A stretch of 64,000 nt of DNA, from the NCBI GenBank assembly GCA_965202985.1, contig CBDBCF010000001.1, positions 672,001 through 736,000 on the forward strand, given 5' to 3'. Below are positions 1 through 64,000 of the stretch, piece by piece. This DNA comes from Longimicrobiales bacterium (lineage in GTDB: Bacteria > Gemmatimonadota > Gemmatimonadetes > Longimicrobiales > Gaopeijiaceae). Positions within the stretch are counted from its first letter, which is position 1; every line of letters begins with the position of its first letter. Made by a program: the position numbers and the translations under genes. The notes beneath the pieces were generated by a model. That model saw only the letters and a list, made by a program, of their open reading frames with translations, did no database searches and was not told where the DNA came from.

Positions 1-399
1 GCCGCAGGCGTCCTGAAGTCGATCGGTTCGTCGGCCGTCCAGATCGTGGACATGCGTCCCGCCGGGCGCTTCGCAGGGGTCGAGCCCGAGCCCAGAGCCG
101 GCCTGAGGGGCGGCCACGTGCCGGGTAGCCGCAACCTTCCCTACACCGAGTTGGTGGATCGAAGCACGGGATTGGCGATCGGCAAGGATGAACTGGGACG
201 CGCACTCGCCGGCGCCGGCGTGGACCCAGGCAAGGAGCTGGTGGCCACGTGCGGCTCCGGCACCAGCGCCTGCGCCTTCGCGTGGTGCATGGCTCGGGCC
301 GGCTACGGCGAGGTCGCGATCTATGACGGTTCGTGGTCGGAGTGGGGCGGCCGGAACGATCTGCCGATGGAGACGGGGCCGCCGGGCATCGCGGACTAA
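1..399 (+). CDS. sseA: 3-mercaptopyruvate/thiosulfate sulfurtransferase (rhodanese), C-terminal part, truncated by window edge
   Basis: Motifs D.R...RF.G..PEPR, GHVPGSRNLPY, active-site CGSGTSAC and C-terminal YDGSWSEWG; frame open from base 1. Confidence 0.9.
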   Translation, partial: AAGVLKSIGSSAVQIVDMRPAGRFAGVEPEPRAGLRGGHVPGSRNLPYTELVDRSTGLAIGKDELGRALAGAGVDPGKELVATCGSGTSACAFAWCMARAGYGEVAIYDGSWSEWGGRNDLPMETGPPGIAD

Positions 400-775
400 C
401 GCCGCCTTCGTTCGGCCGTTACGGTGCCGCGACGCGGTCCCAGGACCCAGTTGCCCGACAGGAAGCCGTCGTCCACGGCCAAGCGCAGCACGAGCGTTCC
501 TTGGCCCGTATCGGCATCCACCGTCATCTGGCCGGGACCGGTCTCCACGGCCACGATCTCCGCAGACAGCCCACCCGCTTCCAATCGGCCCCGATACGTC
601 CCCGGTGCTCCGCGGATCTCCAGGACGCCCTCGGCCACCATCACCTCCGAAGCCAACGTCACGACGTAGGCGCCAGCAGGGTCGAGCGCCGCGACGGACG
701 ACGGCGCCCCGGCCGGTCCGGGGCCTCCGGCGCAGGCGCAGGCCAGCGCCGCCGGGATCAGCCTGCCAGGGACGT
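396..775 (-). CDS. Hypothetical small exported/lipoprotein-like protein (start uncertain)
   Basis: 3' part of ORF 396..1118 reads as a plausible beta-rich protein after a LACACAGG segment; no clear start codon found. Confidence 0.4.
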
Positions 776-1036
776 GGCCGTCACCCAGTCGGCGACGGTG
801 CCCGCGACGGCGCGTATTCCGGTCATGACCCCGTCGCCCACGGCGACCAGGATGTTCCCGACCGTCGTTTCGTCCAGCCACCCGAACCAGACCGCCACGG
901 CCACGATCAACCCAGCCGGCAGCAGGAGCTTGACGACCACCCGCGCGACCTCGCGGAACACCGCCCAGACCACGCCGGCCACCAAGGCCAGAATGACGAC
1001 CTCGCCCACCAGAGCGGGCGTTGCCAGTTCGGTCAC
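758..1036 (-). CDS. Small hypothetical membrane protein
   Basis: 92 aa with hydrophobic segments; GGGAGG RBS upstream of the GTG start. Confidence 0.65.
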   Translation of the reverse strand: MTELATPALVGEVVILALVAGVVWAVFREVARVVVKLLLPAGLIVAVAVWFGWLDETTVGNILVAVGDGVMTGIRAVAGTVADWVTATSLAG

Positions 1037-1223
1037 GGTGTTCCTCCCATTCCGAAGACATCCGCACCCATGCTCGTTGTCGCACCGCCCTACGAGATGG
1101 CACGGCGGAAGTCTTCACTTCCCTACCGCCGGGGCGCCGGCGCGTTCGCGGAGGCGCCGCACGGGCGGGAGGCGCTTGGGGAGAGGCGTCGGGGACTTCC
1201 CCGGCGTGGATGCCTCGCCTAGC

Positions 1224-1511
1224 CTAGCCGACTCGGTCCTTGAAGCCCTTCGCCGCCTTGAAGGCCGGGTAGTTGCGCGCCGGAACCTGGATCTGCTCCC
1301 CCGTGCGGGGGTTGCGGCCCGTGCGCGCCGCCCGCTGACGCACCTCGAAGGTTCCGAAGCCTCCGAGGTTGAGCTTGCCGCCGGCGTCCAGCTCGTCGGC
1401 GATGATCCCGGTGGCCGGGTTGAAGATGCTGTCCACCAGCTGGGCGGCCAGCGGCTGGGTCAGCCAGTCGTTCCTGCTCGCGAGTTCCCTGGCCATTTCG
1501 GTCTTGTTCAC
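1224..1511 (-). CDS. hup: HU family DNA-binding protein
   Basis: MNKTE start, [20 protein letters not shown] and PAFKA signatures. Confidence 0.95.
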
Positions 1512-1656
1512 TCAACTGCTCCTTCGAGGGGTGGGTTGCTGGAATGCCCGGCTCCATCGGACCGGGGCTGTCGAATGCGAGGCGAGCACCGTCGCATCAA
1601 GGTACAATGAACGCGCGCTGAACGCAAAGGCAATCTCTTCGGAGGGGAAGACGGGC

Positions 1657-2703
1657 ATGACGGGAGCGATCTACAGGCAGTACCGGGGAGAGATCGTGCT
1701 GGAGTCGCTGCCGGACCCCGAGCCCCCGCCCGGCGGCGTGGTCCTTCGCGTGGAGGCCTGCGGCGTGTGCCGGAGCGATTGGCACGGATGGGTGGGGCAC
1801 GACCCCGACATCGTCCTTCCCCACGTGCCGGGACACGAGATCGCCGGGGTGGTCGAGGAGGTCGGCGCCGACGTGCGAAGGTGGCGGAGCAGCGACCGGG
1901 TGGTGGTGCCCTTCATTGCCGGATGCGGGCGCTGCCGCCCTTGCCGCGCCGGACAGCAGCAAGTGTGCGACCGCCAGTTCCAGCCCGGCTTTCACGGATG
2001 GGGCGGCTTCGCAGAACGGGTCGCGCTGCGCGAGGCCGACCTTACGCTGGCGGCGCTGCCCCCGGAGATGGAGTTCGCGACCGCGGCGGGACTGGGCTGC
2101 CGGTTCGCCACCGCATTCCGCGCCGTGGAGGCGCAGGGCCGCGTGCGTCCGGGGGACTGGGTCGCGGTGCACGGATGCGGGGGCGTGGGCCTGTCGGCGG
2201 TCATGATCGCCCGGGCCATCGGCGCCCGCGTGGTGGCGGTGGACATCCGCCCGGAGCCGCTGGAGCTGGCGCGACGGCTGGGCGCCGCGGCCACGGTGGA
2301 CGCCTCCGCCTCGGCGGACCCGGCTGAAGAGGTGCGCGTGCGGACCGAAGGCGGCGCCCACGTGTCCCTGGACGCCCTGGGCCACCCGGACACGTGCTTC
2401 AACTCGGTGGCCTGCCTTCGCAAGCGCGGACGCCACGTCCAGGTCGGCCTCGCGACCGGCGACGACCGCCACCCCCGCGTCCCCATGGACCGCGTGATCG
2501 CCTGGGAGCTGGAGATGCTGGGCAGCCACGGCCTTCAGGCCCACGAGTACGACCGGATGCTGCGGATGATCGCGGCGGGGTTTATCGACCCGGGCCGGCT
2601 GGTGACGCGCACCGTCTCGCTGGCGGAAGGCGCGGCGATCCTTGCGGGGATGGACGCCTACGATGTCGTGGGCGCAGTCGTGATCGTGCCCAGCACCTCC
2701 TGA
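1657..2703 (+). CDS. Zinc-dependent alcohol dehydrogenase (MDR family)
   Basis: CGVCRSD, GHE..G.V, CGRCRPC structural Zn site, GCGGVG Rossmann motif; ATG 1657 follows GGAGGGG. Confidence 0.9.
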
Positions 2704-3845
2704 ACCGCCCGCCCCACCTGCTCCATCTCCGCGCGCGTGTTGTAGAGGTGGGGCGACAACCGCACGCCGCCTCGGCGAAGCGACGCGATCACTCCCCGGT
2801 CGGCCAGCCCTTCCAGCAACTGCTCGGGCTCGGCCCGTGGATGGCGGAACACCAGTATGTGGCGCCGGTGCTCGGGGGCCGGCTCCGTCGTGCAGCCCAG
2901 GGACTCCAGGCGCCGCGCCAAGTGGTCCACCAACTCCGTCGCGTGCGCCGCGACCGCTTCGATCCCCGCCTCCTCCAGCAGCGCCAGCGCCGCCGAGAAG
3001 CCCGCGATCAGCGGGTACGACAGGCTCCCTTCCTCGTAGCGGCCCGCCGTGTCCTGGAGCTCGAAGTGGATTCGGTCGAAGTCGAACGCCTCCGTGGTGC
3101 TCCGCCAGCCCAGAAGGGGCGGATGGACCTGCTCCACGAGCGAACGGTCCACGAAGACGGCGCCGATGCCCATCATGCCCAGCATCCACTTGTGGCTGTC
3201 GGCGGACAGGAAGTGGACGCCGGACTTCTTCACGTCGATCGGCAGCACCCCGACGGTCTGGATGCCGTCCACGCAAAGCAGGACGCCCCGCTCTCGGCAC
3301 AAGGCCCCCAGGCCGTCCAGGTCGGCGACCGCGCCGGTGGCGTACTGGGCCGAGCTCGTTGCAAGCACCCGCGTGGCCGGTCGCAGTGCGCGGGCTGCGG
3401 CCTCCACGGTCACGGCGCCCCGGTCCGCCTCCACCGCGTCCAAGGCGACGATCCCTCGTCGCGCCAGGTCCATCCACGGATAGACGTTGGACGGGTACTC
3501 CAGGGGAGCGGCCACGGCCACCCGGTCTCCGGGCCGCCAGTTCAGCCCGGACGCCAGCAGCGACAGCCCGTGAGAAGTGTTGCGGACGAAGGCGATCTCT
3601 TCGGGTTCGGCACCCACCAGCCGGGCGAACTGCTCGCGGCACTTGCGGGCCAAGTCTTCCCAGGCGTCGAAGCTGGGGCGCCCCAGGTGAGCCAGCGAGT
3701 CCATGAACTCGTGGACGGCCTCGACCACTCTGGTGGAGGTGGGCGCCACGCCGGCGTGGTTGAGAAACACGACGCGGTCCGCGACCGGGAACTCGTCTCG
3801 GAAGGACCGGAGGGCGCCGTTCCCGGCAAGCTTCGAGCAGGTCAT
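2658..3845 (-). CDS. Class V PLP-dependent aminotransferase / cysteine desulfurase-like
   Basis: [26 protein letters not shown] (PLP lysine), RLSPHLYN. Confidence 0.9.
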
Positions 3846-4666
3846 CGCGGGGCTCGGCCTTGTTCGATTCCGAAGGGGGTGCGAACCGCTCCCCGGCGGC
3901 GGGTTCGGCGTCGGAGGTGGCGGTTGCGAGCCTCGGCGGCCGGGTCCGCGTAGCCTCGGGCGTGCTCCAAGTGAAGGCAGACGGCGCGGTAGCGAACGCA
4001 CTTCCCGCGGACGCCGGCGTTCTCCAGGCGTTCGCCGAACTCCCGGTCCTCGCCTCCGTAGCCCATGCGCTCGTCGAAGCCGTTGGCCGCGCGGGCGTCG
4101 GCGGCCCAACACGAGGCGTTGCCGCCGTTCCAGGTGGGCTTGGTGGTGGTAAGGAGATCGGCAGCGGTGCGGGTCCAGGCCGGCGTCGAGAGCTTGGCGA
4201 GGCCCCGCAGTCGGCAGCCGCCCGCGTCGCGCACCCACCGCCGGGTGAACGCTTCGCCGGTCTCGACGGCGGATCGGCTCACCGCCTTGCTGGCGGCGAT
4301 CGACAGCCGCGCGGCGCCGCCGGAGAGAAAGCGCCCCCTTCGCGCCAAGGCCGCGTGAACCGCCAGAAAGTCGGCTCGGGGCACGCAGTCTCCGTCGGTG
4401 AAGACCAGGTACGGGGCTCGGGCGCCGGCAACGGCCCTATTGAGAATGCGCGGCTTGCGAAAGCCCCTGTCCTCCTGCCAAACATGGCGTACGGCAACCC
4501 CGAGCCGCCGCCGACTTCGCTCGATCAGGCGAGTCGTCTCCGGACCCGACCCGTCGTCGGCCACGACGATCTCGAAGTCCCGATGGCTCTGGGCGCCGTA
4601 GCCCCACAGGACCTTCTCCAGCCATTCCGGCGACTGGTAGGTGCTGACGATCACGGAGAGGCGCAC
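3842..4666 (-). CDS. Glycosyltransferase family 2
   Basis: SVIVSTYQ, IVVADDGS, FTDGDC (DxD), NGFDERMGYGGEDREF. Confidence 0.9.
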   Translation of the reverse strand: MRLSVIVSTYQSPEWLEKVLWGYGAQSHRDFEIVVADDGSGPETTRLIERSRRRLGVAVRHVWQEDRGFRKPRILNRAVAGARAPYLVFTDGDCVPRADFLAVHAALARRGRFLSGGAARLSIAASKAVSRSAVETGEAFTRRWVRDAGGCRLRGLAKLSTPAWTRTAADLLTTTKPTWNGGNASCWAADARAANGFDERMGYGGEDREFGERLENAGVRGKCVRYRAVCLHLEHARGYADPAAEARNRHLRRRTRRRGAVRTPFGIEQGRAPR

Positions 4667-5742
4667 GACCGGCTCTCCGCCAGCGCCAGCGGCTGTTCCA
4701 TGGCCGCCAGCACTTGGTCGGCGGTCAGGTCGGCCATGCAGTCGATGCGGCCAGCGCAGACCAGCTTGCCCTTGCAGGGCGAACACGGACGCCCGGAATG
4801 AAGGATGGCGGCGTCGGGGCTGGGCGGGTCCAGGTACGGCGTGTTCGACCCGAAGAGTAGCACGGCCGGCGTGCCGTGGGCGTGCGCCATGTGCGACAAG
4901 CCAGTGTCCACGCCCACCAGCGCGCGCGCCAGCGAGACCAGCGCCGACGCTTCGCCCAGCGTGGTCCGCCCCACCAAGTCCGCGACCGGTGCGGTCCCAG
5001 GTTCGCCGTCGACGTCCGCCAGGATTCGATCGGCGGCCGCGCGGTCCGCGGGTCCCCCCAAGAGGGCCACGCCAAGGCCGGTCCGTCGGGGCAGCCGCCC
5101 CAGCACGTCCGACCAGCGGCCCTCGAACCAGTGCTTGAAGGACCGGGTCGTGAAGGGACACGCGGCGACGAACCCGCCTTCGAGTCCCGCTTCGCGGACG
5201 ATCCGCTTCGCCCCGGCCAGATCGTCGGCCCCGCAGGGGATCTCCATGGCGAACGAAGTCGTGTCGAGTCCCAGGACAGACGCCAGGTGCGCGTACTCCC
5301 ACGAGATCTTTCGCGGGTCGCCGCCGCGCTTCACCACCTTCGTCATCAGGAGACGCGACCCCTCGCGGCCACCGAGGCCGATCCGGACGGGGGCCCCCGA
5401 CAGGAAGGTCACCGCGCCGCTGCGCAGCAGGCCTTGAGCGTCCACCACAGCGTCAAAGCGGCGGGAGCGCAGCGCCTCGGCGAACGCCGTCGCGGCACGG
5501 GCCAGTTCGTTCCAGCGCCCGCGCCGCAGCAACTCCTTCCAGGCGGCGCGCTCCCAGACGATCACCTCATCCAGGTGCGGGTTGTGGCGGATCAGCTCCG
5601 CCGTCCGTTCTTCGGCCGCCCAGGCGATGTGGGCCCGGGGATGGCGGCGGCGCAACGCCCCGGCCAGCGGAGACGCCAACGCGACATCGCCTCGGGCCGA
5701 GAGCCGAACGATCAGGATCGCGCGGACGTGTCTGGGGATCAT
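4651..5742 (-). CDS. Glycosyltransferase family 9 (LPS heptosyltransferase-like)
   Basis: ILIVRLSARGDV, DAQGLLRS, VGVDTGLSHMA, LFG motifs. Confidence 0.9.
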   Translation of the reverse strand: MIPRHVRAILIVRLSARGDVALASPLAGALRRRHPRAHIAWAAEERTAELIRHNPHLDEVIVWERAAWKELLRRGRWNELARAATAFAEALRSRRFDAVVDAQGLLRSGAVTFLSGAPVRIGLGGREGSRLLMTKVVKRGGDPRKISWEYAHLASVLGLDTTSFAMEIPCGADDLAGAKRIVREAGLEGGFVAACPFTTRSFKHWFEGRWSDVLGRLPRRTGLGVALLGGPADRAAADRILADVDGEPGTAPVADLVGRTTLGEASALVSLARALVGVDTGLSHMAHAHGTPAVLLFGSNTPYLDPPSPDAAILHSGRPCSPCKGKLVCAGRIDCMADLTADQVLAAMEQPLALAESRSCASP

Positions 5743-5819
5743 TCATGGAAGGTTATGATTGGCCGCGGGCCGTACAACCCTTGCCGCCGCTGCCCTCCAA
5801 CAACGAGACGCCTTCTCCG

Positions 5820-7160
5820 ATGACCGGACTCTTGCGCGACGTGGCCGTGGGGCTGGGGCTGGCGGTCCACTGCTGCCGGAAGCGATCGACGACGGGGAGG
5901 TGGCCGACGGGGGTCGGCGCGCGCAACGGCAGGGTCGGCCCCGTGGAGCGGCGAACGCCGGGACCTCGGGTCCTGGTCCACGGGGTGAGCGTGGGCGAGA
6001 CGCATGCGCTCGAGCCGCTGACGGAGGCGCTGGCCGCGTCGCCGTTGGAGCCGGACTTGGTGGCGAGCGCCAGCACCGAGACGGGGTTCGCGCGGGCCGT
6101 GGAGGTTCACGGGGCTACCCGGGCCGTCGTGCGGTTTCCGCTGGACTTCACGTGGACAGTGCGACGGTTTCTGGACGCCGTGCGCCCCCGCGTGGTCGTC
6201 TTGGCCGAACTCGAGCTTTGGCCGTCGTTCTTGGGCGCGTGCGCACGACGGGGAATATCGGTGTGCGTGGTGAACGGCAGGCTCTCCGACCGAAGCCTGC
6301 GGGGCTACCGGGCAGGCCGCGCGGTTGCGGGACGGATGTTTCGCGGGCTGGCCCTGGTGGCAACGCAGACCGAGGCGGACCGGGACCGCTTCGTGTCGAT
6401 GGGGGTTCCGCCCGCTCGGTGCGTGACGACGGGCAACTTGAAGTGGGACGCGGCCCGCAGCCGCCCGAGCGTTCGGTCGGCGGAAGCGCTGGCCTCGGCG
6501 CTGGGCGTCGACCGGACTCGGCCCCTGGTGGTGGCGGGCTCCACGGGACCCGGAGAGGAGGCGCAGCTGCTCCGCGGCCTGCCGGCGGGGTGCCAGCTGC
6601 TCTTGGCGCCCCGGAACCCCGACCGTTGGGACGAGGTGGCGGCGCTGGTCCCGGGGATGCGGCGGCGGAGCCGCGTTTCGGGACAAGAGCGGGCAGATGG
6701 GGCCGACCGGCCGGCGCGAACGGGCCTTTCGGCGGCGGGAGCGCACCCCTCGGCGTCGGACATGTTCCTGCTGGACACGCTGGGCGAGCTGCCGGCCGCC
6801 TATTCTCTGGCCAGCGCCGTCTTCGTGGGCCGAAGCTTGGCGGCGCTGGGCGGCTCGAACCCGATCGAGCCCGTGGCGCTGGGCAAGCCGACGGTGACGG
6901 GTCCTCGTTGCGAGAACTTCCGGGGCGTGGTGGACGACCTCTTGGAGGAAGGAGGGATCGTCGTCAGCGAAGATCCCATGGCCCTGATCGAGCGATGGAC
7001 GGCGGATCCGAAGGCCGCCGAGGCCGTGGCCGCCGGGGGTCTGCGGGCGCTGGACCGGCATTCGGGCAGCGCTAGGCGGACGGCCGAGCTGGTGCTGCGG
7101 CTGGTCGAGCGGCAGTCGGGCGCGACTGGGTCTGGAAGAGGCGCCTCCGTCGCCCGCTAG
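5820..7160 (+). CDS. waaA: Kdo transferase
   Basis: HGVSVGE, P.D, ELELWP, NGRLSDRS, GNLKWD, AGST, DTLGEL, GGSNPIEP; alternative start at 5745. Confidence 0.9.
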   Translation: MTGLLRDVAVGLGLAVHCCRKRSTTGRWPTGVGARNGRVGPVERRTPGPRVLVHGVSVGETHALEPLTEALAASPLEPDLVASASTETGFARAVEVHGATRAVVRFPLDFTWTVRRFLDAVRPRVVVLAELELWPSFLGACARRGISVCVVNGRLSDRSLRGYRAGRAVAGRMFRGLALVATQTEADRDRFVSMGVPPARCVTTGNLKWDAARSRPSVRSAEALASALGVDRTRPLVVAGSTGPGEEAQLLRGLPAGCQLLLAPRNPDRWDEVAALVPGMRRRSRVSGQERADGADRPARTGLSAAGAHPSASDMFLLDTLGELPAAYSLASAVFVGRSLAALGGSNPIEPVALGKPTVTGPRCENFRGVVDDLLEEGGIVVSEDPMALIERWTADPKAAEAVAAGGLRALDRHSGSARRTAELVLRLVERQSGATGSGRGASVAR

Positions 7161-7927
7161 GCTGGCCCGACCACCAGGCCCATGTACCAGCCTGCGATCC
7201 GGTCGCCCCAGACGTAGGCCGCGCCCGCTCCCACGGAGAGGAAGACGCCGAAGGGGACGAGCTTGCCCGAGCGGAGCGACACCGGGCCGAAGACGACGGT
7301 TCCCGCCAGGGCGCCGGCAAGGAGCGCGACCAGCACCCCGGCCGGCCCCAGGAACGCGCCGATCATGGCCATCGTCTTGATGTCGCCACCGCCCATCGCC
7401 GGCTTCTTGAAGACCAGCTTGCCGACGAACGCCGTGCCCCACAGGAGGCAGAACCCCAGGGCGGCCCCACCGATGCTGGCGGTCGCGTCCGGCCCGCCGG
7501 CAAGAGGCGCCGAGGCCAGGCCGAGGGCGGCGCCGCCCAGGGAGAACTGGTCCGGGATCAGGTAGGTGCGGGCGTCCGCAATGGCAATCCCCAGAAGGAT
7601 GGTGAGGAAGACGGCCCCCCGCAGCGCCTCGGGGTGCACGCCCCAGTGGTGCGCCGCGCCGGCCCAGATCATCCCGGTCGCGACTTCGGCCAGCGGATAC
7701 TGGGGACTTACGCGGGCGCCGCAGCTTCGGCAGCGGCCTCGGACCAACAGGTAGCCCACCACCGGCACGTTATCGCGCCAGCGAACGGGCTTGCCGCAGC
7801 TTCGGCAACGCGACCCGGGGCTCGTCACCGACTCGTCGGCGGTCCAACGGAAGACGCAGACGTTCAGGAAGGAGCCGAGGCAGAGCCCCAGCGCCCCGGC
7901 CACAGTTACGTAGGCGCCGTCGCTCAC
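7157..7927 (-). CDS. pilD: Type IV prepilin peptidase (A24)
   Basis: GSFLNVC, two CxxC pairs, MGGGDIK, VPFGVFL. Confidence 0.9.
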   Translation of the reverse strand: MSDGAYVTVAGALGLCLGSFLNVCVFRWTADESVTSPGSRCRSCGKPVRWRDNVPVVGYLLVRGRCRSCGARVSPQYPLAEVATGMIWAGAAHHWGVHPEALRGAVFLTILLGIAIADARTYLIPDQFSLGGAALGLASAPLAGGPDATASIGGAALGFCLLWGTAFVGKLVFKKPAMGGGDIKTMAMIGAFLGPAGVLVALLAGALAGTVVFGPVSLRSGKLVPFGVFLSVGAGAAYVWGDRIAGWYMGLVVGPA

Positions 7928-8742
7928 CGCGGTCTCGACGACAGGACGTACATCAGGATCGACCCGGCCACAGCCACGTTGAGGGAGTCCACCCCGGGAG
8001 CAAGGGGCACGGCCACGGCGCGACCCAACCGCCGGTAGCGATCCGACACGCCCCGAACCTCGTTGCCCACCACCAGCACCCAGCTCGCGCCGGGGGTGTC
8101 CGCAACGTCCGGGAGCGCGTCCCGGGGCAGGGCCAAGGGGGCGCTCGCAGCGTCCGGGGGAACGCCCGCGGGGTCCGCGTAGAGCAGGCGCGGCGGGGAC
8201 GCCGAGGCCGACTCTTCCCCAGCCGGAAAACCCGGGGGCACGACCAGGAGAGGCACGCGGAAGACTCCGCCGGCCGACGCCCGGACCACCTTGGGGTTCC
8301 ACGGGTCCACCGTTCCCTGGCCGATCGCGACTCCGTCGAGGCCGAAGGCCCAGGCGCTCCGCACCAGCGTCCCCAAGTTGCCCGGCCCCTGGACGGCATC
8401 GGCAACCATGTATCGCCCCGGAAGGAGAGGTCGCGCCTCCAGTGGCGGCGTCTTGACGACGGCCAGCGCGGGGCGCGGCGACTCGGTAGCGCAGATGTCC
8501 ACAACTTCGTCGTCCGGTGCAAGCACTGTGGTCACCCCCCTCTCGCGACCCAGCGACGCGATCTCCCAGCCCTCCGGGGTCCCCGCGTACTCCTCCCCGA
8601 TCGCCGTCCACGCGACCTGGACCGGCGAGCGCAGCGCCTCCGCGATCACTTTCGGACCCTCCACCACCGTCATCCGCTTCCGCGCCCGGTGACGGCTTCG
8701 GGCCAACAGCTCGACCGTCCTCCGCTTAGCTTTGCTGATCAT
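7924..8742 (-). CDS. TrmH/SpoU family RNA methyltransferase
   Basis: VQGPGNLGTLVRSA, VVRASAG, GNE.RGVS, SLNVAVAGSI. Confidence 0.9.
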   Translation of the reverse strand: MISKAKRRTVELLARSRHRARKRMTVVEGPKVIAEALRSPVQVAWTAIGEEYAGTPEGWEIASLGRERGVTTVLAPDDEVVDICATESPRPALAVVKTPPLEARPLLPGRYMVADAVQGPGNLGTLVRSAWAFGLDGVAIGQGTVDPWNPKVVRASAGGVFRVPLLVVPPGFPAGEESASASPPRLLYADPAGVPPDAASAPLALPRDALPDVADTPGASWVLVVGNEVRGVSDRYRRLGRAVAVPLAPGVDSLNVAVAGSILMYVLSSRPR

Positions 8743-9580
8743 GCGCCGTTCGTCGCCTCCACCGGAGCCGCCGGTCGGGGACCGCCCGCCCGTCGTTCTC
8801 ACCGTGGCCGGGAGCGACAGCGGCGGCGGGGCCGGGATCCAGGCGGACCTCAAGACGTTCCATCAATGGGGCGTCTACGGCGTCTCCGCAGTCACGGCGG
8901 TGACGGCCCAGAACACCCGCGGGGTCCAGAAGGTACACGCGACGCCGCCCGCTGTGGTCGCGGCGCAGATCGGGAGCGTCGCCGACGACTTCGCCGTGCG
9001 GGCGGTCAAGACCGGGATGCTCGCCGGCGCCGACACGGTGCGGGCGGTGGTGGAGGCGCTCCGAGAGCACGACCTGGGCCGCTACGTGCTCGACCCGGTG
9101 ATGGTCGCGACCAGCGGGGACCGTCTGCTCGACCCCGATGCAGTGGACGCGGTTCGGGACGAGCTCCTTCCCTTGGCGGCGCTGATTGCCCCCAATTGGC
9201 CCGAGGCCGTGGTTCTGACCGGCGTCGAGGAGGACAGCGTCGAGGGCATGGAGCGGGCCGCACGGCTGCTAGTGGACGCCGGTGCCGGGGCAGCCCTCGT
9301 CAAGGGTGGGCATCTGGCCGGCGAGGAAGTGGTGGACGTGCTGTGGGACGGTCGGTCGATCCGCGTCCTGCGCGGGCGGCGGATCGCCACCCGCCACACT
9401 CACGGGACGGGGTGTTCGTTGAGCGCTGCGATTGCGGCCGGGCTGGCGTTGGGTCGCCCGGTGCCGAAGGCGGCGGAGGTCGCGGTCGCGTGGGTTCGCC
9501 GGGCAATTGCGGAAGCGCCGGGGCTGGGCCAGGGAAGCGGCCCAATCAACCACTTCGCGACGGCGCCCTCGTCCGTCTGA
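8741..9580 (+). CDS. thiD: Hydroxymethylpyrimidine/phosphomethylpyrimidine kinase
   Basis: LTVAGSDSGGGAGIQADLKT, KTGML, DPVMVATSG, THGTGC. Confidence 0.95.
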   Translation: MRRSSPPPEPPVGDRPPVVLTVAGSDSGGGAGIQADLKTFHQWGVYGVSAVTAVTAQNTRGVQKVHATPPAVVAAQIGSVADDFAVRAVKTGMLAGADTVRAVVEALREHDLGRYVLDPVMVATSGDRLLDPDAVDAVRDELLPLAALIAPNWPEAVVLTGVEEDSVEGMERAARLLVDAGAGAALVKGGHLAGEEVVDVLWDGRSIRVLRGRRIATRHTHGTGCSLSAAIAAGLALGRPVPKAAEVAVAWVRRAIAEAPGLGQGSGPINHFATAPSSV

Positions 9581-9588
9581 CCTGGCAC

Positions 9589-12500
9589 CTACTCGAAGAC
9601 GATCCTGCCCGAGAGGCCGATGCGGCGTTCCGGAGGCTGGACGCCGCTGGCGACGTGCTCGCCGAACAGGTCCATCATCAAGCGCAGGCCGGGCGACCGG
9701 CTCCCGGAGGACTCGGTAAGTTGCCCCGTGGTCTCGCCGCCCAGCAACGACCAGCGGGTCCCCACGTTCACCCGATGGCCCGTCGGTCCCTCGCGGCTCC
9801 ACCGGCCGAACGGCTTGACCTGGGCACCGCCGGACAGCAGCACGCCGTAGCCGACCTCCATCGCCACGCGGTCGGGCGCCCAGCCCGGCGCGCCCGTGGC
9901 CGCCAGCACGCCGGAGCCTGCCGGGAGGCCCGGGCCTGCCTGCGAGCCGGCGGTCGAGCCGCCGTCAGCGCCCGACGCTCCCTGCGCCGACGGGTCGCCC
10001 TGGTTGTGAGCGAGTCCCGCGCCTGCTGGGACGTTCACGCCGACTGGCCGCACGGCGCCGACCGGCGCGCTGAAGCCGGCCGCGCCCGCGGTCCGCCACA
10101 CGTCCGCGCCCCCTTGCCACAGCGTCCGCGCGCCACCCCCGGCGTCGCCCCACGTCGGCTCGACCGAGAACGACAGCCCGCCCTCGCTCTCGCCCCCGCC
10201 GCCCGGCTGCAACCTCAGCGAGAACCCCGCGCCCCAGTCCTTGAAGTCGCGCTCCTGGTGCACCAGCAGCGCACGACCCCGCGCCGTCATGCTGAACCCG
10301 CTGGCTTGGTGCGCCAACCCCACCTCGGCGCCCGCCTCCGCGCCCATCCCCGTCTCCGCGTCGCCACCGTCGAAGCGACCCCCCACCTCGAACCGCGTCC
10401 GCATCGCCAGCCCGCCGCCCAACGACCACTGGCCGCCGATCTCCGGCGCCAGTCGCACGCGCTGCGCGTCCGCCGTCACGCCCGCCAGCCCCGTCACTTC
10501 GTCCGACAAGATGCGCACCGCGAAAGCGTCCGCCTTCAGCGCCAACCCGCCGGTCAGCTCCTGACGCACGCCCAGCGCGCCCATGCGCATCTCCAAGTCC
10601 GTGTCGAAACGGCCGCCCGCCGACTCATCGAGCGTCGCGTCGCCCCGGCCCGCGCCCGCCAAGCCCCACACCCCGAACCCGCCGCCGGACGACCAGTGCA
10701 GGTAGGGGTACAGGCTGGTCAGGCGAGCGTCGACCGATCCCGCGCCGTTGACGTCGCTGTCGAAGCCGGCCTCCATGTCGCTGCGCGAGCCCGCAAGGCC
10801 CATGAGGAACCCGGAGCCGAACCGGTAGTCCAGCCCCAGGTAGGCGGAGCGCGTGCGGCCGTCCATGGCGAAGCCGTCTCGGGGACGGCCCTCGAACTCG
10901 CCCAGGTTCGCCTGGCCCCACACCGTCCAGCCCGACCGGACAGCTTCGCTGGCTGCCGAGCCGGCCGAGCCGCCGAACGACAGCTGGAACGAACTCTGCG
11001 AGCGCAGGCCGCGGGCGTCGACGGGGTTGAACGTCAGGCCGCCCCGGTCGGCGCGAGCGCCGCGCTCGGCATCGGCTTGCTGTTGGCCCTGGTAGGAGCC
11101 GCCCATGCCGCCTGCGCCGCCCGCTGTCGGTTGACCGAATGCACCGCCCCGGCCGTCGCCGAACAGCAGCGCGGCCAAGTCGACAGTCCCGCCGGCCGCG
11201 TCCGGCGAGCCGGGGTGCGCGATCTGCAGCCCCAGCAGGCCCGTCGCGCCCCGCACCAGCGACTCGAGGCCGCAATGGCCCGAGCCGCCTGCATCGCCGT
11301 TGCCGCCACCTGCGGCCTGGCCCGAGCCGCCCGCGGCGGCATTGCCCTGGCCGTCGTCGGCTTGACCGTGCACTGCGTTCGCAACGTCGGCGAAGCCGCC
11401 GGCGCCGAATGCATCCGAGCCGCCCGTGCCGCAGGCCAGCGAGCGCCCGCCGAGCTGCACGTGCGACCGGCCCAGCGCGCCCGACGACCCCAGCCCCAAC
11501 CGCCCGCCGATCGCCTCCACCGTCTCCGTGCCCAGCGACCTGCCGAACGCCGCCAGCGTCAGCTCCAACGCACGCGCACGCTCCGACCGCGACGCCTCCA
11601 CCGTCACACGCACCTGCTGCTGAGCCGACAACCCGCCCGGATCGCTCGCGCGTACCGTCACCACAGCCTCGCCGATCGCCCGCGGCGCGATCGACAACCG
11701 GCCCGCGCCCGTCACCGTCGCAGCCGCCACGGCCGGCGACGACGATTCGACCGCGTACGCCAGCGCGTCGCCGTCCGGGTCCCGGAAGTACTGCCCCAAC
11801 TCCTCTTCCACCGCGGCGCCGTACGCCTCGAGCGTCTTCGGCGACATCGCGCCCACCGCCTCCGGACCCTCGTTCACGTCCAGCAACGTCACCGTCACGC
11901 CCGCCTCGGCCGTCAGTCCGCCCGCGTCCGTCGCCCGCACCGTCAGCGCGAACGTCGGCGGACCCGCCTCGTAGTCCTCGCCGCTCCCCACGTACCGCAC
12001 CTCGCCCGTCCGAGCGTCCACCTCGAACCGCGCGGCATCGCCTTCGGCCAAGCTGTACGCCGGCGCGTCGCCGCGGTCCGGGTCCGTCGCTTCGACCACG
12101 CCCAGCGTCAGCGGTCCGGCAGCGTTCTCCGCCAGCTCGAAAGCGTATGCGGAGTCCGCGAACGCCGGCGCCTCGTTCACGTCCACCAGCGCGACCGTCG
12201 CGGCGACCCGCGCCGCCAGTCCCTCGCCGTCGGTCGCCACCACCTCGAACTCCCAGGACGCCGGGCCCGCCTCGTAGTCCTCGCCCTCGCCCGCGTACCG
12301 CACCTCGCCCGTAACAGCGTCCACCTCGAAGAGCGCCGCGCCTTCGCCCGACAGGCTGTACACGAGCGTGTCCGCTCGGTCCGGGTCCGCAGCCTCGACC
12401 ATCCCCAGCACCAACGGTCCGGCGACGTTCTCCTCGAACTCCCACTCGTAGACCTCCGCAGCGAACACGGGCGCCTCGTTACGGTCCAGCAGCGCCACCG

Positions 12501-15500
12501 TCACCCGCGCAGACGCCGCGACGCCGCCGCGGTCCGTCGCACGGACCTCGAGCGCCCAGCTCTCCGGGCCCGTCTCCGCGTCCTCGCCTTCGCCCACGTA
12601 CCGCAACTCGCCCGTAACAGCGTCCACCTCGAACTGCTCGGCGGCGCCTTCGGCCAAGCTGTACGTCGGCGGGTCGTCCCGGTCCGGGTCCGTCGCCCGC
12701 ACCGCGCCCAGCACCAACGGTCCCGCAGCGTTCTCCGCCAGCTCGAACGCATATGCGCTGTCGACGAACGACGGCGCCTCGTTCACGTCCGCAACCATCA
12801 CCGTCGCCGTCGTCCGCGCCGTACGGCCCAGCAAGTCCGTCGCCGTCGCCTCCAAACGCCACATGCCTATGCTCGTCTCGTAGTCCTCGCCTCCGCCAAC
12901 ATACCGCAACTCGCCCGTGCCAGCGTCCAGCTCGAACCGGTCGGCGTCGCCCGCCACCAGCGCGTAAGTCAGGGTGTCGCCCTCGTCCAAGTCCACAGCC
13001 TCCATCACCCCCAGAACCAGCGGACCCGCAGCGTCCTCCGCCAGCTCGAACCGCCAACCGTCCTCGACGAACGACGGCGCCTCGTCGTTCTCGTTCACGA
13101 CCTTCACCGTCACCTTCGCCACCGTCTCGAGCTGCTCGCCCTCGCCCACGCCGTCCGTCACCGCCACCACCAGCATCACGTACTCCGAACGCTGCTCCGC
13201 GTCCTCGCCACCGCCAACGTAAGTCACCACGCCGCTCGACACGTCCACCTCGAACAGCCCCTCGCCTCCGCTCTCCAACCCGTAGCGCATCTCGGCGCCC
13301 AACGGACTCGTCGCAACCACCTCGCCCAGCGGCAGCGGGCCCGCAACGTTCTCCGCCAACTCGAACTCGTACTCCAACCGACCGAACACCGGGTCCAGGC
13401 TGCCCGCGCCGTTCACCGCGTGGTCCGCCAAGTCCGTCACCGCGTGCGCGCCCAGGTCCAGCGCCGCGAGCGTCGTGCCGCCCGCGATCCGCAGCGCGCC
13501 CGCCGACTCCGCCAGCGCGTCCGCCGGGATGCTGATCCCGTCCGGGTCCCGGTCCGCAGGACGGACCACGTACTCGAACGCCAGCACCGCAGTGCCCGAA
13601 CCCGACACGTAGACCGCGTGCCGCGTCGTCCCGCCCACGTCGATCGCCAACCGCGCCGCAGCCGTGTTCGCAGCCGTCGCGGCCGTCATCGACGCCGCCA
13701 GCGCCGGCGACGACGACGCGCCCGCCACATCGACCGGCCGGCTGAACGTCACCTCGACACGGATCACGCCGCCAGCGCCGTACAGTCCCGTCGCCACAGG
13801 CTCGCTCGTCACCGCCAAGCCCACCACCACCGGCGCGACCTCGACCGTACCGTCCACCTTGTCGGCAGCAGCAGCCGCAATCGCTTGGCCGCCCAGCGCC
13901 AGCGTCGCCGGACGAACGCCGTCCGCCGTGTTCACGATCGCACCGCCGTTCAGCGTCAACGCAGCAGCTGCAACGCCGACGCCGTCCGCGTCCGCGTCCA
14001 CCCCGCCCGTACCGCTGCCGCCGCTGCCCGCGCCCTGCACACGGTACGCGAACGACAACGTCGCCGTGCCGCTGCCGCCCGCGTAGCTCGCCTGACGCGC
14101 AACCGTCCCCACCGTCAGCGCCAGCTGCGGCGCGCCCGTCACCGTCACCGCACGGTCGAACGTGACCTGAACCTCGATCCGCTCGCCCAGCCCGTAGGTG
14201 TCCCCGCTCTCCGGCGCGCTCGACACCGCAACGCCGCTCACCGTCGCGCCCGCCAGCGTACCGTCCACCTTGTGGCCCGATGCCGCGCTCAACGCATGGC
14301 TGCCCAGCCCCAACGCCGCCGCCGTCGATCCGTCGCGGGCGTCCGCGATCGCGCCGCTGTTCAGCGCCAGCGCGCTCGCGCCGACCTCGATCCCGTCCGC
14401 GTCCGCGTCCGCAGCCACCACCGTGTAGCGGAACGTCAGCGCCCGCGTGCCCGTCCCGCTCGCGTAGTCCGCCTGCCGCGTCTGCGCACCCACCGTCAGC
14501 GCCACCCGAGGCGTGCCCGTCACCGTCACCCGACGGTTGAACGTCACCTGCACCTCGATCGACTCGTCGCGGCCGTACGTCGTCGCCACCGCAGGCGAAC
14601 TCGTCAGCGACACGCCCGACACCGCCGCCGCCGTGAAAGTACCGCCCGCAACCTTGTGGCCCGCGCTGTTCGTTACCGTGTGCGTCCCCAGCCCCAGAAC
14701 CGCGTCCACCGTCCCGCCCGCCACGTCGATCGTCCCGCCGTTCAGCGCCAACGCGCTCGCCGCGATGCTGATGCCGTCCGCGTCCGCGTCCGCAGTCACC
14801 ACCACGTAACGGAACACCAGCGACGCCGTGCCGCTGCCCGAAGCGTAGCCCGCCTGCTTCGTCGTGCTGCCGATCCCCAACGCCAGCTGCGGCGTGCCCG
14901 TCACGTCCACCGCCTTGTTGAACACCACCGTCGCAACCACCGTGTCGCCGCGCTCGAACGTGTCGCCGATCGGCGGCGACGCGATCGACACCGCGCTCAC
15001 GCCCGGCGGGCCCTGAGTGCCGTCCACCCGATGGCTGCCGCTGTTCGATATCGCATGGCCGCCCAACCCCAGGCTCGCAGCCTCGTTCGCGTCGCGAGCG
15101 TCCGCGATCGCGCCCCCGTTCAGCGACAACGCGCTCGCGCCGATGCTCAACCCGTTCGCGTCCGCGTCCGCTGCAACCACCGTGTAGGCGAACGACAGCA
15201 CGCGGCCGTCCGTCGTCGTCACGTACGACGCCTGCCGCGTCTGCGTACCGATCGTCAGCGCCAGCTCGGGCGAGCCCGTCACCGCCACGTTGCGGTTGAA
15301 CGTCACCTCGACACCGATCTCCTCGCTCAACCCGTACGTGCCCCCGCCCGCCGGACTGCTCGTTATCGTCACGCCCGACACCGACGCCGCCGTGAACGTA
15401 CCGCCCGCTACGCGCAGTGCGCCGTCGTCGCCGATCGCATGATGCTCCAGGCTCAGCAAGGCGTCCGTCGTACCGCCCGCAACGTCGATCGTACCGCCGT

Positions 15501-18500
15501 TCAACGCCAACGCGCTCGCGCCGATGCTCAACCCGTCCGCGTCCGCGTCCGCCGTCGCCACCACGTACCGGAACACCAACGCCGCCGTGCCCGTCCCCGA
15601 CGCATACGCAGCCTGACGCGTCTGCGAACCAATCCCCAGCGCCAGCCGCGGCCCGCCCGTCACGTCCACCGCCTTGTTGAATACAACCATCGCAACCACC
15701 GTGTCGCCGCGCTCGAACGTGCCGCCCGGCGCCGCCGCCACCGTCAACCCCGCGACACCCGGCGGACCCAGCCCGCCGTTCACCTTGTGCGAAGCGTCGT
15801 TCGTCACCGCGCTCGAACCCAGCCCCAGCGACGCGGCCGCAGCGCCCGGACGCACGTCGGCGATCGTCCCGCCGTTCAGCGTCAGCGCGCCCGCCGCGAT
15901 GCTCAACCCGTCCGCGTCCACGTCCGATGGTCGAACCGCGTAGCCGAACACCAGCGTGTCCGCCTTGCTCGAAGCCGACTCCCAGCTCGCCTGCCTGGTC
16001 GTAGTCCCGATCGTCAGCGCCAAGCGCGGCGCGCCCGTCACCGCCACCGGTCGCCCGAACGCCACCTTCACCTCGATCGACTCGCCCAACTGGTACGTCT
16101 GACCGCTCGCCGGAGCGCTCGATATCGTCACCGCAGTCACTGCCGGCACCGTGAACGTACTGCCAGACACCTTGTGGCCGCCGCTGTTCGTCACCACCAC
16201 GCCCGCGCCCAGCCCCAACGTCGCGTCCAGCGTCCCGCCAGCCAGACGGATCGTCCCGCCGCTCAACGTCAGCGCGCTCGCTGCGATGCTCAATCCGTCC
16301 GCATCCGCGTCGCCCGACGCCACCACGTACCGGAACACCAGCGACGTCGTGCCCGAACCGCTCGCGTAGCTCGCCTGCCTGGTCGCGCTCCCGATCGTCA
16401 GTGCGAGCCGCGGCGTGCCCGTCACGTCCACCGCGCGGTTGAACTCCAGCTCGACCTCGATCGTCTCGCCACGCTCGAACACGTCGCCCACCACGGGAGA
16501 ATCGATCGTCAGCGACGTCACCCCCGGCGGTCCCTGGCTCCCGTCCACCTTGTGCGCAGCAGCGTTCGATATCGCGTTCGAACCCAGTCCCAACGTCGCA
16601 GCCGTCGTGCCGCCCACCAGCACGATCGTCCCGCCGTTCAGCGTCAGCGCGCTCGCTGCGACGCCGATCCCCGTCGAATCCGCGTCCGCAGCAACCACCA
16701 CGTAGCGGAACACCAGCGTCCGCGTACCGCTCCCGCTCGCGTAGCTCGCCTGACGCGTCAGCGTGTCGATCGACAACGCCAGCTGCGGCGCCCCCGTCAC
16801 CGCCACCAAACGCTCGAACTCGACCTCCACCTCGATCGCCTCCGTGCGTCCGTACGTGCTGTCGCTCGCCGGCGCGCTCAATATCGCCACGCCGCTCACC
16901 GCCGGCGCCACCTCCTTCGTCCCGTCGACCTGGTACGCCACCGCGTCCGCGAAGTTCCACGGAACCAGCGACAGCCGAGCGTCCGTCGCCGTCCCCGTCG
17001 CTCGAATCGTCGCGCCGCCCGGCAACGTCAGAGCGTTCGCTCCGATGCTGATCCCCGTCGAGTCCGCGTCCGCCGCAACCACCGTGTAGCAGAACACCAA
17101 GATGTTGCCGCTCGTTACCGCGTCGCACTGCGCAGCGCTCCGCGTCTGCGCACCGATCCCCAAAGCCAGTCGCGGCGTGCCCGCCACCGTCACGCCCGTG
17201 TTGAACCCCACGCCCACCCGTATCTCGTCCCCAAGTCCGAACACGCTGTCCGTGCTCGCGTAAGAAATCCCGCTGTTCGTCGCCGACATGAAGAACACGC
17301 TCGTCACGTACGGCACGGCGCCCGAAACCTTGTGCGCCAAAGCGTTCGAAAACACGTGCGACCCCAACGCCAGGTCCGCCGCGTCCGACCGTTGCCGACT
17401 GTCGCCGATCGTGTCCGACGCGCTCACCGCCAAAGCGCCCGCGCCCACGCTGATCCCGTCCGCGTCCGCGTCCGTCGCCTGTACCACGTACCGGAACGTC
17501 ACACGCGTGAACGTCGCGTCCCTGCGGTTGTACTCCGCCTGACGCGTCGAGTCGCCGACCTCCAACGCCAGACGCGGCGTCCCCCCCACGTACACGCCCC
17601 GCACGAACTCCACCTCCACCTCGATCGCCTCGCCCCCCAAGTACGTGTCCCCAACCGCCGGACTGCTCGTTATCCTCAACCCCTTCACCACCGGCGCCGT
17701 CGCCGTGTTGCCCGCAACCTTGTGCGCCGCGCTGTTCGTTATCGCATGCGCGCCCAGACCCAACACCGCGTCCGTCGTCGTCCCCATCCGCCGAATCGTG
17801 GACCCGGACGGAGTCTCCAATGCGCTCGCGCCGATGCTGATCCCGTCCGCGTCCACTTGCTGCTGCGACACCGTGTACTCGAACTCCAACGACGTCGTGC
17901 CCGAACCCCTCCGGTACCACGCGTTACGCAAGCTCGACCCGACCCCGACACGCACCCGCGGCGTGCCCGTCACCGTCACCGCAGCGTTGAACTCCACCGT
18001 CACGACCACCACGTCGCCCAACTCGAACGTGCTGTCCGCCGGAGCATCGCCAATCGACACCCCCGTCACCACCGGACGGTCGCCCGCAACCTTGTGCGCC
18101 CCAGCGTTCGCGATCGCATGAGTGCCCAGTCCCAGCTCCGCCGTCACCGTCCCGCCCGCCTTGTTGATCGTCCCGCTGTTCAGCCCCAACGCGCTCGCTG
18201 CGATGCTCAACCCGTCCGCGTCCGCGTCCGTCGCTTGAACCACGTACCGGAACGTCAGCGAATCCGTCCCCGTCCCGCCCACGTAGCCCGCCTGCCGCGT
18301 CGCCGCTCCGATCCCCAACGCCACCTGCGGCGTCCCCACAACGTCCACCGCCTCGCTGAACTTCACCCACACCTCGATCCGGTGGCCCACCCCGTACGTG
18401 CTGTCCGAACCCGTCACGCTCGCCAAACCCGCGCCCGCCACCACCGGCACGCCCTGCAAACCATTCACCTTGTGCGCAGCAGCGTTCGACACCGCGTGCG

Positions 18501-20076
18501 CGCCCAGCGACAAGTCCGCCCGCTCCGTGCCCCCGACGCGCGTGATCGGAGTCGCGTAGTTGCTGAATGCGTTCGCCGGGATGCTGATCCCGTCCGCGTC
18601 CATGTCCGCACGCGTCACCGTGTATCGGAAGAACACGTCGTCCGCGTCCTTCGAGTACCAGCCCGCCGCCCGAACGTTGTCCCCGATCTCCAGGTTCAGC
18701 GTCATGTTGCCCAGAAAGTTCGGCGTCACCACCGCACGGTCGAACTGAACCCGCACGTTGACGTTGTCCCCCGCAGCGTACGTCGAGTCCGTCCCCGCTC
18801 CGCTCAAGAACGTCACCGCCGATATCCTCGGCACGATCAGCCCGCCGTTCACCTTGTGCGCACCAGCGTTCGTGACCGCGTGACTGCCGAGCGACAGCGT
18901 CGCGTCCACCGTCGTGCCCGCGTTCCTGATCGTCGCGCCGGACGGGACCGCCAGAGCGCTCGCGCCGATGCTGATCCCGTCCGTGTCTTCGTCCGCCGCC
19001 ACCACAGCGTACTCGAACACCAGCGAGTCCGTGCCCGTCCCGCTCGCGTAGTTCGCCTGCCTGGTCTGCGTGCCGATCCCTAAAGCCAGCTGCGGCGTGC
19101 CCGTCACGTCCACGTTCCCGCTGAACACCACCGCCACACGAATCCGCTCCGCCCGACCGTAAGTGCTGTCCGCAGCTACCGGCGTGCTCGCCACCGCCAC
19201 ACCGGTCACGGTAGCCGGTGGAATACCCACCACCTTGTGCGCCGCGGCGTTCGTGATCGCATGGCTGCCCAGACCCAGGATCGCGTTCTTCGTGCCGAGC
19301 CGGATCGTCCCGCCGTTCAGGGCCAGCGCGCTCGCGCCGATGCTGATCCCGTCCGCGTCCGAGTCCGCCGCCACCACCACGTACCGGAACACCAGCGACG
19401 CCGAACCCGTCCCGCTCGCGTAGTTCGCCTGCCGCGTCGAGTCGCCCACCGTCAACGCCAGCTGCGGCGTGCCCGTCACCGCCACCGTCGAGTCGAACGC
19501 CACCGTCACCGCAATCGTATCCCCAGTATCGTACGTGTTGTCGGCGCCCGCACTGCTGCTGATCGTCACACCCGTCACCTTGGGCAACCCCAGGGCGCCG
19601 TCCACCTTGTGCGCCGCCGCGTTCGTGATCGTATTGCCGCTCAGGCTAGCGTTAATAGTCAATCCAGATTGGAAGTTGTCAAGATCATTAGCCAGCGCGT
19701 TCGCGCCGATGCTGATCCCGTTCGCGTCCGCGTCCGTCGCCACCACGTGGTACCAAAACTCCAACCAGGTGAGCGGGAAACCACTGCGAGGCGGGTTTCC
19801 CGATGCGCAAGAAGCCCCAGCACAGGCGCTTCTGGTCGTCGCCCCGATCGTCAGGCCCAACGACGCTGTATTGTGGTTATGGCTCCAGTCGGCGCCGACG
19901 TTCAACCATATCCTTACCTTGATGGTGTCGCCCGCCACGTACGTGTTGTCCGCACCCGCCGAGCTGACGATCTTCAAGCTGTCCACGTTGCTTTGGGCGC
20001 TCAGCGGCGCCGGTGCCGCGATTCCGAACGCCGCCAGCAGGCCGAGGGCCGCGAGCGCGGTTCTGGCTACCGGCAT
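9589..20076 (-). CDS. Giant repeat-rich adhesin/autotransporter-like protein, copy 1 (3495 aa from ATG 20076; the RBS-preceded ATGs at 20138-20162 are out of frame across a poly-C tract)
   Basis: Signal peptide (MPVARTALAALGLLAAFG...LSAQ), 17 ~125-aa repeats (TY..G..I.V.V.F...V.VTGTPQLAL.IG..TRQA.YASG.GT..L.FRY.V...DAD.DGISI), 5 cadherin repeats (ELAEN, ATDPD, DVNEAPxF), one FRDPDGD domain, and a C-terminal region of amphipathic beta strands ending GRIVFE. Confidence 0.85.
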   Translation of the reverse strand: MPVARTALAALGLLAAFGIAAPAPLSAQSNVDSLKIVSSAGADNTYVAGDTIKVRIWLNVGADWSHNHNTASLGLTIGATTRSACAGASCASGNPPRSGFPLTWLEFWYHVVATDADANGISIGANALANDLDNFQSGLTINASLSGNTITNAAAHKVDGALGLPKVTGVTISSSAGADNTYDTGDTIAVTVAFDSTVAVTGTPQLALTVGDSTRQANYASGTGSASLVFRYVVVAADSDADGISIGASALALNGGTIRLGTKNAILGLGSHAITNAAAHKVVGIPPATVTGVAVASTPVAADSTYGRAERIRVAVVFSGNVDVTGTPQLALGIGTQTRQANYASGTGTDSLVFEYAVVAADEDTDGISIGASALAVPSGATIRNAGTTVDATLSLGSHAVTNAGAHKVNGGLIVPRISAVTFLSGAGTDSTYAAGDNVNVRVQFDRAVVTPNFLGNMTLNLEIGDNVRAAGWYSKDADDVFFRYTVTRADMDADGISIPANAFSNYATPITRVGGTERADLSLGAHAVSNAAAHKVNGLQGVPVVAGAGLASVTGSDSTYGVGHRIEVWVKFSEAVDVVGTPQVALGIGAATRQAGYVGGTGTDSLTFRYVVQATDADADGLSIAASALGLNSGTINKAGGTVTAELGLGTHAIANAGAHKVAGDRPVVTGVSIGDAPADSTFELGDVVVVTVEFNAAVTVTGTPRVRVGVGSSLRNAWYRRGSGTTSLEFEYTVSQQQVDADGISIGASALETPSGSTIRRMGTTTDAVLGLGAHAITNSAAHKVAGNTATAPVVKGLRITSSPAVGDTYLGGEAIEVEVEFVRGVYVGGTPRLALEVGDSTRQAEYNRRDATFTRVTFRYVVQATDADADGISVGAGALAVSASDTIGDSRQRSDAADLALGSHVFSNALAHKVSGAVPYVTSVFFMSATNSGISYASTDSVFGLGDEIRVGVGFNTGVTVAGTPRLALGIGAQTRSAAQCDAVTSGNILVFCYTVVAADADSTGISIGANALTLPGGATIRATGTATDARLSLVPWNFADAVAYQVDGTKEVAPAVSGVAILSAPASDSTYGRTEAIEVEVEFERLVAVTGAPQLALSIDTLTRQASYASGSGTRTLVFRYVVVAADADSTGIGVAASALTLNGGTIVLVGGTTAATLGLGSNAISNAAAHKVDGSQGPPGVTSLTIDSPVVGDVFERGETIEVELEFNRAVDVTGTPRLALTIGSATRQASYASGSGTTSLVFRYVVASGDADADGLSIAASALTLSGGTIRLAGGTLDATLGLGAGVVVTNSGGHKVSGSTFTVPAVTAVTISSAPASGQTYQLGESIEVKVAFGRPVAVTGAPRLALTIGTTTRQASWESASSKADTLVFGYAVRPSDVDADGLSIAAGALTLNGGTIADVRPGAAAASLGLGSSAVTNDASHKVNGGLGPPGVAGLTVAAAPGGTFERGDTVVAMVVFNKAVDVTGGPRLALGIGSQTRQAAYASGTGTAALVFRYVVATADADADGLSIGASALALNGGTIDVAGGTTDALLSLEHHAIGDDGALRVAGGTFTAASVSGVTITSSPAGGGTYGLSEEIGVEVTFNRNVAVTGSPELALTIGTQTRQASYVTTTDGRVLSFAYTVVAADADANGLSIGASALSLNGGAIADARDANEAASLGLGGHAISNSGSHRVDGTQGPPGVSAVSIASPPIGDTFERGDTVVATVVFNKAVDVTGTPQLALGIGSTTKQAGYASGSGTASLVFRYVVVTADADADGISIAASALALNGGTIDVAGGTVDAVLGLGTHTVTNSAGHKVAGGTFTAAAVSGVSLTSSPAVATTYGRDESIEVQVTFNRRVTVTGTPRVALTVGAQTRQADYASGTGTRALTFRYTVVAADADADGIEVGASALALNSGAIADARDGSTAAALGLGSHALSAASGHKVDGTLAGATVSGVAVSSAPESGDTYGLGERIEVQVTFDRAVTVTGAPQLALTVGTVARQASYAGGSGTATLSFAYRVQGAGSGGSGTGGVDADADGVGVAAAALTLNGGAIVNTADGVRPATLALGGQAIAAAAADKVDGTVEVAPVVVGLAVTSEPVATGLYGAGGVIRVEVTFSRPVDVAGASSSPALAASMTAATAANTAAARLAIDVGGTTRHAVYVSGSGTAVLAFEYVVRPADRDPDGISIPADALAESAGALRIAGGTTLAALDLGAHAVTDLADHAVNGAGSLDPVFGRLEYEFELAENVAGPLPLGEVVATSPLGAEMRYGLESGGEGLFEVDVSSGVVTYVGGGEDAEQRSEYVMLVVAVTDGVGEGEQLETVAKVTVKVVNENDEAPSFVEDGWRFELAEDAAGPLVLGVMEAVDLDEGDTLTYALVAGDADRFELDAGTGELRYVGGGEDYETSIGMWRLEATATDLLGRTARTTATVMVADVNEAPSFVDSAYAFELAENAAGPLVLGAVRATDPDRDDPPTYSLAEGAAEQFEVDAVTGELRYVGEGEDAETGPESWALEVRATDRGGVAASARVTVALLDRNEAPVFAAEVYEWEFEENVAGPLVLGMVEAADPDRADTLVYSLSGEGAALFEVDAVTGEVRYAGEGEDYEAGPASWEFEVVATDGEGLAARVAATVALVDVNEAPAFADSAYAFELAENAAGPLTLGVVEATDPDRGDAPAYSLAEGDAARFEVDARTGEVRYVGSGEDYEAGPPTFALTVRATDAGGLTAEAGVTVTLLDVNEGPEAVGAMSPKTLEAYGAAVEEELGQYFRDPDGDALAYAVESSSPAVAAATVTGAGRLSIAPRAIGEAVVTVRASDPGGLSAQQQVRVTVEASRSERARALELTLAAFGRSLGTETVEAIGGRLGLGSSGALGRSHVQLGGRSLACGTGGSDAFGAGGFADVANAVHGQADDGQGNAAAGGSGQAAGGGNGDAGGSGHCGLESLVRGATGLLGLQIAHPGSPDAAGGTVDLAALLFGDGRGGAFGQPTAGGAGGMGGSYQGQQQADAERGARADRGGLTFNPVDARGLRSQSSFQLSFGGSAGSAASEAVRSGWTVWGQANLGEFEGRPRDGFAMDGRTRSAYLGLDYRFGSGFLMGLAGSRSDMEAGFDSDVNGAGSVDARLTSLYPYLHWSSGGGFGVWGLAGAGRGDATLDESAGGRFDTDLEMRMGALGVRQELTGGLALKADAFAVRILSDEVTGLAGVTADAQRVRLAPEIGGQWSLGGGLAMRTRFEVGGRFDGGDAETGMGAEAGAEVGLAHQASGFSMTARGRALLVHQERDFKDWGAGFSLRLQPGGGGESEGGLSFSVEPTWGDAGGGARTLWQGGADVWRTAGAAGFSAPVGAVRPVGVNVPAGAGLAHNQGDPSAQGASGADGGSTAGSQAGPGLPAGSGVLAATGAPGWAPDRVAMEVGYGVLLSGGAQVKPFGRWSREGPTGHRVNVGTRWSLLGGETTGQLTESSGSRSPGLRLMMDLFGEHVASGVQPPERRIGLSGRIVFE
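11870..13400 (-). repeat. Five tandem cadherin-like repeats in copy 1
   Basis: Recurring ExAEN, DPD/DLD, EDYE and DxNEAPxF calcium-binding motifs at about 100-aa spacing; boundaries approximate. Confidence 0.85.
13400..19990 (-). repeat. 17 tandem ~125-135 aa beta-rich (probably Ig-like) repeats in copy 1
   Basis: Counted by the terminal HKVxG-type motif in the translation; boundaries approximate. Confidence 0.8.
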
Positions 20077-20116
20077 CGCGCGGACCCAGAACGCACGGGC
20101 CGGGCCGGTCGAAAAA

Positions 20117-20133
20117 GGGGGGGGGGGGGGGGG
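20117..20133 (-). repeat. Homopolymer tract G17 (+) / C17 (coding strand), candidate phase-variation site of copy 1
   Basis: Directly visible; lies between RBS-preceded ATGs (20162/20144/20138) and the signal-peptide ATG at 20076. Confidence 0.8.
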
Positions 20134-20141
20134 CTCATGTT

Positions 20142-20176
20142 CATCTGGGGTGTCCTCAGCATCTGGGTGTCCTCAG
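20142..20176 (-). promoter_or_regulatory. Tandem 17/18-bp duplication containing RBS and ATG (CTGAGGACACCC[C]AGATG x2)
   Basis: Plus strand catctggggtgtcctcag then catctgggtgtcctcag; each unit places GAGG 8-9 nt before an ATG. Confidence 0.7.
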
Positions 20177-20240
20177 CGTCCAAAGCGGTATCTGTCCTAT
20201 GCCTAACCTAACGTAAACTGGGGAAGATTCGGCGTTCACT

Positions 20241-21023
20241 TCAACGGCGGCGGCGTACCGGCGGGAGATCGTCGCCCTGGTCCGCTCGGGACGGTCGCCG
20301 GAGGCCGTGGCCCGCGCCGGACGGCCCGGCCAGCACGCGCGCTCCGTCGGGCACCCGAAAGACGAACAGGTCGGGCTTGATCTGCGGCGCAAAGTCCAGG
20401 TCCGCCAGGTCCATGGTGCGGACGCTTCCGTTCTCCTGGTGCACTTCCAGCCGGCGGATCACGTGCTCCTCCCGGTCGAGCCAGACTCTGGCCCGGTGAA
20501 AGGCGGCCCGGCCTTGGGGCTCGAGCTCCACGATGCGGCAGTTCCGACCCGCCACGACCTCCGATCCTCCGTCCGAGGCACGGTACTTCGCGCCCGGGTC
20601 CTCCAGAAACGCCCGAAACACGTCGTAGCGCCCCGGGGCCGTCGCCGCCGGGTACCGCACCACTTGGTCCTCTTCCACGCTGGGGTAGTAGACCCAGACG
20701 TGTTCGCCGTCGGACACCACCATGTCGCCATCGGGATCGTCGAAGCGCATGGAGAACAGATTCGGGCGCCGTTGGCATACGCGGCCGGCGCTCTCGACCC
20801 GGCGCCCCAAAAGACGCACTTCGACGACTTGGCGGAACGTCGCGCACACGGCGTCGACGCCTCGGTAGCGCGCGGCGGCGTCTTCCATGGCCCGAACGGC
20901 GTCGTTCGCGCCGGATCCGGTGCCGCCGGGCGGCTGGGCGCGCGCAAGGCCGGGGAGCACGGTCGCCACGCAGAGCGCGACGCAACCGGTCGCCGCCCGG
21001 AGCGCACGTCTCAACTGGGGCAT
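20241..21023 (-). CDS. lolA: Outer-membrane lipoprotein carrier LolA family (C-terminal tail runs into the cassette element)
   Basis: Signal peptide, ATFRQ, RPNLFSMRF..PDG..VVSDG..VWVYYP, F.F.VP.GA.V; follows ftsK. Confidence 0.85.
   Translation of the reverse strand: MPQLRRALRAATGCVALCVATVLPGLARAQPPGGTGSGANDAVRAMEDAAARYRGVDAVCATFRQVVEVRLLGRRVESAGRVCQRRPNLFSMRFDDPDGDMVVSDGEHVWVYYPSVEEDQVVRYPAATAPGRYDVFRAFLEDPGAKYRASDGGSEVVAGRNCRIVELEPQGRAAFHRARVWLDREEHVIRRLEVHQENGSVRTMDLADLDFAPQIKPDLFVFRVPDGARVLAGPSGAGHGLRRPSRADQGDDLPPVRRRR
20251..20311 (+). mobile_element. Remnant resembling IS3-family transposase orfA, identical to 54071..54131
   Basis: Translates AYRREIVALVRSGRSPEAVA; 61-bp identity to the second copy checked by eye. 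Confidence 0.65.
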
Positions 21024-23458
21024 ATCTCGTCCAGGCCGGCGGGACCGACCAGCACTTCCCGCGGCTTGGAACCGTCGGGGGGGCCCAGCACGCCGGCTTC
21101 GTGCAGCTGGTCCACGATCCGCGCGGCCCGCCCGTAGCCGATCCGTAGCCGGCGCTGGAGCAGAGACGTGGAGCCGGCGCCCTGCTGGATGCAGGCGTGG
21201 GCGGCCTCCCGGAAGAGGTCGTCCCAGTCTCCCTGGATCGTGCCCTCTTCGCCTTCTTCGTCGCCGCCCTCCGCCGCCCGCACGGCCTCCAGGATGTCGT
21301 CTTCGGCAAGGGCAACCCGGGCCTTGATCGCTTCCAGCGTGTCGGACTGCTCGCGATACCAGCCCATGAGGGCCTCGGTCTCCTCGGTGGAGATGAAGGC
21401 GCCCTGCATACGGACGGGTTCGCTATGGCCGGGCGGCAGAAAGAGCATGTCGCCGTGGCCCAGCAGCGAGTCGGCGCCGTTCTGGTCCAGGATCGTGCGC
21501 GAATCGGTCTTGGAGGCCACGCGAAAGGCGATCCGGCAGGGAAAGTTGGCCTTGATCAGGCCGGTGATGACGTTGACGCTGGGCCGTTGCGTGGCCACCA
21601 GCAAGTGGATGCCGATCGCGCGCGCCTTCTGGGCCAGCTGGGTCAGCGGCTTCTCGACTTCGGCCTGGACGGACATCATCAGGTCCGCCAGCTCGTCCAA
21701 GACGACGACCACATAGGGAAGCGGTCCTTCTTCGTACACCCAGCGCTCCGGGTCGCCCTCGGGTCCGGCCGGCTCGCTGCGTCGGAGCACGACGCCGTTC
21801 TCGACCCGCTGGTTGAACTCCTTCAGCGAGCGGACGCCGTTGGCGCTCAACAGGGCGTAGCGCCGCTCCATCTCCAGCACGGCCCACTTCAGCACGCCCG
21901 CGGCGTCCTTCGGGTCGGTCACGACGGGGTGGCGAAGGTGGGGAAGGTCGGCGTAGGCGGACAGCTCCACCATCTTGGGGTCGATCAGCAGCAGGCGCAG
22001 GCGGTCCGGGCCGTTCCGGTACACCAAGCTGGTGATGATCGTGTTGAGGCAGACGGACTTGCCCGAGCCGGTGGCGCCGGCGATCAGGCCGTGCGGCATC
22101 TTGCCCAGGTCGGTGACGAAGGGATGGCCGGTCAGGTCCTTGCCCAGCGCCAGCGGCAGCACGCCCCCGGCGCGGGCGAAGGCGGGCGCTTCCAGGATCT
22201 CCCGCAGCCGCACCATCTCCGGGCGCGGGTTGGGGATCTCGACGCCCACGGCCCCCTTGCCGGGGATCGGCGCCACGATGCGAACGCTCGTGGCCTTCAT
22301 GGCCAGGGCCAAGTCCGCGTCCAGGTTCGCGATCCGGCTGACCTTGACGCCGGCCGCGGGCACGACCTCGAACTGGGTCACCGCCGGCCCGGTCGTCCGA
22401 CCCCCGATCTCGGACTGGATGTTGAAGGTGCCCAGGGTCTCGACCAGGACCTCGCCAAGCCGGTCCAGCTCGGCCTCCATGTCCTGACGGTTCTTGGGTT
22501 CCGGCGGCGCCAGCAGATCGATGGCGGGCAAAGGATGGTCGCCGGGGGCCGGCTCGTCTTCCGGGAAGGAGTCCGGGTTCGAGACGGACTCCTCGGCCGG
22601 CGGCAGATACCCGCTGGCCGGGGGCTCGGCAGGCCCCGCTTCCGTCCAGGGCGCCGCGCTGGGCGACAGCGACTCCTGTCCCCCGGACTCCGAAGCGGCC
22701 GGCTCCGACGCCCAGGGCTCGGGTTCGCCGGCCAGCTCGTGTTCCGGGAGCGTCTTTCTTTCCTTTCGGCGCCCAGCGGCAGGCCTTCTTCGTTCTTTTA
22801 AGCTGGCGAACGCCGATCCCGCGGCAGAGCGTGCCGAGCGAGCGCCGCGGCTCAATCCGCGGGCGGACGCCGCGATGCCGGCAACGGCCAGCCCTGCCGG
22901 ATTGAAGCCGAAAGCGGCCACCGACAGGGCGACCCAGCCGGCGCCTGCCAGGAACATCACGCCAAACCATCCGACCACGCCGCACAGGGGCATCCCCAGG
23001 AGCCGGGCGCCAAGGTACCCGGTCGCCTCCACGCGCCGAGAGGCCGGCGCGCACGCCTCGACCGGCAACGGAGGGGCCAAGTAGGCCGTGAAGGGCAGCA
23101 GAAGCAGCAGCCCGCCCGTCAGGATCCAGGCCCGCTTCCGCAGTTCGGGCGATCCCCATCGGCCGAACGCCGCAGCAGCCGCCAGCAGACCGAGCGGGAC
23201 CGCCGCGGCCCCAAGTCCCAGCGCTCCCACGAGCGCGTCTCGAAGGGCTTGTCCGGCCCGCCCCAGCGGATTGCCCGGCGGCAGCAGACCCAGCGCGTCG
23301 AACGGGAACAGAGCCACGGCAACCAGAAACGCTGCAACCCCGGCTACGGCCGCGAACGCCCGGTCCGGCCCTCCTCCTCCGCGAGCCGCGGCGCCCTTTG
23401 CGTTCTTCCGTCGTCCGCCCGCGCGCGCGACGCCCTTGGTCGTCCGTCGCGACGCCAT
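21011..23458 (-). CDS. ftsK: DNA translocase FtsK/SpoIIIE
   Basis: N-terminal TM segments, GATGSGKSV Walker A, LIDPKMVEL, ATQRPSVNVITG, gamma domain STSLLQRRLRIGYGRAA. Confidence 0.95.
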   Translation of the reverse strand: MASRRTTKGVARAGGRRKNAKGAAARGGGGPDRAFAAVAGVAAFLVAVALFPFDALGLLPPGNPLGRAGQALRDALVGALGLGAAAVPLGLLAAAAAFGRWGSPELRKRAWILTGGLLLLLPFTAYLAPPLPVEACAPASRRVEATGYLGARLLGMPLCGVVGWFGVMFLAGAGWVALSVAAFGFNPAGLAVAGIAASARGLSRGARSARSAAGSAFASLKERRRPAAGRRKERKTLPEHELAGEPEPWASEPAASESGGQESLSPSAAPWTEAGPAEPPASGYLPPAEESVSNPDSFPEDEPAPGDHPLPAIDLLAPPEPKNRQDMEAELDRLGEVLVETLGTFNIQSEIGGRTTGPAVTQFEVVPAAGVKVSRIANLDADLALAMKATSVRIVAPIPGKGAVGVEIPNPRPEMVRLREILEAPAFARAGGVLPLALGKDLTGHPFVTDLGKMPHGLIAGATGSGKSVCLNTIITSLVYRNGPDRLRLLLIDPKMVELSAYADLPHLRHPVVTDPKDAAGVLKWAVLEMERRYALLSANGVRSLKEFNQRVENGVVLRRSEPAGPEGDPERWVYEEGPLPYVVVVLDELADLMMSVQAEVEKPLTQLAQKARAIGIHLLVATQRPSVNVITGLIKANFPCRIAFRVASKTDSRTILDQNGADSLLGHGDMLFLPPGHSEPVRMQGAFISTEETEALMGWYREQSDTLEAIKARVALAEDDILEAVRAAEGGDEEGEEGTIQGDWDDLFREAAHACIQQGAGSTSLLQRRLRIGYGRAARIVDQLHEAGVLGPPDGSKPREVLVGPAGLDEICPS

Positions 23459-24238
23459 CTAGTCGCGGCCGACGGTGATTGCGCGGTCGTGCAGCACGGG
23501 CACGATCGCGTGCCTGTCGACAGCGGCGCAAAGGGCCAAGTCCCCGCCCAGGCCGACCTCCACCAGGGCGCGTCCGGCGGCGGTGGCTCCGAAGGTCTCC
23601 TTGGACGGCTCAAAGTCGCTGGCCAGCTGCGCCGCCGCCAAGGCCGAATCGTCCAGCTCGGCTTCGTCGTCTCCGCCTTCGGCCAGCAGCCGCCGGACCA
23701 AGTGCCCGGCGCAGACCGCATCGTCCAACGAGAAGCGTCCCTCCTTGCCGGCGCACACCACGACGATCCTGCGATCCCCGGCCAGCGCGTCCACCACGGC
23801 CCCCAGGTTCAGGAACGACGCGGCCAGGATCCGGTCGGCCCCTCGGGTGGCCAGAAAGGCGCGGGTCCCGTTGGTGGTGGTCATGATCAGCTGCTTGTCC
23901 GCCACCACTTCCTTCGCGAACTCCGACGGCGAGTTACCCAAGTCGAAGCCGTCTATGGGCAAGCCCCTGCGCTCGCCGCACAGCAACGTCCCCTCTCGGT
24001 CCAGCGAGCCGTGCAGCTCCATGGCGTGCTCGATCGACTCGGTGGGAAAGACGGCTCGCGCCCCGTTGGCCAGCGCCTCCACCATCGACGACGTGGCCCG
24101 CAACACGTCGATCACGACCGCCGCGCGTCCCTCGACGCCGGAAGCGGAGAGGCGCGCCGGCGTGAAGAAGACGTTCACCTTCCTCCGAAGCGCGGGCGTC
24201 GGAGGCGCCGGCTCCCGGAGCGCGGCCGATTCAGCCAT
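23459..24238 (-). CDS. comB: 2-phosphosulfolactate phosphatase family
   Basis: [38 protein letters not shown]. Confidence 0.9.
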
Positions 24239-25580
24239 CGCCGTTCGCGAAACGGTCCACGAAGCTGGTGTCCACGTCGCCCTCCTGGAACGCCGGGTCG
24301 CGGGTGATGCGGGAAAGGTAGCCGATGGTGGTGGGAATCCCCTCCACTACGAACGACTCCAACGCCTCGCGGCCTCGGGCCACCGCTTCCTGCCGCGAGT
24401 TGCCCCACACCACCAGCTTGGCCAGGAGCGAGTCGTAGTACGGCGGAACCCGATACCCGGAGTAGACGTGCGTGTCCACGCGAACGCCCGGGCCGCCGGG
24501 CTGGTGGAAGGTCGTGACTTCGCCCGGCGCCGGCGCGAACGCCCGGGACGGGTCCTCCGCGTTGACGCGGAACTCGATGGCGTGGCCCCGGTGAACCACG
24601 CCGTCCTCCGGAACCGAAAGCGCTTGGCCCGCCGCGACCCGGACCTGCTCCTTCACCAGATCGAAGCCCGTGACGGCCTCGGTCACCGGGTGCTCGACCT
24701 GGATGCGCGTGTTCATCTCGATGAAGAAGAACCGGCCGTCCCCGTCCAAGAGGAACTCGACCGTGCCCGCCCCCACGTAGCCGATGGCGCTCGCGGCCCG
24801 GACCGCCGCGTCGCCCATTTCGCTGCGCAGTTCCGGCGTCAGGGCGGGCGAAGGGGCCTCTTCCACGAGCTTCTGGTGGCGGCGCTGGATCGAGCAGTCC
24901 CGCTCGCCCAGGTGCACGACGCGGCCGGCTTGGTCGCCGAACACCTGGAACTCCACGTGGCGGGGCCGCGAGACGAAGCGCTCAAGGTAGACGCCTCCGT
25001 CCCCGAACGCGGCGGCCGCCTCGGACTGCGCCGCGCCGAAGCAGCGGGCGAAGGCGTGCTCGTCTTCGGCCAAGCGCATCCCCTTGCCGCCGCCGCCGGC
25101 CGCCGCCTTGATCATCACGGGGAACCCGATCTCCCGCGCCGTTGCACGCGCCTCTTCTTCGGTCTCCACGATGCCCTCGGAGCCCGGCACCACGGGCACG
25201 TCCGCACGCTGCATGGCCGCCCTGGCCGCCGCCTTGTCGCCCATCGTGCGGATCTGCTCCGGCGAAGGCCCGACGAACACCAGATCGGAGCGCTCGCAGA
25301 TCTCGGCGAACTCGGCGTTCTCGGCCAAGAAGCCGTAGCCGGGGTGGACGGCCTCGGCCCCGGTGATCTCCGCCGCGGCCACGATCTGCGGAATGTTCAG
25401 GTACGACCGCGACGCCTGGGGCGGGCCGATGCACACGGCTTCGTCGGCGAACCGCACATGCAGCGACTCCCGATCGGCCTCGGAATGAACCGCGACGGTC
25501 TTGACGCCCAGCTCCCGGCAGGCGCGCACCACACGGAGCGCGATCTCGCCCCGATTTGCGATCAGCACCTTCCTGAACAC
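24231..25580 (-). CDS. accC: Acetyl-CoA carboxylase, biotin carboxylase subunit
   Basis: [43 protein letters not shown]. Confidence 0.95.
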
Positions 25581-25600
25581 GACTGGCAGGGCTCCCGGCG

Positions 25601-26104
25601 TCAGGCCGGTTCGACCCGGAAGAGAACCTGTCCGAAGTCCACGGGCTCGGCGTTGCCGACGCACACCTCCACGATCCGGCCCGGAGCCTCGCACTCCAGC
25701 TCGTTCATGAGCTTCATCGCCTCGATGACGCACAGCACGTCGCCGGCTTCCACGGAATCGCCCGTCCTGACGTAGGGGTCCGCCTCCGGCGACGGCGCGC
25801 GATAGAACGTGCCCACCATGGGCGACACGACCTCCAAGAGCCCGGTCGAGGGGGCGTCGTCGGGCGCAGCGTCGTCGGGCGGGGCGGCGCTCCCGGGCGC
25901 AGGGGCCGGCGACCCGGGCGCAACCGGCGCGGGAAGGGCCGGGGTCGTTGCTCCGTGCTGGGGCGCGGACGAAACCGTCGGCGGGTATCCGGAAGGGGAC
26001 TTGGACAGGCGGACGCGCGTGCCGCCGCGCTCGATCTCCAAGCTGTCCAACGAAGACTCGTCGAGGAGCCGAACCAGCGACTCCAGGTACTCTCGGTCGA
26101 TCAT
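25601..26104 (-). CDS. accB: Biotin carboxyl carrier protein
   Basis: SPMVGTFY and EAMKLMNE biotinylation motif; Pro/Ala linker. Confidence 0.95.
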
Positions 26105-26682
26105 CCGCCGACGCGGGACCCGCCGACCCGAGACAGATACTTGTCCTCGCGACGGTCGATCTTGAGCACGTCGCCCACGTCCACGAACAGGGGAACCTGG
26201 ACGACCGCGCCCGTCTCCAGCGACGCGGGCTTGGTGGCCCCTTGGGCGGTGTCGCCCTTGTAGCCCGGGTCGGTCTGGGCGACTTCGAGCTCGACGAACG
26301 CCGGCAGCTCCACGCTGATCACGTTGCCGTCGTGGACCAGCCCCTCGCACTCCATGTTCTCCTTCAAGTACTTCAACTGGCCCGCGCCCAGCATCTCGCG
26401 GCTGATGGGAATCATGTCCCACGTCTCCTGGTCCATGAAGTGGTACAGCTGGCCGTCGGTGTACGAATACGTGACCGGGCGGCGCTCCAGCCGGACGCTG
26501 GCAACCCGTTCGCCGGCCCGGAACGTGCGGTCCACGACCGCCCCGGAGAGCACGTTCTTGAGCTTGGTGCGCACGAAGGCGCCGCCCTTGCCGGGCTTGA
26601 CGTGCTGGAAGTAGGTGATCGTCCAGAGGTCGCCTTCGATCTCCAGCACCATGCCGTTGCGGAAGTCCGCGGTGGTCGCCAT
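26101..26682 (-). CDS. efp: Elongation factor P
   Basis: [30 protein letters not shown]. Confidence 0.95.
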
Positions 26683-26717
26683 TCGCGGTCGTGGTTCGTT
26701 GCGCGTCGCGGAAGGAG

Positions 26718-27173
26718 TCAGGCCGGCGGGTTGCGCTGCGCGGCCAAGTGGTTGCAGAGACACCGCAAACCCGAAAGATAGCTGTCCAGGCCGAAGCCTG
26801 CGACCACGCCCAGCGCCGCCGGGGCGATCAGCGAGCGGCGCCGGAACGACTCTCGGGCGGCGGGGTTGCTCAGGTGAACCTCCACGAAGGGCTTGGACAC
26901 AGCAAGGAGTCCGTCCAAGAGGGCGACCGACGTGTGCCCCAGCCCGGCGGGGTTCACCACGAGGCCGTCCACGCGGTCCGCCGTCCGCGCCAGAAAGTCC
27001 AGGATCCGCCCTTCGGAGTTGGACTGGAAGACCTCCAGCTCCACGCCTAGGTGCTCGGCCAAGTCGGCCATCGCCCGGTTCACGTCGTCCAGGGTTCGAC
27101 GGCCGTAGATCTCGGGTTCGCGCGTGCCCAGAAGGTTGAGGTTCGGACCGTGCACGACCGCCACGCGGGTCAG
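26718..27173 (-). CDS. aroQ: Type II 3-dehydroquinate dehydratase (start approximate)
   Basis: GPNLNLLGTREPEIYG, FQSNSEG, NPAG, EVHLSN. Confidence 0.92.
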   Translation of the reverse strand: MTRVAVVHGPNLNLLGTREPEIYGRRTLDDVNRAMADLAEHLGVELEVFQSNSEGRILDFLARTADRVDGLVVNPAGLGHTSVALLDGLLAVSKPFVEVHLSNPAARESFRRRSLIAPAALGVVAGFGLDSYLSGLRCLCNHLAAQRNPPA

Positions 27174-27491
27174 TCGGTCGCTGGGCCGTTGGCGCGGAGC
27201 GTCGGGCCGGCTGGGATCGTCGGGCAAGCGGAACCTTGGGTGCGGAAAGGATGGCCGGGCGCGCCCCTGGAGTCGGCGGGCGGCGTGCGGGACCTGCGGA
27301 CGCTTGCGGGGAGAGCAGGCGGCTTGCAGGTCGGGAGTCCGGCGGCTCGGCGACGCCAAGCCGGCGAAAGTTAGTGGCCGGCCGCGCCGAGGGGCAAACG
27401 CCCCGCTCGAACGCGCCGCTTTCTTGGACGCGGGCCGCGGATGCGGCTAGATTTGGCGTTCCATGGGTTCGAGACAGGAGGCGGCGTCGGC

Positions 27492-29330
27492 ATGATGCGG
27501 CAGATGCGGGACAACACGAAGTGGATCATGATGCTGGCGGCGCTCGCCTTCGGGGGACTCATGTTCTTCGAGTGGGGCATGGACATCACGGGCCAGACGT
27601 CCGGATCGTTCGGCGAGATCGGTCGGGTCAACGGCGAGTCCGTCGGCTACGACCGGTACATGGCCGAGTACCGAAACATCTACGACCGCGTGCAGGCGAC
27701 CCAGGAAGAGCCGATCACCAACGCCCGGAACGCCGAGCTGGAAGACCAAGCGTGGGACGCGGTGGTCAACTCGATCCTCGTCCAGCAGGAGTTGGAGCGC
27801 AGGCGGATCATCGTCTCGGACGAGGAGATCCTGAACGCGGCGCGGTTCAGCCCGCCGCAGGACTTCGCCGCGGACCCGGCCTTCCAAACCGACGGCCAGT
27901 TCGACCTGGCCAAGTACCAGCAGTTCGTGGCGGGCGCTCCGGCCGAGTTGCTGATGCAGCTGGAGGGGTACTACCGCGACGTGATCCCGCGCGGGAAGCT
28001 GCTTCGCCAAGTCGCTTTGGGCGTCCACGTGTCCGACGCCCAGCTCTGGCATGCCTTCCGGGACGACAACGAGAAGGCGAGCGTCCGCTACGCCGCCTTC
28101 GACCCGCTCGTTCGCATCAGCGACGACGAGATCGAGGTCACGCCCCAGGAGGTCTCGCGCCACTACCGCGACAACCGCGAGGACTACGCGGTGCCGGCCA
28201 CGGCGGCGGTGATCTCCGTGGCGCTGTCCAAGACGCCCACGGCGGCGGACACGGCCGCGGTGCTGGACCGGGCGGCGGAGATCCGGCAATCCGTCCTGGA
28301 CGGGGACGACTTCGCGGAGCTGGCTCGGCAGGAGTCCTCCGACGAAGGCACGGCGGCGGCGGGCGGGGACCTGGGCGTGTTTCCCAAGGGACGCATGGTT
28401 GCTGCGTTCGACTCGGTCGTGTTCTCGGCCCGTCCTGGGCAGATCGCCGAGCCGGTGCGGACCCAGTTCGGCGTGCACGTGATCGAGGTGCAGGAGCGGT
28501 GGGGTCAGGATTCGGCCCAGGCCCGCCACGTCCTGCTTCCGTTCGAACGGACCGACGAGTCCGATTTCGCCCTTCTCTCCATGGCCGATTCCTTGGAGGA
28601 GCTGGGCGAGTCCATGCCCCTCGCGGAGGCCGCGACGGTCCTGGGGTTGGAGACGGACACCTTGGAGATCACCGACAACTTTCCGCTGGTACCGGGAGCC
28701 GGACAGGTGGCCGAAGGCGGCGAGTGGGCCTTCGACCCCGAGACGCTGCCGGGCGACGTGAGTCCGGTGTTCGAGAACGGGGCGGCGTTCTACGCCCTGG
28801 AGCTGACCTCGGTCGATCCGGCCGGCTACCTGACCGAGGCCGAGGCGGAAACAGCGATCCGCCAGACGCTGTCGACCGAGAAGAAGCTGGCGGCGGCGAT
28901 GGAGGAGGCGCGGGCCGTGGCCGCCGACGTGCGGGGCGGCCGTTCGTTGGACGAGGTGGCTCGCGAGAACGGCTTGGAAGTGCGGGACGCGGGTCCCTTC
29001 AGCCGGGGCGAGTTCGTTCCCGGGCTGGGCTACCGCAACGCCGCCGTCGGGACCGCGTTCGGGTTGGAAGTTGGAGAGGTCTCGGACGCCGTGCAGGCCA
29101 ATCAGAACGCCTTCGTGATCGAGAAGACGGCGATGGAGGCCGCGGACAGCGCCGCCTGGGCCGCGCAGATCGACGTGCAGAGAAGCCAAGCCGCGGCCGC
29201 GGTCCGGGAACAGCGGTTCGTGCAGTGGATCGACGCCCTCAGGGAGACGGCCCGGATCGTGGACCGTCGCGAAGAAGTGTTGGCCCCCGCCGACGAGGAC
29301 GCGCCGCCGGGCCTTCCGCCGGTCTTCTAG
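27492..29330 (+). CDS. SurA/PpiD-like periplasmic chaperone / parvulin peptidylprolyl isomerase
   Basis: MMRQMR plus N-terminal TM, VNGESV, FAELARQESSD, GGDLG.F, TQFGVHVI; AGGAGG RBS. Confidence 0.85.
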   Translation: MMRQMRDNTKWIMMLAALAFGGLMFFEWGMDITGQTSGSFGEIGRVNGESVGYDRYMAEYRNIYDRVQATQEEPITNARNAELEDQAWDAVVNSILVQQELERRRIIVSDEEILNAARFSPPQDFAADPAFQTDGQFDLAKYQQFVAGAPAELLMQLEGYYRDVIPRGKLLRQVALGVHVSDAQLWHAFRDDNEKASVRYAAFDPLVRISDDEIEVTPQEVSRHYRDNREDYAVPATAAVISVALSKTPTAADTAAVLDRAAEIRQSVLDGDDFAELARQESSDEGTAAAGGDLGVFPKGRMVAAFDSVVFSARPGQIAEPVRTQFGVHVIEVQERWGQDSAQARHVLLPFERTDESDFALLSMADSLEELGESMPLAEAATVLGLETDTLEITDNFPLVPGAGQVAEGGEWAFDPETLPGDVSPVFENGAAFYALELTSVDPAGYLTEAEAETAIRQTLSTEKKLAAAMEEARAVAADVRGGRSLDEVARENGLEVRDAGPFSRGEFVPGLGYRNAAVGTAFGLEVGEVSDAVQANQNAFVIEKTAMEAADSAAWAAQIDVQRSQAAAAVREQRFVQWIDALRETARIVDRREEVLAPADEDAPPGLPPVF

Positions 29331-29769
29331 CGCTAGAACCAGCCCGAAGTTTTCGCCGTCCGGAACCTGCAGGATCCTTTGTGCGGTAAGGGCGTGGCGC
29401 GGGTTCGCGGGTGCATGCAAGACATCCGGCGAGAAGTTGGTCCCAAGCAGCTATCCAAACGCCCCGTTTTCGGCCCCATCGTTTGGGTATCCGCCCCGAG
29501 AGGCGGCGAGAGCCCCCGCGCCCGAAAGGCCCGCTCGCCCAAATGGACCGACACCGCAACGAAGCCCGACTGCCCGACCACGACCCCGTCGCCCTGGACT
29601 CCCAGGACAACGCGCCCCAAGAGCGCGATCGCCGGCCGGGGAGGAGCAGGCGTCGTTTCGGCGGTCGTTCGCCAAGTGGACGGACGACCGGATGTGGGCG
29701 GCGGGCGTGCCGGCGGAGCGGAGGGCAGTTATCGTGCAGGGGATCATTCAACCAGAGGAGGCGGTGGAG

Positions 29770-30051
29770 ATGGGCCAGACGTACTACGAGGAGTGGGTGG
29801 AGGGACACGAGCGCAGGGGCATGGCGAAGGGCGTGAAGAAGGGCGTGGCCAGGGGTCGCCGGGAGCAGGGCAGGGAGATGGTGCTTCGGCAGGCGTCACG
29901 GAAGTTCGGCGCGGAGACGGCGAAGCGTCTGGAGGGGCTGGTGGCCGCGATGGCTCCCGAGCAGCTGGTGCAGGTGGGCGATGCCGTGGTGGATTGCGAG
30001 ACGGGGGACGACCTGCTGGTCGAGGCGGCCAACGGCGCCTCGGGCTCCTAA
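29770..30051 (+). CDS. Orphan C-terminal fragment of an Rpn-family nuclease/transposase (DUF4351-like, 93 aa)
   Basis: EEW...RGMAKGVKKG..RG..QGREMVLRQASRKFG pattern typical of Rpn C-termini; GAGGAGG upstream of ATG 29770; no nuclease domain upstream. Confidence 0.65.
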   Translation: MGQTYYEEWVEGHERRGMAKGVKKGVARGRREQGREMVLRQASRKFGAETAKRLEGLVAAMAPEQLVQVGDAVVDCETGDDLLVEAANGASGS

Positions 30052-30079
30052 CGCTCGTCCCGGCTTTGGCCCGTTCCTT

Positions 30080-30316
30080 CTACCCGTTCGTCAGCCGACG
30101 GGGGGGGGTGCCCTCGTCCGTTCTGTCCTTCGGGGCCGACGACTGCTCTTCCAGCGGCACCTTGAGTTCGCCTTCGATCTCGCGAACCGAGGACTTGAAC
30201 TCGCGGATGCCCTTGCCCAGAGAGGTTCCGATCTCGGGGAGCCGCTTCGCCCCGAACAGGAGAAGGACGACGACGAAGATCAGGATCATTTCCCACATGC
30301 CGAAATTGAACGGCAT
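30080..30316 (-). CDS. tatA: Twin-arginine translocase TatA/TatE
   Basis: G.WE.ILI..VVLLLFGAKRLPEIG..LGKGIREFK; AGGAGG RBS. Confidence 0.95.
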   Translation of the reverse strand: MPFNFGMWEMILIFVVVLLLFGAKRLPEIGTSLGKGIREFKSSVREIEGELKVPLEEQSSAPKDRTDEGTPPRRLTNG

Positions 30317-30457
30317 AACGGCTACCTCCTTTGGGGACAAACTTCTGGCGGGACGGCGGAAGCGCCCGCTGCCACGGCAAGCTAACCGCACGCGCGCCGC
30401 GGGGCAAGCCGAGCCGCCAGTCGGGAAAGACGGGACGGCCGCGCCTGGGGAGCGCGG

Positions 30458-30730
30458 CTACATCCAGGAGCGCACGATGAGCGCCACCGTGGCGATGCCC
30501 ACCAAGGTGAGGACGTTCACGGCGAACGACACCGGTCCCACGGTGAAGCCGATCGACACCAGGTCGGCCGAGAAGGGGCCGAAGGAAGCCTCCACCGACG
30601 TGGTCAGGAACGAACGGGCCGCGCTCGGTTCGAGCAACTCGGCCAGCTTGGTCAGCATGCCCCCCAAGACCAAGCCCAGGCCCAGCGTCCAGAAGCCGCG
30701 GACTACGCTGCGCTTTCGATTCGGCTCCAC
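30458..30730 (-). CDS. Small membrane protein (DUF4321-like)
   Basis: 90 aa, two hydrophobic ends flanking GPFSADL; GGGAGG upstream of GTG. Confidence 0.6.
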   Translation of the reverse strand: MEPNRKRSVVRGFWTLGLGLVLGGMLTKLAELLEPSAARSFLTTSVEASFGPFSADLVSIGFTVGPVSFAVNVLTLVGIATVALIVRSWM

Positions 30731-30775
30731 GGTTCCCTCCCGGCTGCTCCTTGGCTGGTGGCGAACGCCGCCCCC

Positions 30776-31780
30776 CTAACGGGAACGGCTCACGACATAC
30801 ACGACGGACTCTCTCAACGCGTCCAGCGCGGCGCCGGGGGCCAAGTCCCGGAGCGCTTCCGCGGCCGAATCCGCAAACTCCTGGGCCTTCCGCTCGGCGT
30901 ATTCCAGGCCGCCGTTTCGCCGCACCAGCTCCATCGCGTCCCGAACCTCCACGTCGCCGGGCTCCGCCAGCGTAAAGAAATGGCGCACCTGCTCCACCTC
31001 CGGCTGCGACATCTCTCGCAGCGCGCCGACCAGAGGCAGAGTCACCTTCCGGCCGCGCAGGTCCAGGCCCGCCGGCTTGCCAGTCACGTCCGCCGTGCCC
31101 GCGTAGTCGAGGATGTCGTCGGCGATCTGGAACGCCATCCCCAGGCACCGTCCGAAACGCCGCAGCGGCGCCCGGTAGGACGGATTGCCGGCCAAGGCGC
31201 CCATTTCGCAAGCCGCCGACATGAGAGAGGCCGTCTTGGCCGCGATCAGCCGAAAGTACTCTTCTTCCGAGAAGCCGATGTCGTCGTAGGACAGAAGCTG
31301 GCGCATCTCGCCGACGCTCATCTCGTTGGCGGCGGCCGCCAGGACGCGAACCGCCTCCAGATTGCCCAGGCGCGCCAGCTCGGTGACGGAGCGGCTGTAC
31401 AGGTAGTCGCCCATGATGATGGCGATCTGGTGAGTCCAGAGCGAGTTGACGGTTGGCATTCCGCGGCGCAGGACCGAATGGTCCACGGCGTCGTCGTGCA
31501 CCAGCGTCGCCATGTGCACGAGCTCCACGGCGGCGGCGAGCGTCACCGCGTCTTCGGGCGGATCGGAGCCGACCTGGCTCGACAGCAGAAGCAGAGCCGG
31601 CCTGAAGAGCTTGCCGGGAACACTCTGCACGTAGGCGTTCACCTCTTGGATCATGGAGAAGTCCGATACGGCGACGCGGCGCAACTCCGCGACCACCAAG
31701 TCCAAGCGGTCCACCACGGGAGCTTGGATGAGCGAGAGGTCGGCGGCGGGCCGGTCGAGCACCGAGGTCGGGTTCGTCAT
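30776..31780 (-). CDS. Polyprenyl diphosphate synthase
   Basis: GKLFRP, LVHDDAVD..RRG, KTASL, FQIADDILD. Confidence 0.92.
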   Translation of the reverse strand: MTNPTSVLDRPAADLSLIQAPVVDRLDLVVAELRRVAVSDFSMIQEVNAYVQSVPGKLFRPALLLLSSQVGSDPPEDAVTLAAAVELVHMATLVHDDAVDHSVLRRGMPTVNSLWTHQIAIIMGDYLYSRSVTELARLGNLEAVRVLAAAANEMSVGEMRQLLSYDDIGFSEEEYFRLIAAKTASLMSAACEMGALAGNPSYRAPLRRFGRCLGMAFQIADDILDYAGTADVTGKPAGLDLRGRKVTLPLVGALREMSQPEVEQVRHFFTLAEPGDVEVRDAMELVRRNGGLEYAERKAQEFADSAAEALRDLAPGAALDALRESVVYVVSRSR

Positions 31781-31799
31781 GGCCACGAAAGGTAAGCAA

Positions 31800-32744
31800 T
31801 CAAGCGGGGCGCCGGGTTCGGGCCGCCAGGTGGTCGCGGACGCGCCGTTCCAGCAGGCGATCCTTGGACCAGCACCGAACGCCCAGGGCGCGCGCGATCG
31901 GGGGGCTGGCCAAGGCATCCGGGATCGCTCCCACGACCTCTGTGCCGGCGGTTCGCCCTCCGAGTTCCAGCACCTTGCGTTCGATGGCGCGGTAGACGGT
32001 CTCCGGGGGCGTTTCTCGCAGGTCTTCCAGGTTCATGGACACTTGAAGGCGTCGCTGTCGGGGAAGCAGAACTGCCATGGCCCTGAGGCCGCGAAAGCCG
32101 CCTCCGGTCTCGCGCACGGCAGCGGCGATGCGCCGGGCGGCGACCAAGTCCACGCCTTCCAGGTCCACGTTCCAGGCCAGCAGCACCGGGCGCGCGCCGA
32201 CGCACGTCGCGCCAGCCGACGGATGCGCGAACGTGTGCACGGGAAGGCCCGCCGCGTCCAGACCCTGCAGGTCCGCGGCCGGGCGGCTACCGGGGGCCGC
32301 GCGGGCCAGCGCCTCGTAGCCGCCGCGACGGATCGCGGCCAGTCCCCTGCCCGGCGGCCGCGAGGCGCGCCCGTAGAAGTACACGGGGACCCCCAGGCCA
32401 GCGATTCGATCTCCAGCGCGACGCGCGCACGCGGCCGCGTCGTCCATGGAGAGCCCGCGGAGCGGCACGAAGGGAAGCACGTCCAGCGCCCCGACGCGGG
32501 GATGCACGCCCTGGTGGCGGCGCAGGTCGATCCAGTCCACGGCCAGAGCGGCTGCGGACACGGCACCGTCTTCGACCGCGCCGGGAGGGCCCAGGACCGT
32601 GACCACCGAGCGGTGGTGGTCGGGATCGGACGAAGCGTCCACCACGTCGCAGCCGGTCCGCTCGAAGGCGGCGGCGGCGGCGGTCGCGAACGCCGCGTCC
32701 CTGCCCTCGCTGAAGTTGGGGACCGCCTGCAGGACCGGGGTCAC
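31800..32744 (-). CDS. ftcD: Glutamate formiminotransferase (start approximate)
   Basis: VPNFSEGRD, DPDHHRSV, HQGVHPRVGALDVLPFVP, GATCVGAR, QVSMNL. Confidence 0.88.
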   Translation of the reverse strand: MTPVLQAVPNFSEGRDAAFATAAAAAFERTGCDVVDASSDPDHHRSVVTVLGPPGAVEDGAVSAAALAVDWIDLRRHQGVHPRVGALDVLPFVPLRGLSMDDAAACARRAGDRIAGLGVPVYFYGRASRPPGRGLAAIRRGGYEALARAAPGSRPAADLQGLDAAGLPVHTFAHPSAGATCVGARPVLLAWNVDLEGVDLVAARRIAAAVRETGGGFRGLRAMAVLLPRQRRLQVSMNLEDLRETPPETVYRAIERKVLELGGRTAGTEVVGAIPDALASPPIARALGVRCWSKDRLLERRVRDHLAARTRRPA

Positions 32745-32829
32745 GGCCGGCGCCGGGGGCACGCTTCGTTCGTAGCGCGTTCGGGGGCGGGCGGGCTCCC
32801 GGGCCGGGCCGGCGCCGGTCGGCAAGCGC

Positions 32830-33984
32830 CTACCCGATGCCCGGCTCCGCGGGGTTCAGGCTGGGGTTGTCGGCCTGGGTTTGGAACGCCCAGTCGAAGA
32901 CGATCAGCTCGCGTCCGTCCTGGTCGGCGCCGGTCGCAGCGATCCTCGCGACGCCGTACCTCCGCCGCCCGTCCGCGTCCGTGACTCGGAAGACGTAGGC
33001 GTGAAACGTCTCCACCGCCGCGGGCGCGGACGAGTACCCCGTCCGGGGCGCCAATTCCCACGACACGCAGTCCGAATCCGCTCCGGGTCCGCACTTCAGC
33101 GCCGAGGTCCAGCGGCTTTCGGAATGGACCTCGACGCGCCGCCCCGGCATGATCCAAAGTCCACGGGCGTCCGCCTCCAGCCGGAAGTGGCGGGCGGGAT
33201 CGTTGCCCGGAAGCACGGCCTGGACGCTGTCCGCGCTGCGAAAGCGAAAGCCTGAGGCGGCGGCGCTGTCCCGATGCGCGTACACCACCTCGCCCGCGTA
33301 GTCGGGCCTCGGGGTGGCGCGGACTTGCGCGCTGAACCCGCTCTCGTGGCCCTGGTCGTCCAAGGACGTGACGCGGTAGCTGTAGGTGTGCCCATTCTCC
33401 ACCAGCATGTCCATGAAGCCCGGCGAATCCGTCTCGCCCAGGAAGAAGTCGTCCTCGTCCGTCGTGGAGTACACTCGGTAGGCGGCGAAGTCCGCTTCTT
33501 CGGACGGCCCGTCGCCCCAAGACAGGTAGACCGCGCCGTCCAGCGCGGCCGCCGCGACGTCCCTGGGTGCCGGCGGCGGCACGGGCCGGGGCACGAAGAC
33601 CTCCACTCGCCGGGTGGCCGCTTCGGCGCCCGAACGGGGGTCGACCGCAGCCACGTAGTACTCGTAGCTGTTCTCCGCCGCCACGTTCGTGTCGCGGTAC
33701 TGGCATCGGCCCGCGGCGCAGCTGGTGACCTCCGCGATCAGGAAGTCGTCGGGGTCCTGCACGCGCTTGCCGTAGACGCGAAAGGCCTCTCCGTCCCATC
33801 CCGCGCCCAGCCGCCACGACAGGTCCACGCCCTCTGCGTAGTAGAAGGCCTCCAGCGACCGCGGAGCGCTGGGCGCGCGCCCGTCCACGATCACCAGGTC
33901 CGCGTCTTCGTCGCAGGCGACCGTTAGCGCTGCCGCCGCCCCCGCCACCAACCACCTTGCCGCCGTCGCCCGCGATCCTCTCAT
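32830..33984 (-). CDS. Lipoprotein with fibronectin type III-like domains
   Basis: Lipobox LTVAC; repeated P.AP..., LSW, YRVY, Y.Y.V.AVD patterns. Confidence 0.75.
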   Translation of the reverse strand: MRGSRATAARWLVAGAAAALTVACDEDADLVIVDGRAPSAPRSLEAFYYAEGVDLSWRLGAGWDGEAFRVYGKRVQDPDDFLIAEVTSCAAGRCQYRDTNVAAENSYEYYVAAVDPRSGAEAATRRVEVFVPRPVPPPAPRDVAAAALDGAVYLSWGDGPSEEADFAAYRVYSTTDEDDFFLGETDSPGFMDMLVENGHTYSYRVTSLDDQGHESGFSAQVRATPRPDYAGEVVYAHRDSAAASGFRFRSADSVQAVLPGNDPARHFRLEADARGLWIMPGRRVEVHSESRWTSALKCGPGADSDCVSWELAPRTGYSSAPAAVETFHAYVFRVTDADGRRRYGVARIAATGADQDGRELIVFDWAFQTQADNPSLNPAEPGIG

Positions 33985-34128
33985 CTTGCGCTTCTCCTGT
34001 CGCCCGGTCCGCCCGCGGGCGGGGATGCGGCCCCCCGGAAGGCGGGGGACTCTCGGCGAAACACTGTTGCAAGGTTCGTGCCAAAACTGGTTCCGGGCGA
34101 AGCCGGCTTCTCCGCGGAGACGCGAAGA

Positions 34129-37041
34129 TCAGCGCCGTTCGCCGCCGCCGGTGCGCTGCTCGTAGTCGAAGTGCAGGTCGCGGTTGTCGGACAGGGCGAC
34201 CTCGAACATGAAGCTCCAGTTGCCCGTGGCGGTCTGGCGAAAGGAGAAGTCGGCCTCCCAGCGGTGCAGGTCGCGCTGCAGGCTGATGATGTGGTCGTTG
34301 AAGCGACTGGCCGCCACGTCGTAGGAGGTCCGCCAGTTCACGGACCACTTGTCGGTCGGCTGGAACCGCAGGTTCGCCTGCACCATCTGGTTGGCCTGCC
34401 CGCTCGCGCCGAACCCGCCGCCGTCCCGCGACCGCGCCAGCGAGTACGAGAAGGAGGCGTTCCACTGTCCGGTACCTCCGTCCGACGGCCGGTGGCGCTC
34501 CGAGTCGCGGTCGCGCTCCTGGCCGAAGCCCGGCACCACAGTCGCCTCGCCCAGGTCCGCGGACTCGAGGCCGGCCGGATCCAGGGCGTCCTCCGCGTCC
34601 TCGCCCTGTGCGTCGTCCGCCGGCACCGGATCGGCCTCTTCCTCTTCCCCGCCCCCCAGTCGCCGCAGCCAGCGGAAGACGGAGGACTGGTTGCTCAGCG
34701 AAAAGGACATGTTCATGCTGGACATGAACGGCGCAAACGCGCGCGCGCCGCCTTCGGCCCCCGCTCCCGAGTCGTCAAAGACATCGTGTTCCACCGACAG
34801 CGACAGGCCTCGCAGGTAGTCGGAGCTGACCTGGTTGGAGATCGTCAGGTTGTCGGCGAACCCGCGCGTGAAGTGGCCGCGTCGGCTGGCTTCCTCGAAG
34901 TCGTAGGACACGGCGCTGGTGCGGATGGCCAGCAGCATGGTCTTCTGCGACTGCGGCGCACGCCGGGGGCCGTCGGCGTTCTCCGGATCGGCCGCCGCCT
35001 GGGCGGAATCCGCTTCCTCGTCTCCCGTGCGGGCCTCGAAGGTCTGGGTCAGGCTGAAGCGCAGTTCGTTCCTGGGCTGTATCGCCCGGTCGCCGAAGGT
35101 GGCGGCCTGCACCGGCGTGGGTCGGGTCTCGGGCGAGTACGCGTACTCGAAGCTGGGCGACAGCTTGTGGCGCACGCGGTCCCCGCGGTAGAAGCCGTAG
35201 ATGTCCGACTTGAGCTGCGCTCCGAACGAGATGCGCCGGGGAGCGGACACGAAGCCGCCCTCCTCCACCGAGGTCGTGTCGGAACGGATGGCGCGACCGG
35301 ACATGGAGAGGCGGGGCGTCAGCGTCGTCGAGCCCACGAGCGTGCGCTGGTAGTCGATGCTGGCCGACCAGCGGAGCTCCTGGGCCGTGAAGTCGATCGG
35401 GTCGCCGGCCAGGTCGCCCACGCTGCCGGTCCCGGTGGCGGGCAGGTCGAAGAAGCCGGCGGGCAGGTCCAGCGTGGAGTTCCGGGTCAGGTCGAAGCTC
35501 TGCGAGATCGAGAGCGCGCCGGCCGACAGGGTGGAGGAGAAGCCGCCGTCCATGTTCTCGGTGTCGGCCAGGCCGAAGCTGAACGGGTTCTCCGACAGGT
35601 CCTGTTCGGGCTGGTCTCGGATGGAGCGGGAGAAGCGGCCCGACGCCGACAGGGTCATGTTGTTGTAGAAGCGGGAGCGGTTGAGCGGCGCCGCGAACAG
35701 CGTGATCGTGGACAGGGACAGGTTGGCCGTGGGCAGGGTCATCTCCACGCGGTCGTCGGACAGGAACTGGCGCCGGTTCGCGCCCACCGAGAGCGTGCCC
35801 CAGTCGAAGCGCCGGTTCAGGCCGCCGTCGGAGTCGATCGACTGCGTGACCTCGCGCGGATCGAAGGAGTTCTGCCGCACGAAGTCGGCGCTGGAAGCGT
35901 AGCGGGCCGACAGGCGCAGGCTGGTGCGCTCCGACATCTCCCAGTCGTGGTTGGTGTCGAAGGCTAGCTCGGAGCCGCCGCCGGTGCGCCAGAAGCGCCG
36001 GAAGTTGGCCCTGCCCTGCAGGAACTGGCGCAGCCACCGGTAGCGGAAGCCGCCCGTGACGGCGGCGTAGTTGCCGCTCCACCAGTCCAAGGCCATTTCG
36101 GCGTCGGTGTAGTCGCTCATGGCCCAGTAGTAGCCCAGGTTGGAGATGCGGCGGGAGTAGCTGCCCGACGCCCGCACGATGTCGTTCACGGAGAACTGGA
36201 TCGGCAGCAACCCGGAGCGCCGGCCTTGGCGGGTGCTTTGCGCGATGAACGGCAGCCACAGGACTCCCACGTCCGAGAAGTAGAGGAAGACGTTGCGCGC
36301 CACCATCGTGCCGCCGGGGCTCACCTTGATCTCGCGGGCCACGAAGTGGTAGTGGGGCTCGTCCTCTTCGCAGCTGGTGAACATGATGTGGTGTCCGAAC
36401 GACTCGTCCTGGCTCACGAAGGGGAAGTCGCCACGGACGATCCACTCGCCCATGCCGGCGTTCATCCGGGTCTCCGCGTCGGTCGCCGTGCCCCGGTTTT
36501 CGTTCAGGTCGAAGACGATCCGCCGCGTGCGCACCTCGTCGCCTTGCGCCGGCTTGTACAGGGCCTCCTGGCCCACCGTGACCAAGCGGCCCGTCCCTTC
36601 GTCGAAGACAAGGGCCGAATCGGCGGACAGCTCCACGCCTTGGCGGTTGAGCACGGCGCTCCCGTTTTCGGAGCCCGTCAGGGTAAGAACTCGGGACTCG
36701 GTCTCGAAGCGGGCGGCCTGTCCCCTGTACTGGACCATGTCGTAGCCGGGGAGCGCCATGAGCGCCTGCAGCACCGAGTCGTCGGCGGCCGGCGCCGCGC
36801 CCGCGTTCAAGGAGTCGATCGGTGCGAGGCCGGTGGAGTCGCCCAGCGGGCGCGCCAAGCGCTCCAGCCGAGACCGAACGGCTTCTCGCAGCGAGTCCGG
36901 CAGCTCTTGGGAGACGGCGGGACGCGGGGCGGCGGCGCCCAGGAGGACCAGCGCGAGAAGTGCGCCGCGAGCTACGGGCGGTCGCAGGCTGGTGGGCTGC
37001 CGGACGAGCCGGGGGGGGCGCTTAGTCGGTCGGGGCGTCAC
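34129..37041 (-). CDS. LptD-like outer-membrane LPS assembly protein (start uncertain)
   Basis: Signal-like segment, FTSC...PHYHF, RRSGLL, NLGYYWAMSDY, beta-barrel C-terminus with RDLHRW. Confidence 0.75.
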   Translation of the reverse strand: MTPRPTKRPPRLVRQPTSLRPPVARGALLALVLLGAAAPRPAVSQELPDSLREAVRSRLERLARPLGDSTGLAPIDSLNAGAAPAADDSVLQALMALPGYDMVQYRGQAARFETESRVLTLTGSENGSAVLNRQGVELSADSALVFDEGTGRLVTVGQEALYKPAQGDEVRTRRIVFDLNENRGTATDAETRMNAGMGEWIVRGDFPFVSQDESFGHHIMFTSCEEDEPHYHFVAREIKVSPGGTMVARNVFLYFSDVGVLWLPFIAQSTRQGRRSGLLPIQFSVNDIVRASGSYSRRISNLGYYWAMSDYTDAEMALDWWSGNYAAVTGGFRYRWLRQFLQGRANFRRFWRTGGGSELAFDTNHDWEMSERTSLRLSARYASSADFVRQNSFDPREVTQSIDSDGGLNRRFDWGTLSVGANRRQFLSDDRVEMTLPTANLSLSTITLFAAPLNRSRFYNNMTLSASGRFSRSIRDQPEQDLSENPFSFGLADTENMDGGFSSTLSAGALSISQSFDLTRNSTLDLPAGFFDLPATGTGSVGDLAGDPIDFTAQELRWSASIDYQRTLVGSTTLTPRLSMSGRAIRSDTTSVEEGGFVSAPRRISFGAQLKSDIYGFYRGDRVRHKLSPSFEYAYSPETRPTPVQAATFGDRAIQPRNELRFSLTQTFEARTGDEEADSAQAAADPENADGPRRAPQSQKTMLLAIRTSAVSYDFEEASRRGHFTRGFADNLTISNQVSSDYLRGLSLSVEHDVFDDSGAGAEGGARAFAPFMSSMNMSFSLSNQSSVFRWLRRLGGGEEEEADPVPADDAQGEDAEDALDPAGLESADLGEATVVPGFGQERDRDSERHRPSDGGTGQWNASFSYSLARSRDGGGFGASGQANQMVQANLRFQPTDKWSVNWRTSYDVAASRFNDHIISLQRDLHRWEADFSFRQTATGNWSFMFEVALSDNRDLHFDYEQRTGGGERR

Positions 37042-37999
37042 GAGCGTCGTCCGGGGTCGCTGGCTCGGGGCCGGGCGGGGGGTCGTCCGGGTCGTCGTCG
37101 GCAGGGTCGTCGTGGGGGGCCGGGTCCGCGGGGGCGGGGCCGCCGTCGGCGGCCGGGTCGGCAGTCCGAGCGGGGTCCCCATGCGTGTAGGGGTCGCTGG
37201 CGGGGACGGCGTCTTCGGGGGGCGGGCTCGCCTCGGGGACGCCCTGGGTCCGCTCCCTTCGCCGTCGCCACATGACGGTGGAGAGCACGATGCTGAACTC
37301 GTACAGGAGCGCCAGGGGCACCATCATGAGCAGCGATACGCTGATCACGTCGCCCGGCGACAAGGCGCACGCCAACACCGTGATCGCCACGATCGCGTAG
37401 CGCCGCTTCTCCCGCAGGAACGTCGGCGTCACGAGGCCCAGCGCGCTCAGGATCATGACCACCACGGGCAACTGGAAGACGACGCCGAACGCGAGCAGCA
37501 GGTTGACGACGAAGCCGATGTACGCGGGTCCCGTCCACGACGGCTCCATGAGTTCGGACATGAAGCCCATGAGAAAGCGGAGCGTGATCGGCAAGGCGAT
37601 CAGGTACGCCAACGCCACGCCGGCCGCGAAGAGGACCAGTCCCAGGTACAGAGCCGGCACGATGGCCCGCTTCTCGTGCTTCTCCAGGGCGGGCGACAGG
37701 AACGACCACGCGTGGTACACGACGATCGGAGACGCCAGAAGGACTCCCAGCGTCAGCGACACCTTCAGAAAGACGAAGAAGGCGTCCGTTGGGGCAAGAT
37801 AGATCAGGCGCCGGTCTTCGCCGAAGAGCGCTTCGACCGGGGACAGCAGGAAGCCCGGGACGTCCAGGTAATGGACGACGGCGAGTCCGACCCCGAAGCC
37901 CACGACCACGGCCAGCAGGCTCCAAAGAAGCCGCCAGCGCAACTCCTCCAAGTGGTCCAGGAAGGGCATCTCGGCCTTGGGGTTGACTCGGGCGCGCAT
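37022..37999 (-). CDS. tatC: Twin-arginine translocase TatC
   Basis: MPFLDHLEELRWRL, W.F.SPAL..HEK, FG..FQLP, LYE. Confidence 0.95.
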   Translation of the reverse strand: MRARVNPKAEMPFLDHLEELRWRLLWSLLAVVVGFGVGLAVVHYLDVPGFLLSPVEALFGEDRRLIYLAPTDAFFVFLKVSLTLGVLLASPIVVYHAWSFLSPALEKHEKRAIVPALYLGLVLFAAGVALAYLIALPITLRFLMGFMSELMEPSWTGPAYIGFVVNLLLAFGVVFQLPVVVMILSALGLVTPTFLREKRRYAIVAITVLACALSPGDVISVSLLMMVPLALLYEFSIVLSTVMWRRRRERTQGVPEASPPPEDAVPASDPYTHGDPARTADPAADGGPAPADPAPHDDPADDDPDDPPPGPEPATPDDARDAPTD

Positions 38000-38003
38000 C
38001 GCT

Positions 38004-38528
38004 CTAGTCGCCTTCCTCCTCGGGGTCCTCGTCCAGGGGAAGTTCGGGCTGGTCGCGGGCCTGGCGCTCCCGGCGGTCGCGGATGTTCAGTTCGTCCACC
38101 ACCTCTTGAAACTCGTCGATGTCCTGGAAGTTGCGGTACACGGAGGCGTAGCGGACATAGGCGACTCGGTCCAGCGGCTTCAGGCCCTCCATGACGAGTT
38201 CGCCGATTCGGGCCGACGGGGCCTCGTCGCCGGACGCGCTGGCGAGCTCGTCTTCGATCCGGTCCACCAGCGCCTCGATCCGGACCGGCGAGACGGGCCG
38301 CTTGGCGCAAGCCGTCGCGATGCCTTGCCGCAGCTTGTCGCGTCTAAAGTCCTGCGGACTGCCGTCCCGCTTCAGGACTTGCAGGGGCCGATCGTCCAAG
38401 GACTCGTACGTGGTGAAGCGCGCCTTGCAGTCCAGGCACTCGCGACGGCGACGGATGGCGGCACCGTTCCGGGCCGTCCGAGAGTCCACGACCTTGCTCG
38501 TGCTCGAGCCGCAACCGGGGCACCGCAT
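38004..38528 (-). CDS. nrdR: Transcriptional repressor NrdR
   Basis: MRCPGC, VVDSR, IRRRREC..C..RFTTYE, VAYVRYASVY. Confidence 0.96.
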   Translation of the reverse strand: MRCPGCGSSTSKVVDSRTARNGAAIRRRRECLDCKARFTTYESLDDRPLQVLKRDGSPQDFRRDKLRQGIATACAKRPVSPVRIEALVDRIEDELASASGDEAPSARIGELVMEGLKPLDRVAYVRYASVYRNFQDIDEFQEVVDELNIRDRRERQARDQPELPLDEDPEEEGD

Positions 38529-38598
38529 GACCTAGCCCGACGGCCCGACGGGAAGGAGAAGCCGCCGGGAAACAGAAAGCCGGCCCCTCAGCAGGCCT

Positions 38599-39468
38599 TC
38601 ACGGACATTCCTGAAGCCTTTCCCGGGCCCTGGCGGCCAGCCGGTGTTCGGCGTAGGACTCGGCAAGACGGCCCCAGTGCTCGCGGGTTTGGTCGCAGTC
38701 GTCCAGCTCCAGGAACAGGGCACCCGCCCGGTAGAGGGCGTCGGGGACGACGTCCGCCGTCGGAAAAAGCTCGGGGATGCGCAGGTAGTAGGCGACCGCC
38801 TCGTCCAAGAGATCGTCTTGGGAGGAGAGTTCGCCCAGGTGCAGATAGGCGGCGGGCGTGAACTCGTGGTTGGGAAACTCTTCCACGAATCCGGCGAAGC
38901 CCTGCTTCGCGATCACGAAGTTGCCCCGGTCCAGGTGCTGGACCAGCGCTTGGTAGTTCTGCCGGCCGATCTCGGGATCGGGGGCGGGAGGTTCGGGCAC
39001 CGCATCCTCTTCGGCGTCCCCGGCCTCCGCCTCGGCAGTCTCGCGGGCCGCCCGCTGCCGCGCCATCTCCCGGCGCTGCGCGCTCACGTCCTGCCGAAGG
39101 CTCTCCAGGCTGCGCTGGCTCTGGCCGGCAAGCTCGCCCATACGCAGCTGCTGCTCGCGGATCGCCACCAAGCGGCTGTTCACATCGCCCCGGAACTCGA
39201 AGAGCTCTCCCGTCAGCACCGCCAGCGAATCCAAGGCGCGCTCGTTGCCTCGGGCCACTGACGCCATGAGCGCCCGAAACGCCGAGTCCTGACGGGCGGC
39301 AAGGACGCGCAACTCCGCTCGCACATCCGCCACGTCCTGTCCCGTGGCGCAGGCGCCGGCGGTCAGCAGCAACACCGACACGCAGACGGCCGGTACCGCC
39401 CTGCGACCCGTCCAGCCGAGCCGGCCTCTGGCGCCGAAGTCCCGCCGGCCCAAGCGCGCCTCCCCCAT
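38599..39468 (-). CDS. cpoB: Tol-Pal-associated coiled-coil/TPR lipoprotein (YbgF/CpoB-like)
   Basis: Lipobox-like AGAC, coiled coil, TPR-like C-terminus; directly downstream of pal. Confidence 0.75.
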   Translation of the reverse strand: MGEARLGRRDFGARGRLGWTGRRAVPAVCVSVLLLTAGACATGQDVADVRAELRVLAARQDSAFRALMASVARGNERALDSLAVLTGELFEFRGDVNSRLVAIREQQLRMGELAGQSQRSLESLRQDVSAQRREMARQRAARETAEAEAGDAEEDAVPEPPAPDPEIGRQNYQALVQHLDRGNFVIAKQGFAGFVEEFPNHEFTPAAYLHLGELSSQDDLLDEAVAYYLRIPELFPTADVVPDALYRAGALFLELDDCDQTREHWGRLAESYAEHRLAARARERLQECP

Positions 39469-39494
39469 TCCCCTCCCCCCGGTGGTCGGCCGGC

Positions 39495-40076
39495 TTAGCG
39501 GAGGTTGCCGCCTCCGGCCGTTATTACGAACTCGACCCGGCGGTTCCGCGCCCAGGCGGACTCGGTCGATCCCTGTGCGGCCGGCTGTTCCTCGCCGTAG
39601 GAGACCGACTCGAACCGGTTCGCGTCCAGGCCGAAGCCGCCGATGAACTCGATCACCGCCTCGGCGCGCGCATTGCCCAAGGCGATGTTGTACTCCGAGG
39701 TGCCCCGTTCGTCGGCGTGGCCCTCCATGCGGAGGCGCACGTCCGGGTTGCTCCGAAGGATCTCGGCCTTGGCCCGGAGCAGATCTTCGGTGTCCGACCG
39801 GATGGCGGCCTCGTCGTAGTCGAAGTAGACCGTCTCGACCAGCGTCCGGCGGTTCTCTTCGGCTTCCCGGGCGGCCTCTCGCTCCATGCGCTCCTGCTCG
39901 GCCCGCCTTGCCGCTTCCCGTTCGGCGCGGACCTGAGCGAGGGAGTCGAGCCGGCGCTGTTCCAGCTCTTCGGGCGTGGGGCCCGTGGGCGCGGGCGGGA
40001 GTTCGGGCTCCGCGCCGCAAGCGGCAAGGAACACGACGGCGGCGAGGGCGGCGGCAAACAGGCGATGGTTGGACAT
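39495..40076 (-). CDS. pal: Peptidoglycan-associated lipoprotein (OmpA family)
   Basis: Lipobox LAAC, VYFDYD, EGHADERGTSEYNIALG..RA, SYGEE.P, NRRVEF. Confidence 0.93.
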   Translation of the reverse strand: MSNHRLFAAALAAVVFLAACGAEPELPPAPTGPTPEELEQRRLDSLAQVRAEREAARRAEQERMEREAAREAEENRRTLVETVYFDYDEAAIRSDTEDLLRAKAEILRSNPDVRLRMEGHADERGTSEYNIALGNARAEAVIEFIGGFGLDANRFESVSYGEEQPAAQGSTESAWARNRRVEFVITAGGGNLR

Positions 40077-40139
40077 CCCGTCTCCGATTATGCTGTGGAG
40101 GTCACGTTGTGGCGAAGGCGGCTTCGGTTTGGTTGTTGT

Positions 40140-40168
40140 AGAATATGCAAGCGGTCCCGCATTTGCAA
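40140..40168 (-). promoter_or_regulatory. Putative sigma70-type promoter for pal-cpoB
   Basis: Minus strand TTGCAA, 17-nt spacer, TATTCT, in a relatively AT-rich patch about 65 nt upstream of the pal ATG. Confidence 0.5.
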
Positions 40169-40298
40169 GCAAGCAGCACCGGCGCGCGTGTCGAACCACA
40201 GTAAAAATGTCCGGGAGCAGTAGAACGAGCGAACGAGTGCCGCGGCATCCGGACGATTGCCTCGGGCTCGTCTCGAGATCGTGATTCGCCGGCTCCCG

Positions 40299-53987
<13,689 letters not shown>

Positions 53988-54055
53988 GTCCTCACCGTCC
54001 GAAAGGGCTCTTGTCTTGTCCCAGCGTAAGCTGGGAAGTTGGGAAGATTTCGGCG

Positions 54056-55609
54056 TCAAGTCAACGGGATCGGCGTACCGGCGGGAGATCGTCGCCCTGG
54101 TCCGCTCGGGACGGTCGCCGGAGGCCGTGGCGCGCGAGTTCGAGCCGTCGGCCGCCAACCTACGCCCGCGGATGGGCCGCCTTGTAGACGCGGCGCAGCC
54201 GCTCCTTGGACGCCGGGCGACGCCAGCGAGGGCGACCAGTCCGTGTCTTCGGCTTCGACGCCCGCGACGAGAATGCGGGTGCGGCCCGTTGCCGCGTCGA
54301 CCACGAAGACGCCGTGCCCGTAGCTGCGTTCGCCGGTAAACACGATGTGCCTGGAGTCGGGTGCCCAGCTCGGGTCTTCGTTGTTCCCTTCCGTGGTAAG
54401 CTGAACCAGGCGTCCCTCGCCGCCTTGGGTGTCGGCAACCAGGATTTGGAAGCGGGTGCGACGTCCTTCGGCGCGCCCGGAGAAGGCGACCTGCGTGGAG
54501 GCGGGGGACCAGTCGGGGTCGGTGAAGTGGCCACCTTCTCCGTACTGGTAGGGCGACAGCAGGACGGCCTCGCCGCCCGTGGACGGCATGACGTAGATCT
54601 GGGGGGTGGCGGTGCCCAGACGGCTGGACGTGAAGGCGACCTGCCGGCCGCCCGGCGAATAGGTGGGCTGCAGGTCGATGTGGTTGCCGCCGCCGATCCT
54701 GGACGGGTTGCAGCAGGCTCCGCGCAGGTCCACGGTGAACAGCTCGCTCCGGCGTCCGTTCAGGCGGGCGAAGGCGATCTCGCCCCCGTCCGGGTGGTAG
54801 GCGGGGGTGATCTGCTGGCCGTCGGCGCCGGTGGCCAGGGCCCGCGACTCCTCCGACGCCACGTCCATTTCGTACAGCGTCGGGAACCCGCCCTTCCACG
54901 ACACGTAGGCGATGCGCCCGCCGTCCGGAGACCACGCGGGCGAAGCGACCAAGTTCTCGTCCCAGGTGACGCGCCGCAGGTTCTCGCCGTCGGCGTCGAC
55001 CACGTACAGCTCCTTGCTGGTCGGGTCGTTGCGCGGCCGCATGGCGAAGGCGATCCGGCTCGCGGCCATCCCCGGTTCGCCCGTGATCCACTCCACGACG
55101 GCGTCGGAAGCGGCGTGCACGGCCAGCCGGAAGTCGGGATCGTCCGGCGCGGGAACGGAGAAGCGGCGACGCGCGCGCAGGTTGGCGAAGACCACGTCGT
55201 GGACCTCGATCTCCAGCACGAACCCTTCGGCGGTTCCGTCCAGCCCGCCCTTGACCAGCCAGTCCGCGCCCAGGCCGTCCCACAAGCCGTAGTCCACGCC
55301 CCTGCCGGCCAGCGCCGCGGGCAGGGAGTCGACGACTTGGAAGCGGTCGGAGTAGCGAAGGTCGCGGACCACGATGTCGTGGACGCCTTGGGCTTGGCTT
55401 TCTCCACCGAAGCGGCCTTCGAAGGGAAGCACCGCGATCGGCGGCACGTAGGTGGTCTCGTAGACGGTCCCCAGCGACACGCCGGGGATCGTCGCCTCCT
55501 CCTCTTGGGCAGCCAAGCCGTGCGCCCACGCCAAGACGCCGCCGGCCCACGCCGCGGCGCACCCGATCGCGAGGGGCCGTCGCCTGCCGGTGGGCGGTTG
55601 CCGGCGCAT
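54056..55609 (-). CDS. tolB: Tol-Pal beta-propeller protein TolB (C-terminal tail runs into the cassette element)
   Basis: DLRYSDRF N-domain, repeated P.WSPDG/P.YSP PD40 blades; follows tolQ/R/A-like genes. Confidence 0.88.
   Translation of the reverse strand: MRRQPPTGRRRPLAIGCAAAWAGGVLAWAHGLAAQEEEATIPGVSLGTVYETTYVPPIAVLPFEGRFGGESQAQGVHDIVVRDLRYSDRFQVVDSLPAALAGRGVDYGLWDGLGADWLVKGGLDGTAEGFVLEIEVHDVVFANLRARRRFSVPAPDDPDFRLAVHAASDAVVEWITGEPGMAASRIAFAMRPRNDPTSKELYVVDADGENLRRVTWDENLVASPAWSPDGGRIAYVSWKGGFPTLYEMDVASEESRALATGADGQQITPAYHPDGGEIAFARLNGRRSELFTVDLRGACCNPSRIGGGNHIDLQPTYSPGGRQVAFTSSRLGTATPQIYVMPSTGGEAVLLSPYQYGEGGHFTDPDWSPASTQVAFSGRAEGRRTRFQILVADTQGGEGRLVQLTTEGNNEDPSWAPDSRHIVFTGERSYGHGVFVVDAATGRTRILVAGVEAEDTDWSPSLASPGVQGAAAPRLQGGPSAGVGWRPTARTRAPRPPATVPSGPGRRSPAGTPIPLT
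54071..54190 (+). mobile_element. Remnant resembling IS3-family transposase orfA N-terminus (HTH), longer copy
   Basis: Translates AYRREIVALVRSGRSPEAVAREFEPSAANLR, matching the (F/Y)RR..V.LVR.GR.PE.LAREFEPS pattern of IS3-family OrfA; no orfB present; right boundary approximate. Confidence 0.7.
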
Positions 55610-56403
55610 CACGGGCCTCTCGTCCTGGGGCTGAAGGTGAACTGCACCGGCAAGAACGCCCAGGGATAGTCCTCGGGCAGGGGACCCAGACGGCCCGCCT
55701 TGCCGGCGCACTCGGCCGCGCCTTGAGCGTCCAGGTCGAAGGCGAAGCTTCCCGACGACCGCTCGACGTCGATCTCCGACGTGCTTCCGTCCCTCGCGAT
55801 CTTGAAAGTCACGACCGCCTCCAGGCGGCTTCCCCGGCTGCGGCCACGGAAGCAGCGCTCCATCTGCACGATGATGTTGTCGTAGTACTCGGGGTAGTCG
55901 CGGCGAAGGCCCTCCATGCGGGCGGCCACGTCGCGCCCGTCGTCTTCGGCGTTCTCGGCGTCCTCCGTCGGGGCGGCTTGGGCGTCCCGGGGCTCATCGG
56001 CCGGGGGCGTGTCGGGCGGCGCGGGCGGCGGCGATTCCTCTTCGGGGGGCGCGACCGGCGGTTCGGGGTCGGGCTCGGGGGGCGGCTCGGGCGGCGATTC
56101 CTCTTCGGGTTCGGGGGGCGAAGGCTTGGGCAGCGCGGGCTCGGGCGCAGGGTCCTCTTCGGGGGGCGCGGGCTCGGGTTCGGGTTGGGGCGTCTCGATG
56201 ACCAGCTCGTCCTCGGGCGCGGGGAGAACCTCTTCGTCGGCGGGCGTCGGAGGCGGCGACGCGAACGAAACCCGCACGATCTCGTAGGCAACGGCCTCTT
56301 GGCGAAGGGCGGGCGCCACCCAGAGCAGGAAGACCAGGACGACGGCGTGGGCCGACGCCGACGCCCAGAAGGATCTGCGGTCCAAGGGCCCGCGACGGCT
56401 CAT
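55609..56403 (-). CDS. TolA/TonB-family energy transducer
   Basis: N-terminal TM with SxxxH (SASAH), Pro/Glu-rich linker, F.I.RDG and SSG...FD C-domain. Confidence 0.85.
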   Translation of the reverse strand: MSRRGPLDRRSFWASASAHAVVLVFLLWVAPALRQEAVAYEIVRVSFASPPPTPADEEVLPAPEDELVIETPQPEPEPAPPEEDPAPEPALPKPSPPEPEEESPPEPPPEPDPEPPVAPPEEESPPPAPPDTPPADEPRDAQAAPTEDAENAEDDGRDVAARMEGLRRDYPEYYDNIIVQMERCFRGRSRGSRLEAVVTFKIARDGSTSEIDVERSSGSFAFDLDAQGAAECAGKAGRLGPLPEDYPWAFLPVQFTFSPRTRGP

Positions 56404-56816
56404 CGGATGATCTCGCGGCCGATGAGGCTGACGCCGACGCCCGCTTGGGCGGCCACGGCGGCCACGACGTTGAAGACGGGGCCGTAGTACGCCAGGGAAT
56501 CGCCCTTCACGTACACCATCTCGACCTGACGCGCCCGCAACAGCTGTCGAAGGAACGCGGCCACGCTGTCCCGCGCGACGGGCGTCTCGCCGACGAACAC
56601 GGAGGTGTTGCGGTCGACGCTGACGATGAGCATGTCGTCCGTGGCCTCGACGACGCCCACGTCGCCCTCGGGGACGTCCACGTCCACGCCGCCCTGGAGC
56701 ACGGGGGCCGTGATGATGAAGATCACCAGCAGGGTGAAAGCCACGTCCACCAAGCTGGTCACGTTGATCTCGGCCTTGACGGGCAGCACGGAGCGATCCT
56801 TCCGGCGCGAGCTCAC
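56400..56816 (-). CDS. TolR/ExbD family protein
   Basis: AEINVTSLVDVAFTLLVIFIITAP; KGD...YG.V. Confidence 0.92.
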   Translation of the reverse strand: MSSRRKDRSVLPVKAEINVTSLVDVAFTLLVIFIITAPVLQGGVDVDVPEGDVGVVEATDDMLIVSVDRNTSVFVGETPVARDSVAAFLRQLLRARQVEMVYVKGDSLAYYGPVFNVVAAVAAQAGVGVSLIGREIIR

Positions 56817-57541
56817 ACCAATCGCTCCTTGGCCAGGGTCCCGATGAACTCGCTGGCGAAGCCCTCCAGCTCGCCCATGACCAGGTTGAGGCGGGCGGCG
56901 AAGTGGTTGTAGGCGATCACCGACGGGATGGCGACGGCCAAGCCCGCCACCGTGGTGACCAGAGCTTCGGCCACGCCCGGCGCCACGGCCTGGATGTTGG
57001 CGGACCCGGCGCGGTGAATGCCCAGGAAGGTGTTCATCACGCCGATCACGGTGCCCATGAGGCCCAGCAGCGGCGACACCGAGCCGATGATCGCGAGCCA
57101 GTTCAAGCCGTGGGACAGGTCGTCGGCCTCTTCCGCCTCCACCTTGTCCATGACCATGCGCAAGGCTTCCAGCTGGGTCAGCGACAGGCCGGGCGCGCCG
57201 GCGTCGGCGTTGGCGCTGGCCAGGGCGCCGGGGCGCATTTCGTTGACGAAGGCGAGCCCTCCGCGGAAGAGGCGCGTGTAGGGCGACCCCGGCAGCGCCG
57301 AGACGGCGTCGAGCGCGCCCTTCAGGTCCACCGCTTCGTCCATGCGGGCCAAGAAGCGGTCGCCCTGGCGACGCACGCTTCGGAAGTGGCGCGCCTTGGC
57401 GATGATCACCCACAGGGACAAGACGGAGAACACGCCCAGCACGGCCAAGACCGCCAGCGTGGGGCCGCTGGCGTCGCGCACCATGTCCAACATGCCCCGG
57501 GGCGCCCCGGCGGTCGCCTGAACGAACGGCGCCGCCGTCAC
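56813..57541 (-). CDS. TolQ/ExbB/MotA family proton channel
   Basis: SPLLGLMGTVIG, VAPGVAEALVTTVAGL.VAIP. Confidence 0.92.
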   Translation of the reverse strand: MTAAPFVQATAGAPRGMLDMVRDASGPTLAVLAVLGVFSVLSLWVIIAKARHFRSVRRQGDRFLARMDEAVDLKGALDAVSALPGSPYTRLFRGGLAFVNEMRPGALASANADAGAPGLSLTQLEALRMVMDKVEAEEADDLSHGLNWLAIIGSVSPLLGLMGTVIGVMNTFLGIHRAGSANIQAVAPGVAEALVTTVAGLAVAIPSVIAYNHFAARLNLVMGELEGFASEFIGTLAKERLV

Positions 57542-58536
57542 GACGACCGGGCTGCGGGCGCTGGGGTGCCCGGCACCGCGGCGGGACGGTTCGCCTCGAT
57601 GTGCGCGACGGTGCGACGAATGCCTTCGCGAAGGCTGGTGGCGGCGGACCATCCGGCTGCGCGGAACTTCTCCGTGGCCAGCGTGCTGCGCCGGATCTCG
57701 CCGGGGCGGGACGGCAGGTATTGCCGGCCCGTTCGGATGCCGGTCGCGTCCTCCAGGGCCGACGCGATCTGGTTGACGCTGACGGCTTGGCCGCTCCCCA
57801 CGTTGAAGGCCCGCTCGTCCAACCCCGCGGCCTGCGACAGGACCGTCTCGGACGCCGCCATGTTGGCCCGCACCACGTCGTCCACGAACACGTAGTCGCG
57901 GGCCTGCTCGCCGTCTCCGAACACCTGCAGCGGCTCGCCGTCCAGGAGCCGGGCGGCGAAGATCGCCACGACGCCGGCTTCGCCGCGAGGGTCTTGGCGC
58001 GGCCCGTAGATGTTGCCGTACCGGAGAGCCGCGTACTCCAGGCCCCGAACTTGGCGGTAGTAGTCCAGGTAGTATTCGCCCGCCAGCTTAGTGACCCCGT
58101 ACGGAGACATGGGCTGTTTCGGCGCCGTCTCGGGCGTGGGGAAGATGTCCGGTTCTCCGTAGACGACGCCCCCGCTGGACACGAAGACCACGCGTCGTGT
58201 GCCTGCGTCGCACGCCGCCTCGAGGACGTTGGTCAGGCCCAGGACGTTGACGCGGGCGTCCCTGGCCGGGTCGGCGACCGAGACGCGAACGTCGAACTGG
58301 GCCGCGTGGTGGTTGATCAGGGCGAAGCGCTCGCATCGGACGAGCTTCGCCACGTCGGGCTCGGCGATGTCCGCTTCCACGAAGATCGCGCCCTCGGGGA
58401 CGTTCTCGCGCTTGCCCGAGGACAGGTCGTCCACGATCCAGACTTGGTCGCCCCGGGCCAAGTATGCATCGGCGACGTGGCTGCCGATGAAGCCGGCGCC
58501 GCCGGTCACGAGGACTTTGCGCTTCGGGTCGGGCAT
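57538..58536 (-). CDS. NAD-dependent nucleotide-sugar epimerase (UDP-glucose 4-epimerase-like)
   Basis: TGGAGFIGSH, YGVTK (YxxxK), RYGNIYGPRQ, GDGEQARDYVFV. Confidence 0.9.
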   Translation of the reverse strand: MPDPKRKVLVTGGAGFIGSHVADAYLARGDQVWIVDDLSSGKRENVPEGAIFVEADIAEPDVAKLVRCERFALINHHAAQFDVRVSVADPARDARVNVLGLTNVLEAACDAGTRRVVFVSSGGVVYGEPDIFPTPETAPKQPMSPYGVTKLAGEYYLDYYRQVRGLEYAALRYGNIYGPRQDPRGEAGVVAIFAARLLDGEPLQVFGDGEQARDYVFVDDVVRANMAASETVLSQAAGLDERAFNVGSGQAVSVNQIASALEDATGIRTGRQYLPSRPGEIRRSTLATEKFRAAGWSAATSLREGIRRTVAHIEANRPAAVPGTPAPAARSS

Positions 58537-58562
58537 GTGGGAAAGCTAGCACCCCCGGCGGG

Positions 58563-60197
58563 CTATCGTGCTGCCCGCTCCGCGAGTCGCCGATAGAGCG
58601 GCACGCGAACCAGCCATCCGGCCGCCAAGATCAGTACGCACCAGGACAGGCCCGCGACGCCCACGATCGCCAGCCGGGAAAGTTCGCCCGCTTGAACGGG
58701 GTCCGGCAGGCCGCCGCGCAGCAGAAGCAGAAGCAGGAGCACGCTGGGCAAGACCGTCGCGGCGGAGATTCGGCCCAGCCCCCGGAGCGCCCCGCCGCGC
58801 AGGCGTCCGTTCGGCGCCAGTTCGGGGGGGGCGGCCATCCAAAACGCCCCGGCGACGACCACGTTCATGGCCACCTGGGCAGCCACCAGCCCGAGGTAGG
58901 ACCAAAGCCACACGGCGGGAAGCAGCACCAGCGCCCGAAAGACGTGGCCCGCGGCCTGCACCTTGTTGACCAACCCCGAGTGCCCCATGGCGAATGCGGC
59001 GCTGAAGGCCAGCTGGTTTCGCCCCTGGACTACCACGCCGAACATGAAGACGGCCATGCTGGTCCCCACCGGCCCCAACATGCCGTCGCTGACCAACTCC
59101 CCTCTGCCGAAGAGCAGCGCCGCGAGCCACTGGGACATGAGGACAACGAAGACCGCGACAGGCACTGCCACCGCGGAGAGGGTCTCCTGCCCCGCCCCCA
59201 GCGAGTCGCCCACGGCCGAGTCGCGCCCAGCGCCCTTCCGGTGCGAGAACTCGACCAAGCCGACCGTGGCCGCGGAATCGTTGAAGAGCCGCCCAAGGAG
59301 GCCCTGCGCCAGCCGCCCGTAGTACACGGCCGAGAGCAGCCCCGGCCCCAGGGTGGAGGCGGCGATCCGGTAGATCCACTCTGCCGCCATCACGGCCGTG
59401 TTGCTCCACCCGAATGCGGCCCAGCGACGCCATACCCCGAGTTCGGCTTGGCGCAGGTCGGCCTGGGACCGCGTTCCCTTGGGCGTTTTCGGCAGACGCG
59501 CCCAGAAGACGAGCGCTGCCGTGCCCGCGCCGACGCCCGCCACGCTCGTCCATGCCAGCCCCTCCAGCCCGGCCCGGTCGCCGACCCACGCCAGCCCGAC
59601 CGCGACCGTCGCAACGGGAAGCACCTTGTTGCCCACGGCGGCGCGACCGAAGCGCCTCGACGCATGCAGGGCCACCAGGCTGGTTGCGGCCACGGCCAGC
59701 AACACCAGCTCCGGGACGCGGATGCGGAAGAGCCGGACCGTCAGCCGGCGCTGCGCCTCGTCGTAGCCGGGCGCGAACACGTCCACGATCCAGGGCGCTG
59801 AAACGACGGCGGCCCCCGCAACGGCCAGCGCGGCCCAGAAGGCGCGACGGCGCAACCGGACCAGGAGTTCGCGGCCGGGGCCGGCGCTTCCGCCCATGGC
59901 CAGGTACTCGGGCAACGCGATCGACCTGACGTGGTGGAACATGAGCCCCTTGACCAAGAACCCCACCGCGAGAAGGCTCATGAAGTAGGCGTCGGTCTCG
60001 GGGCCGGCGCCGAAGTAGTTCCCAATCATGGCGTGGACGGCGAAGCCCAGAACGGCGGCGCACGTGGTGGACGCGCCGAGTTTCCCGACGCTCCTCGTCA
60101 CGGAACTCGGGCCGCCGGAGGCCGCCTCCGCCCGCGCGTCCACGCGGGCTACGTCCTCTGGCCGGCCGAGCCCGCCCGAGCGCGACGGCGCAGCCAA
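58563..60197 (-). CDS. MurJ/MviN-like (MOP superfamily) flippase; start uncertain
   Basis: YFGAG.ETDAYF, APG, LLFGRG motifs and many TM segments. Confidence 0.75.
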   Translation of the reverse strand: MAAPSRSGGLGRPEDVARVDARAEAASGGPSSVTRSVGKLGASTTCAAVLGFAVHAMIGNYFGAGPETDAYFMSLLAVGFLVKGLMFHHVRSIALPEYLAMGGSAGPGRELLVRLRRRAFWAALAVAGAAVVSAPWIVDVFAPGYDEAQRRLTVRLFRIRVPELVLLAVAATSLVALHASRRFGRAAVGNKVLPVATVAVGLAWVGDRAGLEGLAWTSVAGVGAGTAALVFWARLPKTPKGTRSQADLRQAELGVWRRWAAFGWSNTAVMAAEWIYRIAASTLGPGLLSAVYYGRLAQGLLGRLFNDSAATVGLVEFSHRKGAGRDSAVGDSLGAGQETLSAVAVPVAVFVVLMSQWLAALLFGRGELVSDGMLGPVGTSMAVFMFGVVVQGRNQLAFSAAFAMGHSGLVNKVQAAGHVFRALVLLPAVWLWSYLGLVAAQVAMNVVVAGAFWMAAPPELAPNGRLRGGALRGLGRISAATVLPSVLLLLLLLRGGLPDPVQAGELSRLAIVGVAGLSWCVLILAAGWLVRVPLYRRLAERAAR

Positions 60198-61993
60198 GTC
60201 CGGCCGGCCACGATCTCCAGATGGACCACCTCCGCCGTCATCCCTGCCGCCAAGACCGCCTGCAGGTGCCTCTCCACCACGTCGTCCGATCCCCTGGGAA
60301 AGGCCAAGATCACGTGTTCGGCACGGACCAGGCGCGCCAAGGCGGGCAGCTTCGACACGGGCCCCAGGACGCGCACGCCGTGCACCCGGCCCCGGACGGC
60401 CCGGGAGTCCTCGTCCACGAAGCCGATCACGTCGTACTCGCCGTCGCCGCGGGTCGCGAGTTCGCGGTAGGCGGCCAGTACGGCGTCGGCGGCGCCCGCC
60501 ACCACCGTTCGCGTGCCGTGCTTCGCGCCCCGCTTGCGGATCGCCAGCTCGCCCAGGCGTCGCACGCCCAGGCGCGTCCCGGCCAAGAAGAGCATCGTGA
60601 TCAGGCCTTCCAGCGCCACGACGGTTCGCGGGAACGACGGGACCCGAAGCACCGTCACGAGGGCCGCAAACATGAGCGAGCCCAGGACCACGGTCCCGGC
60701 CAGTCTGAAGGTGTCGGGGAAGGAGGCCCGGCTCCAGCGCGTGTCGTAGACGCCCCGCAGAAGCCCCAGCCCCACGCGAAACAGGATCAGGAAGGGGAGG
60801 ACCGTGGCCAAGTTCTCTAGCTGGTCGGCGGGAACGGCGCCGTCAAAGCGCAGATGGAAGGCGGCGTACAGGGACGCGAACACCAGCAGCACGTCGCCCG
60901 ACACGGCGACGATCAGGAGAACCCAGCGGTACCAGGGCGACTGGTCCCAGCCCCGTCGCGACTGTTCAACGCGGAAGTCGCGCATTCGCTCGTCGACGCG
61001 GCCGTCGTGAAGGAAGGCGGCCAAGTAGACGAGAACGACCAGGAACAGGGCCGCGCCGGCCAAGTAGGTCAGCGTGTCCACCGTGATCGCCAGCAGGCCT
61101 AGGGCGCCGGTGGCGACGCACAGCGCGTAGACGGTTCCCAGGGCCCGGGAACGGGAAAGGCCGTGGGCCAGGAGCCGATAGTTGATGTGGTCGGCCTTGC
61201 CTCGGCTGAGCGGGATGCCCTTGAGCTTGCGCGTGACGGTCACGAAGGTGGCGTTGAAGATGGGGATCGCCAGGAGCATGGCCGGCACCAGGATCGTGAG
61301 GCCCACCTGGGTCATTCCCCGCCACGGGTGGTCGCCGATCGCCAAGCCCGCCAGCAGGAACCCCAGGAACATGGAGCCCGAGTCGCCCAGCAGGATCCGG
61401 GCCGGAGGCAGGTTGTGGCGCAGGAACCCCAGGCAGGCGCCGGCCGCGACCCACGCCAAGAAGCCCGTCGCGGGCCGGTCGGTGAGGAAGGCGAAGAAGC
61501 CGATGAACACGGCCGCGGTGGCGGCGACGCCGGGAAGCATCCCGTCCATGTTGTCGATCAGGTTGAACGCGTTGCAGAGCCCTACGAACCACAGCACGGT
61601 CAGCGGAGCGGCGGCCCACTCCAGGCCCGGTCCCAGGGGCGGAAACGCGATCCCCGAGACGACCGCCAGCGACGCCGCGGCGACCTGCAGCAGCACCTTG
61701 GTCCGAGGCGCCATGGGGCGCGCGTCGTCCCAGAGACCGGCGAGGAAGAGGCATGTGGCGGCCAGGACCACATGGGTCAGGGACTTGGCCGGATAGCCCA
61801 GGACCGCCAGGAGCGACAGCGAGGCGAAGACGACGGCCCAGAGGACGATGCCGCCGCCCACGGGAACGGGCTTCGGATGGTTGGGGTCGGCGGCAGACAC
61901 CAACCCGAGCCGGGGGAGGACCCTTGCGGCGGCGTGGGTCAGCAGGTAGCTGGCCAGCCCGGCGCCGGCAGCAAAGAGGGCGGCCTCAACCAC
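60149..61993 (-). CDS. WecA/TagO (MraY-like) phosphoglycosyltransferase fused to a CapD-N/CoA-binding-like domain
   Basis: P.GGG, GLWDD, NAFNLIDNMDG, LGDSGS, ADHINYRL; C-terminal VVAGA...IGFVDED...G.RVLG. Confidence 0.8.
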   Translation of the reverse strand: MVEAALFAAGAGLASYLLTHAAARVLPRLGLVSAADPNHPKPVPVGGGIVLWAVVFASLSLLAVLGYPAKSLTHVVLAATCLFLAGLWDDARPMAPRTKVLLQVAAASLAVVSGIAFPPLGPGLEWAAAPLTVLWFVGLCNAFNLIDNMDGMLPGVAATAAVFIGFFAFLTDRPATGFLAWVAAGACLGFLRHNLPPARILLGDSGSMFLGFLLAGLAIGDHPWRGMTQVGLTILVPAMLLAIPIFNATFVTVTRKLKGIPLSRGKADHINYRLLAHGLSRSRALGTVYALCVATGALGLLAITVDTLTYLAGAALFLVVLVYLAAFLHDGRVDERMRDFRVEQSRRGWDQSPWYRWVLLIVAVSGDVLLVFASLYAAFHLRFDGAVPADQLENLATVLPFLILFRVGLGLLRGVYDTRWSRASFPDTFRLAGTVVLGSLMFAALVTVLRVPSFPRTVVALEGLITMLFLAGTRLGVRRLGELAIRKRGAKHGTRTVVAGAADAVLAAYRELATRGDGEYDVIGFVDEDSRAVRGRVHGVRVLGPVSKLPALARLVRAEHVILAFPRGSDDVVERHLQAVLAAGMTAEVVHLEIVAGRTWLRRRARAGSAGQRT

Positions 61994-63038
61994 GGGTTGC
62001 GACTGCCGATTGCCGCTGGGCCTCTTGCTCCTCGTACCACTCGGCTGTGGCCAGAATGGCGTCGTCCAGCTCCACGCGGGGATGGAACCCCAGCAGCCGG
62101 GCCGCCTTGTGCAGTCGGGGAACCCGCACGTCGATGTCCGAGAAGTCGATCTTCCTGAACACGATCTCCGACTTGGAGCCCAGCAGGGCGGCCACGCGTC
62201 GGGCCAGGTCGTAGATCGTCAGCGTGTTCCGCGAGTTCCCGACGTTGAAGGTTTCGCCCACGGCGGCGGGCAACGCCAGGGCGCGGAGCACGGCGTCCAC
62301 GAAGTCTTCGATGTAGCACCAGGACCGGATCTGCGTTCCGTCGCCGTGCACTTCCAGCGGTTCGCCCCGTCGCGCGGCGGCGATGAAGCGGAGCATGGCA
62401 TGGTCGCCCAGCCGAAGGCGCCCGAAGACGTTGAACGGGCGGATCGTGACCGTGGGCAATGCCTTCTCCCGCCGGTAGCAGTGGACCAAGTGCTCGCCCG
62501 CCAGCTTGGCGATGGAGTACGTCCAGCGCGCCTCGCCCACGGGCCCGATGGTGGACGGCGACTCCTCGCTGGTCCGGAACGCGTTCATGCCCGCGACCTC
62601 CGAGGTCGAGAAGTACACGAAGCGATGCACGTCGTCGCGGCCGTCCAGGGCGCGGAGCAGGTTGCGCGTGCCCGTGAAGTTGGTCTCGATCGTCTCGCGG
62701 CCGCGGGAACGCACGTTGTCGACGCCCACCACGGCGGCCAAGTGCACGATCGTGTCGTGCCCAGCGGCCACCCGCGCCAAGCGCTCTTCGTCGAGGACGG
62801 ACCCCCGGGCCAAGCGCAGGTTCTCGTGACCCCATGCGCGGCTCAGGGCGATGCTGTTGCCCTCGAAGCGCCGGTCGAAGACGGTGACCCGATTGTGCTC
62901 CACCAGCTGTTCCGCCAGCGCCGACCCGATGAAGCCGCCGCCGCCGGTGACGAGCACGCGGTGGCCGGCAAGGCAGGCGGGATCGAAGGAGGCCGCCGGG
63001 GCGGGCGGCGGCGCGGTGCGGGAGGTTGCGTCGGTCAT
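61986..63038 (-). CDS. NAD-dependent epimerase/dehydratase
   Basis: TGGGGFIGS, HLAAVVGV, STSEV, RWTYSIAK, GDGTQIRSWCY. Confidence 0.9.
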   Translation of the reverse strand: MTDATSRTAPPPAPAASFDPACLAGHRVLVTGGGGFIGSALAEQLVEHNRVTVFDRRFEGNSIALSRAWGHENLRLARGSVLDEERLARVAAGHDTIVHLAAVVGVDNVRSRGRETIETNFTGTRNLLRALDGRDDVHRFVYFSTSEVAGMNAFRTSEESPSTIGPVGEARWTYSIAKLAGEHLVHCYRREKALPTVTIRPFNVFGRLRLGDHAMLRFIAAARRGEPLEVHGDGTQIRSWCYIEDFVDAVLRALALPAAVGETFNVGNSRNTLTIYDLARRVAALLGSKSEIVFRKIDFSDIDVRVPRLHKAARLLGFHPRVELDDAILATAEWYEEQEAQRQSAVATRG

Positions 63039-63114
63039 GGCTGGACAGGGAAACATATGATTATGTCACGACAAGGGCCGTCGGGCCAGCCGACTCTTCG
63101 TCGGCCGGCACGCT

Positions 63115-63855
63115 TCACAACGGCCTGGCCGGGACGCCGCCGACCTTCGCGCCGGGCTGCACGTCTTGGACCACGGAGGCGCCCGCCCCGACCACTGCGC
63201 CGGCCCCGATGCGGCGTCCGGGCGCCACCACCGCGCCGGTGCCCAGGAACGCACCGGCCTCGACGATCACCCGTCCGGCCAAGTGCACGCCGGGGCAGAT
63301 CACCGCGTCGTCGCCGATGCGCGCGTGATGCGCCACGGTCGAGCCCGGGTTCACCACAACGTTCCGTCCCAGCCGCGCGTCCACGGTGAACGACGTGGCG
63401 GCCATGACCACGCACCCTTCGCCGAAGACGACCGAGCGAGCCATGGCCGCGCCCGGATGGATCCAAGTCGCCAGCCCCAGGTCCATCGCTTCCAGTCTTT
63501 GACGCAGGGCCGCCCGGACGGCGGGGTCGCCCACTGCGATCAGGGCCGCGAACTTGCCCCCCCTGCCCCGCAGCCACTCCACCGGCCCCAGCACGGGAAG
63601 GCCGCCCACCGAGGCGCCCGCTCGGCCCGGGGCGTCGTCCACGTACCCCGCCACCGCGGGCGGCGCCAACCTGTCGGGCCAAGCCGACAGGGCCTCGTGC
63701 ACGGCCAGAACCTCGGCGCCCAGGTCGCCGGCGCCAACCAGCACGACCGGGAGTCCGGCTGTCGCGGCAACGCTGGCATCGATCGGCGCGGCGGGCTCAA
63801 CGGGCGCTCCGGTCGGGATCCAAGTTGCGGGGGTCTTGCCGGGTGTTTCGGTCAC
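63115..63855 (-). CDS. NeuD/PglD-family sugar acetyltransferase (hexapeptide repeats)
   Basis: VGAG..G, IAVGD...R, IHP.A, hexapeptide repeats, VVGAGASVV.DV, GVPARP. Confidence 0.88.
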   Translation of the reverse strand: MTETPGKTPATWIPTGAPVEPAAPIDASVAATAGLPVVLVGAGDLGAEVLAVHEALSAWPDRLAPPAVAGYVDDAPGRAGASVGGLPVLGPVEWLRGRGGKFAALIAVGDPAVRAALRQRLEAMDLGLATWIHPGAAMARSVVFGEGCVVMAATSFTVDARLGRNVVVNPGSTVAHHARIGDDAVICPGVHLAGRVIVEAGAFLGTGAVVAPGRRIGAGAVVGAGASVVQDVQPGAKVGGVPARPL

Positions 63856-64000
63856 GACAGTTCCCCCGCGCTCGCGGCGCAGGCCCGGCGATACAGGCGC
63901 AAGCGCTCCTTCCAGTCGGGGAAGCAGCGGATGCGTTCGAAGCCGGCCCGTCGCAGGGCCGCCCGGCGGGCGGGATCGCAAAGCACGCGCGCCAGGGCGC
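63852..64000 (-). CDS. Probable GT-B (family 4) glycosyltransferase C-terminus, truncated by window edge
   Basis: Manual translation ALARVLCDPARRAALRRAGFERIRCFPDW...LY..., with the stop overlapping the next GTG. Confidence 0.55.
   Translation of the reverse strand, partial: ALARVLCDPARRAALRRAGFERIRCFPDWKERLRLYRRACAASAGELS

Follow-up and report, generated by a model that had tools for sequence, protein, structure and literature searches.

The stretch of DNA analysed here (the window, 64,000 nucleotides) carries two genes for giant, adhesin-like proteins, each preceded by a long run of cytosines, and the question it raises is whether these genes are members of a family that is dispersed through the genome and switched, copy by copy, by slippage in that run. 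The window belongs to a 3.86-Mb genome of 68% G+C (the source genome, G000) from an uncultured Longimicrobiales bacterium of sponge metagenomes. Homopolymer-driven phase variation is a textbook trait of host-adapted pathogens, and sponges are animals without adaptive immunity. Using comparisons with congeners, among them the genomes G001 and G003, we place both loci in a dispersed family of genes for giant autotransporter-like adhesins and consider it probable that poly-C slippage gates these genes copy by copy; the switching as such we infer from sequence.

The two loci share the layout that the initial annotation had described, in which a 61-bp block, TGAGGACA, upstream ATGs, a poly-C tract, a signal peptide, Ig-like repeats, cadherins and a barrel are found in both (Table 1). 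They also stand, as had been noted there, behind envelope-biogenesis genes, the upstream neighbours being lolA for gene 1 and tolB for gene 2. Gene 2 lies between tolB and pal, parting them and interrupting the tol-pal operon. Over 3519 aligned columns the two proteins show 79% identity, and their C-terminal portions of about 2575 residues are colinear; the product of gene 2 would be 4559-4562 aa long if begun at the in-frame upstream ATGs.

Table 1. Features of the two adhesin loci and their surroundings, in window coordinates
Feature	Position	Strand	Remarks
Giant adhesin gene 1	9589..20076	(-)	3495 aa counted from signal-peptide ATG
Gene 1 barrel	9592-11037	(-)	
Gene 1 Gly-rich linker	11038-11592	(-)	
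Gene 1 cadherin region	11590-13398	(-)	
Gene 1 repeats	down to 13399	(-)	~16 further Ig-like, each ~126 aa
Gene 1 tip domain	about 19597-19995	(-)	
Gene 1 signal peptide	19996-20076	(-)	
Gene 1 poly-C tract	20117..20133	(-)	17 nt, 40 nt 5' of signal-peptide ATG
Gene 1 upstream start region	20136..20175	(-)	three ATGs sharing one frame
Gene 1 upstream ATGs	20160-20162, 20142-20144, 20136-20138	(-)	
Gene 1 TGAGGACA copies	20168-20175, 20151-20158	(-)	each then an ATG; 17-nt tandem duplication
Transposase remnant copy 1 (HTH_Tnp_1 type)	20168..20316	(+)	holds 61-bp block; lolA ORF 3' end enters remnant
lolA	20244..21023	(-)	housekeeping gene directly 5' of gene 1
ftsK	21014-23458		upstream of lolA
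pal (OmpA family)	39498..40199	(-)	likely start near 40073, MSNHRLFAAALAAVVFLAACG
Extra stretch tolB-pal	40085..54223	(-)	~14.1 kb, source genome only
Giant adhesin gene 2	40299..53894	(-)	4531 aa counted from signal-peptide ATG
Gene 2 barrel	40302-41762	(-)	
Gene 2 linker	41763-42389	(-)	
Gene 2 cadherin region	42390-44195	(-)	
Gene 2 repeats	down to 44196	(-)	~24 further
Gene 2 tip	about 53409-53813	(-)	
Gene 2 signal peptide	53814-53894	(-)	
Gene 2 poly-C tract	53948..53975	(-)	28 nt, 53 nt 5' of signal-peptide ATG
Gene 2 upstream start region	53976..53994	(-)	ATGs 53985-53987, 53976-53978
Gene 2 TGAGGACA	53987-53994	(-)	
Transposase remnant copy 2 (HTH_Tnp_1 type)	53987..54212	(+)	holds 61-bp block; tolB ORF continues ~55 codons inside
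tolB	54059..55711	(-)	upstream neighbour of gene 2
tolQ, tolR, TonB_2/TolA-like gene	55612-57652		upstream of tolB

Both proteins start MPVARTALAALGLLAA...LSA/Q, in which an N-terminal Sec signal peptide can be read by eye (MPVAR, hydrophobic core, LSA/Q). The plan continues with a divergent Ig-like tip, 16-24 more Ig-like repeats of about 126 aa, cadherins, a Gly-rich linker and the barrel, and proteins of the family are 3,400-5,000 residues long. Pfam Cadherin (PF00028) is matched at 121 and 106 bits (cut-off 28.8; 5 and 3 stretches). Neither Pfam nor NCBIfam gave a family for the C-terminal 600 aa or the N-terminal 520 aa, and the barrel had no match to PF03797 (Autotransporter), with Pfam taken to E = 5 and NCBIfam to E = 1. 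It is a fold model that suggests a C-terminal beta-barrel resembling autotransporter translocators: in the AF2 model, which starts beyond the linker, the pLDDT is mostly 60-79 across 12-13 long strands, beyond which lie about 200 more residues with extra strands, the last 200 residues being poorly modelled, and the best PDB matches in Foldseek are autotransporter beta domains (E 3e-7 to 5e-5, target TM-scores about 0.5). A model of the tip plus repeats has 4p99 among its fold matches.

The idea that only these two copies exist is refuted by the source genome, in which 15 barrel genes are found. A multi-copy family, with members standing among housekeeping genes such as lolA and tolB, had been proposed at the outset and is confirmed; the expectation that each copy carries a poly-C tract holds in part, for a 5' run of 16-28 C's heads ten of the 15, and four barrel genes have no run. 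The picture of different tips on a common stalk is likewise borne out among paralogues, with stalks 94-96% identical and N-terminal tips 41-50%, except that the sharp variation is mainly that of the first domain (about residues 30-150) rather than of all the N-terminal repeats. The same kinds of tip are found in another species, at 83-98% identity. As judged from these alignments, stalks are homogenised inside a genome whereas species have tip types in common.

Filled and empty sites can be compared directly, as the initial annotation had suggested, and none of the three congeners compared has a giant gene at either window site; set against these assemblies, each window copy is an insertion. 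tolB and pal are adjacent in 5/5 relatives, and in 3/3 a different gene comes after lolA, with kdtA next. At the second locus, homology to the relatives ends near 54223 and restarts near 40085, and the 113 nt that lie 3' of the gene 2 stop codon recur in the 3' flank of a further member of the family. An assembly artefact is excluded as the source of copy 2 by its own flanks and by an independent sponge run (X9), one contig of which spans the tolB/IS junction with zero differences.

A shared IS-derived 5' end, which had been taken as a feature of the family, did not survive this comparison. The 61-bp block recurs without a mismatch at 20251-20311 and 54071-54131 (100 shuffles gave 0 matches), but the transposase remnant that holds it directly adjoins the tract in just 2/11 copies, those of the window, and we reject it as a common 5' end; other copies adjoin transposase genes of different families, or none. 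The genome holds four copies of the remnant, all of them fragments some 150-165 nt long, the two outside the window lying 1.8 kb 5' of one gene and about 0.8 kb 3' of another, and neither the DDE (rve) transposase nor the full-length element of an IS3-family insertion sequence was found. Against profiles, the window fragment matches HTH_20 alone (E 0.02); homologous ORFs in G003 and G008 reach 34.9 and 32.6 bits, respectively, on PF01527 (HTH_Tnp_1), where the cut-off is 24.1.

The long poly-C tract does follow an upstream ATG, as first described, but its place is more correctly given as between the upstream ATGs and the signal-peptide ATG, with the frame set in silico by length modulo 3. Both window tracts are pure and uninterrupted. 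With its 17 C's, gene 1 has its upstream ATGs out of frame, and 18 would bring them into frame; the tract of gene 2, at its assembled length, keeps the upstream ATGs in frame, with a predicted translation of MPKMPPPPPPPPPQATFFRQAWIGRQVRSVL-MPVART.... TGAGGACAT in locus 2 doubles as the reverse complement of the start of a divergent transposase-like frame. GAGGA-type motifs stand before the upstream ATGs at both window loci, and the signal-peptide ATG is without such a motif in all 9 MPVART-type loci; the anti-SD in the 16S rRNA of the source genome is canonical, and 24% of crudely called starts have a strong SD motif before them, against a background of 5%. Among the 11 giant loci, which are not fully independent since C1:7023 and C1:1473803 have a common upstream flank, an ATG with an open frame lies no more than 12 nt 5' of the run in seven (background 0.08) and no more than 30 nt 5' of it in ten (background 0.195), and the upstream ATG is in frame at three. 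The run occupies the same slot before family-type signal peptides at no fewer than nine loci in G001 and at four in G003, and in 10 of the 30 tracts examined in the latter genome AGGAGA-N5-6-ATG is followed by the run (0 or 1-4 bases between) and then by the ORF; these loci, with a G22 run at a TonB-dependent receptor gene of the source genome, are the unambiguous instances of the arrangement in the genus.

The leaders that follow the tract are of two unrelated types, one per window locus. An open leader frame was dropped as a coding test, because the three frames are mostly open in short G+C-rich leaders. A 1-nt indel between the leaders of near-identical paralogues alters the predicted extension. 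In the type-B leader, one out-of-frame register gives a short upstream ORF that stops at a TGATG overlapping the signal-peptide ATG, so that the OFF state may correspond to coupled, reduced translation and not to silence.

Three paralogues that are 98.4-99.5% identical downstream have uninterrupted runs of 28, 21 and 26 nt, and the run length differs in three of four between-species pairs (22/26, 24/21 and 28/19) and is equal in one (28/28), the 5' DNA of these pairs being 86-94% identical. It is these length differences, among paralogues and among species, that suggest the tracts to be labile. Eleven public runs were found as Logan contigs, five of which were compared, with X1, X2, X9 and X10 covering copy 2 and X1, X2, X3 and X9 covering copy 1; these are contigs, not reads, and none in the five runs bridges either tract. 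JGI metagenome contigs scanned with the leader pattern and with the signal-peptide pattern gave 0 matches each.

The most likely mechanism, by analogy with Neisseria opa, would be a translational frame switch that sets the upstream ATG against the signal peptide. Translation would begin at the ATG just 5' of the run, the run would be translated as poly-proline, and its length modulo 3 would decide whether ribosomes enter the signal peptide; transcription would probably come from upstream, where transcripts of the tol and ftsK-lolA genes may read through. At the assembled lengths copy 2 would be ON and copy 1, a single base out of frame, OFF, though ON/OFF calls at single loci are unreliable because long-read assembly may misjudge a homopolymer by a base or two. 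Each cell would then show a random subset of tips.

The signal peptide, however, comes with an ATG of its own and an n-region (MPVAR) of normal type, which makes translation without the upstream ATG possible, and the residues encoded between the run and the signal peptide show no conservation. Both points would suit a transcriptional switch, with the run in or just 5' of a promoter, its length tuning transcription, and the start at the signal-peptide ATG. In one subfamily a promoter-type switch of this kind is indeed indicated by a run that directly abuts a perfect TTGACA at three orthologous loci in three species (C2:788096, G001 L067 and G003 L112). We nonetheless regard the transcriptional explanation as unlikely: runs of 19-28 nt are impossible as a 17-nt spacer, a scan found promoter-like sites neither in the 40-53-nt leaders nor upstream (sigma-70 and terminator scans on both sides of both tracts gave 0 sites, a weak negative), and it would explain neither the excess of start codons just 5' of the run nor the SD-ATG-run design of G003. 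Alternatively, the main role of the run might be in recombination: as a universal stretch of identity, or as a site prone to breakage, it would let paralogues and species exchange their 5' tip cassettes, and whatever influence it had on expression would be secondary or additional. Its opposite strand is poly-G, always of at least 15 nt and by sequence potential sufficient for a G-quadruplex, and such structures are known beside antigenic-variation loci (PMC3547852, PMC3585125, PMC4412290). DNA homology in G000-G001 gene pairs begins exactly at the run in 2/4; the window loci are homologous 5' of the run and unrelated just 3' of it; copy 2 and its 98-99% paralogues have a common leader and different upstream flanks; and runs of 13-14 nt are absent genome-wide from G000. 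Between species, moreover, the 5' 3 kb are 91-96% identical against 72-80% for the 3' part and 70-83% for six housekeeping genes, and at third codon positions the identity falls from 92-94% in the 5' end to 68-74% in the 3' end. The same pattern would arise, though, if the run were the 5' limit of a duplicated unit, and runs also head SusC-like, methylase-like and small-peptide genes without paralogue cassettes; a principal role in recombination seems to us unlikely and, being compatible with a switch, would be no argument against switching.

That the two functions coexist, the run acting as a frame switch for each gene and as a universal joint that swaps tips between paralogues and between species of the same sponge, is a possible if speculative reading; were it true, adhesin tips would form one pool that the whole symbiont community draws on and reshuffles. 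We give very little credence to the view that homopolymers pile up harmlessly, through a slippage bias of the lineage or through assembly error. It can draw on the barrel genes without a run and on the abundance of long runs in the genus, four genomes of which hold 186, 208, 41 and 210 overlapping 15-mer matches against 17 and 2 in two closed genomes of other genera. Their placement, however, is non-random (at 5' ends, with the C's on the coding strand in 11/11 giant loci and in the same slot in three species), the assemblies are independent, and short-read contigs of independent samples end at the run, as expected for a real homopolymer. Lost mismatch repair is ruled out as the source of the long runs by the presence of MutS and MutL in G000, which has both MutS_I (29/31 genomes) and MutL_C (30/31). 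Their presence, like the one between-species pair of equal run length, is a point against the frame switch.

The frame switch that we favour can be set against several known systems. The Opa adhesins of Neisseria gonorrhoeae are described as about 11 paralogous genes dispersed on the chromosome, each with a repeat tract in its leader-peptide coding sequence whose frame decides expression of that copy, and with regions that vary between copies exposed to the host (PMC3745409, PMC13183285). Scattered paralogues, a tract at the leader and differing, here presumably exposed, regions are common to both systems, the switching here being presumptive; Opa proteins, however, are small 8-stranded barrels of a human pathogen and their repeat is the pentamer CTCTT, whereas the present proteins have 3,400-5,000 residues, Ig-like and cadherin passengers and a homopolymer of 16-28 nt, in a 68% G+C genome with a sponge host. 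Phase-variable autotransporters with coding homopolymers are reported for NalP and MspA of N. meningitidis and for Bordetella pertussis tracts (PMC3723659, PMC1891110). What they share with the window genes is a homopolymer close to the 5' end and a product, predicted as such here, that lies at the surface and ends in a barrel, but they are single genes and not a tip-diversified multigene family. Their tracts are shorter and their passengers beta-helical. The best structural matches of the barrel model are type Va translocators (BrkA 3qq2, Hbp 3aeh, EspP 2qom and NalP 1uyn), with which the modelled proteins would share an N-terminal signal peptide and a C-terminal barrel; unlike these, they have an Ig-like and cadherin passenger in place of a beta-helix and a barrel without Pfam or NCBIfam match. 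At pilE, pilin antigenic variation is initiated by a G-quadruplex and replaces the variable part by gene conversion (PMC3547852, PMC13463697). A G-rich element at the 5' edge of the gene is the point of likeness, here a lead drawn from sequence potential; unlike the pilE element it is a pure homopolymer, and silent cassettes were not identified. Finally, the ice-binding adhesin MpIBP (4p99) has a similarly long, tandem Ig-like stalk presenting a distal binding region. Giant repeat adhesins such as MpIBP are RTX adhesins of the type I secretion route and carry their secretion signal at the C terminus, unlike the present proteins with their N-terminal signal peptide and predicted C-terminal barrel.

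The homopolymer logic of pathogens would operate here at greater scale, in a high-G+C symbiont that is uncultured and whose host animal has no adaptive immunity, and our literature search did not find 5' homopolymer switches of sponge symbionts in print. If the runs switch, a symbiont population would keep a random mix of surface types, with a bearing on the attachment of sponge symbionts and on their escape from phagocytosis or phages. With its homogenised stalks and its tips common across species, the family also lends itself to the study of concerted evolution acting together with cassette exchange. Homopolymer runs of 15-33 nt number 26 in the 3.9 Mb of the source genome, and about ten giant adhesins have a run of their own. 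The other long runs of the genome stand at kinds of gene that contingency loci commonly involve, namely an outer-membrane receptor, methylase-like ORFs and an acyl-esterase-like family, and a G22 run stands directly 5' of the hydrophobic core of the signal peptide of a TonB-dependent receptor, with no intervening start codon.

Both giant genes of the window, whose G+C content is about 70%, are preceded on the coding strand by the same series of elements: an exact 61-bp block, TGAGGACA, ATG codons, a poly-C run, a leader and the ATG of a signal peptide common to the two proteins (MPVARTALAALGLLAA...LSA|Q). Since all of these occur in this order at both loci, the initial annotation was correct in describing a shared layout; the poly-C run that it reported is present, and its place can now be given precisely as between the upstream ATGs and the signal-peptide ATG, ahead of the latter. 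The leaders downstream of the run (40 nt in copy 1, 53 nt in copy 2) are unrelated in sequence, and the proteins are 79% identical and colinear across their C-terminal ~2575 residues. Ahead of copy 1 a 17-nt tandem duplication (gctgaggacacccagat / gctgaggacaccccagat, window 20143-20177, minus strand) doubles the TGAGGACA-ATG unit. Elongation factor P, which is required for poly-proline translation, is encoded between the two loci (26104-26763), probably by coincidence.

Positions of the paired elements at the two adhesin loci of the window
Feature	Position	Strand	Size	Remark
Giant ORF, copy 1	9589-20076	minus	3495 aa	
Giant ORF, copy 2	40299-53894	minus	4531 aa	
Exact 61-bp block, copy 1	20251-20311		61 bp	none expected by chance
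Exact 61-bp block, copy 2	54071-54131		61 bp	none expected by chance
Pure poly-C run, copy 1	20117-20133	coding	17 nt	
Pure poly-C run, copy 2	53948-53975	coding	28 nt	

Pfam matches in the giant proteins are confined to cadherin domains close to the C-terminus, and periodicity analysis gives about 17 units of ~126 residues in copy 1 and 25 in copy 2. The first two units are modelled by AlphaFold as two beta-sandwiches (mean pLDDT 76), with Ig-like and FnIII-like domains as the best PDB matches. The last 482 residues have no match in Pfam or NCBIfam; their model consists of 12-13 long antiparallel strands, mostly at pLDDT 60-79, and is poor for the final 200 residues. Its best PDB matches are the autotransporter beta domains of BrkA, Hbp, EspP and NalP (E 3e-7 to 5e-5). 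Because the region lacks a profile match and has a modelled fold of autotransporter type, we class the proteins, by fold and layout, as autotransporter-like adhesins outside PF03797.

The assembly that holds the window (G000; 3.86 Mb in two contigs, C1 and C2) contains 40 G or C runs of at least 9 nt, of which 14 are 9-12 nt and 26 are 15-33 nt in length, with none of 13 or 14 nt. ORFs of 1370-5033 aa follow eleven of the 26 long runs at a distance of 0-60 nt, and the base is C on the coding strand in all eleven. A search with the C-terminal barrel recovers 15 genes, ten with a 5' run of 16-28 C's, one with a 12-G run ahead of its signal peptide and four with no run, which bears out the claim of a multi-copy family; C2:788096, the only other run-headed giant locus, is without the family barrel. 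Two barrel genes have open frames of 13,057 (C1:1804336) and 11,123 codons (C1:2579885); the former carries the G12 run and the latter has none. Both contig starts (C1:1-7100, C2:1-13000) fall inside giant genes, so that the assembly breaks within the adhesin family. When the gene at C1:7023 is read on into C2, stop codons appear after codon 1370; either this gene is broken or the tested C1-C2 join may be wrong. Parts of the locus are present in sponge metagenome runs from several studies. Each of the four genomes of the genus has many long runs, which are scarcer in closed genomes of other genera; the congener G001 has 23 runs of at least 15 nt, at least nine of them ahead of family-type signal peptides, and 38 runs of this length occur in the congener G003.

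Copy 2 separates tolB from pal, the gene order being tolQ, tolR, a tolA-like gene, tolB, the adhesin gene, pal and a TPR gene. In five of five relatives, of which three are congeners and two belong to other genera, the giant gene is absent and pal is the immediate neighbour of tolB, without an intervening run; homology to these relatives stops near 54223 and restarts near 40085, so that ~14.1 kb is found at this site in G000 only. Copy 1 is placed behind ftsK-lolA, a position at which all three congeners lack both a giant gene and thiD and have instead an unrelated 1.5-kb gene followed by kdtA. The remaining copies likewise stand among housekeeping genes, which supports the proposed dispersal of copies between such genes. 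The 113 nt past the copy 2 stop codon (40188-40301) match the 3' flank of another member (C1:2771751-2771891) at 94-96% identity, and the duplicated unit therefore reaches just beyond the gene.

The 61-bp block sits within a piece of ~150-165 nt, present four times in G000. As the HTH_Tnp_1 cut-off is passed by homologous ORFs of two relatives and none of the four pieces is full length, the piece is, judged by homology, the remnant of a transposase OrfA gene; the window's own piece gives a weak match to HTH_20 only (E 0.02). The tolB and lolA ORFs have lost their native ends (54059-54223 and 20244-20316) and run into this remnant, acquiring foreign C-terminal tails of ~55 and ~20 residues, respectively. 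The remnant points away from the adhesin gene, and TGAGGACAT of locus 2 doubles as the complement of its start. An IS-derived 5' end is not, as had been supposed, a common feature of the family: the remnant directly adjoins the run in the two window copies only, and the 5' neighbours of other members are a DDE_3 gene, a DDE_Tnp_1_4 fragment, a Transposase_31 gene or no such gene. At C2:67287 and C2:280386, cgtgaataaggcgggatgatg beside a DDE_Tnp_1_4 transposase fragment precedes C16 and C9 runs, and here the IS end may be the source of the ATG before the run.

Copy 2 is 98.4% identical in DNA to C1:1473803 from nt 454 to the end and 99.5% identical to C1:7023 over nt 452-4147, and copy 1 is 93.6% and 94.2% identical to C2:882214 and C1:411155 from about nt 440. 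Among three near-identical genes, protein identity is 41-50% in the tip (residues 30-150) against 94-96% in the next 280 residues, as expected from the suggestion of different tips on a common stalk; in the tip alignment the Ig framework is conserved and the loops are divergent. We read the stalks and barrels as evolving in concert within the genome. G001 carries the same tip types (83%, 98%, 88% and 92% identity) at other chromosomal sites. Between G000 and G001 the DNA identity of the giant genes is 91-96% in the first 3 kb and 72-80% in the 3' part, and that of six housekeeping genes is 70-83%; at third codon positions of the giant genes it is 92-94% at the 5' end and 68-74% at the 3' end. 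In two of four pairs the run marks the exact start of the homology; in the two others it starts at the signal peptide. We infer a recent sharing of the 5' parts between species.

How the run might act is suggested by its surroundings. Seven of the 11 giant loci have an open ATG no more than 12 nt upstream of the run (background 0.08), and ten have one within 30 nt (background 0.195). GAGGA stands at a suitable distance ahead of the upstream ATGs at both window loci, the 16S rRNA anti-SD is canonical, and the nine MPVART-type loci of G000 have no GAGGA-type motif ahead of the signal-peptide ATG. In G003, ten of 30 examined runs come directly, or 1-4 bases, after AGGAGA-N5-6-ATG, and in G000 a G22 run immediately precedes the hydrophobic core of a receptor's signal peptide. 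Given the ATG excess, the GAGGA motifs, the G003 design and the receptor run, we consider it reasonably probable that the run is a translational frame switch, so placed that the frame from the upstream ATG into the signal peptide would gate translation. The upstream ATG is in frame at three of the 11 giant loci, including copy 2 (predicted reading MPKMPPPPPPPPPQATFFRQAWIGRQVRSVL-MPVART), and is out by one base in copy 1; these ON/OFF calls rest on a long-read assembly, in which homopolymer lengths are uncertain.

Caution regarding a frame switch is called for because the signal peptide comes with an ATG of its own and the extension peptides are unconserved. The type-B leader, one of two unrelated leader types, has one out-of-frame register that terminates at TGATG on the signal-peptide ATG, which makes translational coupling possible. 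A promoter-type switch seems likely in one subfamily, as its run stands immediately next to a perfect TTGACA hexamer (C2:788096-788114; L067 in G001; L112 in G003); the giant gene behind such a run is without the family barrel.

In its logic, the family's closest analogue is the gonococcal Opa family, whose ~11 dispersed genes all carry a repeat where the leader peptide is encoded (extract of PMC3745409), and phase-variable autotransporters with homopolymers are already known (extracts of PMC3723659 and PMC1891110). The present family differs from these in organism and habitat, tract length, and protein size and build, and, unlike the known systems compared, has a tip and stalk pattern common to more than one species. 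A literature search found no publication on phase variation or homopolymer tracts in sponge symbionts, and the main text of the Palauibacterales paper mentions neither cadherin, adhesin, autotransporter nor homopolymer. From the sequence, the adhesin repertoire is real, well organised and of contingency type; the switching itself is putative.

Runs also head genes of other kinds. Three paralogous G000 loci outside the window have 21-24 C's (C1:236913-236934, C1:844542-844565 and C1:945326-945346) with a conserved coding end (..NMLDYW..RVNRWGFLDR) on one side and an ORF starting VAVVGDSFV on the other, and may be a family of phase-variable surface-modification enzymes. Runs of 18-30 nt at the starts of DNA methylase/restriction-modification-like ORFs (C1:1559168 and C1:2443104; L077 in G001; L124 in G003) are candidates for phase-variable methylation. 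Ten G003 loci (L113, L114, L127, L131-L133, L136-L139), several clustered near G003:C1:2689146-2689927, have AGGAGA-N5-6-ATG, 0-4 bases, 15-22 C's and then GAATTCCGTGACGG..., and head small Cys-rich peptides.

Follow-up and report, generated by a model that had tools for sequence, protein, structure and literature searches.

A run of 17 C lies at the start of the gene for a giant surface protein in the DNA analyzed here (the window: 64,000 nucleotides of a Longimicrobiales bacterium, positions 672,001 to 736,000 of contig CBDBCF010000001.1), and the locus raises the question of what this gene, termed copy 1, produces at that tract length. The run is likely a random expression switch of the gene. 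The original prediction was that copy 1 is switched OFF by the tract; the reading favored here, from sequence comparison, is a slipped-strand switch with three settings, in which C17 is probably a restart state of low-to-medium output and not a clean OFF state (probability roughly 0.5). The gene start is composed of the following features.

20221 to 20316, minus strand: dispersed element matching the DNA behind the 3′ end of a Xer-type recombinase gene; a second occurrence lies upstream of copy 2.
20142 to 20177, minus strand: tandem duplication of 18-19 nt, with two GAGG Shine-Dalgarno-like motifs and the ATGs 20162 and 20144 (sequence; pairing -5.6 kcal/mol).
20117 to 20133, minus strand: C17 homopolymer, a likely slipped-strand switch (sequence).
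20077 to 20116, minus strand: 40-nt leader from the tract to the second ATG, with no stop in any of the three frames.
20074 to 20076, minus strand: second ATG, the signal-peptide start, placed at the base of a predicted hairpin and without a Shine-Dalgarno (SD) motif.
20067 to 20069, minus strand: TAG of the C17 frame, 7 nt past ATG 20076, giving a 10-nt overlap.
20067 to 20162, minus strand: upstream open reading frame (ORF) of the C17 state, which contains five prolines and terminates at TAG 20069-20067 (translation).

The ATGs 20162, 20144 and 20138 share a single frame, offset by 2 from ATG 20076 on the minus strand, and GAGG is located 8 nt ahead of 20162 (20174-20171) and 9 nt ahead of 20144 (20157-20154). 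With exactly 17 C, the length in the assembled sequence, this upstream frame terminates at TAG 20069-20067 after 31, 25 or 23 aa, counted from 20162, 20144 and 20138, respectively, and the resulting ORF has no match in Pfam. With 15 or 18 C the frame is joined to the 3495-aa ORF, and with 16 or 19 C it extends 197 nt beyond ATG 20076. The TAG is built from the rare Val codon GTA and a following G. The upstream ATGs pair with the 16S tail of the same genome at -5.6 kcal/mol, and ATG 20076 at -3.1 kcal/mol, close to the median of -3.0 for random ATGs. The coordinates and frames given in the original prediction, and the lack of an obvious ribosome-binding site at 20076, were accurate. By eye, no canonical -1 slippery heptamer for ribosomal frameshifting stands in frame where the C run meets T. 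At the site next to lolA in three congeners, a rimO-like gene follows lolA and an ortholog of the giant gene was not found.

The gene downstream encodes a protein with the following parts.

9589 to 20076, minus strand: giant surface protein of 3495 aa, with Ig-like repeats of about 125 aa, cadherin repeats and a C-terminal beta-barrel (GC3 0.89 in frame).
19996 to 20076, minus strand: signal-peptide-like N-terminus of 27 aa, basic-hydrophobic-AxA (by eye, from Sec features; conserved among paralogs).
11884 to 12147, minus strand: best-scoring cadherin domain, PF00028 (E 2.8e-35 for the whole protein).
9592 to 11040, minus strand: predicted autotransporter-like beta-barrel, 12 strands and about six more (AF2 pLDDT 77).

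The top Foldseek match of the predicted barrel is BrkA 3qq2 (E 9.6e-6, TM 0.51 on the target), and 28 of its 30 Atlas matches fall within PF03797 clusters, with recognition under the Atlas threshold. PF03797 is matched by 19 of 46 aligned barrel homologs and, below the cut-off, by one of six paralog C-termini (E 0.0026); a profile search with the copy 1 protein itself gave no PF03797 match, a PDB sequence search using the barrel profile gave none at all, and NCBIfam returned only one sub-cut-off match, to tandem-95. The single-sequence AF2 model of the barrel reaches pLDDT 31. The usual type Va barrel has twelve strands; here a C-terminal beta-barrel translocator is predicted with about 18, and the PF03797 cut-off is not reached. 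The protein would work like a type Va autotransporter and is classed here as autotransporter-like.

That the tract belongs to a switch is indicated by the distribution of long runs in this genome. Runs of G or C number 1275 at 6 nt, 24 at 8 nt, none at 13-14 nt and 26 at 15-33 nt, where geometric extrapolation predicts about 2e-5 runs at 15 nt against the 26 found at 15 nt or more. Ten of these 26 long runs precede paralogous giant autotransporter-like genes, 18-60 nt before the family signal peptides; others lie inside frames that we take, from their motifs, to be SGNH-like and methyltransferase-like. Near-identical flanks carry tracts of differing length (26 vs 21, 27 vs 21, 18 vs 14, 20 vs 18), and over 45 family loci the tract measures 11-31 C, with a median of 20. 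The tracts thus combine the marks of contingency loci: excess length, placement at the 5′ end of or within surface, glycan-modifying and restriction-modification types of gene, and variation among homologous copies. Genomes within the genus contain 26, 24, 6 and 42 long runs, the complete relatives G008, G012 and G039 contain 4, 1 and 0, and the fragmented genomes G007, G022 and G040 contain 24, 20 and 121. Because the tracts stand at gene starts, and because the complete relatives have so few compared with this genus, an origin in sequencing noise was rejected. MutS and MutL are retained in this genome, which may explain the great length of the tracts. The claim that a surface protein is switched by slipped-strand mispairing at a 5′ poly-C is therefore well supported, by the run excess, by the placement before family genes and by the leader pattern.

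Upstream translation was assessed in a family set of 45 tract-bearing loci from seven genomes, comprising a first 33 and 12 held-out loci from the same subfamilies, with signal Mets chosen by hand. The main-frame leader is free of stops in 44 of the 45 loci, where 13.3 would be expected to contain one; counted per cluster, a stop is present in 1/27 against 7.5 expected (P = 0.0003), and among the held-out loci in 0/12 against 4.9. These stop-free leaders make it likely that translation from upstream into the gene is real. The 16 nt preceding the tract include an ATG in 19/33 loci (about 4 expected), and SD pairing of -5 or better at the second ATG occurs in only 4/33. In nine of the 45 loci the 60 nt upstream of the tract contain no ATG; six of these offer a GTG whose SD pairing is -5.8 or better, two have an SD-led ATG 69-72 nt upstream and one has neither. 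In 45 of the 46 family loci that are not duplicates, the tract is followed by a second ATG that begins a complete signal peptide, and the leaders in between, whose GC3 is not coding-like, range from 3 to 332 nt over 27 unrelated clusters.

The position of the stop in the C17-type frame bears most directly on what happens at 17 C. Within -2 to +13 of the signal-peptide ATG, a window picked once the first 33 loci had been viewed, this frame has a stop in 44/45 loci and 26/27 clusters, against a genome background of 300/697 genes (43%); in the held-out loci, for which the prediction was written beforehand, it was found in 12/12. The other out-of-frame phase has a stop there in 0/45 loci, and the next three windows of the C17-type frame have one in 4, 5 and 5 of 45. 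The near stop takes several forms, namely TGATG (9 loci), ATGA (16), and TAG or TGA at +7 (16), +10 (1) or +13 (2); the 16 ATGA among these 44 represent a form also found in 227/697 genes of the genome, and the TAG at +7 may be a single inherited event, the loci being related. In loci lacking a TGATG or ATGA overlap, the near stop is present in 19/20, compared with a background of 41/438. GTA supplies 18 of 33 Val codons at codons 2-6, compared with 5% in N-termini of the genome, and synonymous resampling gave a near stop in an expected 16/33 loci, where 32 were observed. Two loci have GCA in place of GTA, and both have TGATG. That the stop is kept at the same spot by several different sequences points to re-initiation at 20076 in the C17 state.

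Re-initiation of this kind amounts to translational coupling, whose published properties, as given in parts of the sources, can be set beside the family. In 44/45 loci the conserved stop and the downstream start are only a few nt apart. The optimal spacing is -4 to +3 (PMC12548453); overlaps of -1 or -4 are present in 25/45 loci, and copy 1, at -10, lies outside the optimum. Coupling dropped strongly from -4 to -25 in Escherichia coli constructs, an SD is not strictly required, and a natural coupled pair at -10 is known (PMC12548453, in part). Overlaps longer than -8 are rare (PMC10666635, in part). Structure right behind the stop reduces coupling (PMC12548453), and a predicted hairpin sits behind the TAG of copy 1, where it counts against coupling. 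In Mycobacterium tuberculosis, an SD-less gene, ppe2, is fed by an upstream ORF (uORF) via an AUGA overlap, and stops 3 or 6 codons beyond the start reduce its expression sharply (PMC11260477, in part). In the family itself, a tract-less paralog without an SD starts within an ATGA that it shares with the stop codon of the preceding gene.

Two further signals depend on how loci are counted. Earlier stops in the C17-type frame are depleted when every locus is counted (6 vs 13.0, P = 0.004), and per cluster the depletion is not significant (5 vs 7.4, P = 0.16). By the nearest ATG, the current phase is C17-type in 19 loci, fused in 12 and the third in 5 (P = 0.017), an excess that is gone when the best-SD start is taken (13/10/7, P = 0.41). 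The restart state may be the main ON state. A restart rule for the whole genus is not supported, since the near stop is absent in most non-family tract genes that have an early in-frame Met.

The second copy in the window offers a direct comparison.

53948 to 53975, minus strand: C28 tract of copy 2, preceded by ATGs at 3 and 12 nt and currently set to the fused frame.

The C17-type frame of copy 2 would terminate in a TGATG overlap. The parallel originally drawn between the leaders of the two copies holds for their layout and fails for their sequence. The natural fused N-terminus of copy 2 has no relevant Pfam match up to E 10, and the family leaders split into 27 clusters and do not share the conserved N-terminal extension motif that defines an extended signal peptide region (ESPR).

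In the proposed mechanism, ribosomes would load at the GAGG-led ATGs 20162 and 20144 and read poly-Pro at every tract length. With 3n C (15, 18) they would read through into the gene and yield an N-terminally extended precursor; efp, the gene for EF-P, which this poly-Pro-extended form may need, is present. With 3n+2 C (14, 17, 20) they would halt at TAG 20069, 7 nt beyond ATG 20076, and a restart at this ATG, or unfolding of the hairpin, would yield a precursor with the native signal peptide in lower amounts. With 3n+1 C (16, 19) the out-of-frame run of 197 nt into the gene would occlude ATG 20076, and this setting would be the true OFF. Slippage at replication would shift single cells between settings and change which of about ten giant surface proteins is displayed. 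The switch of the original prediction is thus retained, and its OFF call is insecure, because a stop lies 7 nt past an intact signal-peptide ATG and because the tract length is one consensus value. For the family, we propose, more tentatively than for copy 1, that poly-C in a short uORF picks fusion, re-initiation or occlusion; two of three lengths would be expressed, with differing level and N-terminus, and dozens of surface proteins of 2,000-13,000 residues, from two or more genera of sponge-associated Gemmatimonadota, would share the arrangement.

The best surviving alternative, which we regard as rather unlikely, is a two-state frameshift switch, in which protein is made from 3n C only, C17 is OFF, ATG 20076 is no more than an internal Met, and the stop close to it reflects inheritance or cuts a wasted peptide short. 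The open main-frame leaders and the SD-less second ATG fit it, as do the poor coupling by 10-nt overlaps in published reporters (PMC12548453 and PMC11260477, each in part), the tracts of the SGNH-like and methyltransferase-like genes in the same genome, which are plain in-gene frameshift sites, and the precedent of NalP, which works in this way (PMC3723659, in part). However, the supposed internal Met begins a complete signal peptide that is retained while the leaders vary in length and sequence. Moreover, selection for early stops predicts them throughout the leader in both wrong frames, whereas they are found at the second ATG in one frame (44 vs 0 of 45).

It is less probable still that the switch is real and the state call is artefactual, the common length being other than 17 (for example 15 or 18, fused) or a broad mixture. 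Next-generation sequencing calls are least reliable at homopolymers of 13 or more (PMC4235727, in part), no listed piece spans the C17 tract in public contigs of four runs, with zero depth at 20151-20232, and one paralog near a contig end and one copy of the Xer gene each carry a frameshift, of a single base in the former. Yet the 218 kb of 15 giant ORFs, in which 301 G/C runs measure 5-7 nt, are open save for that one paralog break, so short runs are assembled accurately, and in two near-identical paralog pairs the tract lengths differ by a multiple of three, which preserves the phase.

An action independent of frame, in which ATG 20076 initiates by itself and tract length gradually tunes transcription, mRNA structure or small-RNA binding, has in its favor the signal peptide complete from 20076, the nine loci with no near ATG and a precedent for graded control by leader repeats (PMC8295292, in part), but it is improbable, since an excess of upstream ATGs and a frame-specific depletion of stops are unexpected in an untranslated leader, eight of those nine loci have another SD-associated start, the tract is unpaired in the predicted fold (whose z of +1.7 vs shuffles indicates no special leader structure), and a pattern search of 20000-20500 gave no sigma-70-type promoter against which the tract could be positioned, and no terminator-like site.

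If the three-setting reading is true, phase state in this layout can no longer be read from a genome by the standard rule that a single length out of three is ON, and one device unites slipped-strand mutation with translational coupling, two processes usually handled as separate explanations of frame transitions (PMC3711429, in part). Combinatorial surface variation in the style of pathogens, drawing on about ten giant adhesin-like proteins in each genome, would then exist in an uncultured bacterium from sponge samples. A literature search, with subscription journals mostly outside its scope, found no paper linking a homopolymer switch with re-initiation and none on phase variation in sponge Gemmatimonadota; a pattern scan of JGI metagenomes for the family gene start gave no match. 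For phase-variable genes of Campylobacter jejuni, sites of initiation and termination have been mapped by ribosome profiling (bioRxiv 10.1101/2022.11.09.515450).

Several known systems share parts of this arrangement. As in classical type Va autotransporters (BrkA 3qq2, EspP 2qom, Hbp 3aeh, NalP 1uyn), the predicted layout has a signal peptide and a long passenger, followed by a C-terminal outer-membrane barrel that is ended by an aromatic residue near the C-terminus; unlike in these, the passenger consists of Ig-like and cadherin repeats, and about six strands are predicted beyond the twelve. NalP and MspA of Neisseria meningitidis are phase-variable autotransporters with tracts of 6-15 C, of which one length in three is ON (PMC3723659, in part), and they resemble the present family in that poly-C lies within the 5′ coding region of an autotransporter gene, with the frame set by length modulo 3. 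Here, in contrast, the tract of 11-31 C precedes a second start that is complete with its signal peptide, one wrong frame has a stop at that start, each genome has about ten paralogs, and the host is uncultured and sponge-associated. The leader G-repeat of Helicobacter pylori tlpB is likewise a homopolymer of variable length that precedes a start codon and gives graded output; its control is exerted through pairing with the small RNA RepG (PMC8295292, in part), whereas the switch proposed for copy 1 would act by reading frame. Haemophilus influenzae lic2A shows multi-level phase variation from a 5′ repeat, with output beyond ON and OFF, and uses multiple start codons that precede the repeat in different frames (PMC3116884 and PMC4235727, each in part); copy 1 has its three upstream ATGs in a single frame and would owe the additional level to a restart at an ATG downstream. 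Finally, uPPE2-ppe2 is similar in that an SD-less gene has its start overlapping or abutting the stop of a short out-of-frame uORF. There the AUGA overlap is fixed and gated by a riboswitch (PMC11260477, in part), whereas here the overlap of copy 1 is 10 nt and a mutable homopolymer would choose among fusing, coupling and overrunning.

In copy 1, the minus-strand giant autotransporter-like gene, the region around the C tract is laid out as follows.

Minus strand: tandem duplication of 18-19 nt, source of both GAGG motifs ahead of ATGs 20162 and 20144
Minus strand: GAGG, 8 nt upstream of ATG 20162 and 9 nt upstream of ATG 20144
20133-20117, minus strand: C tract, 17 C in the assembled sequence
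Between the C17 tract and ATG 20076, minus strand: leader of 40 nt
20076 to 9589, minus strand: giant ORF of 3495 codons, GC3 0.89

As the original prediction had stated, the ATGs at 20162, 20144, and 20138 share one frame, two of them (20162 and 20144) have a GAGG 8-9 nt ahead, and with 17 C this frame ends at the TAG at 20069-20067. Frame counting agrees that 15 or 18 C fuses it to the giant ORF; at 16 or 19 C it reads 197 nt beyond ATG 20076. This second ATG has no obvious ribosome binding site, its pairing with the genome's own 16S tail being no better than that of a random ATG. The layout and frames can be read directly, as can the family pattern described below. Short tandem duplications of the SD/start region also lie upstream of several tracts (window 20142-20177; loci L125, L126, and L247).

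In the model that we favor, with a probability of roughly 0.5, the tract is a switch with three states. Slippage would change its length, and ribosomes would load at the upstream ATGs. At 3n lengths (15 or 18 C) the upstream frame would fuse with the giant ORF; at 3n+2 lengths, such as 17 C, ribosomes would stop and restart at the second ATG, with a yield that is probably reduced in copy 1; and at 3n+1 lengths (16 or 19 C) the second ATG would be occluded.

The family pattern comes from two sets of loci. The first, 112 tracts from G000 (the source genome) to G003 and L001/L002, gave 34 family matches, of which the second tract of an already counted gene was dropped, leaving 33 loci. The held-out set, 102 tracts from genomes G149, G122, and G075, gave 15 matches, less two L001/L002 duplicates and L296, which has no signal Met; predictions for the remaining 12 loci were recorded beforehand. 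In 44 of 45 loci, 12/12 held-out loci, and 26 of 27 leader clusters, the 3n+2 frame has a stop between -2 and +13 relative to the second ATG, against a background of 43% of 697 genome genes, in a count where loci are related, the window was picked on the first set, Mets were hand-picked, and 7 of the 12 held-out stops are ATGA, fixed by the second residue. Such stops occur at 4-5 of 45 loci in the next three windows, and the other wrong frame gives 0/45. The near stop is spelled TGATG (9), ATGA (16), or at +7 (16), +10 (1), and +13 (2). Among loci without TGATG or ATGA overlap it is found in 19/20, versus 41/438 genome genes, mostly through GTA, which the family uses for 18 of the 33 Val codons in positions 2-6, versus 5% in genome N-termini; both loci without GTA there have TGATG. 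A tract-less paralog without an SD has its start in an ATGA overlap with the stop of the upstream gene. By its sequence, this pattern bears the marks of termination-reinitiation. An SD is not strictly required for reinitiation coupling (PMC12548453), and an SD-less gene can be fed by a uORF (PMC11260477). Locus L230 (G149), a family member that has lost the usual signal Met, carries a C30 tract followed at once by TGATG, and a TAG persists close to where the start used to be.

The main alternative, a two-state switch in which C17 means OFF, is possible but less probable. The original prediction leaned to this reading; the 3n+2 frame is indeed out of frame with the gene, but plain OFF is probably wrong, since the stop at the second ATG is so widely kept. 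Several results weigh against restart. The upstream and giant ORFs of copy 1 overlap by 10 nt. Coupling in E. coli drops strongly from -4 to -25 and a chloroplast pair still couples at -10 (PMC12548453), and ppe2 output is sharply cut by stops 3 or 6 codons beyond the start (PMC11260477). Structure behind the stop hinders coupling (PMC12548453), and the predicted fold of copy 1 places a hairpin at the second ATG. Counted per cluster, the shortage of early stops in the 3n+2 frame does not reach significance (5 vs 7.4). The present phases of the 45 loci (19 restart, 12 fused, 5 overrun, 9 unassigned; P=0.017) lose their excess with best-SD starts (13/10/7, 15 unassigned; P=0.41), the restart excess is absent from 23 tract-bearing peptide-gene entries of relatives (9/11/3), and the near stop is missing from most non-family tract genes.

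The fused arm of the three-state model draws on the leaders. An ATG stands at most 16 nt ahead of the tract in 19 of 33 loci (about 4 expected), and a main-frame stop occurs in the leader of 1/45 loci (13.3 expected by shuffling), 0/12 held-out loci, and 1/27 clusters. Selection on the fused state, which the original prediction took as the ON form, is therefore likely. Leaders are otherwise unconserved (3-332 nt, without GC3 bias), whereas the second Met is retained together with its signal peptide. It is improbable that the tract tunes output by non-frame means.

That the C17 run is a slipped-strand switch of some form is very likely, and it bears such marks of a contingency locus as could be tested. 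In the source genome the lengths of G/C runs fall into two groups (24 runs of 8 nt and 26 of 15-33, with none of 13-14), and the longest A/T run is 8. Ten of the 26 long runs sit ahead of family signal peptides; others interrupt SGNH-like and methyltransferase-like frames, labels that we assign from motifs. Runs of at least 14 nt number 24, 6, and 42 in congeners and 4, 1, and 0 in three single-contig relatives. Tract length differs between copies with near-identical flanks, and the source genome encodes MutS and MutL. A wrong length call is unlikely. The giant ORFs are open across 218 kb with a single break near a contig end, so short runs are well assembled, but 17 is only the assembled value, and none of the listed public contigs spans the tract.

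Other tracts were seen in the same survey. C22, C24, and C21 tracts occupy the same spot in three paralogous SGNH-like genes (G000 C1:236913, C1:844542, C1:945326), two in frame and one out. Across genomes, tracts recur at matching positions in a DNA-methyltransferase-like and a PAPS-reductase-like gene (G000 C1:2443104, C1:1756566; L077, L136, L161, L246, L282; L139, L169), both candidates for phase-variable defence or methylation. Some tracts run straight into a -35-like hexamer, TTGACA/TTGAC (G000 C2:788096; L121, L140, L279), which suggests that promoter-type switches may exist alongside.

The source genome (3.86 Mb, two contigs, 68-69% GC) contains 15 long family ORFs. Among 13 listed sequencing runs, four sponge-metagenome runs from a single study each or together cover more than half of the genome's sampled words, and two other runs, both of one sample, may be its source. 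The copy-1 N-terminus is signal-peptide-like by eye, cadherin repeats are present, and the resemblance of the ~125-aa repeats to bacterial Ig domains is a lead only. The predicted C-terminal barrel has twelve strands plus about six more (pLDDT 77; AF2 on 46 sequences), with the BrkA autotransporter barrel as its top fold match; PF03797 is matched by 19/46 homologs and not by the copy-1 protein itself. This domain content points to an adhesin role. In a 13,057-codon paralog the sense-strand run ahead of a possible GTG start is G12 instead of C (G000 C1:1804394-1804405), and one giant gene has a pair of C20 tracts in front of it, separated by 305 nt and each served by a separate upstream ATG (G000 C1:2783197-2783540). 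The paralog at the left end of C1 (G000 C1:2850, minus strand) is shifted out of frame by a single base close to the contig end and seems to continue at C2:1, probably an assembly seam.

DNA upstream of both giant genes (window 20221-20316 and 54041-54215) matches the 3′ end of what we take, from its motifs, to be a Xer-type recombinase gene, together with the flank downstream of it. The element has four copies in the genome (including G000 C1:1459265-1459415 and C2:65322-65485), which may be att-like scars left by integration or rearrangement; compared with the gene on C2, the one on C1 carries a frameshift. A rimO-like gene follows lolA in three congeners; in the window (20241-21023), lolA is followed instead by the repeated element and the giant gene. 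A rimO-like query found only homologs of 32-34% identity in G000, so the gene has either been lost or falls in a part that was not assembled (assembly 92% complete).

Relatives carry arrays of short Cys-containing peptide genes with the layout AGGAG-ATG-poly-C(14-27)-core, a strong AGGAG, and a PWxxPxL motif (G003 L141, L142, L157, L163-L167, L169, L171, L180; G149 L236-L241), and in most of them the tract is closely followed by GTGA or TTGA. The motif recalls, in our judgment, RiPP leader peptides, and the arrays possibly encode phase-variable natural-product precursors; no maturation enzymes were seen in the flanks of L172, the sole locus whose flanks were checked.

In the literature searched, which reached few subscription papers, no homopolymer was found that selects between fusion and reinitiation. 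SSR switches with more than two levels have been described, working via several upstream starts (PMC4235727, PMC3116884) or via small RNAs (PMC8295292). The closest likeness is to NalP and MspA: the copy-1 tract would work like their poly-C phase variation (PMC3723659).
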